Below are positions 1-64,000 of a stretch of DNA of 64,000 nucleotides, piece by piece. Source of the stretch: Psammoneis japonica. Taxonomy: Eukaryota. The translations under genes and the position numbers were made by a program. The stretch spans positions 1 through 64,000 of the forward strand of contig QPGO01000014.1 of the NCBI GenBank assembly GCA_008632985.1, in the 5' to 3' direction. Positions within the stretch are counted from its first letter, which is position 1. The number at the start of each line of letters is the position of its first letter. The notes beneath the pieces are model-generated. The model did no database searches. It worked only from the letters and a program-made list of their open reading frames with translations, and was not told the origin of the DNA.

Positions 1-3000
1 AGGTTTCGAACGGCAGGATCGGGGGTAGCGGAGCGGACGTTGGACCGGTGGAGGATCTTCTGAGTCTCGTCAGATAGAATCTTGAAGGTCATCTGGTGGC
101 CGACGTGCTCCGCAATGCCAACGAAGCGTCCACGCAACTCACGGGATTCGGACGGCCAATCGGAGTCATCGAGGTGGAAGCACACGGGTTCCCACCAATG
201 AAAGCGAAGCAACGGGCTGATGTCCGGGGTGGAGCCAGTGAGAGTCTCGAGGGGCGTGCGCCAGTGGAGACGTGGGGATGCTGCATGGTTGAGTGTGAAG
301 CACACGCACATGAGCGCCAGCAGCCATGTGTGGGCGGGCAAACCAAAACGATCCATGACAGTGTTCGCCATGCGCTTCACGGTCTGGCATCGACGTTCGG
401 CAAAGTTTTGGTGTTGCTGGTGAGGCTCACTTTGCCAGCTAGAGATGAAGAGGGCGCGCAGGATCCCGAGCACTTTGTTGCTGATCTCAACTTGAGCACG
501 GTCGCCAGTGAGTTTGGATGGGGCACCACGTTCACGGATCTGATCCTCGAGTGTGTTGACAAACTCTTTGTCCGTCTCAGTGCCGCAGACGTCAGTGACG
601 GCAGACTCGGTGCCAACAAACAGTTGGGCGCTGGTGCAACCAGAGTCGACGGCCGGGGTGTCGGCACAAACGGTGTCAGTGGCGATGGGCTCGTTGCGGC
701 GGTGCACATTGAGGGCGGGGTTGGGTGATTTGTGGGCCTTGCGAAGGTGTGCACCGGCGGGCATGCGGGCGCACTGCGTGGTGCAGTCAAAAGTGCGACG
801 GACCGCATCGGCAGGTAAGAAGCCAAAGCAAGGCCGAAGAGACTCAAAGGGGGGGTCCTTGGGCTGGACAGTGCACTCCGGAGGTGGAACGTCGTCGCCC
901 TGGGGGCCAAACGCATGCAGATGACACTCGCAGAACACGTCGTCGTTCGGAATGAGGTGATCATCGAGGGCGGACGCGTGATCGGCAGACAAGGAAGCAG
1001 ACATGATGGTCTCGTTGACAACGACACGATGACGGTAGTTGCCGCATTCATCAAATGGGTTGGCAGTGGGATCGTCCTGCAGGTCAGAGATCGCGTCGCA
1101 CCACTGGTCGTCGTCAGTGACAGAGTGATCGAGGACGGAAGGGTCCCATGTGTCATCACCGGTGAGGATGACATGGGGCAGGGTGTCCCATTCGGCGTCA
1201 GTGTAAGGTCGCATGGCAACACAAGGCAGGCCAGCCTTGATGTCAATGGGGATGACACAGCCATCAGGAGTGGCAATGCGTTGCAAGCCGTTGGGCACCT
1301 TGACAGAGCGATCGTTGACATCCTGTTTGCACCATTCGAGCTGGCCGCAGGAATGGATGGTCTTGCCCTTGCCCATGCATGCGCACTGATGGAGGATGGC
1401 AATGACGGGACCACGCTGGGTCTCAACAACGGCACCAGCGGCGACAATGGGGATGTCCACCAATTGATGATCGTCAATGCCCTGAACGTCGACTTGGCGA
1501 GAGGTGCGTGCAATGACGCGAACGTCGTCGCCAGCAATGCCACCGTTGGCCCCACGATCGACTAGAGCCCCAGTGCGTGTGGAGCGATGAGCAGAGGCAG
1601 AGCAAATGACATTGTGGTTGTCAACGCGGCGGCAAGTGCGGCCGTCAAGTTCTGTGTCATCTGCAGAAGCTGGCGGGGTAGAGGAAGCGGTGGATGGCCC
1701 CGGTCGACTGGCATTGTGGGCTTGGTTAGGAGACAACAGACGTTGCAGATCACCGGGTGGCAGTGGCTTGCGCTTGGTGAGGTGCGCCAGGATGGGATCA
1801 TCCGAAGTGGCGTCCACATGTGGAGCGGAGTCACCAGAGTCAGCAGGAGTCGTGTTGGACAAGTTGACATCACCGTCGCTCCCAAGGCGTTGGTCGTGAA
1901 GGTTGGCCGTAACAGACTCATGGCAGTTGCTGGCTTGCGGGTTGCGGGGAGGTGGATGAGAATGCTCAAGGATGATCGCCTTGGAGGAATCGGGCAACGA
2001 ATCCCAGAGCCGTTGGTGGTCGGGAGGGAGACGTCTCCATTGGACACCGGTGAGGCTGGGACCGCGGGTGCAGGCAGCATTGGCCTGAAGGACGTCAATG
2101 TCGCTGTCAATGTCGTAGAACACATCGTCGGACGGTTCCTCGGAGCAGACGTCATGTGCGCACATGGCGCGTCGGGGAGCTCGAGGTGTCGTCTTGGGTT
2201 GAAACGTGCTGTCGTGCTGAGCTGCCGCGGAGAGGAGCAAGCCACAGCATTGATCGCATGTGAGGCTCTTGCCACTCTGCGTACGATGCTGATCAGCTTG
2301 GTTCTTGACAGCACGGAGTTCCTCGACAGGGTGCACGGCATTCTCGAGCATGACGCGCTTCTGTCCTTCAGAGAAGTGGTCACTGGCCGGGATGAGTGCC
2401 TCGCACTTGCGCAACTGATCTTGCCAATGAAGGATGAACCCGTGGGTCGGACCTTTCCAAGTGCCATCACCAAGACGTGCGGTGGTCAGGTGCGTGAGCA
2501 GGGTGGAGGACTCGACAGATGCGCGGGTGGAGGCAAGCGCGTGCTCAGACAAGGAGCGGCAGACGGTCTGTGCGTCAGAAGAACCCACATTTTCGCGAAT
2601 GAGAGCCTTGCCCTTGTCGGTGAGAAGGATGCGTTCGAAGATGGCAAACGTGTGCTTTTGCTGTTCAGCAAAGAGCAGTTTGTCTTCGGGGCTGGTCGGT
2701 TTGCACGACGAGTCTAGAGTGCACTCGACGTCTTGGGCACGGGCTTGTGCCACAAGTGAGGTGTGCCAAGTGTGCCACTGCTTGTCGGATTTGAGAGCTG
2801 TGAAAGCGGTGGGGTCACGCTTGATGCCTCGCTTGAAGTCCCGCACCGGGTCGCGTGCCTTGGTCGGGTTGGTGACATGTGGAGGTGCAAGGGGTGAGCT
2901 GCCGATGGACACAGAAGACATGCAGTCGGGGCTGAGGCAGCAGGCAAGGAACTCGTCATGCGTGAACAAAGAGGAGTCGTTGGCAACGTCAAGACCTTTG

Positions 3001-3254
3001 TGTGCTTTGACAATGTGCAGACTGACTGGTGCTGCCAACATGTTCTTGTGACCACGGGGCAAAGGGATTGCATCAGTGCCGTTGTCGCACTCAAGCGAGT
3101 CGATTTGGGACGGTGTGAACGTGAATGGTTCCTGATGCGAGTCCATGCCGTCTTGGGCCAAAGCCAAACGAAGAGGACTCCCAGCACCTTGGGCAAGCAC
3201 GGTTCCAACCACGTGCTCGAAACCATCGGTTTGTTGCTGACGAGTGAGAACCAT
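1..3254 (-). CDS. Copia gag-pol polyprotein, partial; frame open for about 1084 codons but hypermutated (Tyr almost absent)
   Basis: ATG at 3254 (MVLTRQQQTDGFEHVVG...) is in the same frame as the integrase motifs at 1-780. The ORF track lists nothing in this frame, consistent with no stop before the window edge. Confidence 0.85.
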   Translation of the reverse strand, partial: MVLTRQQQTDGFEHVVGTVLAQGAGSPLRLALAQDGMDSHQEPFTFTPSQIDSLECDNGTDAIPLPRGHKNMLAAPVSLHIVKAHKGLDVANDSSLFTHDEFLACCLSPDCMSSVSIGSSPLAPPHVTNPTKARDPVRDFKRGIKRDPTAFTALKSDKQWHTWHTSLVAQARAQDVECTLDSSCKPTSPEDKLLFAEQQKHTFAIFERILLTDKGKALIRENVGSSDAQTVCRSLSEHALASTRASVESSTLLTHLTTARLGDGTWKGPTHGFILHWQDQLRKCEALIPASDHFSEGQKRVMLENAVHPVEELRAVKNQADQHRTQSGKSLTCDQCCGLLLSAAAQHDSTFQPKTTPRAPRRAMCAHDVCSEEPSDDVFYDIDSDIDVLQANAACTRGPSLTGVQWRRLPPDHQRLWDSLPDSSKAIILEHSHPPPRNPQASNCHESVTANLHDQRLGSDGDVNLSNTTPADSGDSAPHVDATSDDPILAHLTKRKPLPPGDLQRLLSPNQAHNASRPGPSTASSTPPASADDTELDGRTCRRVDNHNVICSASAHRSTRTGALVDRGANGGIAGDDVRVIARTSRQVDVQGIDDHQLVDIPIVAAGAVVETQRGPVIAILHQCACMGKGKTIHSCGQLEWCKQDVNDRSVKVPNGLQRIATPDGCVIPIDIKAGLPCVAMRPYTDAEWDTLPHVILTGDDTWDPSVLDHSVTDDDQWCDAISDLQDDPTANPFDECGNYRHRVVVNETIMSASLSADHASALDDHLIPNDDVFCECHLHAFGPQGDDVPPPECTVQPKDPPFESLRPCFGFLPADAVRRTFDCTTQCARMPAGAHLRKAHKSPNPALNVHRRNEPIATDTVCADTPAVDSGCTSAQLFVGTESAVTDVCGTETDKEFVNTLEDQIRERGAPSKLTGDRAQVEISNKVLGILRALFISSWQSEPHQQHQNFAERRCQTVKRMANTVMDRFGLPAHTWLLALMCVCFTLNHAASPRLHWRTPLETLTGSTPDISPLLRFHWWEPVCFHLDDSDWPSESRELRGRFVGIAEHVGHQMTFKILSDETQKILHRSNVRSATPDPAVRN

Positions 3255-3511
3255 GGCAGACAAAAGTGGTGTCAGGACAATCAATTCTGGTTGGGAAGAG
3301 AAGGTGGACTCGAAACTTGGGTGAGAACAGACTTGACTTGAAATGGACTTGACTTGAAATCTTGAACTGTCTTAAAATCAGAAGTCGCCGGGCTTTGTCA
3401 TCCCGTTCGTTGTCAAGTGCTGAACTTCCTGTCCGGTCCGCAGAGTTGTGCCGGCACGTCCGAACCCGCAGCCAGCGGCTCTTTGGGTTGCTTGCGAGCG
3501 GAGCAGCGGGT

Positions 3512-4038
3512 TGTAAACCCCTGCAGGTGAGCTGACTGGAGGTGGACAAGACCCCCGAACCGTTCTCATTTTATGTCGGTTGGATTTCCCGATCAGGCTG
3601 GCCAGTTGACGCAGGCGTCAGGCGCTGTGGACGAACAAACAAACGTGGGAAAGCACCCTCGCCCCAACGCAGGCTGCAATCACGGCTGCTTGCTCTCACA
3701 GTCGTCCTTGTGGACCTAGCAGAACTGCAGAGCACCAGCAGTCCGGGGTAGATCAGGTACAATGGACTCGGTGTGCCTGTAGAGTGGCAGCAAAACCGCA
3801 GTCCGAAGAGTGGGTACAGGTTCTTGGCCGTGAAGATATGTATATATATATATGTCTTCAGCGACGAAGATCCTTGAATATGTAGGGTTCTTGACCGTTA
3901 ACCGATGAATAGGTATATCAAGGGATGAGGATCAAGGATAGACTTGGATATGACCGTTGAATGTATGTCTTCAGCGGTCAAAGGTAGTATAATCAATCCA
4001 GATATCCAGCGGTAAGGAGACTTGACGGTGACGTTAAC
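3512..4038 (-). repeat. Putative 5' LTR of the Copia element
   Basis: Non-coding sequence upstream of gag, ending ...GGGTTTACA on the minus strand at 3512, with a (TA)n/TATA-like tract at about 3840-3852. The partner LTR is outside the window, so the boundaries are unverified. Confidence 0.4.
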
Positions 4039-4368
4039 TTCCTGCCGATGCCCTGGTATCGAATGCGCGTAGACTTGCCGATGTATGTAGAATATATACG
4101 GAGGTCCACGTAGAATTGAAATAGCGTCGTTGGTAAATCAACGACGACGATGGCGGTTGCTCAATGGGTTGACAATGAGCAAGACTGTTAATCTGACAGA
4201 AAATGAAGGCAAATGGCAAGAATTCAAACAATAACTCCTTACTGCTGTCTAAATAGCAGATGAGTCTCCGCTCAGAGACCGTTACAGGAGCCGAAAGACG
4301 TGTAAGTCGGTATAATCGGGCTACTGTTATTATTCTTGTGAGCCTTGTGGCTCGAAAGCAAACTACAT

Positions 4369-7300
4369 CGCGCGTGAACGCGCGGAACTAAAGCACACAA
4401 AACTGTGCACGGTAAACTAAACAGCGCGCGATGCTTCGCGCGCACCTAAATCCTGTTCAAATCCTGTCAGCAAAATTCAAGAGCACAGTGCTGCAGGTGT
4501 TTTTGACATGTGGTGACAGCATGCCAGGGTGCTCATCTGGCATTGGTCAATCTTCCATGTCACCTCATTTTTGTTGATGATGTTGATTCTCATTCACAGC
4601 AAACAGAGAGTTTGTCATCAATGGCACATCATTGGCATTGCAAGTGTGCAAAGTTGAGCACAATGGCTTGCACCAGCCAAGCAAGCTGCACACAAGAATG
4701 CTGGACATGAGAAAGGCCACAGAATGGCACATGGCAAAGTGGTAAAAGATGCTTCAACACCTGCTTGTGGAATGAAGAAATGGTGCTGTTGCTGCCCCCA
4801 GAGTTGCTGCATTGCACCAGGAGTGTGGGGTTGAAAATTTCAGAGCCAAGATTCCAATCAGTGAATGAGTTGGCATTGCAAGAAGCCTCTGAAGTGCACC
4901 TTGTTGGATTGCTTGAGGATGGCAACATTTTTGTGCCATTCATGCCAAGTGTGTTGCCATCACTCCCAGAGACCTCATGTGTTGGCTCAATGCATTCATT
5001 GGTCATGGGGGGTGTTTGCAGAAGAGAGGGCTGTGGTCTGTTGATTGGAAGCAAGAAACATGCATGACCAGTTGCAATGATGTGTCATGGGTCATGGGTG
5101 CACATGTCATTTGGCTTCCAGTTCAATGATGACAAGGTGGTTTGTGTGTGTTGTGCATTGGCAGTGCTTTCTTTGCAATGTTGCACAATGGTGTCTTGCT
5201 TGTGATGTGTTGTCTCATGTGGCATTGCACACAAAACTCTGTTTTGGGATGTTGATGAGCAATGTGCAATGTCTTGCATCTGTGTTTGACAGAGCGATGA
5301 ATTCATGCAAATGCAACCACAGCACAGCACTGACCTTGTTCATTTGCAACCTGCATGATGACCACAGAGTCTTTCAGCCTCTCTCATGCCATCACACCTG
5401 CCACAAACATTCATGTGTGGGCAGCATTGCCACAGCATGAGAAAGGACACTCAATGTCAGCAGACAAGAAGCCCCACATGCATGCATGCACACTTGACAA
5501 AAGCAAGCAACTCAACCTTTCATCAACAACTCAGACACCAACAAATGTCATTGAATTTGATGCTTCACAATGACCCCAAGGCCGCCAAACAACATGGACG
5601 TTCTTTTTCTTGTTGTTTGCCACCACCAAGTCAGAAAACACAAGAAGATGGAAAGAAACTGCTGCAAGATGAGAGGCAACTTGGCAACCAGAAAAAGCTG
5701 CAGCCCTTTTTTCTTTGATGCAGCCTCCAGCTTCTTCCAGCTGCTCCGCTCAGAGTGCAAGCTGTTGCAAAATCCAGCCCTCCACAATCCTTGACAGGAT
5801 GTGGCACTCCACTTGTTGCTGCCACACAAGTGCAGCACATGTGTTTGTGTGGCTTGCAAAAAAATGTGGAAACATGGTGAGTGAAAATGCTGAGTTTGGC
5901 TGCTGTTGTTTGGGGCTGTCAAAAACAATGAAAGAGGAGCTGTCACAAAATGCAATGCAGCCAGTGTTCAAGAGGGCAAACTGGCTGGTGCAAAGAAGCC
6001 TTGCCCAAACAAGCACAAATTCTTCTGTTTCCTTGGTGTTGGAAATGGCTCTGCCTGAACTCAGCTGCACAGCCACATGCTGCCTGCAATGAGTGGCTCC
6101 TCTCAAGTTCAAGAAAAGGAAACAGAGGAAAGACAGTTCATTGACTTGACATGAAGTTCATTGTGACATCTCTGTTCATGATGCAGCGGGGTCATTCTCC
6201 ACCAAAGACAAAACTTGCCAGGAAGGAGCGACAAGAAGAAACATGATGTTGTTTGGAAACCTGTTTGTGGCAGCCAGCAGGCATTGTCCTGCACAAATGT
6301 GCACATTGCCAATCTCTTTCCTGATGCAGGGGGAGGAAGCAGCAGCCTGCAATGGCAACAGCAGTGCTAGCATGCTGTGCCACAAAGTCCAACTTGGGTG
6401 CAAGCATTGTGTTCAGAGTTTCCCACCAGCTTGTTCTCTTTGGCTGTCATTTCAAAGAGGTCTGCAATCACAGCCCATGGGTTCTTGCCCAATTTTGAAA
6501 ATTTGAAACTGATTTAACCAACTTTCTGCACTCACAATTGCACCTTCCATCTGGGAGTTGCTTGCAGCACCAACCACAGCTTTTGATGCAGTGAAGATCA
6601 CCACAGTGCCCCACAATGGCACCTCCCTGTTCTTGCCTCTGTTTTGGCCACACAACAGACATGTGCAAAGGAGCCAAAAATTATGGGAGGGTTTAAAGCT
6701 CCTCCTGAAAATGGAGATGCCTTGTTGCTTCAATCATTTTCTCAAAGCATTTCTTGGGTGTGTGTTTTCCTTGCCACAGGGGCCATTGGCAGGTGCTTCT
6801 TGGGGCTTCATCATCTGGCAAAAGCACCACAGCAGCTGCAGGGTCAGACCTCACACATCCCATGTTGCGAGCACAGCAGTCTTTGAGATTGAAAGGGGAA
6901 AATGGGCAAGTCAACAAAAAACAAGCTCTTTGTTCCTCAGCAGATGAGTTTTTGATGCTTTGCCACAAGAAGCTTTCCCCTCAGAGTCCTCGTCATTGTC
7001 CTGCCTTGTTGTTGTTGCCACCACAGCTGTGCTCCTTGGGAGGCAAGAGACTGATCCCTCTCACAGCCACATTTGTCACCAGCATGGCCACTGTGTGATG
7101 TGTCATCATCTCACTGTTAAATTGTCAAAGTCTTTCATCAACATCATTTGTGACATTTTTAGATTGTTGGCTGCATTCTCAAGATTCAAAACATCCCTCA
7201 TCTCACAAAGTCAGTCATTGATGTCTCTCTTCAGTTTGCAGCCATGCTGGTTTCTCCATGGAGAACACTTTCAACACCATCTGCTGTTGCACTGCAACCT

Positions 7301-8320
7301 TGAGTTGCAGCTCTCTCATTGTAGCTCTCTCATCAACACAAGCTGTTCCACAAAATCTTGGCTGGTGCGAGCCCCAGCCGGTGCTGCGTGGCACTCATTC
7401 TGCCACCAGAAAAGCACTGTCAGTTGGTCCACTGAAGCTTCCATCTGCTGCCAATGTTGATTCATTCATTTCAACCAAATTGCCATGTTGTCTCTCATTC
7501 TGAATGACATCCCCCATTGGTGTCAGACAATGCTGCACCGACACCCCCCTTCCGCTGCCATTCCTCGTTGACAAGCTGGTGCCAGCACTTGCACGTGCCA
7601 AGGAGCCAACCTTTGATCCCCAACACACTCCAGTTTGAAATGTCATTGCCAGATCATTTCAAACCAAACCCAGGCTGAGTTCCTTTGACTCTCTGAGTCC
7701 CCTGTCCATCACTGACTGTCACTCAAGTGATGCCACATTGCAGGATGCTCTTGTTGCGCTGTTGATCATCAAGCTTTGCTTGGCATGTGGGTCCACAAGT
7801 TGTTGACTCAAGAGCATCTCTGTTGGTCCATTCTTGAGTTTGTTGCATGCATCAGGCACTGCAGCAGCTACAGCAAGTCATCCTTTCAAGTCTCTGCCCC
7901 ATGAACACACGCCTGTTGCTCCCACACAACTCCCCCCCCTTCACCAGCTCTGTTTTCCAAGATCCGGCATGAGTCCAGCACCATTCTCTGCAGCTCTGCC
8001 ATTTGAAGCATGACTGTCTACAGCACCACTGACCATGGGTCCACCACCTCAGCCACTGCCCCTGTGTGGCGGACCTCGTCAAACACTGGCTTTTCTTTCG
8101 ACACTGCGACTCTCCCGCTCCTCTTCTCACTGGCCTCTTCATTGTGTCTTTTGTTGTCTCACATGTGTTTTGCGCTGTGTTTCCATGATGACCAGATGAT
8201 GCACTCCATGGCACAAGCACCAGCAACAGTGAGGATAACAGCTCCAAACAGGTGCAGTGGTTGCAGACCGAAAGTCTTCCATCAAAATTCAAACAACGAA
8301 AAACCCAACACACACGATGG
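4369..8320. mobile_element. Degenerate TpA- and CpG-depleted repeat block, unclassified (possible Helitron-like end at left)
   Basis: About 11 TpA in 4490-8320 by hand count and very few CpG; two GC-rich hairpins at 4369-4384 and 4424-4443; contains a histone H3 relic. Confidence 0.55.
4663..5006 (+). pseudogene. Histone H3-like pseudogene (divergent tail, internal deletion, frameshifts)
   Basis: MACT..KQAAHKNAG; GMKKWCCCCP.VAALHQ; EPRFQSVNELALQEASEVHLVGLLEDGN; CAIHAKCVAITPRDLM.LAQCIH are colinear with H3 [73 protein letters not shown]. Confidence 0.85.
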
Positions 8321-8899
8321 GTGCTATCTAAAGCTTGCCAAACAATGGGTTATGTGCCATGTGACCAATTCAACGCGTCGGCTGTCCATCGAAAAAAATA
8401 ATTATTGATACTCCGGGTTTCTTGCTGTTGTTACGCAGATGTCTTTTGTCGATCGGCATTGAGCATGCAATTCAAAAATTTCTTCCAACTTCCACCCATC
8501 AATGGACTGTTTGCCGTCTCTTGTTTATTGTATCATCGCAGAGACACCACGAGTCTTTCGTTGATGTGTTAGTTCAAAGGACCTTTTGGTGAAGTGAGGG
8601 GCGAAACTCTGATTGACAAGAAAGACGCGCCAGAGATTTCTTTTAAAAAGTGCTGCAAATCCAATCATGCTTCGAAATCCCAGATTCGTCGGAGTGTTCT
8701 TTGCATTTTGCGTTCTTCGCTTCATAGTTTCTCCTCCGCTTCACTTTTTCTTTGAGCCGGTCGCTTCGATGGGCCCATCAAGTGTCTACGTTCAAGGTAG
8801 GTTCGTGTGTTTGCGGTGATTTCTGTTAAGCTTGGGCCTACAACTGTTCACGTCGAATCTTGCTAACTATGACCGACGTCTGTACAATTCTCCAAATGA

Positions 8900-9776
8900 C
8901 TCTATCCAGGAGCTGGATTCTCAGGCTTTTGGTTTCATTTAGGCCGACTCCAGTCTATTCCAACCTTGGGGATCACGACTTTTACTGTTACTCTTCCGGA
9001 TGCCTTAGTAAGTGTCGCTCGTTACAATATTGTGACCCATCGCGAAACAAATCCGATACATTCAATTTGTGCTTATACTTTGTATACTGGAAATAGGTGT
9101 CGTTATGGCTTTGCTGAATGTGACTATGGATTCAGCGTTGGAAAAAACGCTATCGATTCAGTCCATGTGGCAGAGCGGGGATATCTCGAGATTTGATTAG
9201 TTGATAGCTTCCTCGATGAGTTGCTTCCTGTGGAGGAACAAAAGGAACGAGAAGAGATGCTGGAGAGAATCAATGTTCTAGTCACGACGGTTAGTGAAGG
9301 AGTCACGGTAAACAAGCCAAAAACATTTTCGGAGCTACGTGAACTCCTTATTCGGACCACTTGGATGTAAGTAAAGATGGATGCACGGTTGCCCTCACAT
9401 AGCTCTATGTGCTGTTCATACATAGTATGAATTTGGAGTGAATCCACGAATGGAATTTCTGGTTGCTTGGCGCACTTCTTTCTAACTTGATTGTTCAACC
9501 TTTTGTTCTCTGATTCATTGTAGACCATATGTCACAGGCAGCAGGCTGTGGGTAGAGGATAAGCAGGGTGGGATCCATTTGGACGGCGCGTTTTCATCCA
9601 CGCTTCACCCCAAGTGTCAGTACGATTTGAGTATCCCATTCACAATGGATACACTTCATACATACATACACACATTGAACCCAGCAATTGATAAAGAGCA
9701 AGTAAGACGATTTTGGGAGGTGGGCAGACAACACGGCCCTCTTCATAGGATAGACAGTTCTGTAGTAGAACTGTAG
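8900..9776 (+). pseudogene. Patatin-like phospholipase gene remnant (frameshift, in-frame stop, no clear start)
   Basis: PGAGFSGFWFHLGRL (Gly-rich loop), then after a 1-nt shift DFYCYSSGCL followed by a GTAAGT donor; TGA at 9194-9196 inside the presumed exon; later LDGAFSSTLHPKC (DGx motif). Confidence 0.5.
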
Positions 9777-10532
9777 TGCGATGAGAGAGATAGAGACATA
9801 ATATAAGAATAGAACTACAACTCGTCACAGTTAATCGAAACTACTTCTAGCATGCAAAAGCCGAGTCCAACAGAAACAGACGCATAGATTATGGGATGGC
9901 CAGCCACCCTCCTGTATTGCAGAGGGGACGGGATTGTGAGTACCACGACGTCTTGCAGATCTCGCCGCCTGTTAGTCACTCTACCCATACTGAGTTTTTT
10001 GAACAGTGTCACCCAGATCTTATGGATCTCGTCTCGATACCGTGTATAAAAGGTGCTAAAGCGACCTTTCTGTCATCAAAGATATCAACATTTTGAAGAC
10101 AGTAGGCGACCATCGTGTTTGTTTACGTATGGTACTTCTAGTACGACTAACATCTGGCCTACGATATCCACGGCACCGGACAAACATCTACAATCTGTCA
10201 CAGAGTCTCACCATTGAGATTATTAGAATGCGTCGTCCAGTTCTTCCAGGGTGAAGATAGCTTTACAGTCGATGCCACTCTCTAGAAGACCACTTCGGGA
10301 CAAAACTACAGCGCAAGCCAATACAAGCATTCGCCAACTTATCATGCACGGGTACTTCGTCATCATTTTTAATCCCTTTCGGTTTCTGCTATAACATTCC
10401 TTTTATGCCACATGGCTGCAACAGTATTCTATACAAAAAAGCTCCCACTGCTCTGAACGAGAGATCATGAGTGAAACCCGTCCTGATAACTCCAAGCTGA
10501 GAAGATGCTACTTTCTGATTTACCGAACAATA

Positions 10533-11452
10533 TCAGATCTTATCAATCTTAGAAAAGGCGCCTCCACCGGTAACCTTTCTAAGAACCTCCTTTTCTTTCT
10601 CAACGTCTTTTGAGGTTGTATCGGCTTTCATCATTCCTGCCATCATGCTCTTGTACGACGTCTTCTTCTTTTTCTTCTTCTTCTTTGGAGTTTCAGCTGA
10701 CACGGTCTTTGGTGTCGCTTCTGATGGAGCAGCCTCATCAATATCCATAGGTGATGGAGTCTCCTCCACTGTCTCTAATGCAGTTTTCTCATTCGATGCT
10801 ACCTCTACGGGTGCCGGGGCCGCCTTACAGGTAGCTTCCTCTTTCTTTTGTAATGCTATCCAACATTTCGAGCAGCAGTCCCCAGTCGCGCCGCTTCCCT
10901 ATAATCCAAAATAATAGTACGCACAGAGGTGAGACTTACATGTGATTAAACGCACAAGACAGAAGACAAAGACAAGAAACACTAGGCGCAAAGAATGCTC
11001 CAACGCACACAACGACGACGACAGACGGAATGCTGCTGCAACTTCCTCGCGCGAAAAAAATGGCATACAATCGCACGAAGTGCCGCGGAGAAGCACGCAG
11101 ACCGACATCGAAAAAAGTGCCAAAAGCACGACCAATATGTTCGTCGCCAACTGCAAACCATGGAGACGCTCCGCCATTGTCTGTGTGCGATTGCGATTCT
11201 GCCAGGCACATCCGGAGTTCAAACGTCGAGCGCCATCGTCGGGTGTCAACATATTCCGGATACGATTCGCGAATGCAACATAAACCCGCCTACGCAAAAT
11301 GCCGTAGAACCAGTACCACAAAAACAATTGGAATTCCGACAAAACGCGACCGCGTCTCTGACACGCCATGGCATACTTACAAAGAAGCCGCAACCCATTT
11401 TGCAGAGAACAGGATCTGATGGTGCTTTCGTGGTTTGAGATTGTTCGCTCAT
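10533..11452 (-). CDS. A20-type zinc-finger protein (exons 11452-11381 and 10898-10533)
   Basis: VLCKMGCGFF|GSGATGDCCSKCW joined in frame across a GT-AG intron; Lys-rich C-terminus; no AN1 finger seen. Confidence 0.85.
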
Positions 11453-12125
11453 CGCTATTGTTGTTGTTTTCCGGTTACACAAGACCCGTGGAGAAAAATT
11501 ATGCGAGATGCTTCTGCGAATGTCAGCGGTGAAAAAAGTGTGTGTCGTGTCGCTGACCGCTCACGCTCGAGAGTGAAAAGAAGAGACGGGACATCGGAAC
11601 TCTGACGAACGCACCGCGTAGAAACGTATGCACCGTTCGCGTGACAGTTTCGTGAAAACACATATTCAGAATTTAATAGTTATATAAATCCGCGTTTACG
11701 TGCAGTCTACGACGGGGAGTAGCGATCGAAATTGATTGGTAACGACCGATTTGATTGTGTCCGTTATGTATACATAAGTATAGTCAACATAAGCTAACTT
11801 AAAGGCTTTTAATTTTATATGATAGTTGACAGTCTGGATGGCTGATGACGTCTTCTTGATGACGTATATAACGCTGACACGACTGAATGACATGACGCCG
11901 TAAAACCACGACCACACATCCAAACAAGACTCAACTCTGCTAGTCCCGCGAGCGACCGTCAGAAGGGAGGATTGCGTCAACAATCAATCAAGCCCAACCA
12001 TAACCCATAAAAGACAACAACAAACTGCTCTTGCTAACCCCTACATGTACTTACACACAACCCGTGCTAAAGAATTGTGCCATTCCTTTGTTCTCCTAAC
12101 AAGCATCTGGGACCTGAGATAAATT

Positions 12126-12659
12126 ATGGTTACAAAATCCGAGGTGGAGGATCTGATCCGGGATTGGTATGATTCCCATCCCAACCAATATTCACTCACG
12201 GTCGAGGGGGAGGAGGCGAAACCTACAATCGAAGGGTATAATCCTGAGCAAAGAAAGGAAAAAGATAACCTCGTTCGGGTTCGATGGAAGGGTATGACGA
12301 TAACCTTGGCTTTTGAAAAGCCTCTCGTGAATATTGAATGGACTCGAGACGGATTGCAGTCCAATTTTGCTTATGTTGTACTGGACGACATTCCTCATGA
12401 AATTTCTGTGGATGGATGGAAGATTGCCCCCAAAACTCCTCAGTCGTCCAAACGAGATGGTGTAACATTTCATGAAGTGAGCGAGTCTAGATTGACATTT
12501 AGGATTGATTGGAGCATTTTTGCAGTTTCTGGTTATTCGAGATCCCAGCGTTGCCAGGACGAAATGAGAATAGCCGACAAATCAATGCCGGAAGATTGCT
12601 GTGTTAACGTGCGAAAAACGCTGCCACTGCACGTCGAGGTGAATGTCTCAAAACCCTAA
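12126..12659 (+). CDS. Hypothetical protein, 177 aa
   Basis: Clean ATG-TAA ORF with normal amino-acid composition; no family recognised. Confidence 0.6.
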   Translation: MVTKSEVEDLIRDWYDSHPNQYSLTVEGEEAKPTIEGYNPEQRKEKDNLVRVRWKGMTITLAFEKPLVNIEWTRDGLQSNFAYVVLDDIPHEISVDGWKIAPKTPQSSKRDGVTFHEVSESRLTFRIDWSIFAVSGYSRSQRCQDEMRIADKSMPEDCCVNVRKTLPLHVEVNVSKP

Positions 12660-12903
12660 TATATATACCAAGTTTTGACGAGATACACCGGAAGATTTCA
12701 TCATCTAAGCTCCTGAACTTATGAAAGGTCGCATGTCGGCGGGAAGCAAGTCTACTCGTCAGAACGACCACCGAAGATGTTCAAATCTTCTGACTAAATT
12801 TGAGAAATGCATATTATAGGATTTAGCTTGTCATATTGCCTACTTGTTAGACAGAATAAGGCTTTAATTTTCCGTTCTGCACACGAAAACCTTTTTACTC
12901 GAG

Positions 12904-13854
12904 TTATTCCGCGTCACTGTTCTTCTTGCTCATGCTGATGCCCTGAAAAGCCATGTACCCCATTATGAGTGCAGTACCACCTATGCTCCATAGAGAAAGT
13001 GATTCATGCAAAATGGTAATTTCAAACAGAAATGCAAAGACGATTTGGATATTCGTCACAAGGGTAGCTGTCGCAGCGCTATCGCATAGCTTGAGCCCCA
13101 TGTTGGTGAAAAGCTGCCCCAGAAATCCAGCCAAACCCAACCCAGAATAAACAAGCAATTCATGTGAGGAGGGCTTTCCTATAACGTCCCAACTACCCTC
13201 GAGTAATTTGCTTCCTAGCGGAGCACTGAGAGCCGAAACGACAGCGTAGTAAAACACCATGACGCTCGCATCCGAACGCGAACCAATGAGTCTGACCAAC
13301 ACGTAAGCTACCGCCGCAAACGCAGCTCCCGCTAGACCGATAATTGTAGCTGTGGCGGTATTTGCTGTTGCGGATGTCGCAACAGCTCCAAAGAGCCATG
13401 AAGGACGAGCAATCATGAGTACACCAGTGAGACAGCAAAGTGCCCCAATCATATCGGCGGGTTTCCAGGACTCGCCGAGCAATGGAACCGCTATAAGTGC
13501 TGCAAATACAGGTGTTGTAAACTGCAGCGTGATCGCATCTGGAAGGGGCAGTTTCTGGACCGCATAATAAAAAGCAGCAACAGCAATCGATCCTGTCGCA
13601 GCCCGAAGTGTGAGCAAACCTCGAACACCCTCGGGCCCAAGTACATTCTTTTCCTCCTTAACAAGCACCATCCACGAAAGAACTGCTTGAACGACCGATC
13701 TATAAAATACCAATGTAAAGGTGGGCGCGTTCGAATACAGCTTTACTCCGAGAAACATGAGAGAAAAGGACAACGAAGCGAGCGTCATGAAGATGACCCC
13801 ACGGACGTTGTCACTCAATGCCGGTGCCTCATCGCTGCCACCTCGCGCCACCAT
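12904..13854 (-). CDS. EamA/DMT-family membrane transporter (SLC35G-like)
   Basis: About 10 hydrophobic helices; motifs LPLPDAITLQFTTPVFAALIA.PLLGE and GVLMIARP. Confidence 0.85.
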   Translation of the reverse strand: MVARGGSDEAPALSDNVRGVIFMTLASLSFSLMFLGVKLYSNAPTFTLVFYRSVVQAVLSWMVLVKEEKNVLGPEGVRGLLTLRAATGSIAVAAFYYAVQKLPLPDAITLQFTTPVFAALIAVPLLGESWKPADMIGALCCLTGVLMIARPSWLFGAVATSATANTATATIIGLAGAAFAAVAYVLVRLIGSRSDASVMVFYYAVVSALSAPLGSKLLEGSWDVIGKPSSHELLVYSGLGLAGFLGQLFTNMGLKLCDSAATATLVTNIQIVFAFLFEITILHESLSLWSIGGTALIMGYMAFQGISMSKKNSDAE

Positions 13855-14279
13855 TTGTAGCCCATATTCACAATTACCGCTGCCCTGTCTTTGTTCGACC
13901 AGTTGAGCAGGCAGGGTGTTTGTGTACTGTATCTTTGTGTATGCATTTGACTTGTTGCTGTTCTTGGAAAACTGTCGATGATTGACCGCAACTTGAGATG
14001 TTGCTGGTGTCGGACTCTGCCAGCACGAGCCACCATGAAGAACAGTAAAAAAGTGTTCCGAGGATTATAATCACGTTCATACTTAGTTGTGATCCAAAGA
14101 TGCAATCTACTTTCCTGTGTTTGCGGGGACCATTGCGTGCGTTTTTGTTGGAGTGTTCTCGTTTCTCTCCTCTCGTGTGATCCAAAAAGATCCAAAATCT
14201 TTCGTCCGTCTGTAGTGCGGCAGTTGGCCTCACCTGCAATGGCCTCCTTCCTGCTGCCAATCTCTACTCTAGCTATAGC

Positions 14280-15730
14280 AGGCAGGGCCCCACAGCTTCC
14301 TGGACCGCCATCACCTCTGCCAGATTTGGGCTTGCTCACCACACAACTGCTCCCACCCAATGGGGTCTCCAGAGCCTCAGCCTCACCATCGCCAATCCCT
14401 TGCTGACCAACCACTTCTCTCCGCCACTCTTCCCCACAGCCCGCATGTTCCCTGCCTGCATGCATGACGCTGTTTCACCCCACCATTCCATCTGCACCTC
14501 ACATTGCATCACTGGGTGATGCAGCACGTGAACTCCTGCTCATGCACGCGCACGACCGCCGCAATCTTCAGCAGCTGTTTCCATCCTCTGGTCGTTTTGT
14601 TGTCGCTGGAGAACATTTTTTTTGTCTTCCTGTCTTGTTGCTTCTCCAGCTCAGTTTGTCTCAAAAGGAAGGGTTCATCTGCAGGCACCCAGGAGGGAGG
14701 TGGGGGGGTCTGCAAAGTGTTTTGCCATCATTGCATCTTTCTCTGTTGGCACCAAAAGCAAAAAGATGATGAAACACCCACCTCCGCCAAACTCAGGTCC
14801 CAAAAACAAAGATTTCTTGTTTGGTTTGGCTGAAACCTTGCCATGCAGCAAACCCCACATTCTCTCATTGTCAACTCCTGGCACAGATTGATTGGATTTC
14901 AAGACCCTTGTTGAGAAGAATGGGGAGACTGTCTTTTTTCAGCTGGCGGATCATCCATTTGCAGTCACAAAGCCAGGCTTCTGGATGGTTTGAATTGTGG
15001 TGGTGCTTGGGCTCACTTGATGCCGGCCTGTGGTGCAAGGGGAAGGGGAAAACCATCAAGCTGCATGTGTGATCTCCAGGACAGAAGAGTTTGCTCTGAA
15101 CATTGTTGGCTGTGTGTCTGTCAGTGACCCCAAGATGTCATGAGCAAACTCCACTTGTGACTGCCTCAGCTGTTTTTTTTTTTCCTTTTGGTTAGAGGGC
15201 AAAGGATTTGCAGTGTGCAAGACATGGAAGTGTCAAGACAAGTTCAACTGAGGCTTCAACTTGGTGAGAAAGCTGCGATCACAGGCTGTGCAATCAATGC
15301 CAAATGTCCAGAGGGTGAGATGTTTGATCCTTCACACGTCATCAAGAGTCTCGGGGTCAACCAGACCAAGATGATCTCCACCAGTGGCACAACTCAAACA
15401 TGTCAAGGAGAAGCTGACTGGCTGGAGCTGTGTTGCTGAGGCCTGGTCTCTAGAGATTGCTTTGTTGAACTTTGTGATTTTCATGTTGGGTGCTTGAGTG
15501 TGGATGAACTTCAATTTTCACACATTCTTGTTTTGGTCGCAATCAGTTTTCGCCTTCTGCCTGTGCAGAAAGGTTTTCATTGGTGAAGGTGGGCTGATTG
15601 GAGCGCGACAGAATTCTTTGCAGGAGCAAAAATGAACCTTGCGCTTTTGACGGCTTTGCCTTTCACCCTCCTGTTGCGCTCCCTCACTCTCCAGAGCAGG
15701 GTGTTTCAACGACTTCTTGCGAGAGAGACT
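14280..15730. mobile_element. Degenerate TpA/CpG-depleted repeat island, unclassified
   Basis: Only 2 TpA found in about 1.44 kb (TTAG near 15192, CTAG near 15450), between two normal genes; no terminal repeats recognised. Confidence 0.5.
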
Positions 15731-16170
15731 TGTCCTACACCTCGTAGTTTTATGGTTTGAAAGAAGATTTGTGGTCGAAAACTCTATGCCGGCAGGAGCA
15801 TCCAACATGACATCAAATTATTATTTACGGTTTAACCACCTAATTGGGATTGATTCTTCTAATTCTCGATCTGTGCAATGACATCTTGAAGCCTCTCTTG
15901 TGGCATTCGCCATAACCAGATGTGCAATTCCTTCATACCCTTGCACGCCTGCTGCACTCGTTAGTTGCAGCATGATAGGATTCTTGCTCCTACCATTCCT
16001 AACATTCTTCACGCCTCCAATCATGCTGCTGAGCAAACTCAGAGGCGTGTCTGAACATTGCAGAACTGTGAGCGTCAGTAATTGGTGGCTTGCACGTATA
16101 TTTATATGTGAGAAGTCGAAACCCAACACTTGAGATGACTTTCTACCGGTGGCGTAAGCGGCGGTGACAA

Positions 16171-17858
16171 CTAGTTTATTGCTGATCCGGCAACTTGCCT
16201 TTTCTTTTGTCCCCGATTTCGAATGACCCGTCCAAGGTCACCGTGTCCAGCTGAGACTCGTGCGAGGACTGCTGCTGCATAAACCCCTAACCTCATTGTG
16301 AAGGTTCCGTAGATGAACCCAATCGACTTACACGTTTGGAGCAAGTAAAGTTGCAGCGCGCAAGTCATTGTGCCTACAGATAGCATGAACCCAAAGTCCC
16401 TCGAGGCAAGCATGGCACCATCTACAGTGACTGTCGAAGGATACAAGAGAAGCAACATTAGTAGAGGGAATGTGTGTGAAGGAACGCAAAGAATTGTTTT
16501 ATTTCCGTACCTGCGAGAATCGCTGTAGCAACAGCCATAAAGACATCAGGCGCCGCACGTTTTGCGATAGCTTGTACTGATGCATTGGAAGAAAAGAGTC
16601 CTGAACCAAATTTGAGAGACAGAAACGAAACACCTCCAACACCCAAGGCGGTAAGGATACCGAGAATCAGAACTGACTTGAACGTCGCAAGAGCTCTGTC
16701 TCCATCCTGCGAATCCACAATGGCTGGTAAATTTGTTTGAGATAGCTGACTAAGTGGCTCTCCAAACAAGAGAAAGAACAAGACCAAGTTGATACTCAGT
16801 TGGTAGGCTGCTAGCGATTCAACTCCTAATTTCATGGCTGCCCGTTGCATGGCAATGAAACCGGTAAGACGAGTAATTGTAATAGCGAAAAGCGGCCCAG
16901 TAAACTCCAAAAGTCCCCTTAATTCCGATTTGGATGGAACTTTCAACCTCGGTAGAATCTTTTTCTTTGCCAAGGCTCGAACCATGAAACCAGAACTAAA
17001 CAGTGTTGCAAAGGATGTTGCGGCAGCCGCACCAGAACAACCCCACCGTACCGGCCAACAGCAAAGGAACGCATCGCCAAAGATGTTGACCAAAGCAGAC
17101 AAAGCAATGATTCTTAAAGGTGTGATTGCATCACGTGTCGCCATCATAATGGATAGGCATACACTCTGAGCAAGAGCCGCCCAAGCAATCGCTCCTCTCC
17201 AGTAAATGTATGACGCTGCAGGGGCCCGCAAAACAGGATCAACGTTGAGCGCAGCAAGCATTTTCGGCGTAAATAGAGCGTAGCCAATCGAAAGAAGAAA
17301 ACCGCAGGCAAGCGACACGGTCAGAGGAGCTGATCCAGCTCGACGAGCAGCGACAGTATCACCCTCATCATCCCCATTGACGCTGGCATACGCCCGAGAT
17401 ACGAGTCCTGTGGTGGCTCGACCCAGAAAAGAAAATAGGTAGAGCATTTGGTCGGTGCATATTGTTGCTGGAGATAGAGCCGCCAATCCGGCAGTCCCGA
17501 CTGTTTGGCCGACAAAGGCGTTGTCGATGTTGGACAGCAGTGGGTTGGAAAGGTAGATCCCAAGAGCTGGAATTGCGAAGGTAAGCATTTTCCTTTTTGA
17601 CGCCTTTACCTTTTGCGGCATTTCGTCATCATCATTTGATTCCACTGGAGATTCTTTCTTATTAAGTACTTCTTTTTCGTCTTGCTCGCCTTTTCGAATC
17701 ACTAATAATCGATAGAGTCCTTGTTGTGATTGTACATTCGTTGAACGAAACGATCTCACTGAGCAAGCCGAGAAACACACCACGAATCTCTGCATCCCAG
17801 AACAGAGGAAAACCAGCACGATAAGACAACTTCTAGCAGAACCATTGGCAGGCATCAT
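16171..17858 (-). CDS. MATE-family efflux transporter (exons 17858-16511 and 16430-16171)
   Basis: FAIPALGIYLSNPLLSNIDNAFVG...LAALSPAT; intron 16510-16431 restores ..ILA|VTVDGAMLASRDF; N-terminal signal-like peptide. Confidence 0.88.
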
Positions 17859-18110
17859 GCCATAAAGACTGTAATGTGTGATTCAATTCGGTTCAAAGCA
17901 GGAAGCAGGACAAGCAACAGGTTCAGGTGTGAATAAAAAAATGGAAAAAGGAGAAAGGAAAAGGACACCGATGCGATAGAAAAAGGGTGGGTGAGCTCCC
18001 CGATCTCGCGATTGTCGCGCGCGCAGAGGCTTGTCAAGATGCGAAGCCGGAAGCAATTTTTTTTTTTTTAAGATTTTTTAGAATTGGAATGGGAACCTGC
18101 TCGTTCGACC

Positions 18111-19221
18111 ATGAAGATGAAGAATTACCTGTTAGCCTTGATATTTGCGCCACTTCCATGGGTTTCGGCGTTTGCCTCTCACCGTTTGGCTCCTACATCG
18201 AAAGTATGGCTCCGTGACGTATCCATGCCACAACAAGCCACGAAAAGACGGCAGCAGTTCATGTCTGCGGCTGTGCATCAGCAAGAAGCTCCCGATGATT
18301 TCACAATTGACAATGTTGACAAGGGAATATCTCTTCCGGTTTCAGCGGCAGCGATGATATTGGCGACATTTAGTTTGCCTACCGAAGCCTGTGCCGCCAC
18401 GATTTCGTCTGGAGGCGCGATTCCGTCGGCCCTCTGGGCATATGCTCATTACTTTTCGATTCTCGTCATTACGGGTTGTCTCACGGCCGAACGACTGATT
18501 GTGAAACCCAATATGGCAGTTGAGGACGAAAACACGATTGTAAAGTTGGACTTAATTTACGGCCTAATGGCGGCGCTCTTGATCATTTCAGGCTTTGCCA
18601 GAGCAACCAATGTACGTTTGCGTTACTACTCTTTTGACATCTAGCTAGAGGACGTGACAAAAGTTCGTTACTCAATCCATGCATTCACACTCTTTTTTAT
18701 TTCTTTTCTCGCCTTTCAGTTTGGAAAAGGAGGAGACTTTTACATCCATGAGCCTCTGTTCTGGGTCAAAATGACAGTCTCCGGAGTGTGGGGAGGCCTG
18801 TCTCTATTCCCCTCTCGTAAGTGCTTCAGATACTGGTATGGCTGCGAATCTTTATCAAAGTATCAAATCTTTTTTATCTAATTTTGCTTTGCTATTTTCT
18901 ACTGTACAATCTGATTATTCAGTTACATTCTACAAACGCAACTTTGCACGCAAAAACAACGAAGAAGTGCTGCCACTTTCCGAAAAGCTAACGAACCGAC
19001 TGCACCAAATCATCAATGCTGAGATCTCCGCAATACTCAGTATACCCATTCTTGCGACACTCATGTCTCGTGGTGTAGGATATTCATCCGAATTGCCATG
19101 GCCGGTTGGGCTGGTAGCTTCACTTGCAGCCACGGGCGGGTCCTTTTTCTTCTATGCAAGACAGGCACTAACGTGGACTGAAGACAGCGGTGTTTCTGTT
19201 GTAGAAGACAAAGATGAATAG
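18111..19221 (+). CDS. DUF2214-like membrane protein, probably plastid-targeted (3 exons)
   Basis: Signal peptide ending VSAFA; AYAHYFSIL, DLIYGLMA, GKGGDFYIHEPLFWVKM, IPILATLMSRGVG; two introns at about 18612-18719 and 18818-18921. Confidence 0.75.
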
Positions 19222-19436
19222 GGAGTCAGTAATGGCGGGTATAGAAATCAGTGGAGAAAGTCAGATAAAGTAAAAAGAAAAAGCCTTTACCTGGTAGCTA
19301 GAGATTTGCTCATCGTGGTGAACAATAACAGACGGCCAGACCGATTAAGAGAAAAAAAAACTGAAAACTGCCGCCGACGTGATGCGTTGGGAATGTTTGC
19401 GACGACGTTGGTTTCATGACGAATGGAAACGGTACT

Positions 19437-20493
19437 ATGGTGAAGGAGAGTCAGGGAGACGGTCGTCGTCAAGATGTTATTGATGATAAAGATAATGGCC
19501 TGAACAGAGACGATGAGGTGAAGTGGACGGATGCCCAGATCCGATGGACTGACGGGGTTGGCGCCTCATCATTTGTCGATGACAAAGAAAAGAAGAATCA
19601 GGTTATGTGGATCCATTTGTTGATCCCGACCCGACCGAAACCTTCGAGTTTCAGTTTCCGACAATGGATGAGGGAGAAACGATCAACATAAGCATTGAAG
19701 GATACAAAACACAGTCCGATCAAGTCTGGCAATCGACCGGATTGACGTTATGGAAAGCCTCGACGTACCTGTGTGATTACATGGTACAACACGCTTCAGA
19801 GCTATGTCATAAACAGATCTTGGAGGTACGATGTTGGAGAGTCTGAGTCAAAATGCCCCCTCTAGTTTTTACCTCATCTCTTGCAATTCGTCTGCCCTCT
19901 TGACCATGTAGTTGGGTGCCGGATTGGGTTTGAATGGGATCTTGGCACATTGTTTGGCACCGACTTCGAGTACCGTGTTTGTTACAGACGGAGATACCAA
20001 CACCTTATTGCCGCTACGGAACAACATACGACGGAATCGCTGTGCGGATGGCCGAATCTTTGCGTCCCAGTTGCTATGGGGAAAAGACACTGCCCATTCC
20101 TTCCTGAAGTCAATCCGTCACAGCGAACGTGAAAGCGGTAACAGTCATGGCGAAACGAATACAGCCAACAAATTCGACATCATTTTGGCGTCAGATGTAG
20201 TTTATGCTTCGGTGGTCATTGATCCGTTGTGGGAAACTATTCAAACTTTGCTCAATCTGACAGGGCAATTTTGGATGGCCTTTGCAAAACGGAGAGTCCC
20301 GGTAACTGTCGAGTATTTGCTACAAAAAGCTACACAGTATGGATTCCGGTATGAACTTGTCGCAGAAATGACGGTCGAATCCAACAAGCATATCACAGAG
20401 GACACCGCAACCCATACCAACCCTGACATTGAAGATGCTGCCGGTGCGGAAGAAGTCTACATCTATGTCTTTGAATGGGATGATTCGACATGA
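19437..20493 (+). CDS. Lysine methyltransferase, METTL21/Methyltransf_16 family (intron about 19826-19910; apparent 1-nt frameshift near 19590)
   Basis: STGLTLWKAS, ILE|LGAGLG, VTDGD, LLWG, FDIILASDVVY. Confidence 0.8.
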
Positions 20494-21524
20494 ATGGGGC
20501 CAAGTTGCTAGTTCATGGATAGGAGGAGGATGTGGTTGTCAGAGGCCTTCATCAAGGAGCCAATTTCTTGCTTCTGGTAGTAATGGGTATTGCGGTCACA
20601 TTATAGGGCGGGCTAACGAGCATTCTCTGGAATGGTTCACCTCAATGTTGAGAACCCAAAACACACTGCCGCGGTGCAGTCCATGTTGCCTACGAGTTTT
20701 GCGACCCAATGCTGGCCAAGGAACCATGACATAAAGATTAAAACCGAGGAACTATAAGAAATGCCGTGCCCAGGTTTTCGGTTGCATCTTTGCTTGGAGA
20801 GAACACCGCATCTATGACTTAAGAATAGACGAGTGAAGTGGACACTGCCACCTAGAGTTAAACAGCACACATCTATGGGCGTGCAACATCATTTGTCGCA
20901 ATAAGTTCCAGAGGCGAAGAAGTCATCTCTTTGTTCCATAAATCCCTTCAACTCATGTATCACTAGGTTAGAGTTCACGAAAAGCGCTTTTGACGCATTG
21001 AATGAACTTCCAGTCACAAAATGCAGCAAAACGTCATTTTAGAAGAACCACGTGCTGTTTATGCGTTTATTTGTGCTGTTGACAACCCAAAGCCTGTTGT
21101 CCGTACTGTAACTCAAAGAGATCCATAGTTTAGACAACGTCCATCAGAGCATTATGTCGTTTCACTGACAATGTTAGAAGCTCAATCTGAGCTCAGTAAG
21201 GTTATTGCCACGGTAGTATGTTCCGCAAAAAAATAATCTTGCTGTCCCGGGCATCAGAAACGCGACCAAGTGAAGCACGACTCAACAAACCGGAAGCAAA
21301 ACCGCGACCCCAGACAAGAGTCAGTTCTTGCAGGCACAAAGCAAGAGGAATGCTAAAAGTGTGACGTGTTCTCTCGTTGCTCGCAAATGCGTTGGTGTTG
21401 CACTTCATCCCGCTCATTGATATCCTCGCTTTGCCAACAGGCGATCATGCATAGAGAGAGACTTAACAGTAATTTCCACCTCTGCCGCTGCGAACCGATA
21501 CCCGATACCCGAGCTCGTAACAAC

Positions 21525-22538
21525 ATGGGAAGCGCATCAGAGAAGAATGCAACTCAGCCAGTTGTTGGCGACATGTCGCTGGCGACCAAAGCAATTGGAT
21601 ACATGTGCTTTTCCGCATTTGGGCTCCTTCTGTTTGTGGTGGCGCTCGCGTTGTTGGTCGGCCTCATCTACTTTCCTCGCACCGTGGGCCTGTACTTGAT
21701 TATTCCTTACTACACATACACACTCATACTTCGGCGAGATGAGCTCAAGGACGGAAATCATTGGCACCGGTTCAGCAAAACCTTTATCCTTTTTCGGCCC
21801 ATGCGAAGGTTCCTCGGACTCGAAGTCGCCCCTATCCCAAAGGAGCTTGCCGACGCTGAGAAACGACCTGGCGCTCAGTTTTTGTTTGCCGTTTTTCCAC
21901 ACGGCGACGCTAGTGACTATCGAGTGCTCATGGATGGAATGTTACCTCAGGTGTTTCCAAATGTCGCAGAAAATGTTCGTGTCCTTGCCGCATCGGTTCT
22001 GTTTCGCCTTCCTATTGTACGCGAGATTGCCTTGTGGACGGGCTGTGTCGATGCCCGACGCTCCGTGGCCGAATCACTCTTGGACCGTAAGCGGTCAGTG
22101 TTGGTCTTGCCAGGAGGAATGGACGAGCAGATTCGCACAATGCATGGTAAGGAGGTGATCTACCTTCAGCGTCGCAAAGGCTTCATCAAATTGGCCATGC
22201 GCAAAGGCGTACCAGTGGTTCCCGTCTACGTGTTTGGTGTTTCCGACTACTATTACGTTAGCAAAGCCCTTTTTGGTTATCGATTGTGGATCATGAAAAA
22301 TGTGGGTGCGTGCATAACCTTGTCGGCTGGCTACATGGGCTCGATATCATGTCCGTTGCCTGTCAAGACGACCATTGTGTTTGGAAAGCCTCTCTACTTT
22401 GATGCAAAAGACAAAGGGTCGCCTACAACGGAAGAGCTGGATACGGCCCATTCCGTGTTCATGGCTGCACTGACGAGTCTGTTTGATGAGCAAAAGGCAC
22501 GGCTGGGATACGGTGATCGCACTCTCGAAATAATGTGA
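21525..22538 (+). CDS. DGAT2: Diacylglycerol acyltransferase type 2 family protein
   Basis: YFP, FPHG (HPHG variant), VLPGGMDEQ, RKGFIKLAMRKGVPVVPVYVFG, IVFGKP. Confidence 0.88.
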   Translation: MGSASEKNATQPVVGDMSLATKAIGYMCFSAFGLLLFVVALALLVGLIYFPRTVGLYLIIPYYTYTLILRRDELKDGNHWHRFSKTFILFRPMRRFLGLEVAPIPKELADAEKRPGAQFLFAVFPHGDASDYRVLMDGMLPQVFPNVAENVRVLAASVLFRLPIVREIALWTGCVDARRSVAESLLDRKRSVLVLPGGMDEQIRTMHGKEVIYLQRRKGFIKLAMRKGVPVVPVYVFGVSDYYYVSKALFGYRLWIMKNVGACITLSAGYMGSISCPLPVKTTIVFGKPLYFDAKDKGSPTTEELDTAHSVFMAALTSLFDEQKARLGYGDRTLEIM

Positions 22539-23150
22539 AAACCTCATTACTCTACCGTGGGACCAATGTGAAACTGAAGAATCGCTAGGGTGTTCCAAAA
22601 AAGAGTTTGATGCGAATACGAGTCATTGTGAAGGAGAGATCAAAATCATGTACTGAAGTGTTTCAAGTATGATCCGTACAAGCACCAGAAATCAACTGGG
22701 AGGAAGACGATGCTCCTAAGATTACCATTTTCACGCCCCGTGTTCTGTACAGAACAGCAGGAAAGTATGGGATTTTCAGTCAAGAAGCGATCGTCTAGAA
22801 ATCTAGGGCCCAATTTAGATTCGACACAGTAGGGCGTAGCTTGTGACGACAAATCTTAGCAACTCCAAATCCAAATAGCAAGCGCGTTTTCGTCGCTTAG
22901 GCTTCCCTACCTGTACTTGGGTATCGTTTGGCCACAGAGCTGAAGCTGAGAAGCCGAGAGAATGAGGGAACACCAACGCAGTTTTCTCGAGCGCCAAAAT
23001 TCATTTTCTTCGACTCTATAACTTTTGCCTGACATCTGGCGTCTGGCTGCCTATGCGCGTCCGGTGGGTGCATGATTCTGATGATGCTTACCATATAATA
23101 GAGATGACAATTAATTGTGGGGTTATTCTGACGCATAGTCCAGAGTCTGT

Positions 23151-24335
23151 ATGCTTGAAGTTGACTGCACTAGAGGACGAGTTGCCCTTGTAGTTGCTGA
23201 TCGCCATCCACGCATCTTCTTGGTTCAACTACTTGTCTGTCTGTGCTGCTGCATTTCTCTGTTTCGATCTTCAAACGCGGCCATGATTCCTGCTTCAACA
23301 CCGGCATTTGCCGTCCGAGTGGTTTCTTACAATGTCTTATCGTCCCATCTAGCGTCCCCATCGCACTTTAGCACTCTAGATCCAGCACATTTGGATGCAA
23401 GCAATCGCTTACCAAAGATCTTTCGAAAACTCCAAGACGAAGTTGAAGCCGACGGCATTCCAAAGATTTTTTGTCTTCAGGAAGTTTCTCATGACTGGGC
23501 GGGCAAGTTTCACACGTGGTTTGCCAATCGAGGCTATCATTTGGTGACAGGGCTCTATGGTAAAAAATTTAATGGATACATGGGTGTAGCTATGGCGTAT
23601 CCGATCTCTGTCTTTGAAACAATCGACGTGGATGTTTCTCAGCTAAGCGATAAGCGAGTCGGTGGGTGGCCTGTTGAACCAGAACGTGGTTTGGTATCGC
23701 GTGCTTGGAATGGATTACAGTCTCTCGCTAATATTCCCTTGAAGATTGTCGGATATCAGCAGAAAACACCGATTGATCACTGGAAAATGTCTCAGTATCG
23801 CCGAAACATTCTTCTCACCGCAACCTTACGGGACAAGAGCACCAAGCAAGCCTTTTGTATTGCCAATTACCACATGCCTTGCGCGTTTTATGCACCCATG
23901 GTAATGAGTATTCATGCAGACTTGGCAGCAAGACATGTTCAAGATTTATCCTGCGGTTTGCCTTATATTCTGGCTGGAGATTTTAACATCTTGCCCGACT
24001 CGCCCACCTACCAACTGCTCGTCACTGGAAAGCTAGACAAGAGCGATCCAAGCTATCCAACGCCTAAGCATGGTATGGAATGGACTCCTACATTCGAAGC
24101 ACTCAAGAGTGCTTACGCAGAGTCTACACATGGAGAACCAGACTTTACCAATTATGCGCGCGTTAGGCAAGATGAGCCCTTTATTGGAACCCTTGATTAC
24201 ATTTTCTTGTCGAAAGCCTGGGGAGTCATAAAGGTGAAACCAGTTGTGAACCGCAATGTGGCCAATGGGCCATTTCCTAATCAAGTGGAACCCAGTGACC
24301 ACGTCGTTATTTCAGCAGACTTGGGATTGATATGA
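23151..24335 (+). CDS. CCR4/nocturnin-like EEP-family nuclease/phosphatase
   Basis: VVSYNVLS, FCLQEV, ILAGDFN, FTNY, GTLDYIF, PSDH; start codon uncertain. Confidence 0.88.
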   Translation: MLEVDCTRGRVALVVADRHPRIFLVQLLVCLCCCISLFRSSNAAMIPASTPAFAVRVVSYNVLSSHLASPSHFSTLDPAHLDASNRLPKIFRKLQDEVEADGIPKIFCLQEVSHDWAGKFHTWFANRGYHLVTGLYGKKFNGYMGVAMAYPISVFETIDVDVSQLSDKRVGGWPVEPERGLVSRAWNGLQSLANIPLKIVGYQQKTPIDHWKMSQYRRNILLTATLRDKSTKQAFCIANYHMPCAFYAPMVMSIHADLAARHVQDLSCGLPYILAGDFNILPDSPTYQLLVTGKLDKSDPSYPTPKHGMEWTPTFEALKSAYAESTHGEPDFTNYARVRQDEPFIGTLDYIFLSKAWGVIKVKPVVNRNVANGPFPNQVEPSDHVVISADLGLI

Positions 24336-24517
24336 GAGGAAAGGAACTTCAATGTGGTCACGATCAGAATACCTCTGTCGCATTGGGACATTGCTATACA
24401 AATGAATTAAAACTTGTTACAACTAGGAATCCTAATGCGTACCATACTAAACTTCAGAGCACTTCAATTCTTACGTCTTCGATTGCCCTTGAACTGTTCA
24501 AAGCACGAAATATCAAT

Positions 24518-26353
24518 TTAGATGAGAGGGGCTTTTTTGCTTGAGTCGCTATCGTTGCTGCTGCCAGACCTTCCGAGGACAATGCCAGAGCCCTGCCTCG
24601 TGATATTGGACGGGTCAGAGTACTTTCCTCTGCGAGGCCTCCAAGGCAAGTTCTTGTTGGTGAGCTGAGCGTGAAGGATACACGCCGTGACCCACAATGC
24701 CAAGCTACCAATTCCAAAGAAGACAAGGGCAGCAACGCGGCCGGGAGATACTTTTGACGCCTGTTCCTTGACATAAGAGAACTCATCAATGTAAGCTTGT
24801 TTGTTGTTCCAATCAGAAATGTGAAATGGGTGATTCCAACCGACAACAATCTCGCCCTTTTCGTTGTAAGTTCCTTCCTTCAAGGTCGTCATGTAGTTAC
24901 AGACTCGCTCTTCGTTGGCCTTTTGATTGGCGGTCTGTGCAATGAACAAGAACGAGAGATGCAAATCATTGAGGTGTAAGTCGGGGGAAAAACCGTAATG
25001 TAGAACGTGGTTTACAGATAATCACTCACCTGATATCCAGCGTATCGATATTGACTGGTGTCAAAGACAAGATTCTGTTGACATTTTGCACTCTGCTCAT
25101 AGAGCTCGCGGCAAATCTCCAAAACTTCGGGCTCGTTGTAACCGTTGTTCTGGTTGTTGTTGTTATTATTGTTGTTGTTTTCGTCTTGTTCTTCGTCCCA
25201 GCCATACCAGAATTGCTTTGCATAAAACAGAAGAAGGGATAAAGGTGAGCCTTAATTCTTTAAAAAGAAAGCAACTAAACAAAACACAAAGCAAACGGTA
25301 GACAATCAAAGACGACAAACGTACCCCTTCTTCGTTGTCAAGACAGGAGACACACTCGTTTTTGTTGTAAGAGATAGAGTTGGTCGCGTCGAACTGCACT
25401 CCAGTGAGCTCCTGAAGGGACACTTTGTCTCCAACATAGTTGGAGCAATATTGATCAGAGAAGACTCCAATGGTGATTTCAGAACCACCGTTGCAATAGG
25501 GTGCCATGTAGTACACTGGGCCATAGTCGTCATCGCCATAGTCAATTTCTGCACATTCCATGAAATCACCCATGTCCACGGCTTGATTGTGGTACCACTT
25601 GACGCACTCATCGTAGTAATCTTGACATTCATCAATGTGATCGCAGGCCGGTTCTTCCTCCTCTTCGGCGTCGGCCTCCGCTTCGTCTTCTGCTTCGTAA
25701 TCTTGGGCATCTTCGTCCAGCTTGCGCTCGCCGTCATCGCCATACTCGTCACCATAGTCATTTCCATCTTCGGCATCTTGATCTGCAGCTGCGGCTTGTT
25801 GATCTTCAACAGCCTGCATACAGTAGGCGCAGTATCCGCAAATGTCATCCATACGTTCTTCGTTGAACTTGGTGACTACCTCGAGGTATTCGCCCAACTC
25901 TAACATGTACTCTCCGTAGTCAGAATTGCATCCGTTGGAGGAGTACTTGTTACAGGAATCACTAGGACAAAGGCGAAACATTGCAAAACGCTTCGTCTCT
26001 AGAACGGTAGAGCCTGCTTGATCATCGGCGACCTCGTCGGAGTATGTCTCAACTGCGGCGCACCCGGTGTACTTGAGGGAGTAAGAAGACGCGTCAAAGC
26101 CAAACTCATCCTCATCGTAGTCAAGCTTACGAGGAATGGCACCATTCTGAGTAGCCTTAGCAGCCAAGGCCTTGTAGAACTGAGCCTTATTTTGCTTTTC
26201 TGTATCACGCAGATTCCTCTTTGAATTCTTCTTGGGCTCCATGGCTCTCCAGAAATCAGCGGTGGTACTTGACATCTTGGCAGACGCAGCACTGCTGCCG
26301 ACCAGAAGCAACGCCAATAACGAACTCTTGAAACGGAGCGTAGGAGACAACAT
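24518..26353 (-). CDS. Silicanin-1-like membrane protein A (exons 26353-25325, 25215-25030, 24934-24518)
   Basis: Signal peptide, RxL motifs (RNL, RKL), YSLKYTGC, FAMFRLCPSDSC..GC..DYGEY, acidic/Asn-rich Cys-containing lumenal part, single C-terminal TM helix and basic tail; all three exons splice in frame. Confidence 0.85.
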
Positions 26354-26363
26354 TGTTGGTGTT

Positions 26364-26954
26364 TCGTCCTGGCAAGCACTGAAGTTGAGCCAGAGAAAGT
26401 GAGACTTCTGTCGTCGACAAACAAAAAGATTTCCAGATTTGTGGGCGATCCCCGGTCAGCGATTTCACCGATTTTGAATTCGCCCGTTGCTGTCACACTG
26501 ACCCAAAGACAGCTAAATTTGTTTAAATTTTTCGAATTAGAGAAGATTTCTTCCAATGTAATGTTCGGATGAGAAGGTGTATATGAATGATAACAGCTGA
26601 TACTCAAGAGTGTCACATAATGAAACATATATACAGTTTGTATCGCTTATTCAAAGATNTCGTCCTGGCAAGCACTGAAGTTGAGCCAGAGAAAGTGAGA
26701 CTTTTGTCGTCGACAAACAAAAAGATTTCCAGATTTGTGGGCGATCCCCGGTCAGCGATTTCACCGATTTTGAATTCGCCCGTTGCTGTCACACTGACCC
26801 AAAGACAGCTAAATTTGTTTAAATTTTTCGAATTAGAGAAGATTTCTTCCAATGTAATGTTCGGATGAGAAGGTGTATATGAATGATAACAGCTTATACT
26901 CAAGAGTGTCACATAATGAAACATATATACAGTTTGTATCGCTTATTCAAAGAT
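26364..26954. repeat. 295-bp direct duplication separated by a single N (probable assembly join)
   Basis: 26364-26658 and 26660-26954 are identical except for two substitutions; N at 26659. Confidence 0.9.
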
Positions 26955-27461
26955 AACCTTAATGGCTATACATTAAAAATTACTTTCTGACGCTTGCATT
27001 GGCCAAATGAGCCCTCGCCAAAAATTTATATGATATATATACAATATTCTTGTCTGTCTATTTGGATATGCTACAGTACGATCGTTTTTTGGAGGTTCGC
27101 CTCCTCACATTTTCACGGCCTTGCCCTTTCTTCTTCTTCTTTTTTAGGGAGTTCTCTGAAGTCTGAAGTTGATCCCGTGCGTCGGTCGAAGCATGGCCGA
27201 AGGTCGAAATGTGGCGAATGAAAAACGCAGGCGTCCGAAGCAAAAAAAAACAATTTGCTAGAGAAACACTTAGGTTAAACCGCGGAGAACTGTCGGAGCA
27301 CTGTTTGTCGCGCCCTGCCGCGGCGCTATTTGAGAGGTACGGGGTACGGGTAGGGACCATATCATATCTGGAAAATACCATGCAGATCAAATGAGAGCAA
27401 CTTATTTTCTAAAATACTGTAATTGCAATGTATACTTTGTACGATGCATCATAATGGAAGC

Positions 27462-29038
27462 TCACGCCCATATGCTGTCATCGTAACCTTTTCTCCGTGA
27501 ACGCGTATCTGATGGTTTGTTCCGACCAACAGTCCGATGTCGCGATGCTGTGTTTTGTCTTGTTGGTCCCGTTATTTTCCGGTGTAGGTAACAAGAATAC
27601 ACCATCAGAATCACAAACAACAGTATACTAAATGCGAGCAAAACACCTTGAAAGACAGTCACCTCCTCTTTCAGTTTTTGGTACTCGAGTGCGTTTTTCC
27701 AGTTGCTGGTTTCAGAGCTATCACTTCCGAGGACGATTTCACCGTACTCATCGTAGGTCTTGAGAACAAGACTCTTTATAAACTCACACACCATTTCTTC
27801 ATTCTCTGCTTGTTGGGAAGACTAGTCAACAGAAAACAAAACAAAGAAATAACAACATGAGTTTCTCTGAATCTTGGGTACAGCAATGTTGCGAAAGACG
27901 TACATCGATTGTATTTGCATCAGCAAGGTGGACGTTGCACTTGGCAGCTGATGTATATAGATAGTAGCAGAGATCGTAGACATCGTCGCCTCCCTGAACC
28001 TGATCGTCGTCTCCAAACAGGTCGTATTCATTCTTTATTCATTAAAAGCAAATAGTACCGGTAAGATAGGCGGGTTTAGCAGGGTTTCAGCTCGGCATCA
28101 AATAATGGATCTGTACTCCTGTATTCATAAACTCAGAAAGACTTCACACTTACCTTTCCCAAACAAGAGATACAGGACGGTGAAGAAAAGAAATCAGAAA
28201 AGCCGTCGTTCAAGTCCAAGCCGGTGAATGCTTCAACATCCGAGTTGTTGCCAACGTAGTTCGAGCAGTATTCGTCGCTATACATTCCTATTGTTATTGT
28301 AACACCATCTGAATTGCAATGAGGTCCAAGATAGGCAATGTCATCATTGTTCTTGAATTGAGAGCATTCAAAATAATCCTCATGGTCGGCATATTGCAAG
28401 CTCTCGTAGTATTGACAAGCAAATTGGTAGTTTTTGCACGCTTCATAGTATTGGCATTGTGGCACAAAAGCATCATCATCGTTTGCTGCATTGTCATCGT
28501 CTCCATAATCATCATCGTCGCCATACGCCATGCAGTCTGAGCACGTTTGACAGTACTGTAGAAATTTGTCAAAATGGTAGTCACCCATAATTTGCAAATA
28601 ATCTTCCATCGAAATTACGTACTCGCCGTAACTGTCTTGACACCCGAATTGAGCGTAGGTTCCACAATAGTCTGCGGGACAAAGCCGGAAAATCACGAAT
28701 TGGTCCAGAGCAAACACGGTTCCCGAATCCGCATCCTCCGCCACATCATCACTCCACGTGTTGACTGCCGAGCAACCGACATATTTCAGAGCATATTGAG
28801 TAAGATCCAACTCGAGCCCATCGTCGTTGCCAAGGTTGCGAGTTGCAGGTTGGCGAACGGTAGCGCGAGAAAGCATGCGTTTGGTCAGCTCTTTCTGCGA
28901 ATTTTCATTACGAACAGCCGCATCCATCGCTTTTATAAATTCAACGCTTTCCTTGGAACCGATGGATGATTTGTCCATATTGGCGGATGATGTTGTCATG
29001 ATCAGCAACGCCGCACCAATGCGAAGAAGCGGTCTCAT
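27462..29038 (-). CDS. Silicanin-1-like membrane protein B (exons 29038-28154, 28032-27904, 27821-27462)
   Basis: Signal peptide, RNL, YALKYVGC, FVIFRLCPADYC..GC..SYGEY, YLGPHC, C-terminal TM helix followed by YLHRKIT; same intron layout as gene A. Confidence 0.85.
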
Positions 29039-29349
29039 CTTCTCTGTTGCTGTGGTCGAGCCGGTGGTGTTTGGGCAATTGGCACCATGTGGGAGATGAG
29101 AAAAACGGGTTGGTCGTGATTCTTGCCTGTTTTCTGCGGCGATAACGTTCGAAGGAAAACGTATACAGTGACTCATACATTATTATAAGTGAACTCACCT
29201 ATTATACTATCGTATGTAGAAGCACTACTGAAACGGCGTGGCTTACGTCATTATTTATCATTTCTAGCCCTTTATTATAAAGTGATACCGTTAACCGTTA
29301 TTGGCGAAGAATAAGCTTCATGATTGGATACACATATTTTGCGAACAGG

Positions 29350-32300
29350 ATTGTGAAACAAACGAAAATGTGAAAATGTGAACAAGAACAAAACAAGTGG
29401 GTTTAGACTCTTGTTTCGGGAGCAGTGCCATGCACGCCAGTCTAACTGGTGTGGTATCCCACCACAACCTGTGTGCAACCATTCCAAAAGAGACAAGCAC
29501 AGTTTGTGTCTGTGCAATGCACTGCCATGCCGGTTGAGACAGCACTGGTGTGTGCATGAGCGAGGGGGCAAAATGGGGGCAGATCGCTGCTTGTTGCTCA
29601 TCATTGTGTTCTTGTTTTGGTGGAATCTTCTACTCAGATTGTGCACTGGTTTTTGCAGCATTTTGCAATGAGCAAGAGAATGTTCATAAATTGAAATGGT
29701 TCAAAGAAAATGTGGTTTTTTCTGCCCACCACCTGCCGCCGCGTGTGGACACACGACACACCGACATGGGCACACACATGCAACATCAGCATGCCCAAGA
29801 CAGCAGATGCAGTGGTCACCAGCGAACTGGAAACAACCTGTGTGCACATGTGTGGGCAAAATGGATGCTCTTTCTGTGGCTTTTGTCAAGCCAACAAAAG
29901 AGCATAAAATGTTTTTTTGGGGGGTGCAGCGGTCACCTGCGAACTGGAAGCACACTGTGTGCACATGTGTTGCAAAAAGGATGCTCTTTCTGTGGCTTTT
30001 GTCAAGCAAACAACAGAGCATGAAATGTTTCTTTGGGGCACAGTGCTTGAACACCACCCCCCAGAGAGAGGCGTGTGCCATGAGCAGCTTTTCTGCAATC
30101 AGCAACGCGCATCAGGTCCAACAAGCACAATCTCTTGGTGGTGGGTGGCAACAGAGGGAAGCTTCTGCAACACAACAAGGGCAAGTGTGTGGCTGTGTCT
30201 TGTTTGATGCCAGCACATCAGCAGCAGCCACCATTGTGCAAGGTGCACCAGCACTTTGCACCTCATGACTTCTTGCCACACATCTCACGCAGTTGATTTG
30301 TGGGATGCTGCTGCAGCACATGCAAGAAGGGCAGCAGAAGAAAGAATGACTTTGGCAAAGCTGTGCTCCAAAACATTTTAAGGAAGAAAGGTTTGGCAAA
30401 AAAGTGGTGATGACAAATTGAAGGTCAAACACTCCAAAGCAGCTTTGTTGCTTTTCAACATCAACAAGAACTCCAGCTCAACTCCACACCCACTGATGCA
30501 CTTTGTTTGTGGCATGTTGCAGAACATGCAAGGAGGAGATCAGCAGAATGATGAATCAGCCAAGCAAAACGTTGCTCCAAAACACTTTGAGGAAGAGCAG
30601 ATCAGCACAAAGCAGCCAATGTTCCATGTGGCTTCATTTTTTTATGTCGACAGCTCCAGCGCAACTCTGCTCATCATTGACTTCCAGTCAATGGCCCAAC
30701 ACTCAGTCTAAAACCACCTGCACTCAGCAGCACAGATCCTGCTGCCTCAAGATCTAAATTCAGCAATGGATTTGAAAAGCAGTTGCAAAGATTGCTGTTG
30801 ACAACAACATCTGCAACACTGTTTCTGAGTGTTGGCACCTTTGGCTGAGAAACATTTTCATTGTGCGAGTTGTCTTTTCACTTGTTGCTTTACATGTGCA
30901 AACTTCTTCATTCACAAACAAAAAGTGCTGCTCCTCCACAAGCTCATCTTGGTGTGCTGGGTCTGCACTGCATGGTGTGCGCAGCTTTGCACACCCACCA
31001 CATGGTCTTCCTTTGCTTGGGTGCATGACCTTGTGACACGCAGGTTCAATTTTGTGCAGTCATGCCAAGCAGAGTGCACCTGCTCAGCAAAATGTCTGTG
31101 CAAGCTGCACAGTGCACATTTTTGTGCCTTCCAACCTTTGCCTCTGACAGGTTGCATCACAGAACACATGTTGGCATTTGCTGCCACTTGTCAGCACAGT
31201 TGCACGTGCTGCAGTCTGCCCTTGGTTTGTTTCTGGCAAGCACAGCAACGCCAGACAAGTGAACACGACACAGCCATGGTGCTGCACTCCATCATCTTCT
31301 TGAAACTCTAGAGCAGTGCAGACATTGTGCCAACAACCCAAGAATCCTCAGACAGCACCACTTGTCACAAGCACAGACTCACTCACCAGCTTTGGAGAGG
31401 CAAAAAAGAAAAATGCTCATGGTTGCAAAAGGTCAGTGAGTGATTGCCTGTTTTGCAGCTGTTGTGAAAGAAAATGTGAGCCAAGGGTTTGGCTCAAAAA
31501 AGTGCACTCATCAAAGTTGCCAAAACCAAACATTTTTCAGTGCTTGAAACTGCCCCTGGTGTCCCAAAACAAGTGGGCAGATGGAAACTGGGGGGGGGGT
31601 GCTGGTGGGTGAACATCATTGGCACCCAGCCATTTGAAATTTGTGGTCAGATGTGAACTCTTCAAAGTCACAGAGCTTGGCCAAAGACAGGCAAGCATGA
31701 AAATGACAGCAGGAACCAGCATTTGAACAACCATGCTGCCTCAAGTTGTCCCCCAACCTCTTGTTGAACAAGTTGACAGATTGGGCATCACTGCTTGGCA
31801 AGTCTTGGGGCACAATTGCACAAACATTAAAATTCTTGGCTCATGCCAAAACAAAAACATCCAAAAAATTTTGAAGAACAAAAGTGACAAACAAACAACA
31901 AGTTTAGGATCATGTTTCTAGAGCAGTGCCGCACCAGCCCAACTGGTGCTGTGTCCCATCACAACCTGTGTGCAGCCACTCCAGAAGAGACAAGCATTGT
32001 TTTTTGTCCCTGAGCACTGTCGTGATGGTCAAGAAAAGTGCTGCACAGTGTGAAGCATGCAAAGTGAAACACATGGCTCACCATGATGGTCATTGTTTGT
32101 CATGAGGGTCTTTGTTTTGGTTGGATCTTCCTCTCCTCAGACTGTGCATTGGTTTTTGGCACTTTAAATGAACACAAGAGAAGGCCTGCAAAATTGCAAC
32201 AATGTCCAAGCAAGAAGAGGTGGCTTTGTCTGCTCCCACCCATGAAAACACACAAAATGTTCATGTGCCTGAGACAGCTGGTGCAACTGCCAATGGCAAA

Positions 32301-35300
32301 CTGGTGGCACACTGTGAGTGTGTGCACAGGCACAAGGGATGTTCCTGTGACTTTTGTCAAGCCAACAACAAAGCTGCAAAGCCCTGGCAATGTGCTTGAA
32401 GAAGTGCAAAGGGTGTCATTTCCAGAGGGCATGTGATGTGGTGTGGAAAAGGTGAGAGCAACAAAGCCTTCAGCCAAAACAGAGTCTTGGCAAAAGCCTT
32501 GCAACAACTTTGTTTGGCAGTTGTGGCTGGCTGTGTCAGAAATGCAGTGATTTGGCATGCTCTTTCACTTGATGCCTCTTGTTTTTTCCCAACAATTGTG
32601 CTCTCCTTTCCTGACAATTGTGCAAACCAAACAAATGTTGTGGTTGACTTGTTTTGCAATTTTGACTGCTTGTTGTGTTGTTTTTCTGATGTTTTAAAGC
32701 TGAAGAACTTGGTTTTAATCCTCCTCCCCACTTGCTGCATGTGTGCACACTCCTGCTCCCACTGGTCCTTCCCTGGCCAACTTGCTGCCACACATCAATT
32801 CAACATGTCTTGCATTGTTTCACACTCCCCCCCCCCCAGAATTGTGCACCACCCCAGCCTGTGGCATTTTTGGTGCTCCTGTTGTGTGAATGAATCTCCA
32901 CTCACTTCATGATGGCACACCCTCTCCTCAAACACAGAAAATTGAAGAGTGTGCACCACTGTGTTTCGCGTGTCTCCCACTTGCTGTTTCTAATCAACAA
33001 CAGACTGTGGGGCAGTGGCTGACATCTTGTGTGCCTCTTTGTCCAACAAGGTCAACCCCAACCCCTTGTTGTGCTTGACAACAAGAGCATTGATTTTGAT
33101 GACACAGAAAACCCCACCATGGAGTTGTTTGGGCCAAAACTGAGCAAGATTGCAGCTGGAATGCACACCTCCAAAAAGCAGTTCATGGAGCAAACAGATT
33201 GGGCACCCTCTCTCTAGAATTCCTCATGCTTCCTTTCCTTTGCCACAAGCCCAAGCTTCGCTGCATTCCATGAGTTGCCAAAGTCATTCACACCAACAGC
33301 ATTGTGAGGAAATCTCTCTGCCATCCTGACATGTGGTCCTGCATCATGACCCATGTTTGGGGAATGAAGAAATCTCAGAGCGTGAAAGGCAAACATGTTC
33401 TTTGCTGTCAACAGACAGAGGAAGCTCTCAAGCACTCTTCAGCACCAGGCAAAATGAGGAAGCAGAAGGAGCATCATTGTGATCTCTGCTGCAATGAGCG
33501 ATGTCAATTTGATGGTGGAGTTTGTGTGCCAGATTGTCGCTGGTGATGACCTCAATGATCTGGTCACTGGCAAGTCTTGTTTTCATCATTTAAAATGCTC
33601 CAGTCTCCTCACCTTGATTGATGACTGAGCACATGACCTTTGCACTGGTGTTTGATTTGTTGCTGGGGCAATTGTCAAGCATCACATCCATTGCAAGAAG
33701 CAGAAAGACACAAGCTGTTGGTTCTTGCAGCTTTTTTGGAGGGTTGCCACCCAGGTGGAGTGGCACACATTTGCTGTCCCCAATGGCTTTTTTGTCATTT
33801 GTGATTTGAGCAAAGTTGGAGCAGAGGCTGATGTTGTGAAGGCATTGATCACTGACCACTTGCACATCACAAAGGATCAGGCAGGTGATGAAGGGTGGCA
33901 ACACAAAATCCCATTGAGACATTGAGAGTCACGCAAAGCAAAAGAAAATTTGATGTTGCAGCAAGAATTTGGCAAACAGCATTGTCCCAAAGAGCAGCCC
34001 AGCATCCATCCCAGGGTGCAGCAAGCACCTTGCAGTGCTTGTTGTTGCAGAGCAGTGTGCAGTCAAAAGGCTGGCAACTTGGAAGATGAACAAAAAATGA
34101 GAGTGCAGGTCAAGAACAAATGAAGAGTTGGAAGGCAGTGTGCAGACAATGGCACCTGTTTGTGTTGCAAATGCCTTCTTTGAATGTCCCTTGGAAGGAG
34201 GCCAAGACATTGTTTGGCTCTGAGCCAGGGCCTCCCACAACAGTTGGCAACATTTCATTGGCAAGGGAGGCATGCCGCACCCTTGCCTTCAACATTCCCA
34301 CTTTGTCAGATTTGCTCATCAGGGCTCAAACTTGTGTGTCCTCAAATTGTGCCCCTTGCTGCCAGACAAATTGTGCCCCTTGCTGCCAGACTTCTTCTGT
34401 GAAGGGCCTGGCTCTTGATTCCCCAACTCAGAGCCCTGATGACATGTTGTGGCTGGATGCACCAAAATTCTGTCAATGCTTTGACCCATCTAAATGTCAC
34501 CCTGCTGCCACCTGTGACAAAGTTGCTGCTCATTTCTGCACCTGCACATCATCAGCAGCCAACTTCTTCCCGGCCAACAACTTGGAACAAGCTGGCATGA
34601 GTTTGCCAACAAAGCTCTGACTGGAAATCCTTCAAAGGCACCCCATGTCCAAGTGGATTGCCCTCATGCTCCAGATCATCACTCAGATGTGCTGTTCATG
34701 GCCCAACAAGGAAATGCAGTCTGCAACACACACTTTGGTGTGGTCTCTGTGTTTGTGTGCTGACTGATGTTGCTTCTTTTCACTTTTTGTTGAAGTGCAA
34801 GTCCAATCTGAAGCATGAGGACAGAGCCGATGCTGTGGCACCTGGGTCAAAAAGGAGAATTGGGTTTTTGGGTTCACCAGACAGAAGTGTCAGCAGCAAA
34901 AGGAGCCAGGCTCCACCAAATCTACAAAGCCCAGGTGTGTGGTTCTCTAGATGTTTTCAACTCCAACACAAACTTTGACAACAACAAGTTGGCTAAGATG
35001 AAAGCCATGGTGGCAGACATTGTGGACTCCACTCAGCTTTGCAAGCACAAGGCAGAGCTCAAGAAGATGAGCAACCTGCCATCCTTCAACTGGTCAGCAC
35101 TTTGATGCAAGGGGCAGTGAGGTGTTGGCTGATGAGTTGCACTGCCTCTGCTGCAAACACAAGGATTGCATGATGCAGGGCTTGTGCACATCTCACATTG
35201 TCAATCCTGTGTGGGTTTCCATGATGATGGCAACTGCAGCCAGCAGCAATGCAGGAAGACTGTGGTGGTTGTTTCTTTCTCACACAGACATGTCTGGTGA

Positions 35301-38300
35301 GATTTGACATTTCAAAATGTTTTGCAACAGGAGGAAGGCAACTGGCAATGGGCAGCTGCTGCAATGACTTCTTGTTTGAGATGCAACCAATGCTCACATG
35401 CATCCATTGCAGCTGAGCTCAGCTTGACTGTGCACTGCAAGACCCAGACCCAGAGCATGGCAGCTCCTGCTCCCATCTGGGTGTTGGACTCAAGCTCCCC
35501 ACAAAGACCTCCAAGCATTTCTTGCTTGTTGTCAGATGACAGTCATCTGTGAGTGTCTGGCTGCAAAAGCAAATGCAGGTGACAGCGGCAAATCTGGAGT
35601 TCCTCTGGTGACACAGATTGCCTCAAGCTCCTGGCTTGCCCAGCAAGAAGAGAGACACTCATCTCTTTGCACCAGCCACAGTCCTTCACTGCTTCAAGGG
35701 AACAGTCCACAGATCTGGGCCTGACCCAAAACATGTCATGCATCTTGCATCTCACAATTTTGGCGGGTTGTCTTGCTCTGGACACCACCATTTCTGCTGC
35801 ATTGGCAACAAGCACTTGCCCAATTTTCATGTTGTCTGCCTGTGGGCTGTGTGTGGGTCATTTGCCATGCAACAAAATGGACTCATGTGTTGTGTGACAC
35901 TGCAATGAAGTGGCACCCTCATGTTGCAGTGTGCAAATTGTGGCTGCAACCACACAAGAAACAAGACACAAAAATGAAACAAAGGCAGTGTGCATTTGGC
36001 CCACTGCACAAATGAAAACTTTTGCAGGTGACAATGACTGTGCCAGCAGCAGTTGGCCAATTTGCACATTTGCTCATGAGCAACTCATTGCAGTGTGCAG
36101 CACATCTGCAGGAAGCAAAGCACCAGTCAACTGCTTGCTCACCTCTGTTGAATTTCACCAAAAGTTTAGAGTGGCCAAATGGCTTGAATTTGTGAAATGG
36201 CAGGCTGGGTGAAACAGGGGCAGCACCAGAGCTTGCCACAAGACAAAATGTTGTGCCACCATTTTAGCTGAAGCCTGTCATGGTCAAAGAAGCAAGGAAG
36301 AAGAGAAGAACAACAGTGCATCTGCCAACCAGCAGCCAACCAGCCCCAGGGTGGTGGCAGCATTGCAACAGCAGCAGGAGGAAGTGTGCAGGGCACCAGT
36401 CTCTCAAGAGAGACATTGAAGAGGCAGCTCACAAAGATCTGTTTCCAAAAGCAAAATTCAACAGGTTCAGCCAGTGGTGGAAAGGTGTCATGGCTGGTGC
36501 ACAAGAACACAGCTGGTGGAAACTTCAGCAAGTGAAACTCCTGGACAGAAATGTGGGGAGATTGGGCAAAACAGCATGCAATGAACACCACATCAGTGCA
36601 AAAAGCAACACTGCTGCACAGTCAACAATGAAGAATGTAATGAGCAGCAAGTGACAAGGAAAACACAATCCAAAAACAGATTGAAGAAATTGCTGCTGGC
36701 CCTGCTGTCATTTTCACAAGTTGCGCCAACAGCAGAAAGAGCCAAGGAGATGCTGGGGCAAAAGCAGGGTGATTGTGACCTCTCAAAGAAAGGTGGCAAT
36801 GAAGGAAGAAGAAGTGGAAAGAAAAAGGCTGTGACTGACAGACCACCATTTGTGGCAACCTGGGAAAACTTGGCTGTGGAAGCCATTGTTGAGGAAAAAC
36901 AGAGTGACAAGGAGGCACACACATGGTTTTGTGACAATGCCCTTGAGTTTTCCAAGAGCACAATGGTTTGAAGAAAGATGGAGTTGGGAAACAGCAAGGC
37001 TGCAGAGCTGACTGCAGCAAGCAATGAGGCTCTGGGCTCTGGGGCTGTCAATCTTGGAGAACTGCAGGAGAAGATTTGGGAGCAGCACAAGATGGCAATG
37101 AAGAAGAGGGAGATTTAACAGGGAGGCAACAAAAAGGAGAACAGCAATGAAGACAAGAACAACCCCCGGAGCCTGTCTGGCTGCACCAAAAACAACACAT
37201 GGGGAGATGAAGGAACAGAGTGGCTCAACAAACTGTGCAACAAGGCAAGGAGGACAGGGCCTGTGATGTCAGCACACAGTTTGACACATGGTTTTGCAGC
37301 AACAACAAGAAGGAACAAGGCAAAAAGAAATCCAGGAGTGGGACAACCAGGAAGCAACCAGAGCAGAAAGCTGTGAAAGCACAAGCAATGCTTGAGCTGT
37401 CAAGCAACAACAAGGATGACAAGGAAGAGAAAGAACACAACAAAACAAGGAATGAAGAAGACAGCTCAAGCAAAGACAGCAAGAGGAACAAATGTCTGTC
37501 CCTGCAGGTGGTCCAGCAAAGGAGTCACAGCTCTTGGCATCAATGCCCCCAATCGCAACAACCACAGCTGGCAACCAGCACTGCAGCAAATGAGCAGTGG
37601 TTGGCAATTGAGTGTGTGTTGTTCAAAATTACAGTTGAGAGCAGAAAGAACTTGGACAACAAAGATGCTTTTGTTTGTTGTGTTTTGCAGGGACAGCTGG
37701 TGGGTGATTTCACAACAATGACACAAAGGGTGGATTTCTCACAGTGAAAGATTTTTCTCATGGGCTGCCCATGAAGGGGGTTTGGATCCCACAGCAAAAA
37801 ATTGTCATCTGTGCAGTCAACAAAAATCACATTCTGCACAACTGGCTGTGTGCCACAGGTTAAAAAGTGAGCCCACAAAAAGGATGAAATTTGCCATGAG
37901 ACAGGCTACCCAAAGCACTGCAAAATGCATGCTCTGATGTCCAAATTGGGTGCGCTGCTGCTGTTGGAGAGTTGCGCATGTGCCTTGCCTTGAGAGCTCA
38001 CTGATCACATGCTGTGTTGTTCAGCAGCACCAGTTGCTGGCCTGGGGGCTTTGTTCAGGAGCAAGCAGGCAACATGATTTTTTTCGTGAGGTGGTTTTCC
38101 ATGAGCTTGTTGGCCACTTCTAACATCAGGTGTGTTTTGATTTTGGGAACTTTTTTCACAGCATGTTTGGTGCTCATGGGCAAGAAACTACAGCTGAAGA
38201 AATGCGTTTCTGAGAGTCTGATTTTTGCAAAACATCATGCAAAAATTCTGACAAAAATGAAGCCAAGGAGCACTTGTGGGGTCATCCCCAATTGCAGGCT

Positions 38301-40780
38301 GCTGCTGCAAAAGCACATGTCCACAAAAGGCATGAGCATGCTGCAACTTTTGCAAAGTTGCTGCATTGGGCCCAAGCACGAGATTTGTGATTTGCTGGTG
38401 GGTGGCAAGAGAGAGAAGCTTCTGTTGCACAACAAGGGCAAGCAGCATGTGTGACTGTGCCTTGTTCAAAGCCAGCATGTTGGCAGCTGTTGTTGCACAA
38501 AGTGTGCACCAGCACTCTGCATCTTGTCATGACTTGTTGTCACATCTCATGCATTTGATTTTTGCGTGGGGTGCTGCAGCATGATGATGCAAGGGAAGCA
38601 AAAGAAAGAATGAGCTGGGCAAAGCTCTGCTCTGAAACACTTCAAGGAAAAGAGAGGTTCAGCAAAAAAGTGGAGGCAACAGCTTTGTTCTTGCTTTTTA
38701 ATGTCAACAAATCCAGCTCAGCTTTGCACCCATCATTTTGCTCTGCCAGTCATTTGAGATTTGGTCTAAAAAACTGCTTGCCTCACAGAGCAAGGATCTG
38801 CCCTTGGTTTCTTTCTGAACAGAGCAATGCAGCAGTTTTGTGGCTGCATGACAGCCAAGGCTCTGCAGCAGATATGACCAGGGTGCAACATTTGGTTTCC
38901 AGGAAGGGCCAACAAGGCAGCAGCAGGAATGTCATGCCAACACAGCTCCCAAAAATTCCCAAAAGACACTTGTCACATGCACTCACTCCCCACCTGTGGA
39001 GAAGGAAAAACAAGCTCATGGTTGCAAAGGGGCAGAAAGTGCACACAAGGGTGGTTGCAAAATGGTGGAAAGTGCACACAAGGCAGCACCAAGCAATGGC
39101 CCACTCTGCAGCTGTCATGAAAGACACCAAGTTGGCTGGCTTGGCCCTGATGGACATGTGTCAAATGAAGCAGGGGAGCCAGGGGGGGTTGATTGAGATC
39201 ATCAGCACACCAGTTGTTTGAGGTTTGTCACAAAATGAGAGAGAATGTGAATTCAGCAAAGTTGCAGAGCTTGCCAAAAGATGGGAAAGCATCAAAACAG
39301 AAGCAGGCATCATCCTTGCTTGAGGCCCAGCCACACTCACAAAGATTGTGTGGGTGGGAGATGGCATGGCTTGGCAAGTCTTGGGATGTGCTCCACAACC
39401 AGCATTGTGCAAAGTGCAGTGACAAACTTTGTGATCATCCAGAGATGACCCAAGCACCAGCTGCATGATGGCCAGCTCACCAGCACTGCAACCTGAGCTT
39501 TCAAAGCACTGCCATTGGCCCTTCCTTCAAAGGCAGGAGTGCAGTGATGCAACAGCATTGCCACCTTTCACAGATTTTGTCATGCCATCTCTTGCTTGCA
39601 CACATCCAAAAAGTCACACCTTTTCTTGGGGTGGTTGTTTGAAACATGGGCTTGCACACAAACTGGTTGTTATTTTGAAACTCAGTGCACAGTGTCTCCT
39701 GGTTGAGGAGAGGTTGTGGAGCCTCATGAGGAGACTCACACAGGCTTGCACAATGCAAAGAATGGCAGGCAGTTGTTGGGCAGGTGGTACAGGTGGCAAG
39801 TGTGTGTGATGGTGCAGAAATGGTGCCAGAGATTTTTGTTGAAAGAAGCAACTGGCATTGCTGTCAAAAATGTGCATGAAAGGAACTTGACAAAACAGCA
39901 TGACAGCCTGCAGTGAGTTCAAAAACTTTGTGGCAGCAGCCTCTGCACAAAAAGGGCAACAAAGTGTGCCCTTGACTTGCCATCTTTTGTCATCATCTCT
40001 CCAGGACAAGAGCCAACAAGGTCTTCTTCTCATTTGAGTAGGGGAGACCATGTGCACTGCTCTGCTCCAATGGAGATCATTGCAATGGCGGCACACAAAG
40101 AAGAGAAGCCCTTCTTGTGCACAGCACACCCAGCCCGTGGCTGTGTCTCTCACAACCAAGTTTTCCGGCTTTAGAAAAAGGTCAGCCGTTTTGCATGTTG
40201 GACACAACAAGAGGCCACGTGGCTTGATTTGCCACATCTTGCAAACATCAAGATCCACAATGGAGCCACCAATCAATTCAACCTCCTGAGAGCATGGCAC
40301 CAGGCTTGCTTGAGAAAGCTCGCTGTGTGTTCTTTGGCTGGTTGGCATGGTGTGCATCATCCTGAAGAAAACAACACCAGACAAGCAGCCACAGAGAGGC
40401 ACAGAAGAAGAAATTGACTGGCTTCTTCCATCCTCTTCACCCACAAGTGCAGACATGGGAGGCAATTTGACGTCTTTTGCGGCAGTGGCTGGCTGGAGGC
40501 AGAAATGATGGTGTGATCGCTGCATGATTTTCTTGAAAGGGGCAGTCCATTTTCAACAAATCTTACATAATGTTTGGATCTCTGCGTTGCCTGCTGTTCA
40601 CCAATCCCTGTTCCCGTCGTTCTGAGCGCTCTGTCGCAGAGGGGAGCCATCGCGGATGAAAAAAATGAGGATTCCGAGTCGTGAGTGAGAGATGAATCCG
40701 CCACCAACGAAAAAGAGCGGGAGATGTGACGTGGCTCAATGCGCATTGGTCGTTTTCTCGCTCTGCCGCCGACCTCACGC
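29350..40780. mobile_element. Large degenerate TpA/CpG-depleted repeat block with internal duplications, unclassified
   Basis: About 40 TpA in 11 kb by hand count; related segments at 29421-29660/31922-32165 and 30140-30490/38397-38730; 117-bp tandem at 29809-30040; 24-bp tandem at 34343-34390. Confidence 0.65.
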
Positions 40781-40837
40781 TATTGCAACGATTACAAGGC
40801 GTAACTACTCAAGCTGTATCGTTGTGTCGTTATCATC

Positions 40838-42330
40838 ATGAGTGTCCCACGGCAGAGGCCAGTTGCCAAAACGAGCCAACCAAAGAGCAGCAGTAGTAGC
40901 AACGACGACAGCCAAGACAAGACGAACAAAAATAATTCATATGATCAAGGCACGAATTTTGTAGAAGCCGGCATTGAAGCCAACCGGTACTTTTTCGCCT
41001 TGATTTGTGCAGCACCATTTTTGTCCGGTACTGTTGGCCTACTTGACCAGTGAGGACATGGCAGTGCAATATCCTGGAGTGGCACAAACCCCTTGTCGTC
41101 GGCGTTGACATGCATCACAAGTTCGCCTCTGGACTGCGCCACAAAAGTGCTTCAAGCAGGCGTATCGGTAATGACACCGACGCTCGAGGGAACGACCTTT
41201 GTGTTGAGCTTTATGGGTGTTGCACTCTTGTTGGAATTGCTGCTCCCCGGCAAAATTGAAAAGGGTCCCGAAACGCTCACGGGTCACGTTCCCCACTACG
41301 TGGACAATGGTCTCTTGCACTGTTTTGTGTATACTGCACTCTTTGTGGGAGGGTCGAATTTGGGTGTTGCCAATTTGTATGATTTTGGAATCATGTACGA
41401 TGTGTTTCCCGGCGCTTTGGCTTTTTTGAATATTTTTGGTATGGTCTTTTGCGTCTTTTTGATGCTCAAGGGACTCTACTTTCCTTCCACTCAAGATGCC
41501 GGCAGCAGTGGCAGTTGGGTCAAGGACTATCTGTGGGGCACTGAACTCTATCCACGCTTGCTCGGGGGTCGTCTCGATCTAAAACGATTCATCAATTGCC
41601 GCTTCAGCATGACCTTTTGGCAGTTGTGCGGATGGAGTTTCTGTTATCGGTCCTATATCTTGCATGGCGAACAATTGGATTACGGACTGTTCTTTGGGGC
41701 GCTTTCTCAGTACCTGTATTTGGTCAAGTTCTTTCTCTGGGAAATGGGTTACATGAGGTCCATTGATATTATTGTCGACCGAGCCGGATTTGAGATTCAG
41801 TGGGGATGTTTGGTCTGGGTGCCGGCGGTTTACACGTTGCACTCGCGCTTTTTGGTCCAATACCCCTCGCAGTATTCGTTTGGTGTTGCTGCCACGTTGT
41901 TTGTGATAAGCATGGCCGGTGTTGTCTTTAACTATTTGGCAGATCGCGAACGTGATGTCTTTCGAGCTTCGCAAGGCAAGTTCAAAGTGTGGGGAAAAGA
42001 GCCCAAATTCATTAAAGCCCAGTACACCATCGTTGATCCCAAGACTGGTCAAAAGACCACCAAAACCAGTCTCTTGTTGGCGTCCGGATTTTGGGGCATG
42101 GCTCGTCATTTCCAGTACATGTTTGAATTGACCGCTGCCTGGTCGTGGTGTCTCTTGTCCAATCCATTCCACAATGGTGTCTTGCCAATGTTTTATGCGG
42201 CGTTTTTGACTTACCTTCTGGTTGACCGCGCCGATCGCGATTCCAAAAAGTGTCACTTGAAATATGGAAAGTATTATGAAGAGTACTGTCAATTGGTGCC
42301 TTATAAAATTGTCCAGGAGTTTACTAAAGA
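40838..42330 (+). CDS. DHCR7: 7-dehydrocholesterol reductase (ERG4/ERG24 family, DWF5-like); apparent 1-nt frameshifts near 41025, 41090 and 42312
   Basis: WGTELYPR, FINCRFSM, WEMGYMRSIDIIVDRAGF, LLASGFWGMARHFQY, RADRDSKKCHLKYG..YCQLVPYKI; the expected ending VPGVY* lies in the shifted frame. Confidence 0.85.
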
Positions 42331-42855
42331 GAATGCTGGAGAAGTAAGTAACGATTAACTACGTAGTTAGAAGAACCATCCTGTTTCTCATTTCTCAATC
42401 TAACGCCATTGTCAACATATTCCAATGATGTAAGGTTATCTGCTAGTCTGTATTGAGAGAGAAGAGAGAAGAAGCGAGAGAGTAATTTTGATACTGGTAG
42501 TTGCTAGAACTAGTCGCAGAGCTTGCGCCGACACAGGCTTCGGTAGTAGACGCCCAGTCGGGAGCATATACCGCCATACACCACCCCCGACCTCTTGCTA
42601 GTGGCAGTGCTAGTAGCAGCTTTCTTCTTTTTTTGGCCAGCATACTTTTGGTTTCGAGTCTCTCATAAGCGCTGCAATCCTGTTTGTAGTAGCAACGGGC
42701 GACACATCCAGCAGCAACGATCATGTTGAATGGCGTCAGCGCCGAGCAAAAAAATCACAGGCTCAGAATGTGCAGATAACTCATGCAACGCATCAAATGA
42801 CGAGAGAGCCTTCACTCCGACGTCTGTCATTTCATGTGCAATTATAGTTCGAAAA

Positions 42856-43482
42856 TTATTTGTACTTGACGCCTCCCATAAAAGTTCTTGGATCGGGCAC
42901 CGCCCCGTTAAAGTCAGCATCGCGGAAATCCATTCCAGGATTCTCTTCCTGAAACCGTTCCAACATCAATTGCTTTTGTATTTCTTGTTCCAAGATCGGA
43001 TTGCTCGCTTGCTGCAGTTGCTTTGCTCCTCGCAAGACTTGTGTCCAGGTTTCACCACGATGGGCCTTGATCAGTATAATGTTTAAAAGACCGTCATCGT
43101 CTAGATACCATGAGGACTCGGTCGTGTCGACTTTTCCAAACGTATCCTCGTCTAGAAAATACGCATCATGTCCTTTGATACCCAACTTCAGATGATGTGA
43201 CGTGATTTGACAATCAATCTGAGAGGCTTGCACCTTATCAGGCGCCTTTACATACAAGGTGACGTCTTCCAGAGTTTGCTCCCACTCGTATATTGTCTGC
43301 CCATTGTATTCAAATATATATCGACCCTCAACAGACGACGACTTTTTCGTAACGCAGCCTTGCGGTGTTGTCAACTCTGCCGCCTTCGTAGCTGGGGACA
43401 CGGTTTTTTCTGCAAAGTGTTCTTCCTCATCACTTTCGTCATCCAAATGATCAAATTTCGAATAATCAGACAGTTTACTCAT
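42856..43482 (-). CDS. NudC/CS-domain protein (NudCD2-like)
   Basis: YEWEQTLEDV, VDTTESSW, LMLERFQEENPGMDFRDADFNGAVPDPRTFMGG. Confidence 0.88.
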   Translation of the reverse strand: MSKLSDYSKFDHLDDESDEEEHFAEKTVSPATKAAELTTPQGCVTKKSSSVEGRYIFEYNGQTIYEWEQTLEDVTLYVKAPDKVQASQIDCQITSHHLKLGIKGHDAYFLDEDTFGKVDTTESSWYLDDDGLLNIILIKAHRGETWTQVLRGAKQLQQASNPILEQEIQKQLMLERFQEENPGMDFRDADFNGAVPDPRTFMGGVKYK

Positions 43483-43649
43483 CCTTGGCCTAGAAAACTT
43501 TATTCCAACGGAGATAAGAAACAATGATGGGTGCGGCTTGGTTCGGCTATCTTCGTTCTATTCTGAAAAGTTCTGATGAAAGCTATCGCATGAATCTGTG
43601 GTGGTCGCGACTTTCCACCGTGAGCGCGCAGAGGTGGAGAGCACTAACT

Positions 43650-44757
43650 CGAGAATCATCATGATGTTGAGAATCATCATGATGTTGAGAATCATCATCG
43701 AGACATGGGCACACACCTCAAAGGCACTGTGTTTGGCTGGAGATGTGCACCACACTGGTGCCTTACTTTGTGCACAGAAATGGTGCACATGGAGCATGAT
43801 TGCATGTGAGAAAGTGCACCAGCAGGGCGACCCTTTCTGCAATGTTGGCGTCACTCTCGAAGTTGTGCACAGCCACTCTTTGTGATTTTTCATTGAAGTG
43901 CAAACACTCACTTGTGTTTGTGTTGCCATTTTTGCTGATGCCATCCCCAACACTTGCTGACATCATTGCTGTTCCTCGCTCCCCGAGTGATCGAGCCATC
44001 TGGTGCTCCAGCTGAGGTGTGCTCCCCTCAATCGCCGAACTGCTTTTCTCTTTGTCGTGCTTCACAATTTTTGGAAACTCAAAAATCTTTGATTTTCCTC
44101 TCACAGAGAGCAGGGCAGAGAGCTGCTGCTCTGCCCTTGCCATGCAGGGCAAAGCACCCTGCCTGGCTGTTTTGTGTGCTCAGTGTTTTTGAGGCGACCC
44201 ATTGTGTGGGGGGCAAACAGCTTGCAGCTTGGTTTTCACTCATCCAATCTGGTTCTGTGTGTGGCTTGTATGCACCATCAGCATGCACTGGCACTTGTCA
44301 ACACCAGCAGTGCTTGTCATCAACATGCGCCCAAGTTGCCCAAGCACGTGCGCCCAAATGTGTGCCTGCTGCAATGTCGCCAGTTGTTGGCACAATGGAA
44401 ATGAGCAGGATTGGCAATTGAAACAAGTTGGGTTGGCAAGTCACCTTTGTTCACACATCAACACACAACAAGCACGTGTTAACAATGAATTACAAGGTGT
44501 TGTCATTACATCTGGGGATGTGCATTTTTTTTTTTTGTGGCAAACACTCAACGTCTGTCCTGGCAGGTTTCGCGCGCATGACGACGTTTTCACGCGAGAG
44601 AGCTGGGATGCAGTCAGCCGCGCGAGTCGCGATCCCATGGCGGAACTTCAACTTGCTGGAATCTCCCTCCGACCTCCGACAGACAGCCAAAAACAAAGAA
44701 CAAGGCAGGAACAAGGAACAAGATTTTTCGTTGAGTGGAGGCAGCAGGCAGCAGGCA
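43650..44757. mobile_element. Short TpA-depleted repeat island between divergent genes, starting with an 18-bp tandem repeat
   Basis: About 5 TpA in 1.1 kb; GAGAATCATCATGATGTT repeated about 2.6 times at 43651-43698. Confidence 0.45.
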
Positions 44758-44956
44758 GTAGGCCGCATCCGTTCACTTTCTCTGCTGTAGGACTATTTAT
44801 TGTATTCGACAAGGAGTGCAGCGAATCGAAGTTCAATAGGCATTTTTTGCGGCCGCCGCTCGTTACTGTATTGTACGCAGCTGCTAGTGTTTTGGGGTTT
44901 TGGGTTTTGTCATTTGGCTAATGATGAGGACAAAATACCGCCAAAACAGAAAGCGT

Positions 44957-46905
44957 ATGCGGTGGCTTCGTGGGTTTTCATGCTGCTGCATTTTTCTCCT
45001 CACAGGGAATAGTGATGCCCTACTTTCTGGACCACCCAACGATTCGAGATTATGCCGACAAGGAAGATTTCGTCGAATGCAGTTGTTCGCTACCTTCGAA
45101 AATGATTTAGAAACGCAACGAGAAGCGTCCTTGAAAACGCCAAAATCGCGCTCAAATACATGTATCAGAACGAACAGAATCGTAACTCGAAGAAATATAA
45201 TGATTGGTGCCGCTGCTACGGCTGCCCTGTTTCCAATGATTGCATCAGCTTCAGACAAGGATTGCTTGGAAGATATTGTGCTGGGTGACGGTCATTGGAC
45301 TCCATGCAAAGAGGGTTCTATTGACACTTCCGTTGCAGACGCGGTTCCACCTACCTTTGCCACGTATGCAACAAGATTCTGCTGCGCTACGATGAAGGCG
45401 TCTCATCGTGGTGGGCCAAGAGCGTGCGTTCCAACTCTCTCTTGTCGAATGACGAACAGCAAAGCAGGCTGGGGCGATCTTTTGGTTCTCTGGCCATGTC
45501 GGTCCAGGCGGCTCTAGGATCATTCATGTTGCAAGGTGAAAATGTGAGAAAGCAGTCATCCGAGTTAGCCAAACTGTTTGAAGAAAAATACGGAAGCCAA
45601 AAGGATGCACGTAGACAGATCGGTTTGCTATTTGCAATGCTTCCTGCTGAATACCAACCTTTGTCATTCATGGAGAAATCTGCAACAAAAACCATGGATA
45701 GCGCATTGGAACAAAGTGACGATGGAGGCATACCCGCGAGCTCAGAACTACCACCTCAAATGTCTACCGATTTCGCTACGCTACTACCAATGAATTATGA
45801 GGTTGCCCATGTGAAAGAGACCAACTCATATGCTATTTCTCCCACACTTAGACTCTTTGAAGTGGGTGTAGATGACGAGTTTGGACAAGCTGCTATCGCT
45901 ACTGCGTTTGGTCCTCTCTCTAGTACTCCCCTCTCACGAGAAAAACCGGACTTTTCCGCTGATGTCTACACGCTGTTTGGAATTAGTGGTGCGACTGGTT
46001 GTGCCTTGACTCACTCCGTTGTTATCCCTTTGGACGTAGTCAAGACTCGGATGCAAACGGACCCCGGACAGTATAACGGCATTTTGGATGGAGCGACAAC
46101 CATTGTCAGGGAGGAGGGACTAGAAGGCCTCTTGTTGGGTGCGCAAGCAACTGTCGCGGGGTATTTGTGGTACGGCCTGAGCGTATATCCAAGTTACACG
46201 TTTTTCAAACGCTTTGTTGGCAACACCCTAATGTCGCCAGAGGTAGCTACAGCACATGCTAATGATGTAGCGCTAATCGCAGGAGCAATTGCTGCCGTAA
46301 TTGCAAGCCTCGGTCTTACTCCGTTGGAAGCCTGTCGAATACGAGCCGTCGCAGATCCAGACAAATATCGACCACTTGGTCTGCTCGGTACATTCCGAGA
46401 TATTGCAGATGAAGATCCTAGTCTGGGTTGGAAAGCTCTCTATGCCGGGTTGCCATCGTTGATGACGCGTCAAGTAATTTTTGGTTCCGTCAAGTTCTTG
46501 GCTTTTGAACGGGCGTGTGAGGCCATCTTTTTGTTTTTCCCCGTCCTTCGTGATGCCGTCTGGACATCCTTGTCTGTCAGCTTGGTAGCTGGAGGCTTTT
46601 CAGGGGCATTGTCCAGCGTAGTCAGTCAACCAGCAGACTCTGTCTTGACGTTTGTGGCACAAAAAAGTGATGCTGCCAGTCAGTCGTCTGGCACGACAAT
46701 GGGTGTCATTGAAGGATGCCGCATCATGATGGAAGAGGAAGGTGTCGGATCCCTCTTTCGTGGATTGGGGAGCCGATGTGTGTGGGCGGGAAGCATTATC
46801 GCAGGGCAATTTCTTCTGTACGATATCTTCCGAACATACTTTGGTGTGAGTGGAGACGATCTGTCTCAAGTTTTTCAGTTGGTGATTCCGTCAAGCACGA
46901 CATAG
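44957..46905 (+). CDS. Mitochondrial carrier family protein (phosphate-carrier-like) with long N-terminal extension; apparent 1-nt frameshift near 45380
   Basis: THSVVIPLDVVKTRMQ, TPLEACRIR, SQPADSVLT carrier signatures; shifting frame joins ..YATRF to LRYDEGVSSWW. Confidence 0.85.
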
Positions 46906-47401
46906 CGAAAACCCTACTCTAGGAAATTGTTCCGGCAGCTTATTCCTGTGGAATCCCATGTCATAATGCGTCAGGGATACAGCTCTCCTCTTTCTACAGA
47001 GCAAAGAGAACCACAATGTACAGGTAAAAGATACGAAACGCTTTAATGCAAAATTGCGCTCTTGTCGAATCCTTCATTCGTTGAGGCTACAATAGAATAG
47101 CGACGCGACTTCGCACTTGTGAAGCGCTTGGTCCTCTGGAATTTTTGGTCAGTACAGTCGGGGGAGTCGTCCGTTGCGAAGATGCCTGAGCACTCTTTCT
47201 TTTTGTCCAGCCAACGCATTTTCATTACTGGAACCTACAGCCAGCTCAGACTTCACTTCAAGGCACACAGCACAAACCCAAAACAACAACACTCACCACG
47301 TCATTTCTCACTTTTTCTCACTTTGGCGCAACTTGAAACTCTTACCGGTGAAGTTAGAAAGTGTGCTACATCACCTCTCACCTCTATCTCGTTTTTGCAC
47401 C

Positions 47402-48382
47402 ATGACAGCCCAAACGCTAGTAGTAGAGCAGACCCATGAAGACCAGGTCCGCACTGATGATTCGCCCGTGGAAGACGTAGACTACGTTCCTGCGGCTAAA
47501 GATGAGAAAGTATGCAAAGAAATGGTAGCTGAGCTTTCTCCCGACGAGCTGGAACACGCTGCTCGGTCGTCGTATCGCTACTTTGTTGCCTCGGCATTCA
47601 AGACGAACGAATCACACTGTACGCCAGAAGAACGTGAGCGCCACGCTATTGCAATGGCTCGTAGGCACTTGGTTGCCGAAAAGGGAGACGTCGAGTCTGC
47701 CAAGAAGAAGCTCAAGGCGGCGATTGCCTATCGTAAAAAGGTAGACGTGGATGGAATCCGTCGCTGTTTCTATGACCTTGAGAATGAAGAGACCAAGGAG
47801 AAGTACGCAGAGTACCGCAAGCACTTGGAAAATATTGCTTCTCAAAAGTGCAGGTATGTTCAAGGCTTTGACAAGAAAGGCCGTGCTCTCTACATTGCGG
47901 AACCCCGTTTAGACAACTTTGATGAGGGAATGTGGGTGATCAAGCATTGCGTCTACACCTTGGAGCGAGCCTTGGCCACCAGTGAACGCAGCACCGGTGG
48001 GACGGAAGAGAAGGTAATTGTCGTCTTCAATTACAACGGTTACGGATACGCAAACAACAGTCCACTCTCTCTCGCAAAGGAATTGATGACTGTCCTTCGT
48101 GATTTCTACCCGGAACGAATGGATCACGTTTTTCTCGTGGATGCACCGTTGGTATTCCGGGTGTTTTACAAAGTCGTTTATCCTTTCATTGATAAGATCA
48201 CCCGAAAGAAGGTGAAGTTTGTGACCGGGGAGGAACAGAGGAAGCGAGTCCTATCCGAGCATATTGATGATAAGGAGGCCGCGTCTTGGATGTTTGCAAG
48301 TGGTACCAAGAACGCGCCTCTCGATGTCACGGAGTACTTGTACAATATTCCTTATGACCACGCCTTTGGCGAAGACGCTTAG
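47402..48382 (+). CDS. CRAL-TRIO (Sec14-like) lipid-binding protein
   Basis: RHLVAEKGDV, GFDKKGRAL, YTLERA, DFYPERMDHVFLVDAPLVFRVFYKVVYPFIDKITRKKVKFV. Confidence 0.88.
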   Translation: MTAQTLVVEQTHEDQVRTDDSPVEDVDYVPAAKDEKVCKEMVAELSPDELEHAARSSYRYFVASAFKTNESHCTPEERERHAIAMARRHLVAEKGDVESAKKKLKAAIAYRKKVDVDGIRRCFYDLENEETKEKYAEYRKHLENIASQKCRYVQGFDKKGRALYIAEPRLDNFDEGMWVIKHCVYTLERALATSERSTGGTEEKVIVVFNYNGYGYANNSPLSLAKELMTVLRDFYPERMDHVFLVDAPLVFRVFYKVVYPFIDKITRKKVKFVTGEEQRKRVLSEHIDDKEAASWMFASGTKNAPLDVTEYLYNIPYDHAFGEDA

Positions 48383-48468
48383 AAATCAGGCTACACCAAT
48401 TGCCAATAATACTTGCTTATTTAGTCTACACAGAACAATAGTTCCACGTGAAACAACTACACTGTGAT

Positions 48469-49881
48469 TTAGGTTTCTGTCGCTTTTAAACGTTTCGACT
48501 TGGGCTCGTCTTGATCTTTATGGCTGGCTACATCAAGTCGTGGAACATCTGCTACTTGTTGTGGCAGGGTGAAGCTCACGCAGAGCATGTTCTTCTTGGG
48601 TGACACATTCCGCACAACATGAATCGAAACATTGTGTTGCGTCTTATCCAGTGTACAAGCAAGGGCTTTTGAGCAGCGGTCCATGGCATCCGTTTGCGCC
48701 TGTGGCACCTCCTTCTCCCCAAAGCAATAAACGTGAATCCGTGGAGGCCGCGTCTTTGCCAATGGACAAGACCGAAAGGCGTCGAGAAATTCGGGAGCAA
48801 TGGCAGGCAAGTTCATAATGACATGATCGTACTGTATGCCTCTCCTATCCAAGTCATGAATGAAAGCTCGTCCGTCCATATTGTATGTGTACAAGTCTTG
48901 ACACTTGTTCTTGTTTGAGTTGACATTGAGATAGTGGTATGAGCTTGGGTTCAGATCATTGGCATGCACCACAAGCTTGCCTTTATGCACAGTGGGTGGT
49001 GCCTTGCTTTTCTTTTTCTTGACATGAACGACTGAACTAGTTAGAGGTACAGCGAATGGGCCCACACCCGCCATCACATCGGCAACTACAATTGGCGATT
49101 CGTCGTCTTTTTGTTCACTCTGGATCAACCGTACCAATCGTCTGTGCTCAAATCCCAAGCGTGAGTTCCAATACACTCTTCTAAAGTCCAGTTCAAAAGT
49201 GCATTTCTCCTCCCTAACTTGAACGATACTATTCCATGTTTTGCTTCCATCGTTGCTTCCTCCTGCAATGCATTCCATTTCAAAGGTGCGAAACTCGTTT
49301 TCTATCGACCCAATCTTGTTCACAACGGTGGAGATTTGAGGCTTGTTCTTGTCGAGAATCACCTTGCCAACAATATACTTGAAAGGCAAGACCTCTTCTC
49401 GTAAATTGACATGAGCTAAATGACCAATTATTTCAAATGCACATGGCACTTCCGTTTCATGGGGTAATATACTTTTCAATACCTCTTCGGCAGACCAATC
49501 CTCGTAATTTCTTGAAATATTATAAGTGCATTTCGATATGCTTGGATCTTGCAAGAGTGTAGCTATAGCAGGTTCCTTGTAAATATCATTACAATCAGTT
49601 TGATCCGCTGCTTTCTGTTTCAACACCAGGATTCGAGAGCTACTTTGACTCGGGCTTGCATAAACATTCTTGATTCTAGGAATATGCAACAGCAAGTCTG
49701 TCAGTGAATTTCGCAATTCTGCCGTACGTCCAGCCGGTATGATCAATGCACAATAAGTTTCTTGCGATTCAAATGCCTTGAGGTCTGGGAACGAAGAAAC
49801 TGGATAAACAAAGCCGGGATCTATGGGTGGATCCAACGCTATCAGCAAATCAGCGACTTTTTCCTTTTCTGTCGTTGACAT
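48469..49881 (-). CDS. TRM5: tRNA (guanine-N1)-methyltransferase Trm5
   Basis: IGHLAHVNLR, VVNKIGSIENEFRTF, VYWNSRLGFEH, DVMAGVGPFAVP, ANDLNP, HVIMNLP, VRNVSPKK. Confidence 0.92.
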   Translation of the reverse strand: MSTTEKEKVADLLIALDPPIDPGFVYPVSSFPDLKAFESQETYCALIIPAGRTAELRNSLTDLLLHIPRIKNVYASPSQSSSRILVLKQKAADQTDCNDIYKEPAIATLLQDPSISKCTYNISRNYEDWSAEEVLKSILPHETEVPCAFEIIGHLAHVNLREEVLPFKYIVGKVILDKNKPQISTVVNKIGSIENEFRTFEMECIAGGSNDGSKTWNSIVQVREEKCTFELDFRRVYWNSRLGFEHRRLVRLIQSEQKDDESPIVVADVMAGVGPFAVPLTSSVVHVKKKKSKAPPTVHKGKLVVHANDLNPSSYHYLNVNSNKNKCQDLYTYNMDGRAFIHDLDRRGIQYDHVIMNLPAIAPEFLDAFRSCPLAKTRPPRIHVYCFGEKEVPQAQTDAMDRCSKALACTLDKTQHNVSIHVVRNVSPKKNMLCVSFTLPQQVADVPRLDVASHKDQDEPKSKRLKATET

Positions 49882-50393
49882 GCCGTGTGAATTTCTCTCC
49901 TACTAAGGTTTCGCAACAGATTTGAAGCTCACGGTTTCCAAAATCTACAAACAAAGAGAACTAACGATGTTTTAGGGTGTTTGTAGCCATCGATCTTCCA
50001 CCTCCACCGTCCACCGCCATTGTGCGATGTGCGACGTGCTGTCGGTCTTATCGCGCGCTTCGCGCAACTTGAAGTAGTCGAAGCGATCGATCTCATCTAC
50101 TCGACTGCGTGCAAGCAAGAAGCAAGATTAAAGAAGCGAGAAGAGAACTCCTGGGCCCTGTCTCTAGCTAGTCTTGTCGATGATATTAACAGTGTACTTG
50201 CATGGATGAGTGTCAGTTTGTTGTATTTGGATTTGTAGATACTGCAATGGCTGGTGGGCTTCTCGTTTTGCAAACCGATCCGACTGAAAGTCGCGGATGC
50301 CGCGTGCCATGGATGCACACTTCCAGTTAAAACAACTCCTTGCGTTGCTTTACTTGCTAATCGTCAACTAACTAAACGCTGCATGCTGAACCC

Positions 50394-53378
50394 ATGAGGC
50401 TCCTCTTGGTCGTCGTGTCCTCTCCAATCGGTCTGTCCCGCCAGCGACTGCCCTTGCTGAGACAGAATCATCGTCGTTCGCAGCTACTCCTGGGCTTCTC
50501 GCCCGCAAAAACAGGCTTCGGCATGATCTACATGCCCAACACAATCTCGCTCACGAGATTTTGGATAACAAAGTTCTTCACGCTGATGCCAAATCCGACG
50601 TTTCTCGCCAGTTGCAGGATCCTTGCACTGGGTTGGTGTCGGAATCGTTGGCTCCCCCGGATCGCCAAGTGTCTTTGCATCGTCGGAGTTCTTTGAGAAT
50701 TGCATGTCTTCCCTTCAAGTCAATCGGGCAAGAATGTTGAGTTATATCGAGTCGATCAACGATGTCTTCCAGCAGCATTAGTGAGTCTCAATTTTGTTCT
50801 TTTTGTGGCCATTTTGGTTCTCGGCACCCAGCGTGTGTTCGTGAATCTTTGTGTTGCTGCTGCTCATGTTTGGCAATGTTTGGTTGTTTGTCCATTTCAT
50901 GCATGTCTTCTCACCGCTCAATTATTTGATATCCGTCTCATAGCTGCTTCTACGATGTCGCCAAAGACCCTGATGCAAGTGACCCCAAGTCCCACCAACC
51001 AGAGCTGGATGGACATCTTTGGAGAAGGCGAAGGCCAAGTTGACATTGTTGGTAGCCTGAACAAGACATTCATTGATGTGAATGCCAACGGAGCAACAGC
51101 AGCCACCTTTTGGGAAGTTGCAGGGGTCTTCAATGTCCAAGAGATGCTCACGTGACACTGCCCCAGCTACGTCCCGAATCGGTTGCCAACTTTTACACTG
51201 GCTTGTTGGTTCCGCTGCGAAGCATGGTCAACCAATCCACCACCGACAGTGAATTCTTTTTTGATGACGCTAATGACATTCAGCTCAAAGTCACGTGGAC
51301 AAACCTGGATGGAACCACAGAAGAGGAACTTGTGGATGCCATGAATGGCAAGAGCGTTGAGCAGTTTTTGACGGACTTTGTTTCGTCCCCTGCTTGGCCG
51401 TTTGGTCCCACGCAGTCCATTGGTCCAAGGATCAACTTTATCTTGGCCACCGTTGATTTCTTCAATGTTGGGTTTAGATCCAATGGAAGGCCCTCTGATT
51501 TGGTCCCTCCATCGTTTGCTGTTACGTGTGAATCGGGCTTTGAAGAAACCTGCTTCACAGCCATTTCTTCGGCGCCATTCAATTCCCTCATTGCGTCGGA
51601 CGGAACTAACATTGCTCTGGACAGGGCAACCGCACAGGCTTCTTTGAATGCTCCCGGAAATGCCTGCTTGAACTTCGTCAAAATGCTCGGTGACATTTCT
51701 AATGCACGATCCTTTGATGTCGTTGAACCCGTCAAGCGAGATTCTTTCTTGGCGGATTTGGGGACGAGGCGGGGTAAGTTGCAAGACGAGAAAGCTGATT
51801 TCACCTTTGACGAGGTGGTTTCTCTCGAGGATGTCAAAGGCGATCTGGTTGATGCCTTTGCCTGCAAGATTGAGGATGACTGCGCCATTCTTAAAGTGCA
51901 AACCTTTGACATTTTGCCCGAAGACATTTTGTCGGTGTGGCGAGACATGTCCCTGGCCGCCAAGGAAAAGGGTGTGACGAAGCTGCTGATTGACATCTCG
52001 TCAAATGGTGGCAGTGTTGTTGTTTCCGGCAACTCGCCAGCTGTTGTGATGTTCCCCGACATGGAGCACAGCCTTTGAGGATGCATGCGATGTCACGTGC
52101 AATGCTCAAATGGCACAGCAGTTTGTTTGCATTGGCTCTGCACTGTTGAATTACACATCACTCACATGGGTCTGCCTCGCCCTTAGATTGTCTGTGACTC
52201 TACAATTTTTCCATTGAGTGGCGCACTGATTGACGCCATTCAAGGCTTGTCTGATGATGACCTGCAGCGGGTTATCAACATTCTGCTCTCTGAGGATGTG
52301 AATGTGGTGGAGGCTGCAGCCAGTGCATTGCGGGACTTCTGCTGTGACAATTGCCTGTCACTTGGCAGTTGCAAGTCAATTAGATGCCAGGTGCTGGATT
52401 TGCTCGTGCAGGAGACAAATGACTTCATTGCCAATCCTGCTCCTCAAGAAATCAGAGTGCTCGGAGACACGCTAACCCTGGTGTTGCGAGTTTTCAATCC
52501 TTTCACCGTTCTTGGAGCAGCGGACCTCAAGGAGTCGGGGCGCATCACGTTAACCGTGGTGGTGAAGAAGTCGACCTCTCTGACCATTTCACCATCTTTG
52601 CGCAAGACAATTTCACTGACGCTCAAACAGCATCAAAGGAGTCGGGTCACTCGTTCGACAACTTTGTCATCTTGTCGGATGGTGTCGCTGGATCGACTTC
52701 ATGCTTGTTTGAGTCCATGGTGTCTCAACTGTGGAGGAACCGCGCCAAGAGCAACATCGCTAGCAGCGTTGTGACTGTGACCTGTGGTGGCACGGGCGAT
52801 GCATCAGATGTGACGGTGACTGGTTTTCTGGCGTCTGTGCAAGACGTGCACCTGAATTCCCAATTGTTGCAAACGGAGCACTGTTCATGCTGGAGACGTT
52901 GCTGCCGGACAACGCCGACATTGCCGGGACAGTCAGGTCTGCAAGAGAATTGTTTCAGTCTGTGTTGCCAATCCCTCCATTTTTTGGCAACACTTTGCCA
53001 GTCATGCCCGTCTTCAACTGCTGTGATCCCTTCATGCAACCTGGAGCTCTTCCCTTGCAATGCGTCAAGATCCCAACTGATGAGCACATTGGTGAACTGC
53101 ACCAAAACGTAAACCTTGCGGCATCAACGAGCGACTTGGCCATTCTCTGCCCACAAGCAGCCACCTTCTTCCACAACGGGACGGTCCCACCCATGACCAC
53201 ACCGACGCCACCGCCGACAACATCACCATCTCCGCCCACCACCACTTCGTCTGCATCATCCCCTCCCACCACCACGTCGACACCTTCGCCAACTCCTTCG
53301 GCCACTTCGAAACGCATGGGGGTTGCTTTGGCCATGGGACTCTGCTTGTTTTCATTTGTTGCAAGCTGTGTTGCATGA
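50394..53378 (+). pseudogene. Secreted/membrane-anchored S41-like (tail-specific protease-type) peptidase pseudogene, TpA-hypermutated
   Basis: Signal-like start, RQLQ pro-peptide, CFYDVAKDP, RDAHV, LLIDISSNGG, ILSDGVAGSTSCLFES, VTCGG, Thr/Pro/Ser linker and hydrophobic C-terminus; introns at about 50781-50943 and 52083-52187; several frameshifts. Confidence 0.65.
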
Positions 53379-54999
53379 GACTCTTGTGTGTGTGCATTAA
53401 ACAACCTCGCATCTGTGATGAGTGCCATTTGGTCATTGCCACATGGCTGCAGTTCCTTGGTTTTAGATTCTGGGGAGGGTCGTGGTTGCATCATTTTCCA
53501 AAAATTAGTTGGCGATGATGCATGTTTAGGTGTGGCTCTTTGAGAACAGCGCAGCATGCTCACTTGCACACATCATTGTTTTGTCGTTGCGGCAAATCAT
53601 GGCAAAGATCCCTGCCTCCTGTGATGATGAACCAAAAGCAAGTCTCAACTCAATGACAATGAACATTCAATCTGACAATGATTCAAACAAAACTGCACAA
53701 ACAGCACAGACAGAACGCAAACAACTAAAGAGGGAGACTCTTGTGTGGGTGAGGCTGCACCACAGCAATGCTCCATCTCACCAACTCTTGCAGCACCACC
53801 CAGGCTCTTTCCAGAGAGGGCATGCCAAGCCAGGGAAAGAGGAGAGGACAGGTGGACAGGGTGACAAGGAGGCATGCTGTCCAGCAGAATTTGAGATTCA
53901 GTTTTAATTTCCTCACCCTCGTTCAGGGTTTGCCCTCCTTCCCCATGAGCACAAGAAACAATTTGGTGTTGTCTTCTTAGAAATGCATCATTTTCCTCTG
54001 TTTCATGCAACAACAAAAATTCTGTGGTGCGCAAATTTTTGTTTTTAAAAGGCGCAGCATTTGAAGTCCAACTTAGAAACAAATGACAACATTTTGTCAA
54101 CAGCAAAATGCCAATTTACAGCATGCAAAGAAACCACAGTGACTTGGGCCTGTGTGCAATGTTCTCACCTTGCAGTGTGCTGTTCTCAACATTTTGTTTG
54201 GCCATTTCTTTCCAGTTGCTCAGCTTGCAAAACAGCTTTGCCTGCAATGCAATCAGCTTGTTGCCAGATTTTTGAGTTTCTGCACAGGATTCCCTGGGGC
54301 ATTTCTGTTTGAGATGACTTTTTAGGAAGCTGGCCATGACTCCACTTTCTGCATGCCAAGCCAAAGCCCCATGGAGGATTCACTTTGACCAAGCATGAGT
54401 TGTCATTGCCGAGACTGTTTCCAAGCATGCAACAACTTTGCAGTGGTCTTTTTGGGAGAAAAGCAATGCAAAACAGCTGCAATGAAGCCGCAGATGGGCA
54501 GCTGCTTCATTGAGATCTCCGCAGGTCTGTGGAGATTTTGGCCACACATGAGGGCAGTTGTGATGTCATTGACTGGCACTGCATCTGTGCACATTGTGGC
54601 CAGCTTCAGTGCATTTTTGAGTGCATGGCCTGCTTTTGACCAGTGCATTTGGCCGGCCCACAGCAGCATGGACATTCTTGGCTCTGGGAGAATGCACCAC
54701 TGCCAGAGAATTTTGCAGAGTTCTGCCATGCAACCAACTGGTGTGCTTGATGCACAGCAAATTTCTTGTGATTCAAGTGCCTTGAGGCATGGGAACAAAG
54801 AAACTGGACAAACAAAGCCAGTGCCTGTGGGTGAATCCAACACACTGTCAAGGAACAAAACAAGAAACTGTGTCTTTTTCCTTTTCTGTCACTGATGTCA
54901 TGCCATTCCCACTGGTCTCAGAACAAGATTTCACAACAGAATGGAAGCTTGCAGTTTCGGCAAGATGATTGGACTTTCTGAATTTTTTTTGCACCAGAA

Positions 55000-57900
55000 G
55001 CTTCGTGCGCGCTACACACATCTTTGCCAAAAATCAGTGACATGACGGTGGTGCGTTGTTGCAATGATGGCAATGACAGCAACGTGTCCCAGAGTCTTTT
55101 GTCATTGTGGACATTCAGTTCATAAAGTTTCAGAATGCACACAGTCATGAAAGTCCCCAAGAGCAAGGTCCGTTCAAAAGAAAAACGTCGCACCAATGCC
55201 GAGCGCCATTTTCCGACCTGTCACTGTCATGCATTCATTGTCGAACGACTGAGACTTTGTCAGGGGGACTTTCTTTACATGAGCGCATTTAACACAGTCA
55301 AATTGATCATTGTGTTGAGCACCCATTGCAAAGTCTTTCTGTGAGAGCGTCAGAAATGTCATCATCATCGTCGGTGTCAACGGCAATTTGTCGTGCAAAT
55401 CACAACAAATGCACCACTGTCATCTGTCTGACATTGCGCTGCTGTGTGTTCATTGTGCGCATGCCTTGGTGTGCATGTTTGTCTTCAACATCAAACAAAC
55501 AACCAAGTTTGCAGTGCATTTAAGTCTGCAAATGCTCAATGTTTTAAAATGTCCACCTGCCCCACGCCATTCTCAAGACATTTGAGAATGGCGTGGAAGA
55601 AAAAAATGTCACAAGTTGTTGAATGGATGGCCCAACAATTGTGTTGCAAAATGACACAAAATTCGGCCAAAGTCACACAGCTGCCTGTGTGCGCGACACA
55701 CAGCATGATCCAAAAAACTGTTGATGTCACAGTTTGGCAGTGCGAGGTCCCACCCAGAGCTGGAACTTGTCAGAAGCCACTGAAAGAACATGTTTTTGAT
55801 TGGTTGTGATCTGCAAGCACAGACAATGACAACATCAATCTGTGTTTTGTTCTCACTTTGCTGTTCTTGCCACACGCTTTGTTCTCACTCGGCTTTTCTT
55901 GCCATCTCTTGGTGCATCCGTAGCTGGCTGAAACAATGTGCTGTGTTTTGGGCATTGTTCTGTGTGGTGAGTGTAGATCTGATGATGTCAATTAACTCCA
56001 AACATGACATGCATTTTGCTCACAACTCTTGGTTCCGACTTGCTTCTCTGGGTCTCTCGGCAGCCTCTGTTGGTGTTGCAAGCATGACAACTTGCGGGTT
56101 CCCTGGGAGGCAAACAGACAACAAAATTTCCACAATGACAAGGTTGTTGAGATCAATTTTGCCTTGGCACAAGCTTTGCAAGATGTGTTGACATCCCAAG
56201 CCACCCCAAATGAAAATGCCACCACAGGCTTTTGGATGTCATGGTGGTGAGCACACAGAGACCCACTTTCCATTGCTTTCAACCCTTCAACCACCAGGGG
56301 TCTGCTTGAGGACTTGTGATGTGTCATGCACTTTTACATTGACACAATGAACACAACACAAAAATGTCACATCACGCACAATCTGCGCAAAGCACACCAC
56401 CTGCACTCACTTGTTGGGAGCAAATCTCCGCCGGTGGAGATTTGCCCCAAGGGTGTGGCATCATTGCTCCATTTGTGATGGCAATTCATGATGACCTGCA
56501 TTGTCATGGGTTGAGGTTTAGTTGCTCTCCATTCACAGATGAAGCTTGCAAAAAACCCAGTGTTAAAAGTTGACATTGAACTTTCTAATTGCAAAAAGGG
56601 TTCCCCCAGATTTTCTGCGAGTGCACGTTCCAAAACAAAATTGCGTGGATCAAATGTCATCCATGTCTGAAATTGCTCCATTTGCTGCATTTGTGATGTA
56701 AGTGAGCCAAGGCTGGTGGTTGAAGGGCCAAGTGTGCTGTTGCTTTCACACACGTGTGAACAGCACAATCATTTGGCCTTGTCCTGCAGGTGGAGGAACA
56801 GCGCACTCAACACCGGGTCTTTCAGGACAGAGTGGCATGCTGACAAGCTGTTGGCACAACTGTTGCAAGATTGCATGGGGCTGGAGGCTGTCCGCATGCA
56901 CTGGAAGCTCTCCCATGTTGCTGCTGGCAGTTGCTCCTTCAAAAGAATGATCAATGAAAAAAATTGACCAGTGTCCGGCCGTGTTCGATCCAGAAAAAAT
57001 GGGTGTGAGAATGACTTTCGACATGTCTCCCAGCCTCCAGACTTGTCATCGGCAACTGCTTTCACCCATCTGTCGATGTCAACTCAGCTGTGTCATTGCA
57101 GCTGGTTGCAAACATTTGCACTGACAACTTGAATGCCAAGTCAAGAAAATTGGTGTCGGAGCAAGTTGCAACACCCCTGAATGACATCATTGTCAATTGG
57201 TGTCCCACTCCAAAGAATGTCCCACACATTCGGCGCATTGACAGGAACGCCATGAGGCAGCCTCAGTGCATTGGTTTCTCCAATTGCATGTGTGCAGTTG
57301 TTGTGGTCTGCCAGCACTTGGGTTTCTCTCTTGTCCAGCAAAACCTCCCATTGCTGATCTCCATTTGTGAGCATGTGATCTGGCGTGGATGTTGCCAACT
57401 CAACTGCAAACTCTGCCAGTTTTTGTCATTTCCCCACATTCTTTAATTTGTTGCTCTGTTTTCTTTTCAGATCCTTCTCCTCTCTTGTGCACTGCACGGG
57501 CTGTTTCAAAATCATGCCCTTTCTGCCACAAAACTCACATGAAGACTTGTTGCAGCCACCGCAAATGCTGGCCAGAGCACTGCAAAGACCAACCCAGGTG
57601 CACTGCCTGGAAGGATCCGATGACTCTTCCTTCCCAGTTTTGTGCTTTTTTGTGCTTGGAGCATTGCCACCACAGTGCTCACAACTTCATCGTGTCCAGC
57701 TGTTGCACTGCCACGCCATGTGCTTGCAACCTAAATCCCAACAAGCACAGGCTCTGCTTTGCTGCATTGACTTAACTTCAGTTTTTGATGAGGGGCCTGA
57801 ATGGGAGGAATGCATGTTGAGGCTCTGTTGCCATCACCTCCCCTTGTCGAGAGTTTTAGATTTGATTTCTGTGACGCGGTGGAGCCCTTTGCTGCAGGTG

Positions 57901-60900
57901 GAGACTCTGAACAATTTTGTTGTGCTTGTCCTTCATTGTCAACTTTGCGTGCTTGATGGCTTCTCTTCATTTGTCCTTTTCATGCTTGGATTGGACCATG
58001 GAAATGGTTTTGGGGAAAATGTTGATTCTGTTTGATTGTTTCTTGTGTGAAATCATCAGTCACTCACAATCACATCGGTCGGGTGCTCCTGTCAAGCTGG
58101 ACAACCATTGTTTTCACATGATGTGGTCTTCCTTCATTTTGTGCAGAGGGGGGGGGGGGTGCCGCAATCCAAGACGCTTTGCCATGAATTTTGTCAATGG
58201 ACTCAACACTGGATCAGGCTCGTCAGCATGCTCCACAAATCTTGGATCTGGCATTGCCTTTCTGACTCAAACCCAATCAGTTTGGGTTGGCTTCATGTTT
58301 GACAGATTTGCATGGCTGGGAAGCACAAGCACATTGAAGAGTTTTTGAATGGTGTTCCTGCAAATCATCAAGTGTGCGAAAATGCAGGTGGCCAGCGTTG
58401 GGCTCTCCACAGTGCAAAATGCCGGTGTTGATGTTGTGACGGAACGCTCGGAGCACCAAAACAGACAGTGTGCAGCTTCAACACTGATCACTTGACCAAC
58501 CAAAAGCACCCAAAGTTTCTGATGGAAATTTTCTAACCTGTTGGTTCTGCTGCCACGCCACCAGAGTTGGAGTCCATCAGAATCTGTGCATTTCTCTCTA
58601 CAAACTGAAACATTGGGAACAGGGTCAAACCAACCTTTCTCTGCTTTCATTGTTGCATTGACAAACCATTCATCAAGTTCTGGGGTCAGACAATGTGGCT
58701 TGAATGCCTCACTCTCTCAAACAAATTTGTGTGCAACTCGGAGATTGGACATGTGCACATCTGCAATGGGGCACAGCACGCGGACGCGAGTTCTAACATG
58801 CTCCTTGTTGCAGTGCTCACACTCTTCAATGTCTTCTGGAGAATGTCCTTTGGATTTCAGTGCCTCACACATTGGATTGCAGTCTTTGTCATTCCCAATG
58901 AAGGGTGCCTCTTGGGCGAGTTCACACAGGCATGGACCAACCAGGCAATCCCGACACACGGGAAGAGCATCCATCACATGAAACATGTCATTTTTGCACG
59001 GCTTTGAAGCTCATTCTTTACATCATTGTCAATGTTCAAAGCCTCAAGAAGCATGTCCAAGATTTCTTCCAGTGTTGATTCATGCTGGTTGCCAGACGTC
59101 TTGGCAGTGTCCATTTTGGCAGGGTCAGATGCAGAATCGGGCACTGATTGCAGTGTGTTGAGCACTGCACGAGTGGTGTCCCCCCTTGCTGCTGCATCTT
59201 TTTGTGCATGCTCTGCAGGCAACTCATTGTCAGGTGCTTCCAGTGGTGGCATTTGAAGATGGCTTGTCTGGAGAACCGCTGCGTCAGAGCACCCCCTTCT
59301 GCAAACGTCTCTGATTGGCGTGCCCTTGCTGCAGTTGGGCTCATCAGCATTGCCATCTGCAAATCCACATGGCAATTTCCATGATGGCACCAGCACTTCA
59401 TCAATTTGCACCAGTGCATTTCCTTGGCCCACAAGCTTGCCACCATGTTTTGTCAACACTCCCATGCCTCTGCAGCTGCCGATTCGAACCATGGTGCCTC
59501 TGGCTGTGACAAGTCCTCCACCAATTGCGCCCACCATGCTGCCAGGTTTCACTGGATTAACCTCTGGTGGCTGACACAAACTCCAAGTTTTGCAGAAACA
59601 AGTTGCAGCAAATGCACTGTGAGAAGTCTGTGCACAATTGCGTCAGTTGCTGCCTGCCTGAGTGTCTCCTCGTCACGGTTGCGTGATGATGACTTGCTCT
59701 CACAGTTGGTGCTTTGTCCAGTCTCTTTGTCCAACAACATGACATTCAGACAACACTGACACAGTGGTGTTTCCCAAATGTGCATTTTGGTTGGACCAAA
59801 TTGGCATTTTGGTTGAACCAAATTTGTTGACAAATTTGATGCTGGCGACCAAAATGATTTTGTTTCCCAAAAACGTCATTTTGGTGGGCAGAATTTGGCA
59901 GGAAATCTTGTTGGAAAGCGAGCACGTCAACATGCCATGCAAATTTTGTAGAAGCTGCATCAGCAATGTTTGTGTGGAAACATGCATGAAAATGAATTTG
60001 GTTGAGATTTCGCAAACATCAATTTGGTCGACCAAATTGATTTGGTCGGTCTTGCAATTTGGTCAACAAAAGAGTTTTGGTTCAACCAAAGTGCCAATTT
60101 GGTCTAACCAAAATGCACACTCGGGAAACACCAGTGCCTCAACACCTGTGGAGCCACCATCATCATGTGTTTTTGCTGTCTCTCCAATCTCCAAACAATC
60201 TTTGATTTTTGTTCCATGGCCCCTGAGCAGTTGATTCATGTCACCGCCAATTTGCCTGCCACATGGAATGAGCCATCCATCTTCCAACATTTTCTCCAAC
60301 CAATGTGGGAATGCCTTCACAGCACGTGTGTCATTCACAATGACAGGCAAGCCCTCAAAAGACACCTGAAGCCAACACATGCCCACTTCAACAGTGCGGC
60401 CTTGGCTCCACTCTGTGTCAAGCCCATGGTGCTTTCTGGAAGAACCAGCATGAAGATTTATGATGTTCTCACAATTCTCCTGGAAAAAGTGATTTGCATT
60501 GGCTGCATCACAAAAATGACAAAAACTTTCACATGGCTGTCACAAGACCGGCATGTCAGATTTAGGGATGTGTGGGCTGACACCATCCTTCAGCTCTGTG
60601 CAAGACAGTGTGAAAAAAAGATGACAGGCAAGAAAAATGAAGCACACACAATGAGCTTTCAAAGAGGTGAATGGTGAGTGGCACCTTTAAAAGAATGATT
60701 TGCCACATTCAAACTGCCCTTTACATTGTCCATGTCAAATCAGCTGAGCTTGGGTGAACCTTGTGCCTTCCTTGCCACCTGAATGCGATGGAGCATGGGC
60801 TCAACTTCGTCTTGTCCTTTCCCAAACACAGGCAGACCAGCACTCACTTTCCCAGATCCTGCCATGAGATTGCAAGACACAAGGAACGGTTTCACCTGGC

Positions 60901-62940
60901 TGCCATTGGAAAGGCATGCTTGAACCTTGCTCCAGTGCTTGATTGTCTGTCAATGGCAATCTGTGCATCTTGGTTACACTCAAACGAACCTTGCATGCAC
61001 TCCTCTGGCACATCCTCCATGAAAATGTCAAAGCTGCTTGCAACCCTGGCAGCTGAAAGTCATGTCCCCCATTGTGTGCTCCTGGCTCTGCAAAAGCCAA
61101 GTGCAGAACAATGTCCTGCCCCTGGCATCCAACAGCTTCAACTGGATCCCACCCAGAAGACTCTTGTGGCAGCTGCATTGCTGCCAAGAACAATCAAATG
61201 ATCATGTCTCATCAACCATTGATGAAAATGCACCAGAAAAATTGGAATGGTTGGCCAAACAAGACAAGCACAATGCCATGCTCTGGTGCATTCCAGGCCC
61301 TTGGCAACTTGTGATGAAATCAAATTGCTCTGCCATCTCTGGAGGCAGCTTTGACAAGTGCAGAGGGGCAATGGCAGCAAGAGATTTTGCAATTTTTCCA
61401 TCATCATCCACCCTGCCACAGCAACACAATGATGAAGCACCCACGCTGCTTTCATCCACTCAACCATCAGTCAGAATGCCAGTCCCTTTGACTTGGTGTT
61501 GGTTTTGCCACAAAATTCACAAACACGCTTGTTTGGCAAGTGATTGGGACAGACCATTGGCGGAAACCAAAGATGTGCCCAGCAACTTCCAAGGTGCCAC
61601 TTGTCAGGTTTTGGCAACGAGCCCAAACCAGTGCTCAGTGGATCGCAAGCTGCCAAATCAAAAAATTTGCAACATTGCAAAATTTGCAACAAACTCCGAA
61701 TCCCACACAATCGCCATGCGGTGAGTCAAGAAACGACCCTTGTCACCCTCCAAGATCGTCTTTGTGATGCAGGCAACATCCTCTGCTGCAATTCAAGGTG
61801 CAGGCACTCTTTCTGCTTTGATTGAGAAAAGACATGATGCACGAGAAATGACAAGAAACCCTCATTTCAAAGGAAATTGACTTCTTGTGACAGCAACTCA
61901 TGCCGACGCATCACAAATTTCAACAAAAATGACCTTTTTGGATGATCGCACTGCCTTTCCTGACAAACAAAACGTCACACAGCTCTTCACAATGAGAACA
62001 ATCCACTGGTTTGTTGTTGCATGTCACTTGACAGACCTGTGGTTGCCAAAACAGTGGCGTTTGCTCATTTGAAGCAAAAAATGAAGCACTCAGAGACCTC
62101 GCACATGCTTTCATCAAGAAAAAATTTGAGCCATTTGTCTTTGTAAATTAGTTTGCGATTCGCAAATTTTGCGTTTCAGTGGCAAGGTGGCAGCATCCAT
62201 TTCATGCCAGATTTGATTTTTGACATTGTGCCACCATCTTTCTTTTGTGATTTTGCGTTGATCTCACTCAAACAATTGTGGATGGGAGTGTCCTTGGGAG
62301 GCACACGGGAATCACGGTGGCACACCGCCGACTGCTGCTGCGTCTCTTGCACAGCATCATCTCTGTCAAGAATCATGTTGATCTCATCTTGATCATCCAG
62401 TGAACATGGTGCCACCACCAATCCAGGAACAGAGTGACAATTGCCTGGACATTCAAATGTGGCTTGAAGGGTGGGAACAGCTCACTGCCATGCCTCTTGA
62501 CAGCACTTGTGGCATTTTTTGTTGGGGGCGAGAGATCATTGTCGGCGTGTCATCGAGTGTTCTGCTTTGCTGCCTCAAAAACAGGATGCAAAGCTCCCCT
62601 TTTCTTTTTTTTGAATCTGCAAAGCTCTCAGCAGAAAATCCTGAAAAATCAAATCGCCGTGCCTTCACCCCTTTGTTCTGCGATTGCCTCAAACCCGGAT
62701 GCACTGCGTTCAAAAACGCATTTGAAAATGGTCTGGCAGTCATGCGGTTGATGGGTCTCTCTTTTTCTGCACAGGCAAATGCGCACAATTCTCTAGAAAG
62801 TCCCATCCTTCTTTCTCGTTTTCAAATGCTCCGCCCCCAGTTGAAAAACACCCGCCCATTGTGACGAGCTTCACGCACCTTGAAGCAGTCGAAGCGATCG
62901 ATCGACGGACGACGCACGCGCGCGATCGCGATCGACCATA
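55000..62940 (-). mobile_element. Degenerate DNA transposon: DDE transposase-like remnant with C-terminal Ulp1/C48 protease domain
   Basis: Minus-strand fragments SRAK.DMFHVMD (about 58965-59005), RTNRLENFHQKL (about 58510-58560), IDNDVIQGCCNLL, GHWSIFFID, DSL, NDCAVHTC (about 56745-57200); ends not defined. Confidence 0.6.
59762..60136. mobile_element. MITE-like insertion (about 375 bp) with about 60-bp terminal inverted repeats
   Basis: Left CAGTGGTGTTTCCCAAATGTGCATTTTGGTTGGACCAAATTGGCATTTTGGTTGAACCAAA matches the reverse complement of the right end CACTGGTGTTTCCCGAGTGTGCATTTTGGTTAGACCAAATTGGCACTTTGGTTGAACCAAA with 5 mismatches. Confidence 0.85.
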
Positions 62941-63162
62941 GAGGGGTGGTCTGTCTGTGCACCCTGCGGGGCGCGATTGCCGAATAATCTCGAGCGGCTT
63001 GCGGCTTGCTATTTTTGCCGCAGAGGCCATGGCGGCGGCGGTGGGACTAGAATACCTCTTACCCCAAGTCTTACCCAAAACCGCGCTGATTTGCTACTTG
63101 CGTATTGCACAGCATTTTTTCCTCTACAAGATCAGCCCACGCTGTGCAAAGAACACGAAGAA

Positions 63163-64000
<838 letters not shown>

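Follow-up and report, generated by a model that had tools for sequence, protein, structure and literature searches.

The only known forms of hypermutation directed at repeats, RIP in fungi and APOBEC in vertebrates, use C>T chemistry. Fungal RIP introduces near-saturating C:G>T:A transitions in a dinucleotide context, mainly at CpA, and confines them to non-genic or repeat regions with sharp borders. TpA and AT content thereby increase, both members of a duplication are mutated, stop codons arise and transposable elements (TEs) lose their coding capacity, with a strong dinucleotide-index signature as the trace. Retroelements and viruses are hypermutated by APOBEC3 (C>U on cDNA) and by ADAR (A>I on dsRNA), whose clustered deaminase transitions show a neighbour preference and inactivate retroelements; their traces are found on one strand and within retro-transcribed sequences alone. 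ADAR is known only from metazoans and favours a G on the 3' side. In phase-2 SHM, Pol eta changes WA to WG at a targeted locus; these mutations are sparse and strand-biased, also hit AA and follow no known 3' pyrimidine rule. Natural TadA/ADAT enzymes deaminate adenine, which is then read as G; they act on tRNA, and activity on DNA is known only through directed evolution, as in the TadA-derived adenine base editors. In the natural TadA substrate, the target A lies between a 5' U and a 3' C. Deamination of 5mC produces an excess of TpG/CpA in silenced TEs, but cannot remove TpA. We know of no natural DNA adenine deaminase of the kind considered below.

Here we analysed a stretch of 64,000 nucleotides (the window) from the diatom Psammoneis japonica, for which an earlier note had proposed repeat-targeted TpA>TpG/CpA hypermutation. 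A literature search found no description of such a TpA-erasing process.

TpA-poor islands in the window

Dinucleotide observed/expected (obs/exp) ratios were determined in sliding 1-kb windows and as block totals, with pooled host regions (28.3 kb; TpA obs/exp 0.63) as the gene-region reference. Across the whole window, TpA obs/exp was 0.02–0.17 in six blocks (A–F), i.e. a 4- to 30-fold depletion relative to the gene regions, and the summed block lengths amount to ~33.3 kb (52% of the window). The exact TA counts, compared by a Poisson test with expectations taken from host obs/exp, were 13 in 1–3254 (expected 87), 11 in 4490–8320 (163), 2 in 14281–15720 (55), 41 in 29350–40560 (477) and 72 in 50600–62940 (527), with P values for the five deficits ranging from 1e-21 to 1e-147. 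These counts agree with the hand counts of the earlier note, which had placed about half of the window in six TpA-poor blocks; the ordinary TpA and Tyr content that it ascribed to the intervening host genes is likewise borne out (Tyr makes up 3.9% of residues in host ORFs). The obs/exp of TG+CA was 1.5–1.9 in the blocks vs 1.17–1.18 in the hosts, TG and CA being about equally abundant within each block. The block borders are sharp and adjoin gene 5' ends. At the left edge of block B (~4441–4450), TA and CG, each at 3–10 per 100 bp before the edge, both disappear over only a few bases.

Block A (1..3700, minus strand; TpA obs/exp 0.09 over 1–3300, GC 0.59, CpG obs/exp 0.91) represents the 5' part, with gag, protease and integrase, of an LTR retroelement of the Ty1/copia type. 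The remaining blocks carry no strand assignment, and their CpG obs/exp spans 0.09–0.70. Block B (4450..8300; TpA 0.04 over 4550–8300, CpG 0.12, TG/CA 1.90) is an old island without identity. Block C (14300..15650; TpA 0.02 over 14350–15650, CpG 0.29) is a short island flanked by the EamA and MatE genes, which starts ~240 bp upstream of the EamA start and holds only the two TA counted above. Block D (29450..40600; TpA 0.05 over 29500–40500, CpG 0.09) is an 11-kb island with internal diverged direct repeats (29374–29903 and 31880–32374; 30135–30407 and 38392–38673; 31328–31723 and 38935–39317). Block E (43600..44450; TpA 0.09 over 43550–44450, CpG 0.41) is another short island, whose onset lies ~50 bp from the start of a CS-domain gene. 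The last block consists of a partly converted island, F1 (50500..53500; TpA 0.17 over 50600–53500, CpG 0.70), and an old one, F2 (53501..62900; TpA 0.06 over 53501–62800, CpG 0.33), which ends at the start of ORF 62884–63789. Block F1 contains long ORFs in several frames, including ORF 51077–52075 (plus strand), with 1 Tyr in 333 aa; a language model offered a possible peptidase-S41-like identity as a lead, to which neither Pfam nor a word-based homolog search lent support. No Pfam family was detected in the block ORFs of at least 100 aa, in those among 150 of the 359 ORFs of 45–99 aa (list 2) or in a six-frame read-through of block B, and these scans found no retroelement feature in blocks B–F.

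Polarity and sequence context of the TpA loss

A polarised test case is provided by a copy of the 5' end of the host TYW2 gene (54517..54966, minus strand), located inside block F2. The corresponding parental segment (49500..49944, minus strand) belongs to an intact gene (ORF 48469–49899; Pfam TYW2_N_2 and TRM5-TYW2_MTfase) with ordinary TpA and CpG. The relationship of the two is supported by blastn (70.6% identity), tblastn (aa 22–133, 37.7% identity, E 1.6e-9) and a transition-tolerant local alignment (score 304 vs at most 51.5 in 10 shuffles). None of the 21 host TA sites is kept in the copy (11 became TG, 5 CA and 5 other), and only 1 of the 19 host CG sites survives (11 CA, 7 TG); host TG and CA are kept at 19 of 32 and 22 of 25 sites, respectively. 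C>T outside CpG affects 7 of 89 sites. A>G at VAY was found at 14 of 58 sites of this older pair, with AAT changed in 6 of 16 cases; the specificity may thus be looser over long times, and a weak secondary activity is conceivable. The copy also differs from its parent by indels and transversions. The fragment is small (300–450 bp), and a mobile element could have carried it.

The second source of polarity is the block A element; all polarised evidence comes from this one TE copy and the one 300–450 bp gene fragment. ORF 3–3371 comprises 1123 open codons without a stop or frameshift and continues past the window edge, in keeping with the earlier statement that no stop codons are created; TpA-free DNA extends beyond it to ~3700. 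The search for homologs of this ORF returned 10114 proteins. Residues 40–1118 of its product (P0001) align with P0003 over the first 1092 residues of the latter, which carries an RVT_2 domain at 1367–1577; the full-length homologs P0003 and P0010 each have RVT_2 downstream. The Ty1/copia order, with gag, protease and integrase upstream of RVT_2, is thus established through homologs; the reverse-transcriptase part of the element lies outside the window, and Pfam missed the gag, protease and integrase parts in all four proteins scanned. Only 1 of the 14 conserved Tyr residues is kept, the others being replaced by Cys (10), Phe (2) or His (1), while 256 of the 288 conserved non-Tyr residues (89%) are retained. 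This value falls in the top part of the range (59–94%) of 45 relatives with more than 2% Tyr. Replacements that A>G would cause, here His>Arg, Asn>Ser or Asp>Gly, occur in 0 of 46 conserved VAY columns (His, Asn and Asp columns, as read from the table of conserved columns) vs 10–11 of 14 at TAY, and all six conserved Asn (AAY) columns are intact.

Both cases confirm the polarity from TA to TG/CA that the earlier note had deduced, and its mutational nature, the TYW2 pair displaying the expected excess of A>G at TpA. That note had also listed four unrelated protein relics with shared replacements. Two of them, the copia-type ORF and the TYW2 fragment, could be verified, but the other two could not. 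Tyr>Cys/His proved correct. In block A, however, the other two replacements were not borne out: Leu>Pro appears at 0 of 30 columns with conserved Leu, and Thr>Ala at 1 of 15 with conserved Thr. Tyr codons preceded by a purine gave Cys 11 times and His twice, a surplus which hints at some strand bias that a symmetric model does not predict.

The relatives of block A, the sole identifiable TE family, are not natively TpA- or Tyr-poor. The median Tyr content of its homologs is 3.4%, with values below 1% in 4 of 150. TpA obs/exp ranged from 0.27 to 1.02 in 79 metagenome loci belonging to the family, and of 1542 1-kb windows, those with values below 0.25 were confined to one locus. In locus L061, 19 Tyr codons are kept and only 6 other TA are found vs ~110–170 in intact relatives, the first 750 nt being normal; this pattern is one of selection-shaped TpA avoidance in an element that may be live. 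At conserved Tyr columns, other Tyr-poor public homologs carry Cys and His (P0002, 7 and 3; P0134, 4 and 2) or Cys (P0082, 3).

The TpA loss follows a motif, a rule that goes beyond the earlier note: A>G at 5'-TAY-3', equivalent to T>C at RTA (TAY>TGY on one strand is RTA>RCA on the other). Residual TpA, calculated from raw counts as block count/host count, was 0.005–0.03 for RTAY and 0.2–0.57 for YTAR, a roughly 100-fold range between contexts. Values for single contexts were low for ATAC (0.005), ATAG (0.014), GTAC (0.022) and ATAT (0.028) and higher for CTAG (0.20), CTAA (0.39) and TTAA (0.57). Mass balance, which presumes a host-like starting composition of the blocks, predicted from the TA and CG lost a TG gain per kb of 20.0 in RY flanks (observed 23.2), 12.5 in YR flanks (11.8) and 39.6 in YY+RR flanks (39.1); sites with mixed flanks go ~4:1 to YTGY. 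The surplus of GpC and the shortage of ApT in the blocks are explained by the motif as well. In block A, the palindrome GTAC falls from 3.5 to 0.3 per kb, and GTGC (2.8 to 8.0) and GCAC (4.1 to 11.3) both rise; therefore, both strands are targeted. TG/CA discordance between the block-D paralogs was observed at 35 sites vs 2–8 in controls, without enrichment of RY flanks, and may therefore reflect CpG decay alone.

The loss of TpA is separable from CpG decay and faster. In block A, ~86% of TpA is gone at a CpG obs/exp of 0.91, and some metagenome relatives have a CpG of 0.14–0.24 yet a TpA of 0.49–0.78; because block A lost TpA but not CpG, and these relatives CpG but not TpA, the two losses are uncoupled in both directions. 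CpG loss with a matching gain of TpG/CpA, as expected for 5mC deamination, is present in blocks B–F and at 18 of 19 CG sites of the TYW2 pair. However, it is not the whole cause of the dinucleotide shift, since the mass balance requires both TA and CG as sources; the earlier view that 5mC deamination cannot explain the TpA deficit is thus upheld.

Alternative explanations

We consider it probable (about 0.6) that a real, locus-restricted, sequence-specific hypermutation turns the A:T pair of the TpA step into G:C, and that the islands represent silenced DNA, repeats or junk, of the diatom nuclear genome. Mutation is favoured over native composition because the TYW2 copy lost all of its TpA, block A lost its Tyr codons, and the relatives are normal. 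Families that avoid TpA by themselves, e.g. to evade a nuclease directed at TA or to stabilise their RNA, would account for locus L061. For the window we regard this explanation as very improbable: the loss there is destructive (conserved Tyr replaced by Cys or His), a host-derived fragment has no TA left, and the TE family at large is normal in TpA and Tyr. Even less credence can be given to a sequencing or assembly artefact, such as modified heterochromatin bases miscalled by the platform. The runs found all share their sample with the likely source of the assembly, so that run X1 offers an independent assembly rather than an independent specimen, but its contigs, built separately from words (depth 33–41), match block D without a single difference over 1913, 1131, 576 and 545 bp, while other contigs, 90–95% alike, also align to the 20-kb stretch compared. 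The indels and transversions of the TYW2 copy, and the Tyr-poor homologs and one TpA-poor locus in other public data, also speak against miscalled bases.

Methylated or heterochromatic DNA could also be subject to a slow and passive mutational bias, in which TpA erodes gradually alongside CpG (e.g. through error-prone patch repair, triggered at 5mC lesions, by a Y-family polymerase with Pol eta/iota-like T:G misinsertion, or through a poorly repaired spontaneous lesion). Such a bias would suit the joint loss of both dinucleotides in most blocks and the A>G changes outside TpA in the old TYW2 pair, which are perhaps polymerase-like. It appears unlikely in view of block A, where most TpA vanished at near-normal CpG from an undamaged reading frame, with non-Tyr conservation matching that of intact relatives and the AAY codons (WA sites) unchanged; moreover, relatives elsewhere lost CpG without TpA, and near-saturation with so wide a context range is unusual for polymerase error. 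Alternatively, adenines could have been deaminated before integration, in retroelement RNA or single-stranded cDNA (ADAR- or APOBEC-style), with the borders as insertion junctions. Borders only a few bases wide, the retroelement nature of block A, whose TpA-free zone stops near the presumed 5' end, and the predominance of Tyr>Cys over Tyr>His are compatible with this possibility. We nevertheless judge it quite improbable: GTAC yielded GTGC and GCAC in similar amounts in block A, His replacements occur, TG equals CA approximately in every block, conversion of the host gene fragment is no less complete than that of its surroundings, and the retroelement features are those of block A, none having been found by the scans of blocks B–F.

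Proposed mechanism and comparison with known systems

Under the hypermutation reading, both DNA strands would be attacked, nearly to saturation, in silenced islands, conversion halting at the sharp borders beside gene 5' ends; CpG>TpG/CpA decay by 5mC deamination would later erode the same islands. Most likely, we infer, an enzyme of the deaminase superfamily is recruited to silenced chromatin and converts adenine in DNA to hypoxanthine, its presumed role being to inactivate mobile or duplicated DNA. A DNA-acting adenine deaminase, which would act in situ, is our best guess for the enzyme. The case for a TadA-like or other DNA adenine deaminase is an analogy drawn from two points, the resemblance of context and the occurrence of uncharacterised stramenopile deaminases. 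No candidate gene was found within the window. Stramenopile-restricted deaminases of unknown function, including deaminase-SAM-Tudor-array proteins, are mentioned in PMC3239186, and RID-related DNMT4 genes of unknown function in diatoms as a group in PMC9998398.

As for targeting, the locus restriction claimed in the earlier note is confirmed, but targeting by repetition ('reverse RIP') is not established. Block D is internally repeated, and the TYW2 duplicate is saturated; however, since this duplicate of 300–450 bp was converted and its parent left untouched, the RIP-like rule that both copies mutate may not apply. The sparing of the parent could reflect selection on it or chromatin-based targeting. 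Targeting of silenced chromatin suits the data at least as well as targeting of repeats. Tentatively, and with more doubt than confidence, one may envisage a defence pathway of some diatoms that is the chemical mirror of fungal RIP, in which a natural DNA adenine deaminase with 5'-TAY-3' specificity acts at silenced or duplicated DNA. Nearly all TpA would then become TpG/CpA very quickly, Tyr codons and TA signals would be lost without stops, and mobile elements would answer by purging dispensable TpA, as locus L061 suggests.

If true, a major algal lineage would possess an A:T>G:C counterpart of these systems, and with it a mutational process and a form of genome defence that are both new. 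The implied enzyme would recognise a three-base motif and act on adenine in DNA, or on the paired thymine, which would be of interest for base editing. The failure of homology-based TE annotation to see half of such a region (no Pfam family in ~30 kb of blocks) would also be explained. TpA obs/exp together with the RTAY/YTAR ratio would provide a simple index for mapping silenced diatom DNA.

Among known systems, natural TadA shares with the observed process adenine deamination and a substrate context resembling TAY. The Pol eta type of SHM has in common with it A>G at an A following T and locus targeting, but not the specificity, TAY being saturated in block A with AAY conserved. ADAR likewise yields A>G; however, a 3' pyrimidine is preferred here, and the joint rise of GTGC and GCAC, the TG/CA parity, the presence of both Cys and His, and the conversion of a host gene fragment do not fit single-strand editing of retroelements. 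The likeness to fungal RIP extends to near-saturation, sharply bounded non-genic or repeat regions, dinucleotide context, a strong dinucleotide-index signature and disabled TEs, but the chemistry is reversed (A:T>G:C, with TpA removed instead of gained and C>T outside CpG infrequent), no stop codons arise, the parent of the duplicate stays intact, and the process operates in a diatom rather than in a fungus.

TpA-poor islands between ordinary diatom genes

The window consists of diatom nuclear DNA; the best named relatives of its 7-dehydrocholesterol reductase come from Odontella, Pseudo-nitzschia, Cylindrotheca, Cyclotella, Seminavis and Ditylum (64–80% identity). Six islands, which make up approximately 52% of the window, are interspersed with ordinary genes: A (1–3300), B (4550–8300), C (14350–15650), D (29500–40500), E (43550–44450) and F, the latter divided into F1 (50600–53500) and F2 (53501–62800). 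Pfam analysis of the genes between them identified EamA, MatE, DAGAT, endonuclease/exonuclease/phosphatase-family, ERG4/24, CS-domain, mitochondrial carrier, CRAL-TRIO and TYW2 proteins, and the distance from an island end to a gene start is 50–600 bp.

Exact counts and 1-kb windows confirmed the TpA deficit of the islands claimed in an earlier note, whose hand counts of TA were exact or nearly so (exact counts: 13, 11, 2 and 41). The observed/expected ratio of TpA is 0.00–0.2 in the islands versus 0.43–0.88 in windows lying wholly between them (0.63 for the pooled gene regions, 28.3 kb), with values of 0.09, 0.04, 0.02, 0.05, 0.09, 0.17 and 0.06 for A, B, C, D, E, F1 and F2, respectively. Under a host-like expectation, the Poisson probabilities of the TA counts range from 1e-10 to 1e-147. 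TG and CA are each raised in the blocks, to 1.4–1.9 times expectation. The borders are sharp: at approximately 4441–4450, TA as well as CG disappears over a distance of only a few bases.

The only public runs containing this stretch are three runs of one sample, probably that from which the assembly was made, and none of them is listed as RNA; within that sample, separately built contigs of run X1 (word depth 33–41) agreed with block D over 1913, 1131, 576 and 545 bp with 0 differences, which speaks against a sequencing or assembly artefact. Related footprints were also found in other public data, namely in Tyr-poor homologs of the block A product and in the metagenome locus L061.

Pfam searches with 126 ORFs of at least 90 aa (those from the blocks all at least 100 aa) assigned no family to any block ORF. 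Of the 359 shorter block ORFs (45–99 aa), 150 were searched and matched nothing above threshold (the noise below it included DAGAT, E 0.043, on a TYW2-like piece). Six-frame read-through of block B matched 0 Pfam families, and tblastn with 150 proteins of the block A family detected no match in the window beyond block A. The partly converted block F1 contains a 333-aa open frame with 1 Tyr (51077–52075, plus strand), for which a language-model search gave a lead to Peptidase_S41/CPAF-related clusters (0.93); no homolog was found in the 'longer' or 'near' length searches and no Pfam match up to E 5. If this lead is real, a copy of a cellular-type gene has been converted too.

Several features of the normal DNA are worth recording. 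The 750 bp separating the converted blocks A and B are themselves untouched and carry a short (TA)n/(TATG) microsatellite (3836–3856). A 295-bp unit is present in two tandem copies (26364–26954, 99% identity), separated by the only N of the window (26659), in the 5' region of a gene without a name; this may be an assembly join. Two neighboring minus-strand ORFs (25166–26455 and 28133–29179) are paralogs (~30% identity over ~340 aa, E 1e-40 to 1e-44) with normal TpA and no Pfam family. Within 27821–28154, i.e. in the second of these ORFs and its upstream part, run X2 (kind not on record) skips pieces of 82 and 121 bases with CT..AC ends. X2 thus behaves like RNA, and if it is RNA the skipped pieces would be minus-strand introns. 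This run does not cover block D, which is not evidence about expression.

Polarised comparisons of block A and the TYW2 duplicate

The ORF of block A (1123 codons, stop-free) has 10114 relatives; since the full-length ones carry an RVT_2 reverse transcriptase downstream, the ORF corresponds to gag, protease and integrase of a copia-type element. The Tyr content of the relatives has a median of 3.4% and lies below 1% in only 4 of 150, versus 0.3% Tyr (and 3.5% Cys) in the window's copy. The alignment that defined the conserved columns comprised 45 relatives, each no shorter than 700 aa and with more than 2% Tyr, the shorter and Tyr-poor members of the 150 being left out. At the 14 conserved Tyr columns the block A copy has Cys 10 times, His once and Phe twice, and Tyr is kept only once, in agreement with the Tyr to Cys/His replacement proposed in the note. 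The other replacements named there, Leu to Pro and Thr to Ala, were not borne out in block A (0 of 30 and 1 of 15 conserved columns). The copy retains 256 of the 288 other conserved columns (89%; leave-one-out range of the relatives, 59–94%), which puts it on a par with a live element except that its TA-containing codons are destroyed. Among 46 columns where His, Asn or Asp (VAY codons) is conserved, A>G-type changes number 0, versus 10–11 of 14 at Tyr (our reading of the conserved-column table); a T before the target A is thus a strict requirement in block A.

A further comparison is provided by the 5' end of the host TYW2 gene (49500–49944), which is duplicated within block F (54517–54966; blastn identity 70.6%, tblastn E 1.6e-9, local alignment score 304 versus at most 51.5 in 10 shuffles). 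With the intact gene as ancestor proxy, none of the 21 ancestral TA was kept (11 became TG, 5 CA and 5 other), and of 19 ancestral CG, 11 became CA, 7 TG and 1 was kept; TG was retained at 19 of 32 and CA at 22 of 25 sites. The copy also differs from the intact gene by indels and transversions, which likewise speaks against an artefact. Per adenine, changes were found at 6/12 TAY, 3/10 TAR, 14/58 VAY and 4/75 VAR.

These two comparisons strongly support mutation, and not native composition, as the origin of the deficit. Among related sequences, Cys and His likewise stand in conserved Tyr positions of the Tyr-poor homologs P0002, P0082 and P0134. The 79 metagenome loci related to block A have TpA ratios of 0.27–1.02, and only eight of their 1542 1-kb windows fall below 0.25, all in locus L061 (785–3514; 0.15 over the coding part, range 0.09–0.2). 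This locus, in which TpA is normal over the first 750 nt, retains 19 Tyr codons and 6 other TA (intact relatives, ~110–170). It looks like a possibly live element whose dispensable TpA was purged, with selection acting under TA-directed mutation pressure, but the pattern could also be native avoidance.

Sequence motif and strands

The 140 TpA surviving in the blocks are a non-random subset. Residual ratios (raw counts in strand-collapsed contexts, 32.8 kb of blocks versus 28.1 kb of gene regions) are lowest for ATAC/GTAT (0.005), ATAG/CTAT (0.014), GTAC (0.022) and ATAT (0.028), intermediate for ATAA/TTAT (0.07), CTAC/GTAG (0.11) and GTAA/TTAC (0.14), and highest for CTAG (0.20), CTAA/TTAG (0.39) and TTAA (0.57). 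The motif, TAY, occurs on both strands in RTAY, on neither in YTAR and on one in mixed contexts. Transitions cannot alter the purine/pyrimidine flank class, and in our mass balance the loss of TA plus CG per kb matches the gain of TG class by class (predicted and observed gain: RY, 20.0 and 23.2; YR, 12.5 and 11.8; YY+RR, 39.6 and 39.1). Mixed sites run ~4:1 toward Y-TG-Y, i.e. A>G before a pyrimidine, with an even CpG split allowed for, and 4 of the 5 interpretable mixed-flank sites of the TYW2 pair follow the same rule. Two further shifts in the blocks, which the note does not mention, follow from the motif: the GpC excess (1.3–1.4) and ApT deficit (0.72–0.86) arise because TAC>TGC and GTA>GCA create the former, and TAT>TGT and ATA>ACA the latter.

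Marks of both strands are present, which does not fit editing confined to one RNA or cDNA strand: TG approximately equals CA in each block, both products of the palindrome GTAC are raised in block A over the family baseline (GTGC from 2.8 to 8.0 and GCAC from 4.1 to 11.3 per kb), and Tyr is replaced by both Cys and His. At purine-preceded Tyr codons, Cys exceeds His by 11 to 2, and some strand bias may lie behind this. The family loci were rejected as a baseline for a strand-specific spectrum of block A, being confounded by its higher GC and pyrimidine-rich sense strand.

Timing, targeting and candidate chemistry

Block A has lost TpA (0.09) with CpG at 0.91, F1 is at 0.17 and 0.70, and the oldest blocks have lost both. 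Conversely, the metagenome relatives L002, L013, L018, L035 and L074 display strong CpG decay (0.14–0.24) with ordinary TpA (0.49–0.78); methylation-type decay thus happens in other genomes without the TpA process, and the two losses reflect two processes. That acting on TpA is nearly complete at a stage when neither CpG decay nor indels nor nonsense changes are visible yet. Methylated CpG is among the fastest-mutating sites known, and a process that outpaces even these sites points to an active and probably enzymatic cause. The TG/CA discordance between block D paralogs (35 versus 2–8 for control classes) was rejected as a measure of timing, as the flanks suggest a CpG origin. Block A itself is rich in CpG (~75 per kb versus 52 in the host, and ~74 versus 42 in the family baseline; GC 0.59), which may be native to its subfamily or may partly reflect second hits (TA>TG>CG).

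The mutational reading of the earlier note is thus strongly supported by TYW2 and block A and sharpened by the motif; its repeat-targeting and mechanism are inferences. The untouched TYW2 parent of a converted duplicate argues against a RIP-like rule, which would mutate both copies of a duplication, though selection on the parent may also have kept it intact. Targeting of silenced chromatin fits the sharp borders at promoters. But the TYW2 fragment is small and could have been carried within a mobile element.

A full-text search, with subscription journals mostly outside its range and absence therefore unproven, found TpA>TpG/CpA hypermutation described neither for diatoms nor for other organisms, and passages of PMC9998398, PMC3239186 and PMC3145265 do not describe it either. 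RID-related DNMT4 genes of unknown function are reported from diatoms (PMC9998398), as are uncharacterised stramenopile-specific deaminases, including deaminase-SAM-Tudor proteins (PMC3239186).

The simplest chemistry giving A>G would be deamination of adenine to hypoxanthine; thymine oxidation to 5hmU/5fU, mispairing with G (T>C at RTA), or error-prone polymerase patches might serve instead. The T-A-pyrimidine context of the motif resembles that of the natural TadA substrate.

Follow-up and report, generated by a model that had tools for sequence, protein, structure and literature searches.

How can a retrotransposon polyprotein stay open for more than a thousand codons and carry almost no tyrosine? 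The question is raised by positions 1-3284 of the 64,000-nucleotide stretch of contig QPGO01000014.1 analysed here, hereafter the window. On the minus strand, the frame 3..3284 is free of stops up to the window start and encodes 1094 residues when read from a TTG, or 1084 from the ATG at 3254. The first-pass annotation had described about 1084 open codons with only three Tyr, and the ORF listing bore this out to the codon, all three being TAC.

3..3254, minus strand: Ty1/copia-type polyprotein ORF, gag-protease-integrase part (ORF listing, homologs, consensus N-terminus)
396..677, minus strand: integrase catalytic core, with D870, D928 and E963 intact
1539..1559, minus strand: DRGANGG stretch, hardly varying across the family; columns D576 to G582 invariant
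2115..2117, minus strand: residual Tyr codon TAC, residue 390 of the 1094-aa reading
1203..1205, minus strand: residual Tyr codon TAC, residue 694, in a column that is Tyr in 49 of 60 homologs
1035..1037, minus strand: residual Tyr codon TAC, residue 750 in the 1094-aa frame

The polyprotein matched 415 homologs, with identities of 39-55% among the 120 matches listed, and its N-terminus aligns with the family consensus from the ATG onward. The homologs listed are mostly ~1850-1900 aa long and carry PF07727 (RVT_2) downstream, as do the full-length homologs that cover 81-99% of the ORF. The frame continues past the window start, where the reverse transcriptase (RT) and RNase H regions of this copy would lie. 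D870, D928 and E963 show D(35)E spacing, are invariant in the alignment and precede the homologs' RT region, so that the ORF has both the D,D(35)E triad and the Ty1/copia order, with integrase upstream of RT. We take the DRGANGG stretch to be, probably, the protease active-site region. The Pfam search of the ORF polyprotein returned no family, rve included, a blank that is typical of the family and not an effect of mutation, since the homologs themselves show only PF07727. Within the window, tblastn with ten homologous polyproteins (E<=1e-4) recovered no further copy of the element outside 1-3300, an exact-seed repeat search combined with self-blastn found no LTR pair for it (its 3' LTR lies outside the window), and a tRNA search for a primer-binding site returned no genes. 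Judged by its sequence, the stretch would be a Ty1/copia-type LTR retrotransposon of a diatom nuclear genome, represented by its 5' part (LTR/UTR, gag, protease, integrase). It resembles the diatom CoDi/Ty1-copia elements (PMC2806351) in being Copia-type, in its diatom host, in carrying integrase before RT and in having relatives with RVT_2. A term search of the CoDi paper (Maumus et al. 2009, PMC2806351) gave no mention of TpA or dinucleotide bias.

The scarcity of Tyr is not a family trait. Tyr makes up 3-4.5% of 60 homologous Ty1/copia polyproteins, and 2.9-4.6% in 119 of the 120 homologs listed; at 3.3%, the probability of three or fewer Tyr in 1094 codons is 1e-12. The ORF contains 38 Cys (3.5%) and 52 His (4.8%). 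Among 21 columns in which Tyr is strongly conserved, two keep it, and the others read Cys (14), His (2) or Phe (3). In comparison, 346 of 396 conserved non-Tyr columns are kept (87.4%, versus a homolog mean of 89.6%), each residue type at 75-100%. Six Cys or His positions named in the first-pass annotation as former Tyr were all found in place, and the numbers of homologs with Tyr there, out of 60, are 41, 49, 55, 44, 29 (with Phe in 30) and 25; an ancestral Tyr is right for four of these positions and plausible only for the other two.

The base composition of the element follows the same line. Between 1 and 3284 the observed/expected ratio (o/e) of TA is 0.09, whereas that of CG is 0.91-0.92, in agreement with the earlier description of CpG as intact; CA and TG stand at 1.60 and 1.41. 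The ORF holds 13 TA dinucleotides in 3282 nt. Approximately 90% of the expected TA is gone, while CpG is near expectation, AT, AA and TT are undepleted (o/e 0.96-1.02) and TC shows no depletion (1.22). In related metagenome loci, TA o/e is 0.42-0.96 in 66 of 67 cases. The upstream non-coding segment 3285-3716 is likewise TA-poor (3 TA and 28 CG, o/e 0.14 and 0.84), indicating that the depletion is not a codon-usage effect. Nearly every TA of this Copia copy has been turned into TG or CA, and the copy is dead. Its open frame says nothing about function, because A>G and T>C never create stop codons. The GC content is 59%, versus 47% for the window; by arithmetic, TA loss by itself adds only ~5 GC points, and part of the excess must be native or derive from A/T>G/C changes also outside TA.

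Sister copies allowed individual changes to be followed. The stretch is contained in four sequencing runs of one sample from one study, the sample possibly being the assembly source, and run X1 has 9283 contigs on it, with many sister copies. Joints in X1 supported by single contigs with sides of 21-35 nt were set aside. At X1 positions, differences relative to this copy comprise 45 A>G, 45 T>C, 37 C>T, 36 G>A and 17 transversions. Event types were read from the 40 of 189 difference rows listed, which correspond to 31 events: among these, 17 are of TA type and nine are adjacent TG/CA swaps between copies, with six sites where other copies keep TA and this one has TG or CA, and two where TA is kept here and lost in others. 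One of the three residual Tyr codons, 1035..1037, is TGC (Cys) in most of the sister-copy depth (T>C at 1036, 24367/29759 in run X1). Where this copy has Cys at codons 966 and 375, sister copies have His; codons 851 and 357 are His here and Cys in sisters, and at codons 903 and 927 the sisters read Lys and Ser, as does the family consensus. Such Cys/His alternation indicates that the copies were mutated independently, on either strand and without selection on the protein. Identical Cys or His residues shared under selection, the pattern set beforehand as contrary to the first reading, were not what the sisters displayed.

The first-pass annotation had also proposed that both strands are hit, unlike in ADAR-type editing, and the Cys/His swaps support this, as do the codon junctions, where C before A and T before G are both in excess; C precedes A-starting codons in 76% of cases, versus 35-39% elsewhere. 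TG and CA are randomly interspersed along the element with no strand runs (runs test z=+1.02), and compared to 25 relatives the gains per 100 codons are roughly balanced, at +8.0 TG and +5.8 CA. Sense T>C changes are present (two conserved Tyr>His, and two Leu>Pro through CCA). Plain ADAR-type RNA editing, which would give sense A>G only, is ruled out by these changes and by sister His at Cys codons. One observation points the other way: Tyr->Cys and Tyr->His stand at 16:2 in this copy (p=0.001) and at 11:2 in P0075, an independent mutated relative (p=3e-5 for the two combined). Trinucleotide counts against 11 relatives were too noisy for a flanking-base preference to be read.

Upstream of the frame, the depletion ends at an abrupt transition.

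3255..3716, minus strand: TA-depleted 5' non-coding part, corresponding to the 5' UTR and the whole LTR, or to its R-U5 (composition, run depth)
3717..4469, no strand assigned: unmutated 753-bp island between two hypermutated blocks (composition, depth in X1)

Run depth over 3255..3716 is 1.5-2x that of the internal region. The island contains 54 TA and 47 CG (o/e 1.02 and 1.18), and its depth in run X1 is high and uneven. Sister contigs diverge at 4469, where the minus strand of the island begins with TG. The island is either the U3 of a ~1.1-kb 5' LTR or a separate younger repeat, and the 5' boundary of the element is correspondingly ambiguous, at ~3700 or at 4469. The family unit length of 7.1-8.2 kb, read from relatives with circularly permuted contigs or contigs that break off within repeats, would leave room for a ~1-kb LTR next to a ~5.6-kb polyprotein.

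The element is not the only depleted DNA in the window. Seven TA-poor blocks with sharp edges cover 29,984 of the 64,000 bases (~47%), with TA o/e at a saturated low of 0.03-0.10.

4470..8201, no strand assigned: older hypermutated block, TA- and CG-poor, no recognisable coding content, no Pfam family
29594..40643, no strand assigned: largest TA- and CG-poor block (o/e 0.05 and 0.09), no Pfam family
52424..53377, no strand assigned: second TA-poor block that keeps CpG (4 TA, 53 CG; o/e 0.08 and 0.78)
54197..62860, no strand assigned: TA- and CG-poor block (o/e 0.06 and 0.34) with a mutated copy of a host gene fragment
54666..54958, plus strand: copy of the 5' end of a TYW2-like gene (source 49658-49938), in which the intact gene polarises the changes

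Within the first of these, 4540-8201 has 10 TA and 24 CG in 3662 nt, and 4470-4540 has none of either. The internal repeats of 29594..40643 are diverged, the pair 30135-30407 and 38392-38673 differing by 11 TG/CA swaps; mild TG/CA strand clustering was seen in this block (z=-3.1). The Pfam search of 89 ORFs from the TA-poor blocks other than the element returned no families. Host genes in the window (DGAT, 7-DHC reductase, a carrier and others) have TA o/e of ~0.5-0.8. Of two ORFs at 51-52 kb, one homology search gave nothing at E<=0.001 and another gave two weak hits (6e-6 and 5e-4). The depletion falls on foreign or mobile DNA only, with host genes spared, and one high-copy island is spared too. 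TAA and TAG triplets number 20 in the hypermutated repeats versus 136 when the same length of genic DNA is counted.

The copied TYW2-like fragment gives the direction of change. All 11 TA of the source are destroyed (6 A>G, 3 T>C, 2 transversions), as are all 13 CG (4 C>T, 9 G>A), and 18 of 133 non-TA A/T sites have become G/C. Along the window, in none of the 23 one-kb bins whose CG o/e is below 0.5 does TA o/e exceed 0.3, while 7 of the 29 TA-poor bins keep CG o/e >0.6: every CpG-poor kilobase is TA-poor too, and the converse is false. The proposal that TpA loss is fast, precedes CpG decay and does not depend on it is supported by this nesting, by the loss of ~90% of TA at a CG o/e of 0.91, and by the retention of conserved residues in the element. 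That it also acts before indels or stops accumulate held in part: the absence of frameshifts argues for youth, but the absence of stops is uninformative, as A>G and T>C make none.

The account that we favour, with modest confidence, is that the Copia copy was inactivated by a process acting in place on integrated DNA, independently of other copies and on either strand, which converts TpA to TpG or CpA. The changes are A>G and T>C falling on TpA, with both TG and CA as products. The integrated copy would be attacked at the palindromic TA on either strand, each copy on its own, until saturation is reached ahead of CpG decay or indels. Tyr codons would become Cys or His, codon junctions would yield Lys to Glu, Ser to Gly and the like, GC would rise and TAA/TAG stops would be lost in all frames. 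The chemistry is presumably deamination of adenine to hypoxanthine, read as G, and the process may be a host defence against repeats, by analogy with that proposed for Bigelowiella natans. Several observations count against this account. The GC content of 59% is higher than TA loss by itself would give. The sense-strand Cys excess is not predicted by strand-blind attack on a palindromic site; the high-copy island with TA o/e of 1.02 indicates that copy number alone does not draw the process; and if the island is the LTR U3, mutation would stop inside the element. Should it be the U3 of this 5' LTR, the process would cover only the transcribed part of each copy, and together with the A>G excess at Tyr codons this would suggest an adenine deaminase that works on the non-template strand and is guided by RNA or linked to transcription.

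An unlikely alternative with several points in its favour couples the mutations to retrotransposition: an ADAT/ADAR-like enzyme would edit genomic RNA at UpA (A>G), and minus-strand cDNA would be edited also (T>C), by the same or another enzyme, so that new insertions would be born mutated. The presence of both TG and CA is in itself compatible with editing of RNA together with minus-strand cDNA. The sense A>G excess at Tyr codons in both this copy and P0075 fits such a scheme, as do a depletion boundary at or inside the LTR and a retroelement target whose pattern differs per copy. However, ~90% of TA sites would need to be edited in a single cycle, TG and CA lie at random and not in strand patches, and their total gains are near balance. 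TA surviving in other copies at sites mutated here suggests a gradual build-up, and the same loss is found in the host gene fragment and in blocks with no retroelement signature. If 3717-4469 is the U3, editing would be expected there, both U3 copies presumably being RNA-derived.

Thymine chemistry in place is less probable still. A TET/JBP-type dioxygenase would oxidise T at TpA (to 5hmU or 5fU) in silenced repeats, the product mispairing with G; oxidised thymine is mutagenic, and the outcome would be T>C, seen as TA>CA or, from the other strand, as TA>TG. The same sequence evidence fits this chemistry and adenine deamination: at a palindromic TA, A>G on one strand and T>C on the other leave the same sequence. 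A parallel is offered by dinoflagellates, in which, according to the available text, T in TA and TC is the preferred site of replacement by 5hmU, which contributes to transposable element silencing (PMC11572971). On the other hand, TC is undepleted here (o/e 1.22), 5hmU or such an enzyme in diatoms has no support in this analysis, and the B. natans authors, in the accessible part of their preprint, prefer an ADAT2-like deaminase (10.64898/2026.01.13.699255).

Could the composition instead be native and upheld by selection, in a still functional lineage whose Tyr were replaced adaptively and in which UpA is avoided for reasons of codon usage or RNA stability? The 1084 open codons and the intact D,D(35)E triad could be read in this way, and the relative L001, with TA o/e of 0.15, has kept its Tyr, with 19 of its 25 coding TA in Tyr codons and 35 TA in its flank, indicating that selective TA avoidance does exist in the family. 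Here, however, 19 of 21 strongly conserved Tyr are gone, mostly to Cys, Cys and His alternate among sisters at identical codons, the 5' non-coding region is TA-poor too, and an open frame is expected anyway; this reading is in the main refuted and we regard it as very improbable. That the pattern arose in assembly or sequencing, for instance from bases systematically miscalled at TA, is scarcely credible: the stretch was found in one sample only, but it is reproduced by contigs of four runs, sisters show like changes, window genes have normal TA (o/e ~0.5-0.8 per kb), and block edges are sharp and coincide with repeats.

Repeat-induced point mutation (RIP) consists of C>T changes, mainly at CpA, and generates both TpA and stop codons as GC falls. 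The process seen here is like ascomycete RIP in being a host process of context-specific transitions in repeated or mobile DNA, copy by copy, with fast loss of coding capacity. It is unlike RIP in that TpA is destroyed, GC rises and stops cannot arise, a compositional mirror image. RIP itself is ruled out for the element, where TA o/e of 0.09, CA of 1.60, TG of 1.41 and GC of 59% contrast with the expected TpA excess and lower GC. The RID-related DNMT4 is present in some diatoms, with its function described as unknown in the part of the source available (PMC9998398). With ADAR/APOBEC editing, the changes share deaminase-type transitions, a 5' neighbour preference and retroelement targets; in the accessible preprint text, ADAR is cited as preferring U 5' of the edited A (10.64898/2026.01.13.699255). 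The substrates of ADAR/APOBEC enzymes are RNA or single-stranded cDNA, and the traces that they leave are one-stranded, whereas here TG and CA are mixed at random and a host gene fragment is included.

The closest precedent for this element, as far as the available text of that preprint goes, is the TpA-only hypermutation of B. natans (10.64898/2026.01.13.699255). In mutation-accumulation lines of that alga, new A>G/T>C changes in integrated viral DNA fell at TpA and nowhere else; the integrated DNA hit is of NCLDV and virophage origin, and reverse-transcriptase and DDE domains are over-represented among the coding sequences depleted in TpA. Both cases have TA as sole target, TG and CA in both orientations, a shift towards GC and foreign or mobile DNA as substrate. 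They differ in host, a chlorarachniophyte (Rhizaria) versus a diatom; in that mutations were seen arising in culture in B. natans, while the window shows no more than the end state; and in that B. natans targets retain many TA (Rho 0.45), whereas the blocks here are saturated (o/e 0.03-0.10). Older blocks here are also CpG-poor, and the term CpG does not occur in the preprint text available. Our literature search, which lay mostly outside subscription journals, found no report of TpA hypermutation in diatoms.

TpA-directed hypermutation is known so far from that single 2026 preprint, in one unrelated alga and without a mechanism, and a saturated diatom example would mean that the process is not peculiar to one lineage. 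It is quite possible, though short of probable, that diatoms have a DNA-level defence that erases TpA from mobile DNA, that this is the chlorarachniophyte process, old or widespread in the SAR supergroup, and that it outpaces methylation-driven CpG decay. The element offers a natural time series, with TA loss first and CpG loss later, and genetically tractable diatoms exist, so that ADAT-like or TET/JBP-like candidates are open to knockout. For annotation, hypermutated repeats, depleted of TAA and TAG in each of the six frames, give rise to long spurious ORFs, and dead transposon copies keep full-length frames and are liable to be called intact genes. Transposable element ages derived from substitution counts, and GC-content landscapes, would be distorted as well.

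At the start of the window an ATG at 3254 opens a frame of 1084 aa that aligns with the family consensus start, in agreement with the approximately 1084 open codons that the first-pass annotation had described at 1..3254. The features that carry the analysis are listed here (o/e, observed/expected dinucleotide ratio).

Features of the window
3..3284, minus strand: Copia polyprotein ORF, 1094 aa from a TTG, continuing past the window start; this copy, with 5' non-coding 3285-3716, is TA-poor and CpG-retaining (CG o/e 0.91)
3717-4469: pristine island, 753 bp, 54 TA and 47 CG (TA o/e 1.02, CG o/e 1.18)
4540-8201: block poor in both TA and CG
29594-40643: block poor in both TA and CG
54197-62860: block poor in both TA and CG (these three blocks, TA o/e 0.04-0.06, CG o/e 0.09-0.34)
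52424-53377: TA-poor, CpG-retaining block (CG o/e 0.78)
54666-54958: copied 5' end of a TYW2-like gene, about 290 bp, inside a depleted block; source 49658-49938, intact

A Pfam search of the Copia ORF matched no family, and a sequence search returned 415 relatives. Among the 120 matches listed, identities were 39-55%, mostly over 81-99% of the query, and most proteins were of about 1850-1900 aa with a sole domain, PF07727 (RVT_2, Ty1/copia reverse transcriptase), downstream of the aligned region. No residue of the integrase D,D(35)E triad (D870, D928, E963) is lost here, and none varies across the alignment. Judging from this triad and the RVT_2-bearing relatives, the ORF is predicted to be the portion of a Copia-type LTR retrotransposon that encodes gag, protease and integrase.

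The ORF carries 38 Cys and 52 His versus 3 Tyr, exactly the three Tyr codons recognized on first reading (1035-1037, 1203-1205 and 2115-2117). In 119 of the 120 listed homologs, Tyr accounts for 2.9-4.6% of residues, Cys for about 0.5-1.4% and His for about 2.6-4.3%. We aligned the ORF with its 60 best homologs and retained the 417 columns with at least 70% agreement among at least 40 homologs. Only 2 of 21 Tyr columns are kept in the window copy (14 became Cys, 2 His and 3 Phe), while homologs retain a mean of 88.6% (minimum 66.7%). All other residue types were retained at 75-100% of columns; non-Tyr retention (346/396, 87.4%) falls within the range of functional-looking relatives (mean 89.6%, minimum 78.9%). 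Nineteen of the 38 Cys lie at columns with Tyr in at least 50% of homologs and 4 more at 20-50%; for the 52 His these numbers are 3 and 4. All six Cys or His positions that the first-pass annotation had named as former Tyr were borne out by the homologs, four of them clearly and two as plausible.

In 1-3284, TA o/e is 0.09, CA 1.60, TG 1.41 and CG 0.92, and GC reaches 59% versus approximately 47% for the window average; CpG is indeed intact, as had been claimed (CG o/e about 0.91-0.92 in this copy). A codon effect is ruled out as the cause of TA depletion because non-coding 3285-3716 is also TA-poor (3 TA, o/e 0.14), and a family trait is ruled out by 66 of 67 metagenome loci, whose TA o/e is 0.42-0.96 in the matching region. 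A metagenome Copia locus, L001:767-3514, has a coding TA o/e of 0.15, with Tyr retained (Tyr codons account for 19 of 25 coding TA) and 35 TA, a normal level, in its 766-bp flank; it looks like selective TA avoidance where removal is cheap, which would be distinct from the hypermutation in the window. Among the 120 listed homologs, the sole match to the signature is P0075, a 959-aa protein from another assembly (Tyr 0.73%, Cys 3.0%), with 11 Cys, 2 His and 3 Tyr at conserved Tyr columns. This shared signature indicates that the same mutation process is also active in the organism behind P0075.

Transitions are TA-specific and occurred in both orientations. TA was reduced in all three codon phases when compared with 25 relatives with intact frames.

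Dinucleotides per 100 codons (Tyr position / codon positions 2-3 / codon junction)
TA: window copy 0.3 / 0.4 / 0.5; relatives' mean 3.7 / 3.3 / 8.0
TG: window copy 4.9 / 6.1 / 13.4; relatives' mean 2.2 / 4.7 / 14.2
CA: window copy 9.5 / 4.3 / 15.6; relatives' mean 8.7 / 6.8 / 11.0

Where two codons meet, an A-starting codon has C before it in 171/226 cases (76%), versus 35-39% for other codons, and G follows a T-ending codon in 147/270 (54%) versus 25-28%. TG and CA form 337 runs along the window Copia versus 324 expected (z=+1.02), and are thus interspersed, without strand runs. The presence of both products bears out the earlier statement that both DNA strands are affected. With the two interspersed, plain sense-strand RNA editing is not enough, and to this extent the earlier case against ADAR-type editing stands, with the refinement that both orientations alone are also compatible with editing of RNA plus cDNA. 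The pattern is not fully strand-symmetric: in a second alignment, conserved Tyr columns show a marked Cys-over-His bias, 16:2 in the window copy and 11:2 in P0075 (binomial p=0.001 and 0.02, respectively; 3e-5 combined). A flanking-base comparison was too noisy to give an explanation; the bias could stem from a flanking-base preference, a non-template-strand bias, or a selective purge of synonymous TA before the death of the copy.

A single public sample, with four runs from one study, contains the stretch and may be the assembly's own source. Its contigs were aligned to 1-4600 at a likeness of at least 88%; one run gave 9283 contigs, tens of thousands in summed word depth, and the Copia family is therefore high-copy in the sample. 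In this run, differences from the window were A>G at 45 places, T>C at 45, C>T at 37 and G>A at 36, versus 17 places with transversions. The 40 of 189 difference rows listed correspond to 31 events: 9 adjacent TG/CA swaps, 6 sites with TA in other copies and TG or CA in the window copy, 2 with TA in the window copy lost in others, 6 with CG in others and TG or CA in the window copy versus 1 reverse, and 7 remaining. By this count of CG sites, the window copy seems to be only at the onset of CpG decay. Codons 966 and 375 are Cys in the window and His in other copies, and codons 851 and 357 the opposite; one ancestral TA was therefore resolved differently between copies, and the sharing of identical residues that the first-pass annotation had set against its own reading was not seen. 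Most sister-copy depth has Cys in place of the residual Tyr 750, and codons 903 (Glu) and 927 (Gly) are Lys and Ser in the others, as in the family consensus. Mutations are thus independent between copies, with no protein-level selection.

TA-poor sequence makes up 29,984 of the 64,000 bases, in seven blocks, of which the three large ones poor in both TA and CG have returned to a GC of approximately 47-48%. None of the 23 one-kb bins with CG o/e <0.5 has TA o/e >0.3, while 7 of the 29 TA-poor bins keep CG >0.6, and CpG-poor relatives with normal TA are common in other sources (such as metagenome loci L004, L042 and L046). The losses are therefore separable, and TA loss runs ahead of CpG loss in this genome, as the first-pass annotation had proposed: CpG-poor bins are always TA-poor, and not the reverse. 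Diverged repeat pairs within an old block show 11 TG/CA swaps in one pair and 7 in another. A Pfam search of 89 ORFs from the other TA-poor blocks gave no matches.

Block 29594-40643, unlike the Copia, shows mild TG/CA strand clustering (runs test, z=-3.1), perhaps because fragments of both orientations form a mosaic there. Zone 50000-53377 is partly TA-depleted with CpG largely retained (TA o/e 0.29 and CG 0.80 in 50000-52423), carries three overlapping ORFs of 270-333 aa without convincing homologs, and may be a second young target. At 26364-26954, two 295-bp head-to-tail copies, 99% identical, have nothing between them but an N at 26659, the only one in the window; they look like the product of an assembly join or a collapsed gap rather than biology.

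Repeats are targeted and host genes spared. The 7-dehydrocholesterol reductase gene (41171-42358) has best named matches of 69-78%, nearly all from diatoms (Odontella, Pseudo-nitzschia, Cylindrotheca, Seminavis, Cyclotella; two rows are labelled dinoflagellate), and a top match overall of 83%, which marks the host as a diatom; the remaining host genes are ordinary eukaryotic genes. Changes in the TYW2-like fragment were polarised with the intact gene as ancestor. None of the 11 TA survived (6 A>G, 3 T>C, 2 transversions), nor did any of the 13 CG (4 C>T, 9 G>A); the rate of change in other contexts was 15-24%, with A/T>G/C at 18/133 outside TA. Strand choices at adjacent TA and CG events appear uncoupled in the alignment, which argues for two processes, not one. 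The gene's 5' end and upstream sequence (49658-50092) are duplicated at 54666-54958, heavily mutated, and at 62865-62903, a 39-bp piece of 90% identity just beyond the far edge of block 54197-62860, which points to a segmental duplication that insertions later broke up.

The boundary of the TA-poor sequence falls between 3572 and 3717, and the next depleted block starts at 4470. Sister contigs diverge at 4469, where the minus-strand sequence begins with TG; in the run with 9283 contigs the island is very deeply but unevenly covered, its summed word depth ranging from about 40,000 to 480,000, versus approximately 3,400 past 4467, and depth also falls near 3700. Two readings are available. The LTR could be of about 400 bp, from a TG near 3700, and the island a separate, younger, unhit repeat. 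Alternatively, the LTR could be of about 1.1 kb, with the island as U3 and mutation confined to the transcribed part; units of this family, at 7.1-8.2 kb versus a 5.6-kb polyprotein, leave room for such a length. Since U3 in both LTRs is copied from RNA, a copy mutated before integration should carry a mutated 5' U3; the longer LTR, if true, would be a strong argument for in-place mutation and would suggest a link to transcription.

The process would act on integrated double-stranded DNA, to which TG/CA interspersion, roughly balanced totals, intermediates among sister copies, the mutated gene fragment and the Bigelowiella natans precedent all point. The chemistry is probably adenine deamination; thymine oxidation would yield the same sequence outcome, from which the two cannot be told apart, and dinoflagellate 5hmU is described as preferring TA and TC and aiding transposable-element silencing (PMC11572971). 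Retrotransposition-coupled editing of RNA and cDNA would account for the sense-strand excess at Tyr codons, and is a less likely but serious alternative.

The closest known case is TpA hypermutation in B. natans, where mutation-accumulation lines gained 231 mutations in two integrated viral regions, 230 of them A>G or T>C and every one of those at TpA, at rates approximately 1000-fold over background; TpA-depleted coding sequences there are enriched in reverse-transcriptase and DDE domains, and an ADAT2-like protein is the proposed enzyme (Mettrop et al., 10.64898/2026.01.13.699255). Diatoms, stramenopiles, retrotransposons and CpG are not mentioned in that text. RIP is a functional analogue, chemically opposite; DNMT4, a relative of the RIP factor RID, is reported from some diatoms with function unknown (PMC9998398). 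The CoDi paper (PMC2806351) was searched for terms on TpA and on dinucleotide bias, without a match, and no description of TpA hypermutation in a diatom emerged from a search of mainly open-access literature.

The scarcity of TAA and TAG (20 triplets over six frames in 1-3700 versus 136 in an equal genic length) explains the many long overlapping ORFs in 1-3700. A>G or T>C never turns a sense codon into TAA, TAG or TGA, so the frame stays open however heavy the mutation, and the open frame is no evidence of function. The earlier view that loss was fast, preceding indels and stops, thus holds in part: the lack of frameshifts indicates youth, but missing stops carry no weight. TA-poor blocks, including 1-3700, hold overlapping ORFs of 100-390 aa on both strands, without homologs, which gene finders would annotate as genes. 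Taken together, the data support TpA-directed hypermutation of mobile DNA in a diatom, preceding CpG loss, and add a saturated case to a very recently described kind of process.
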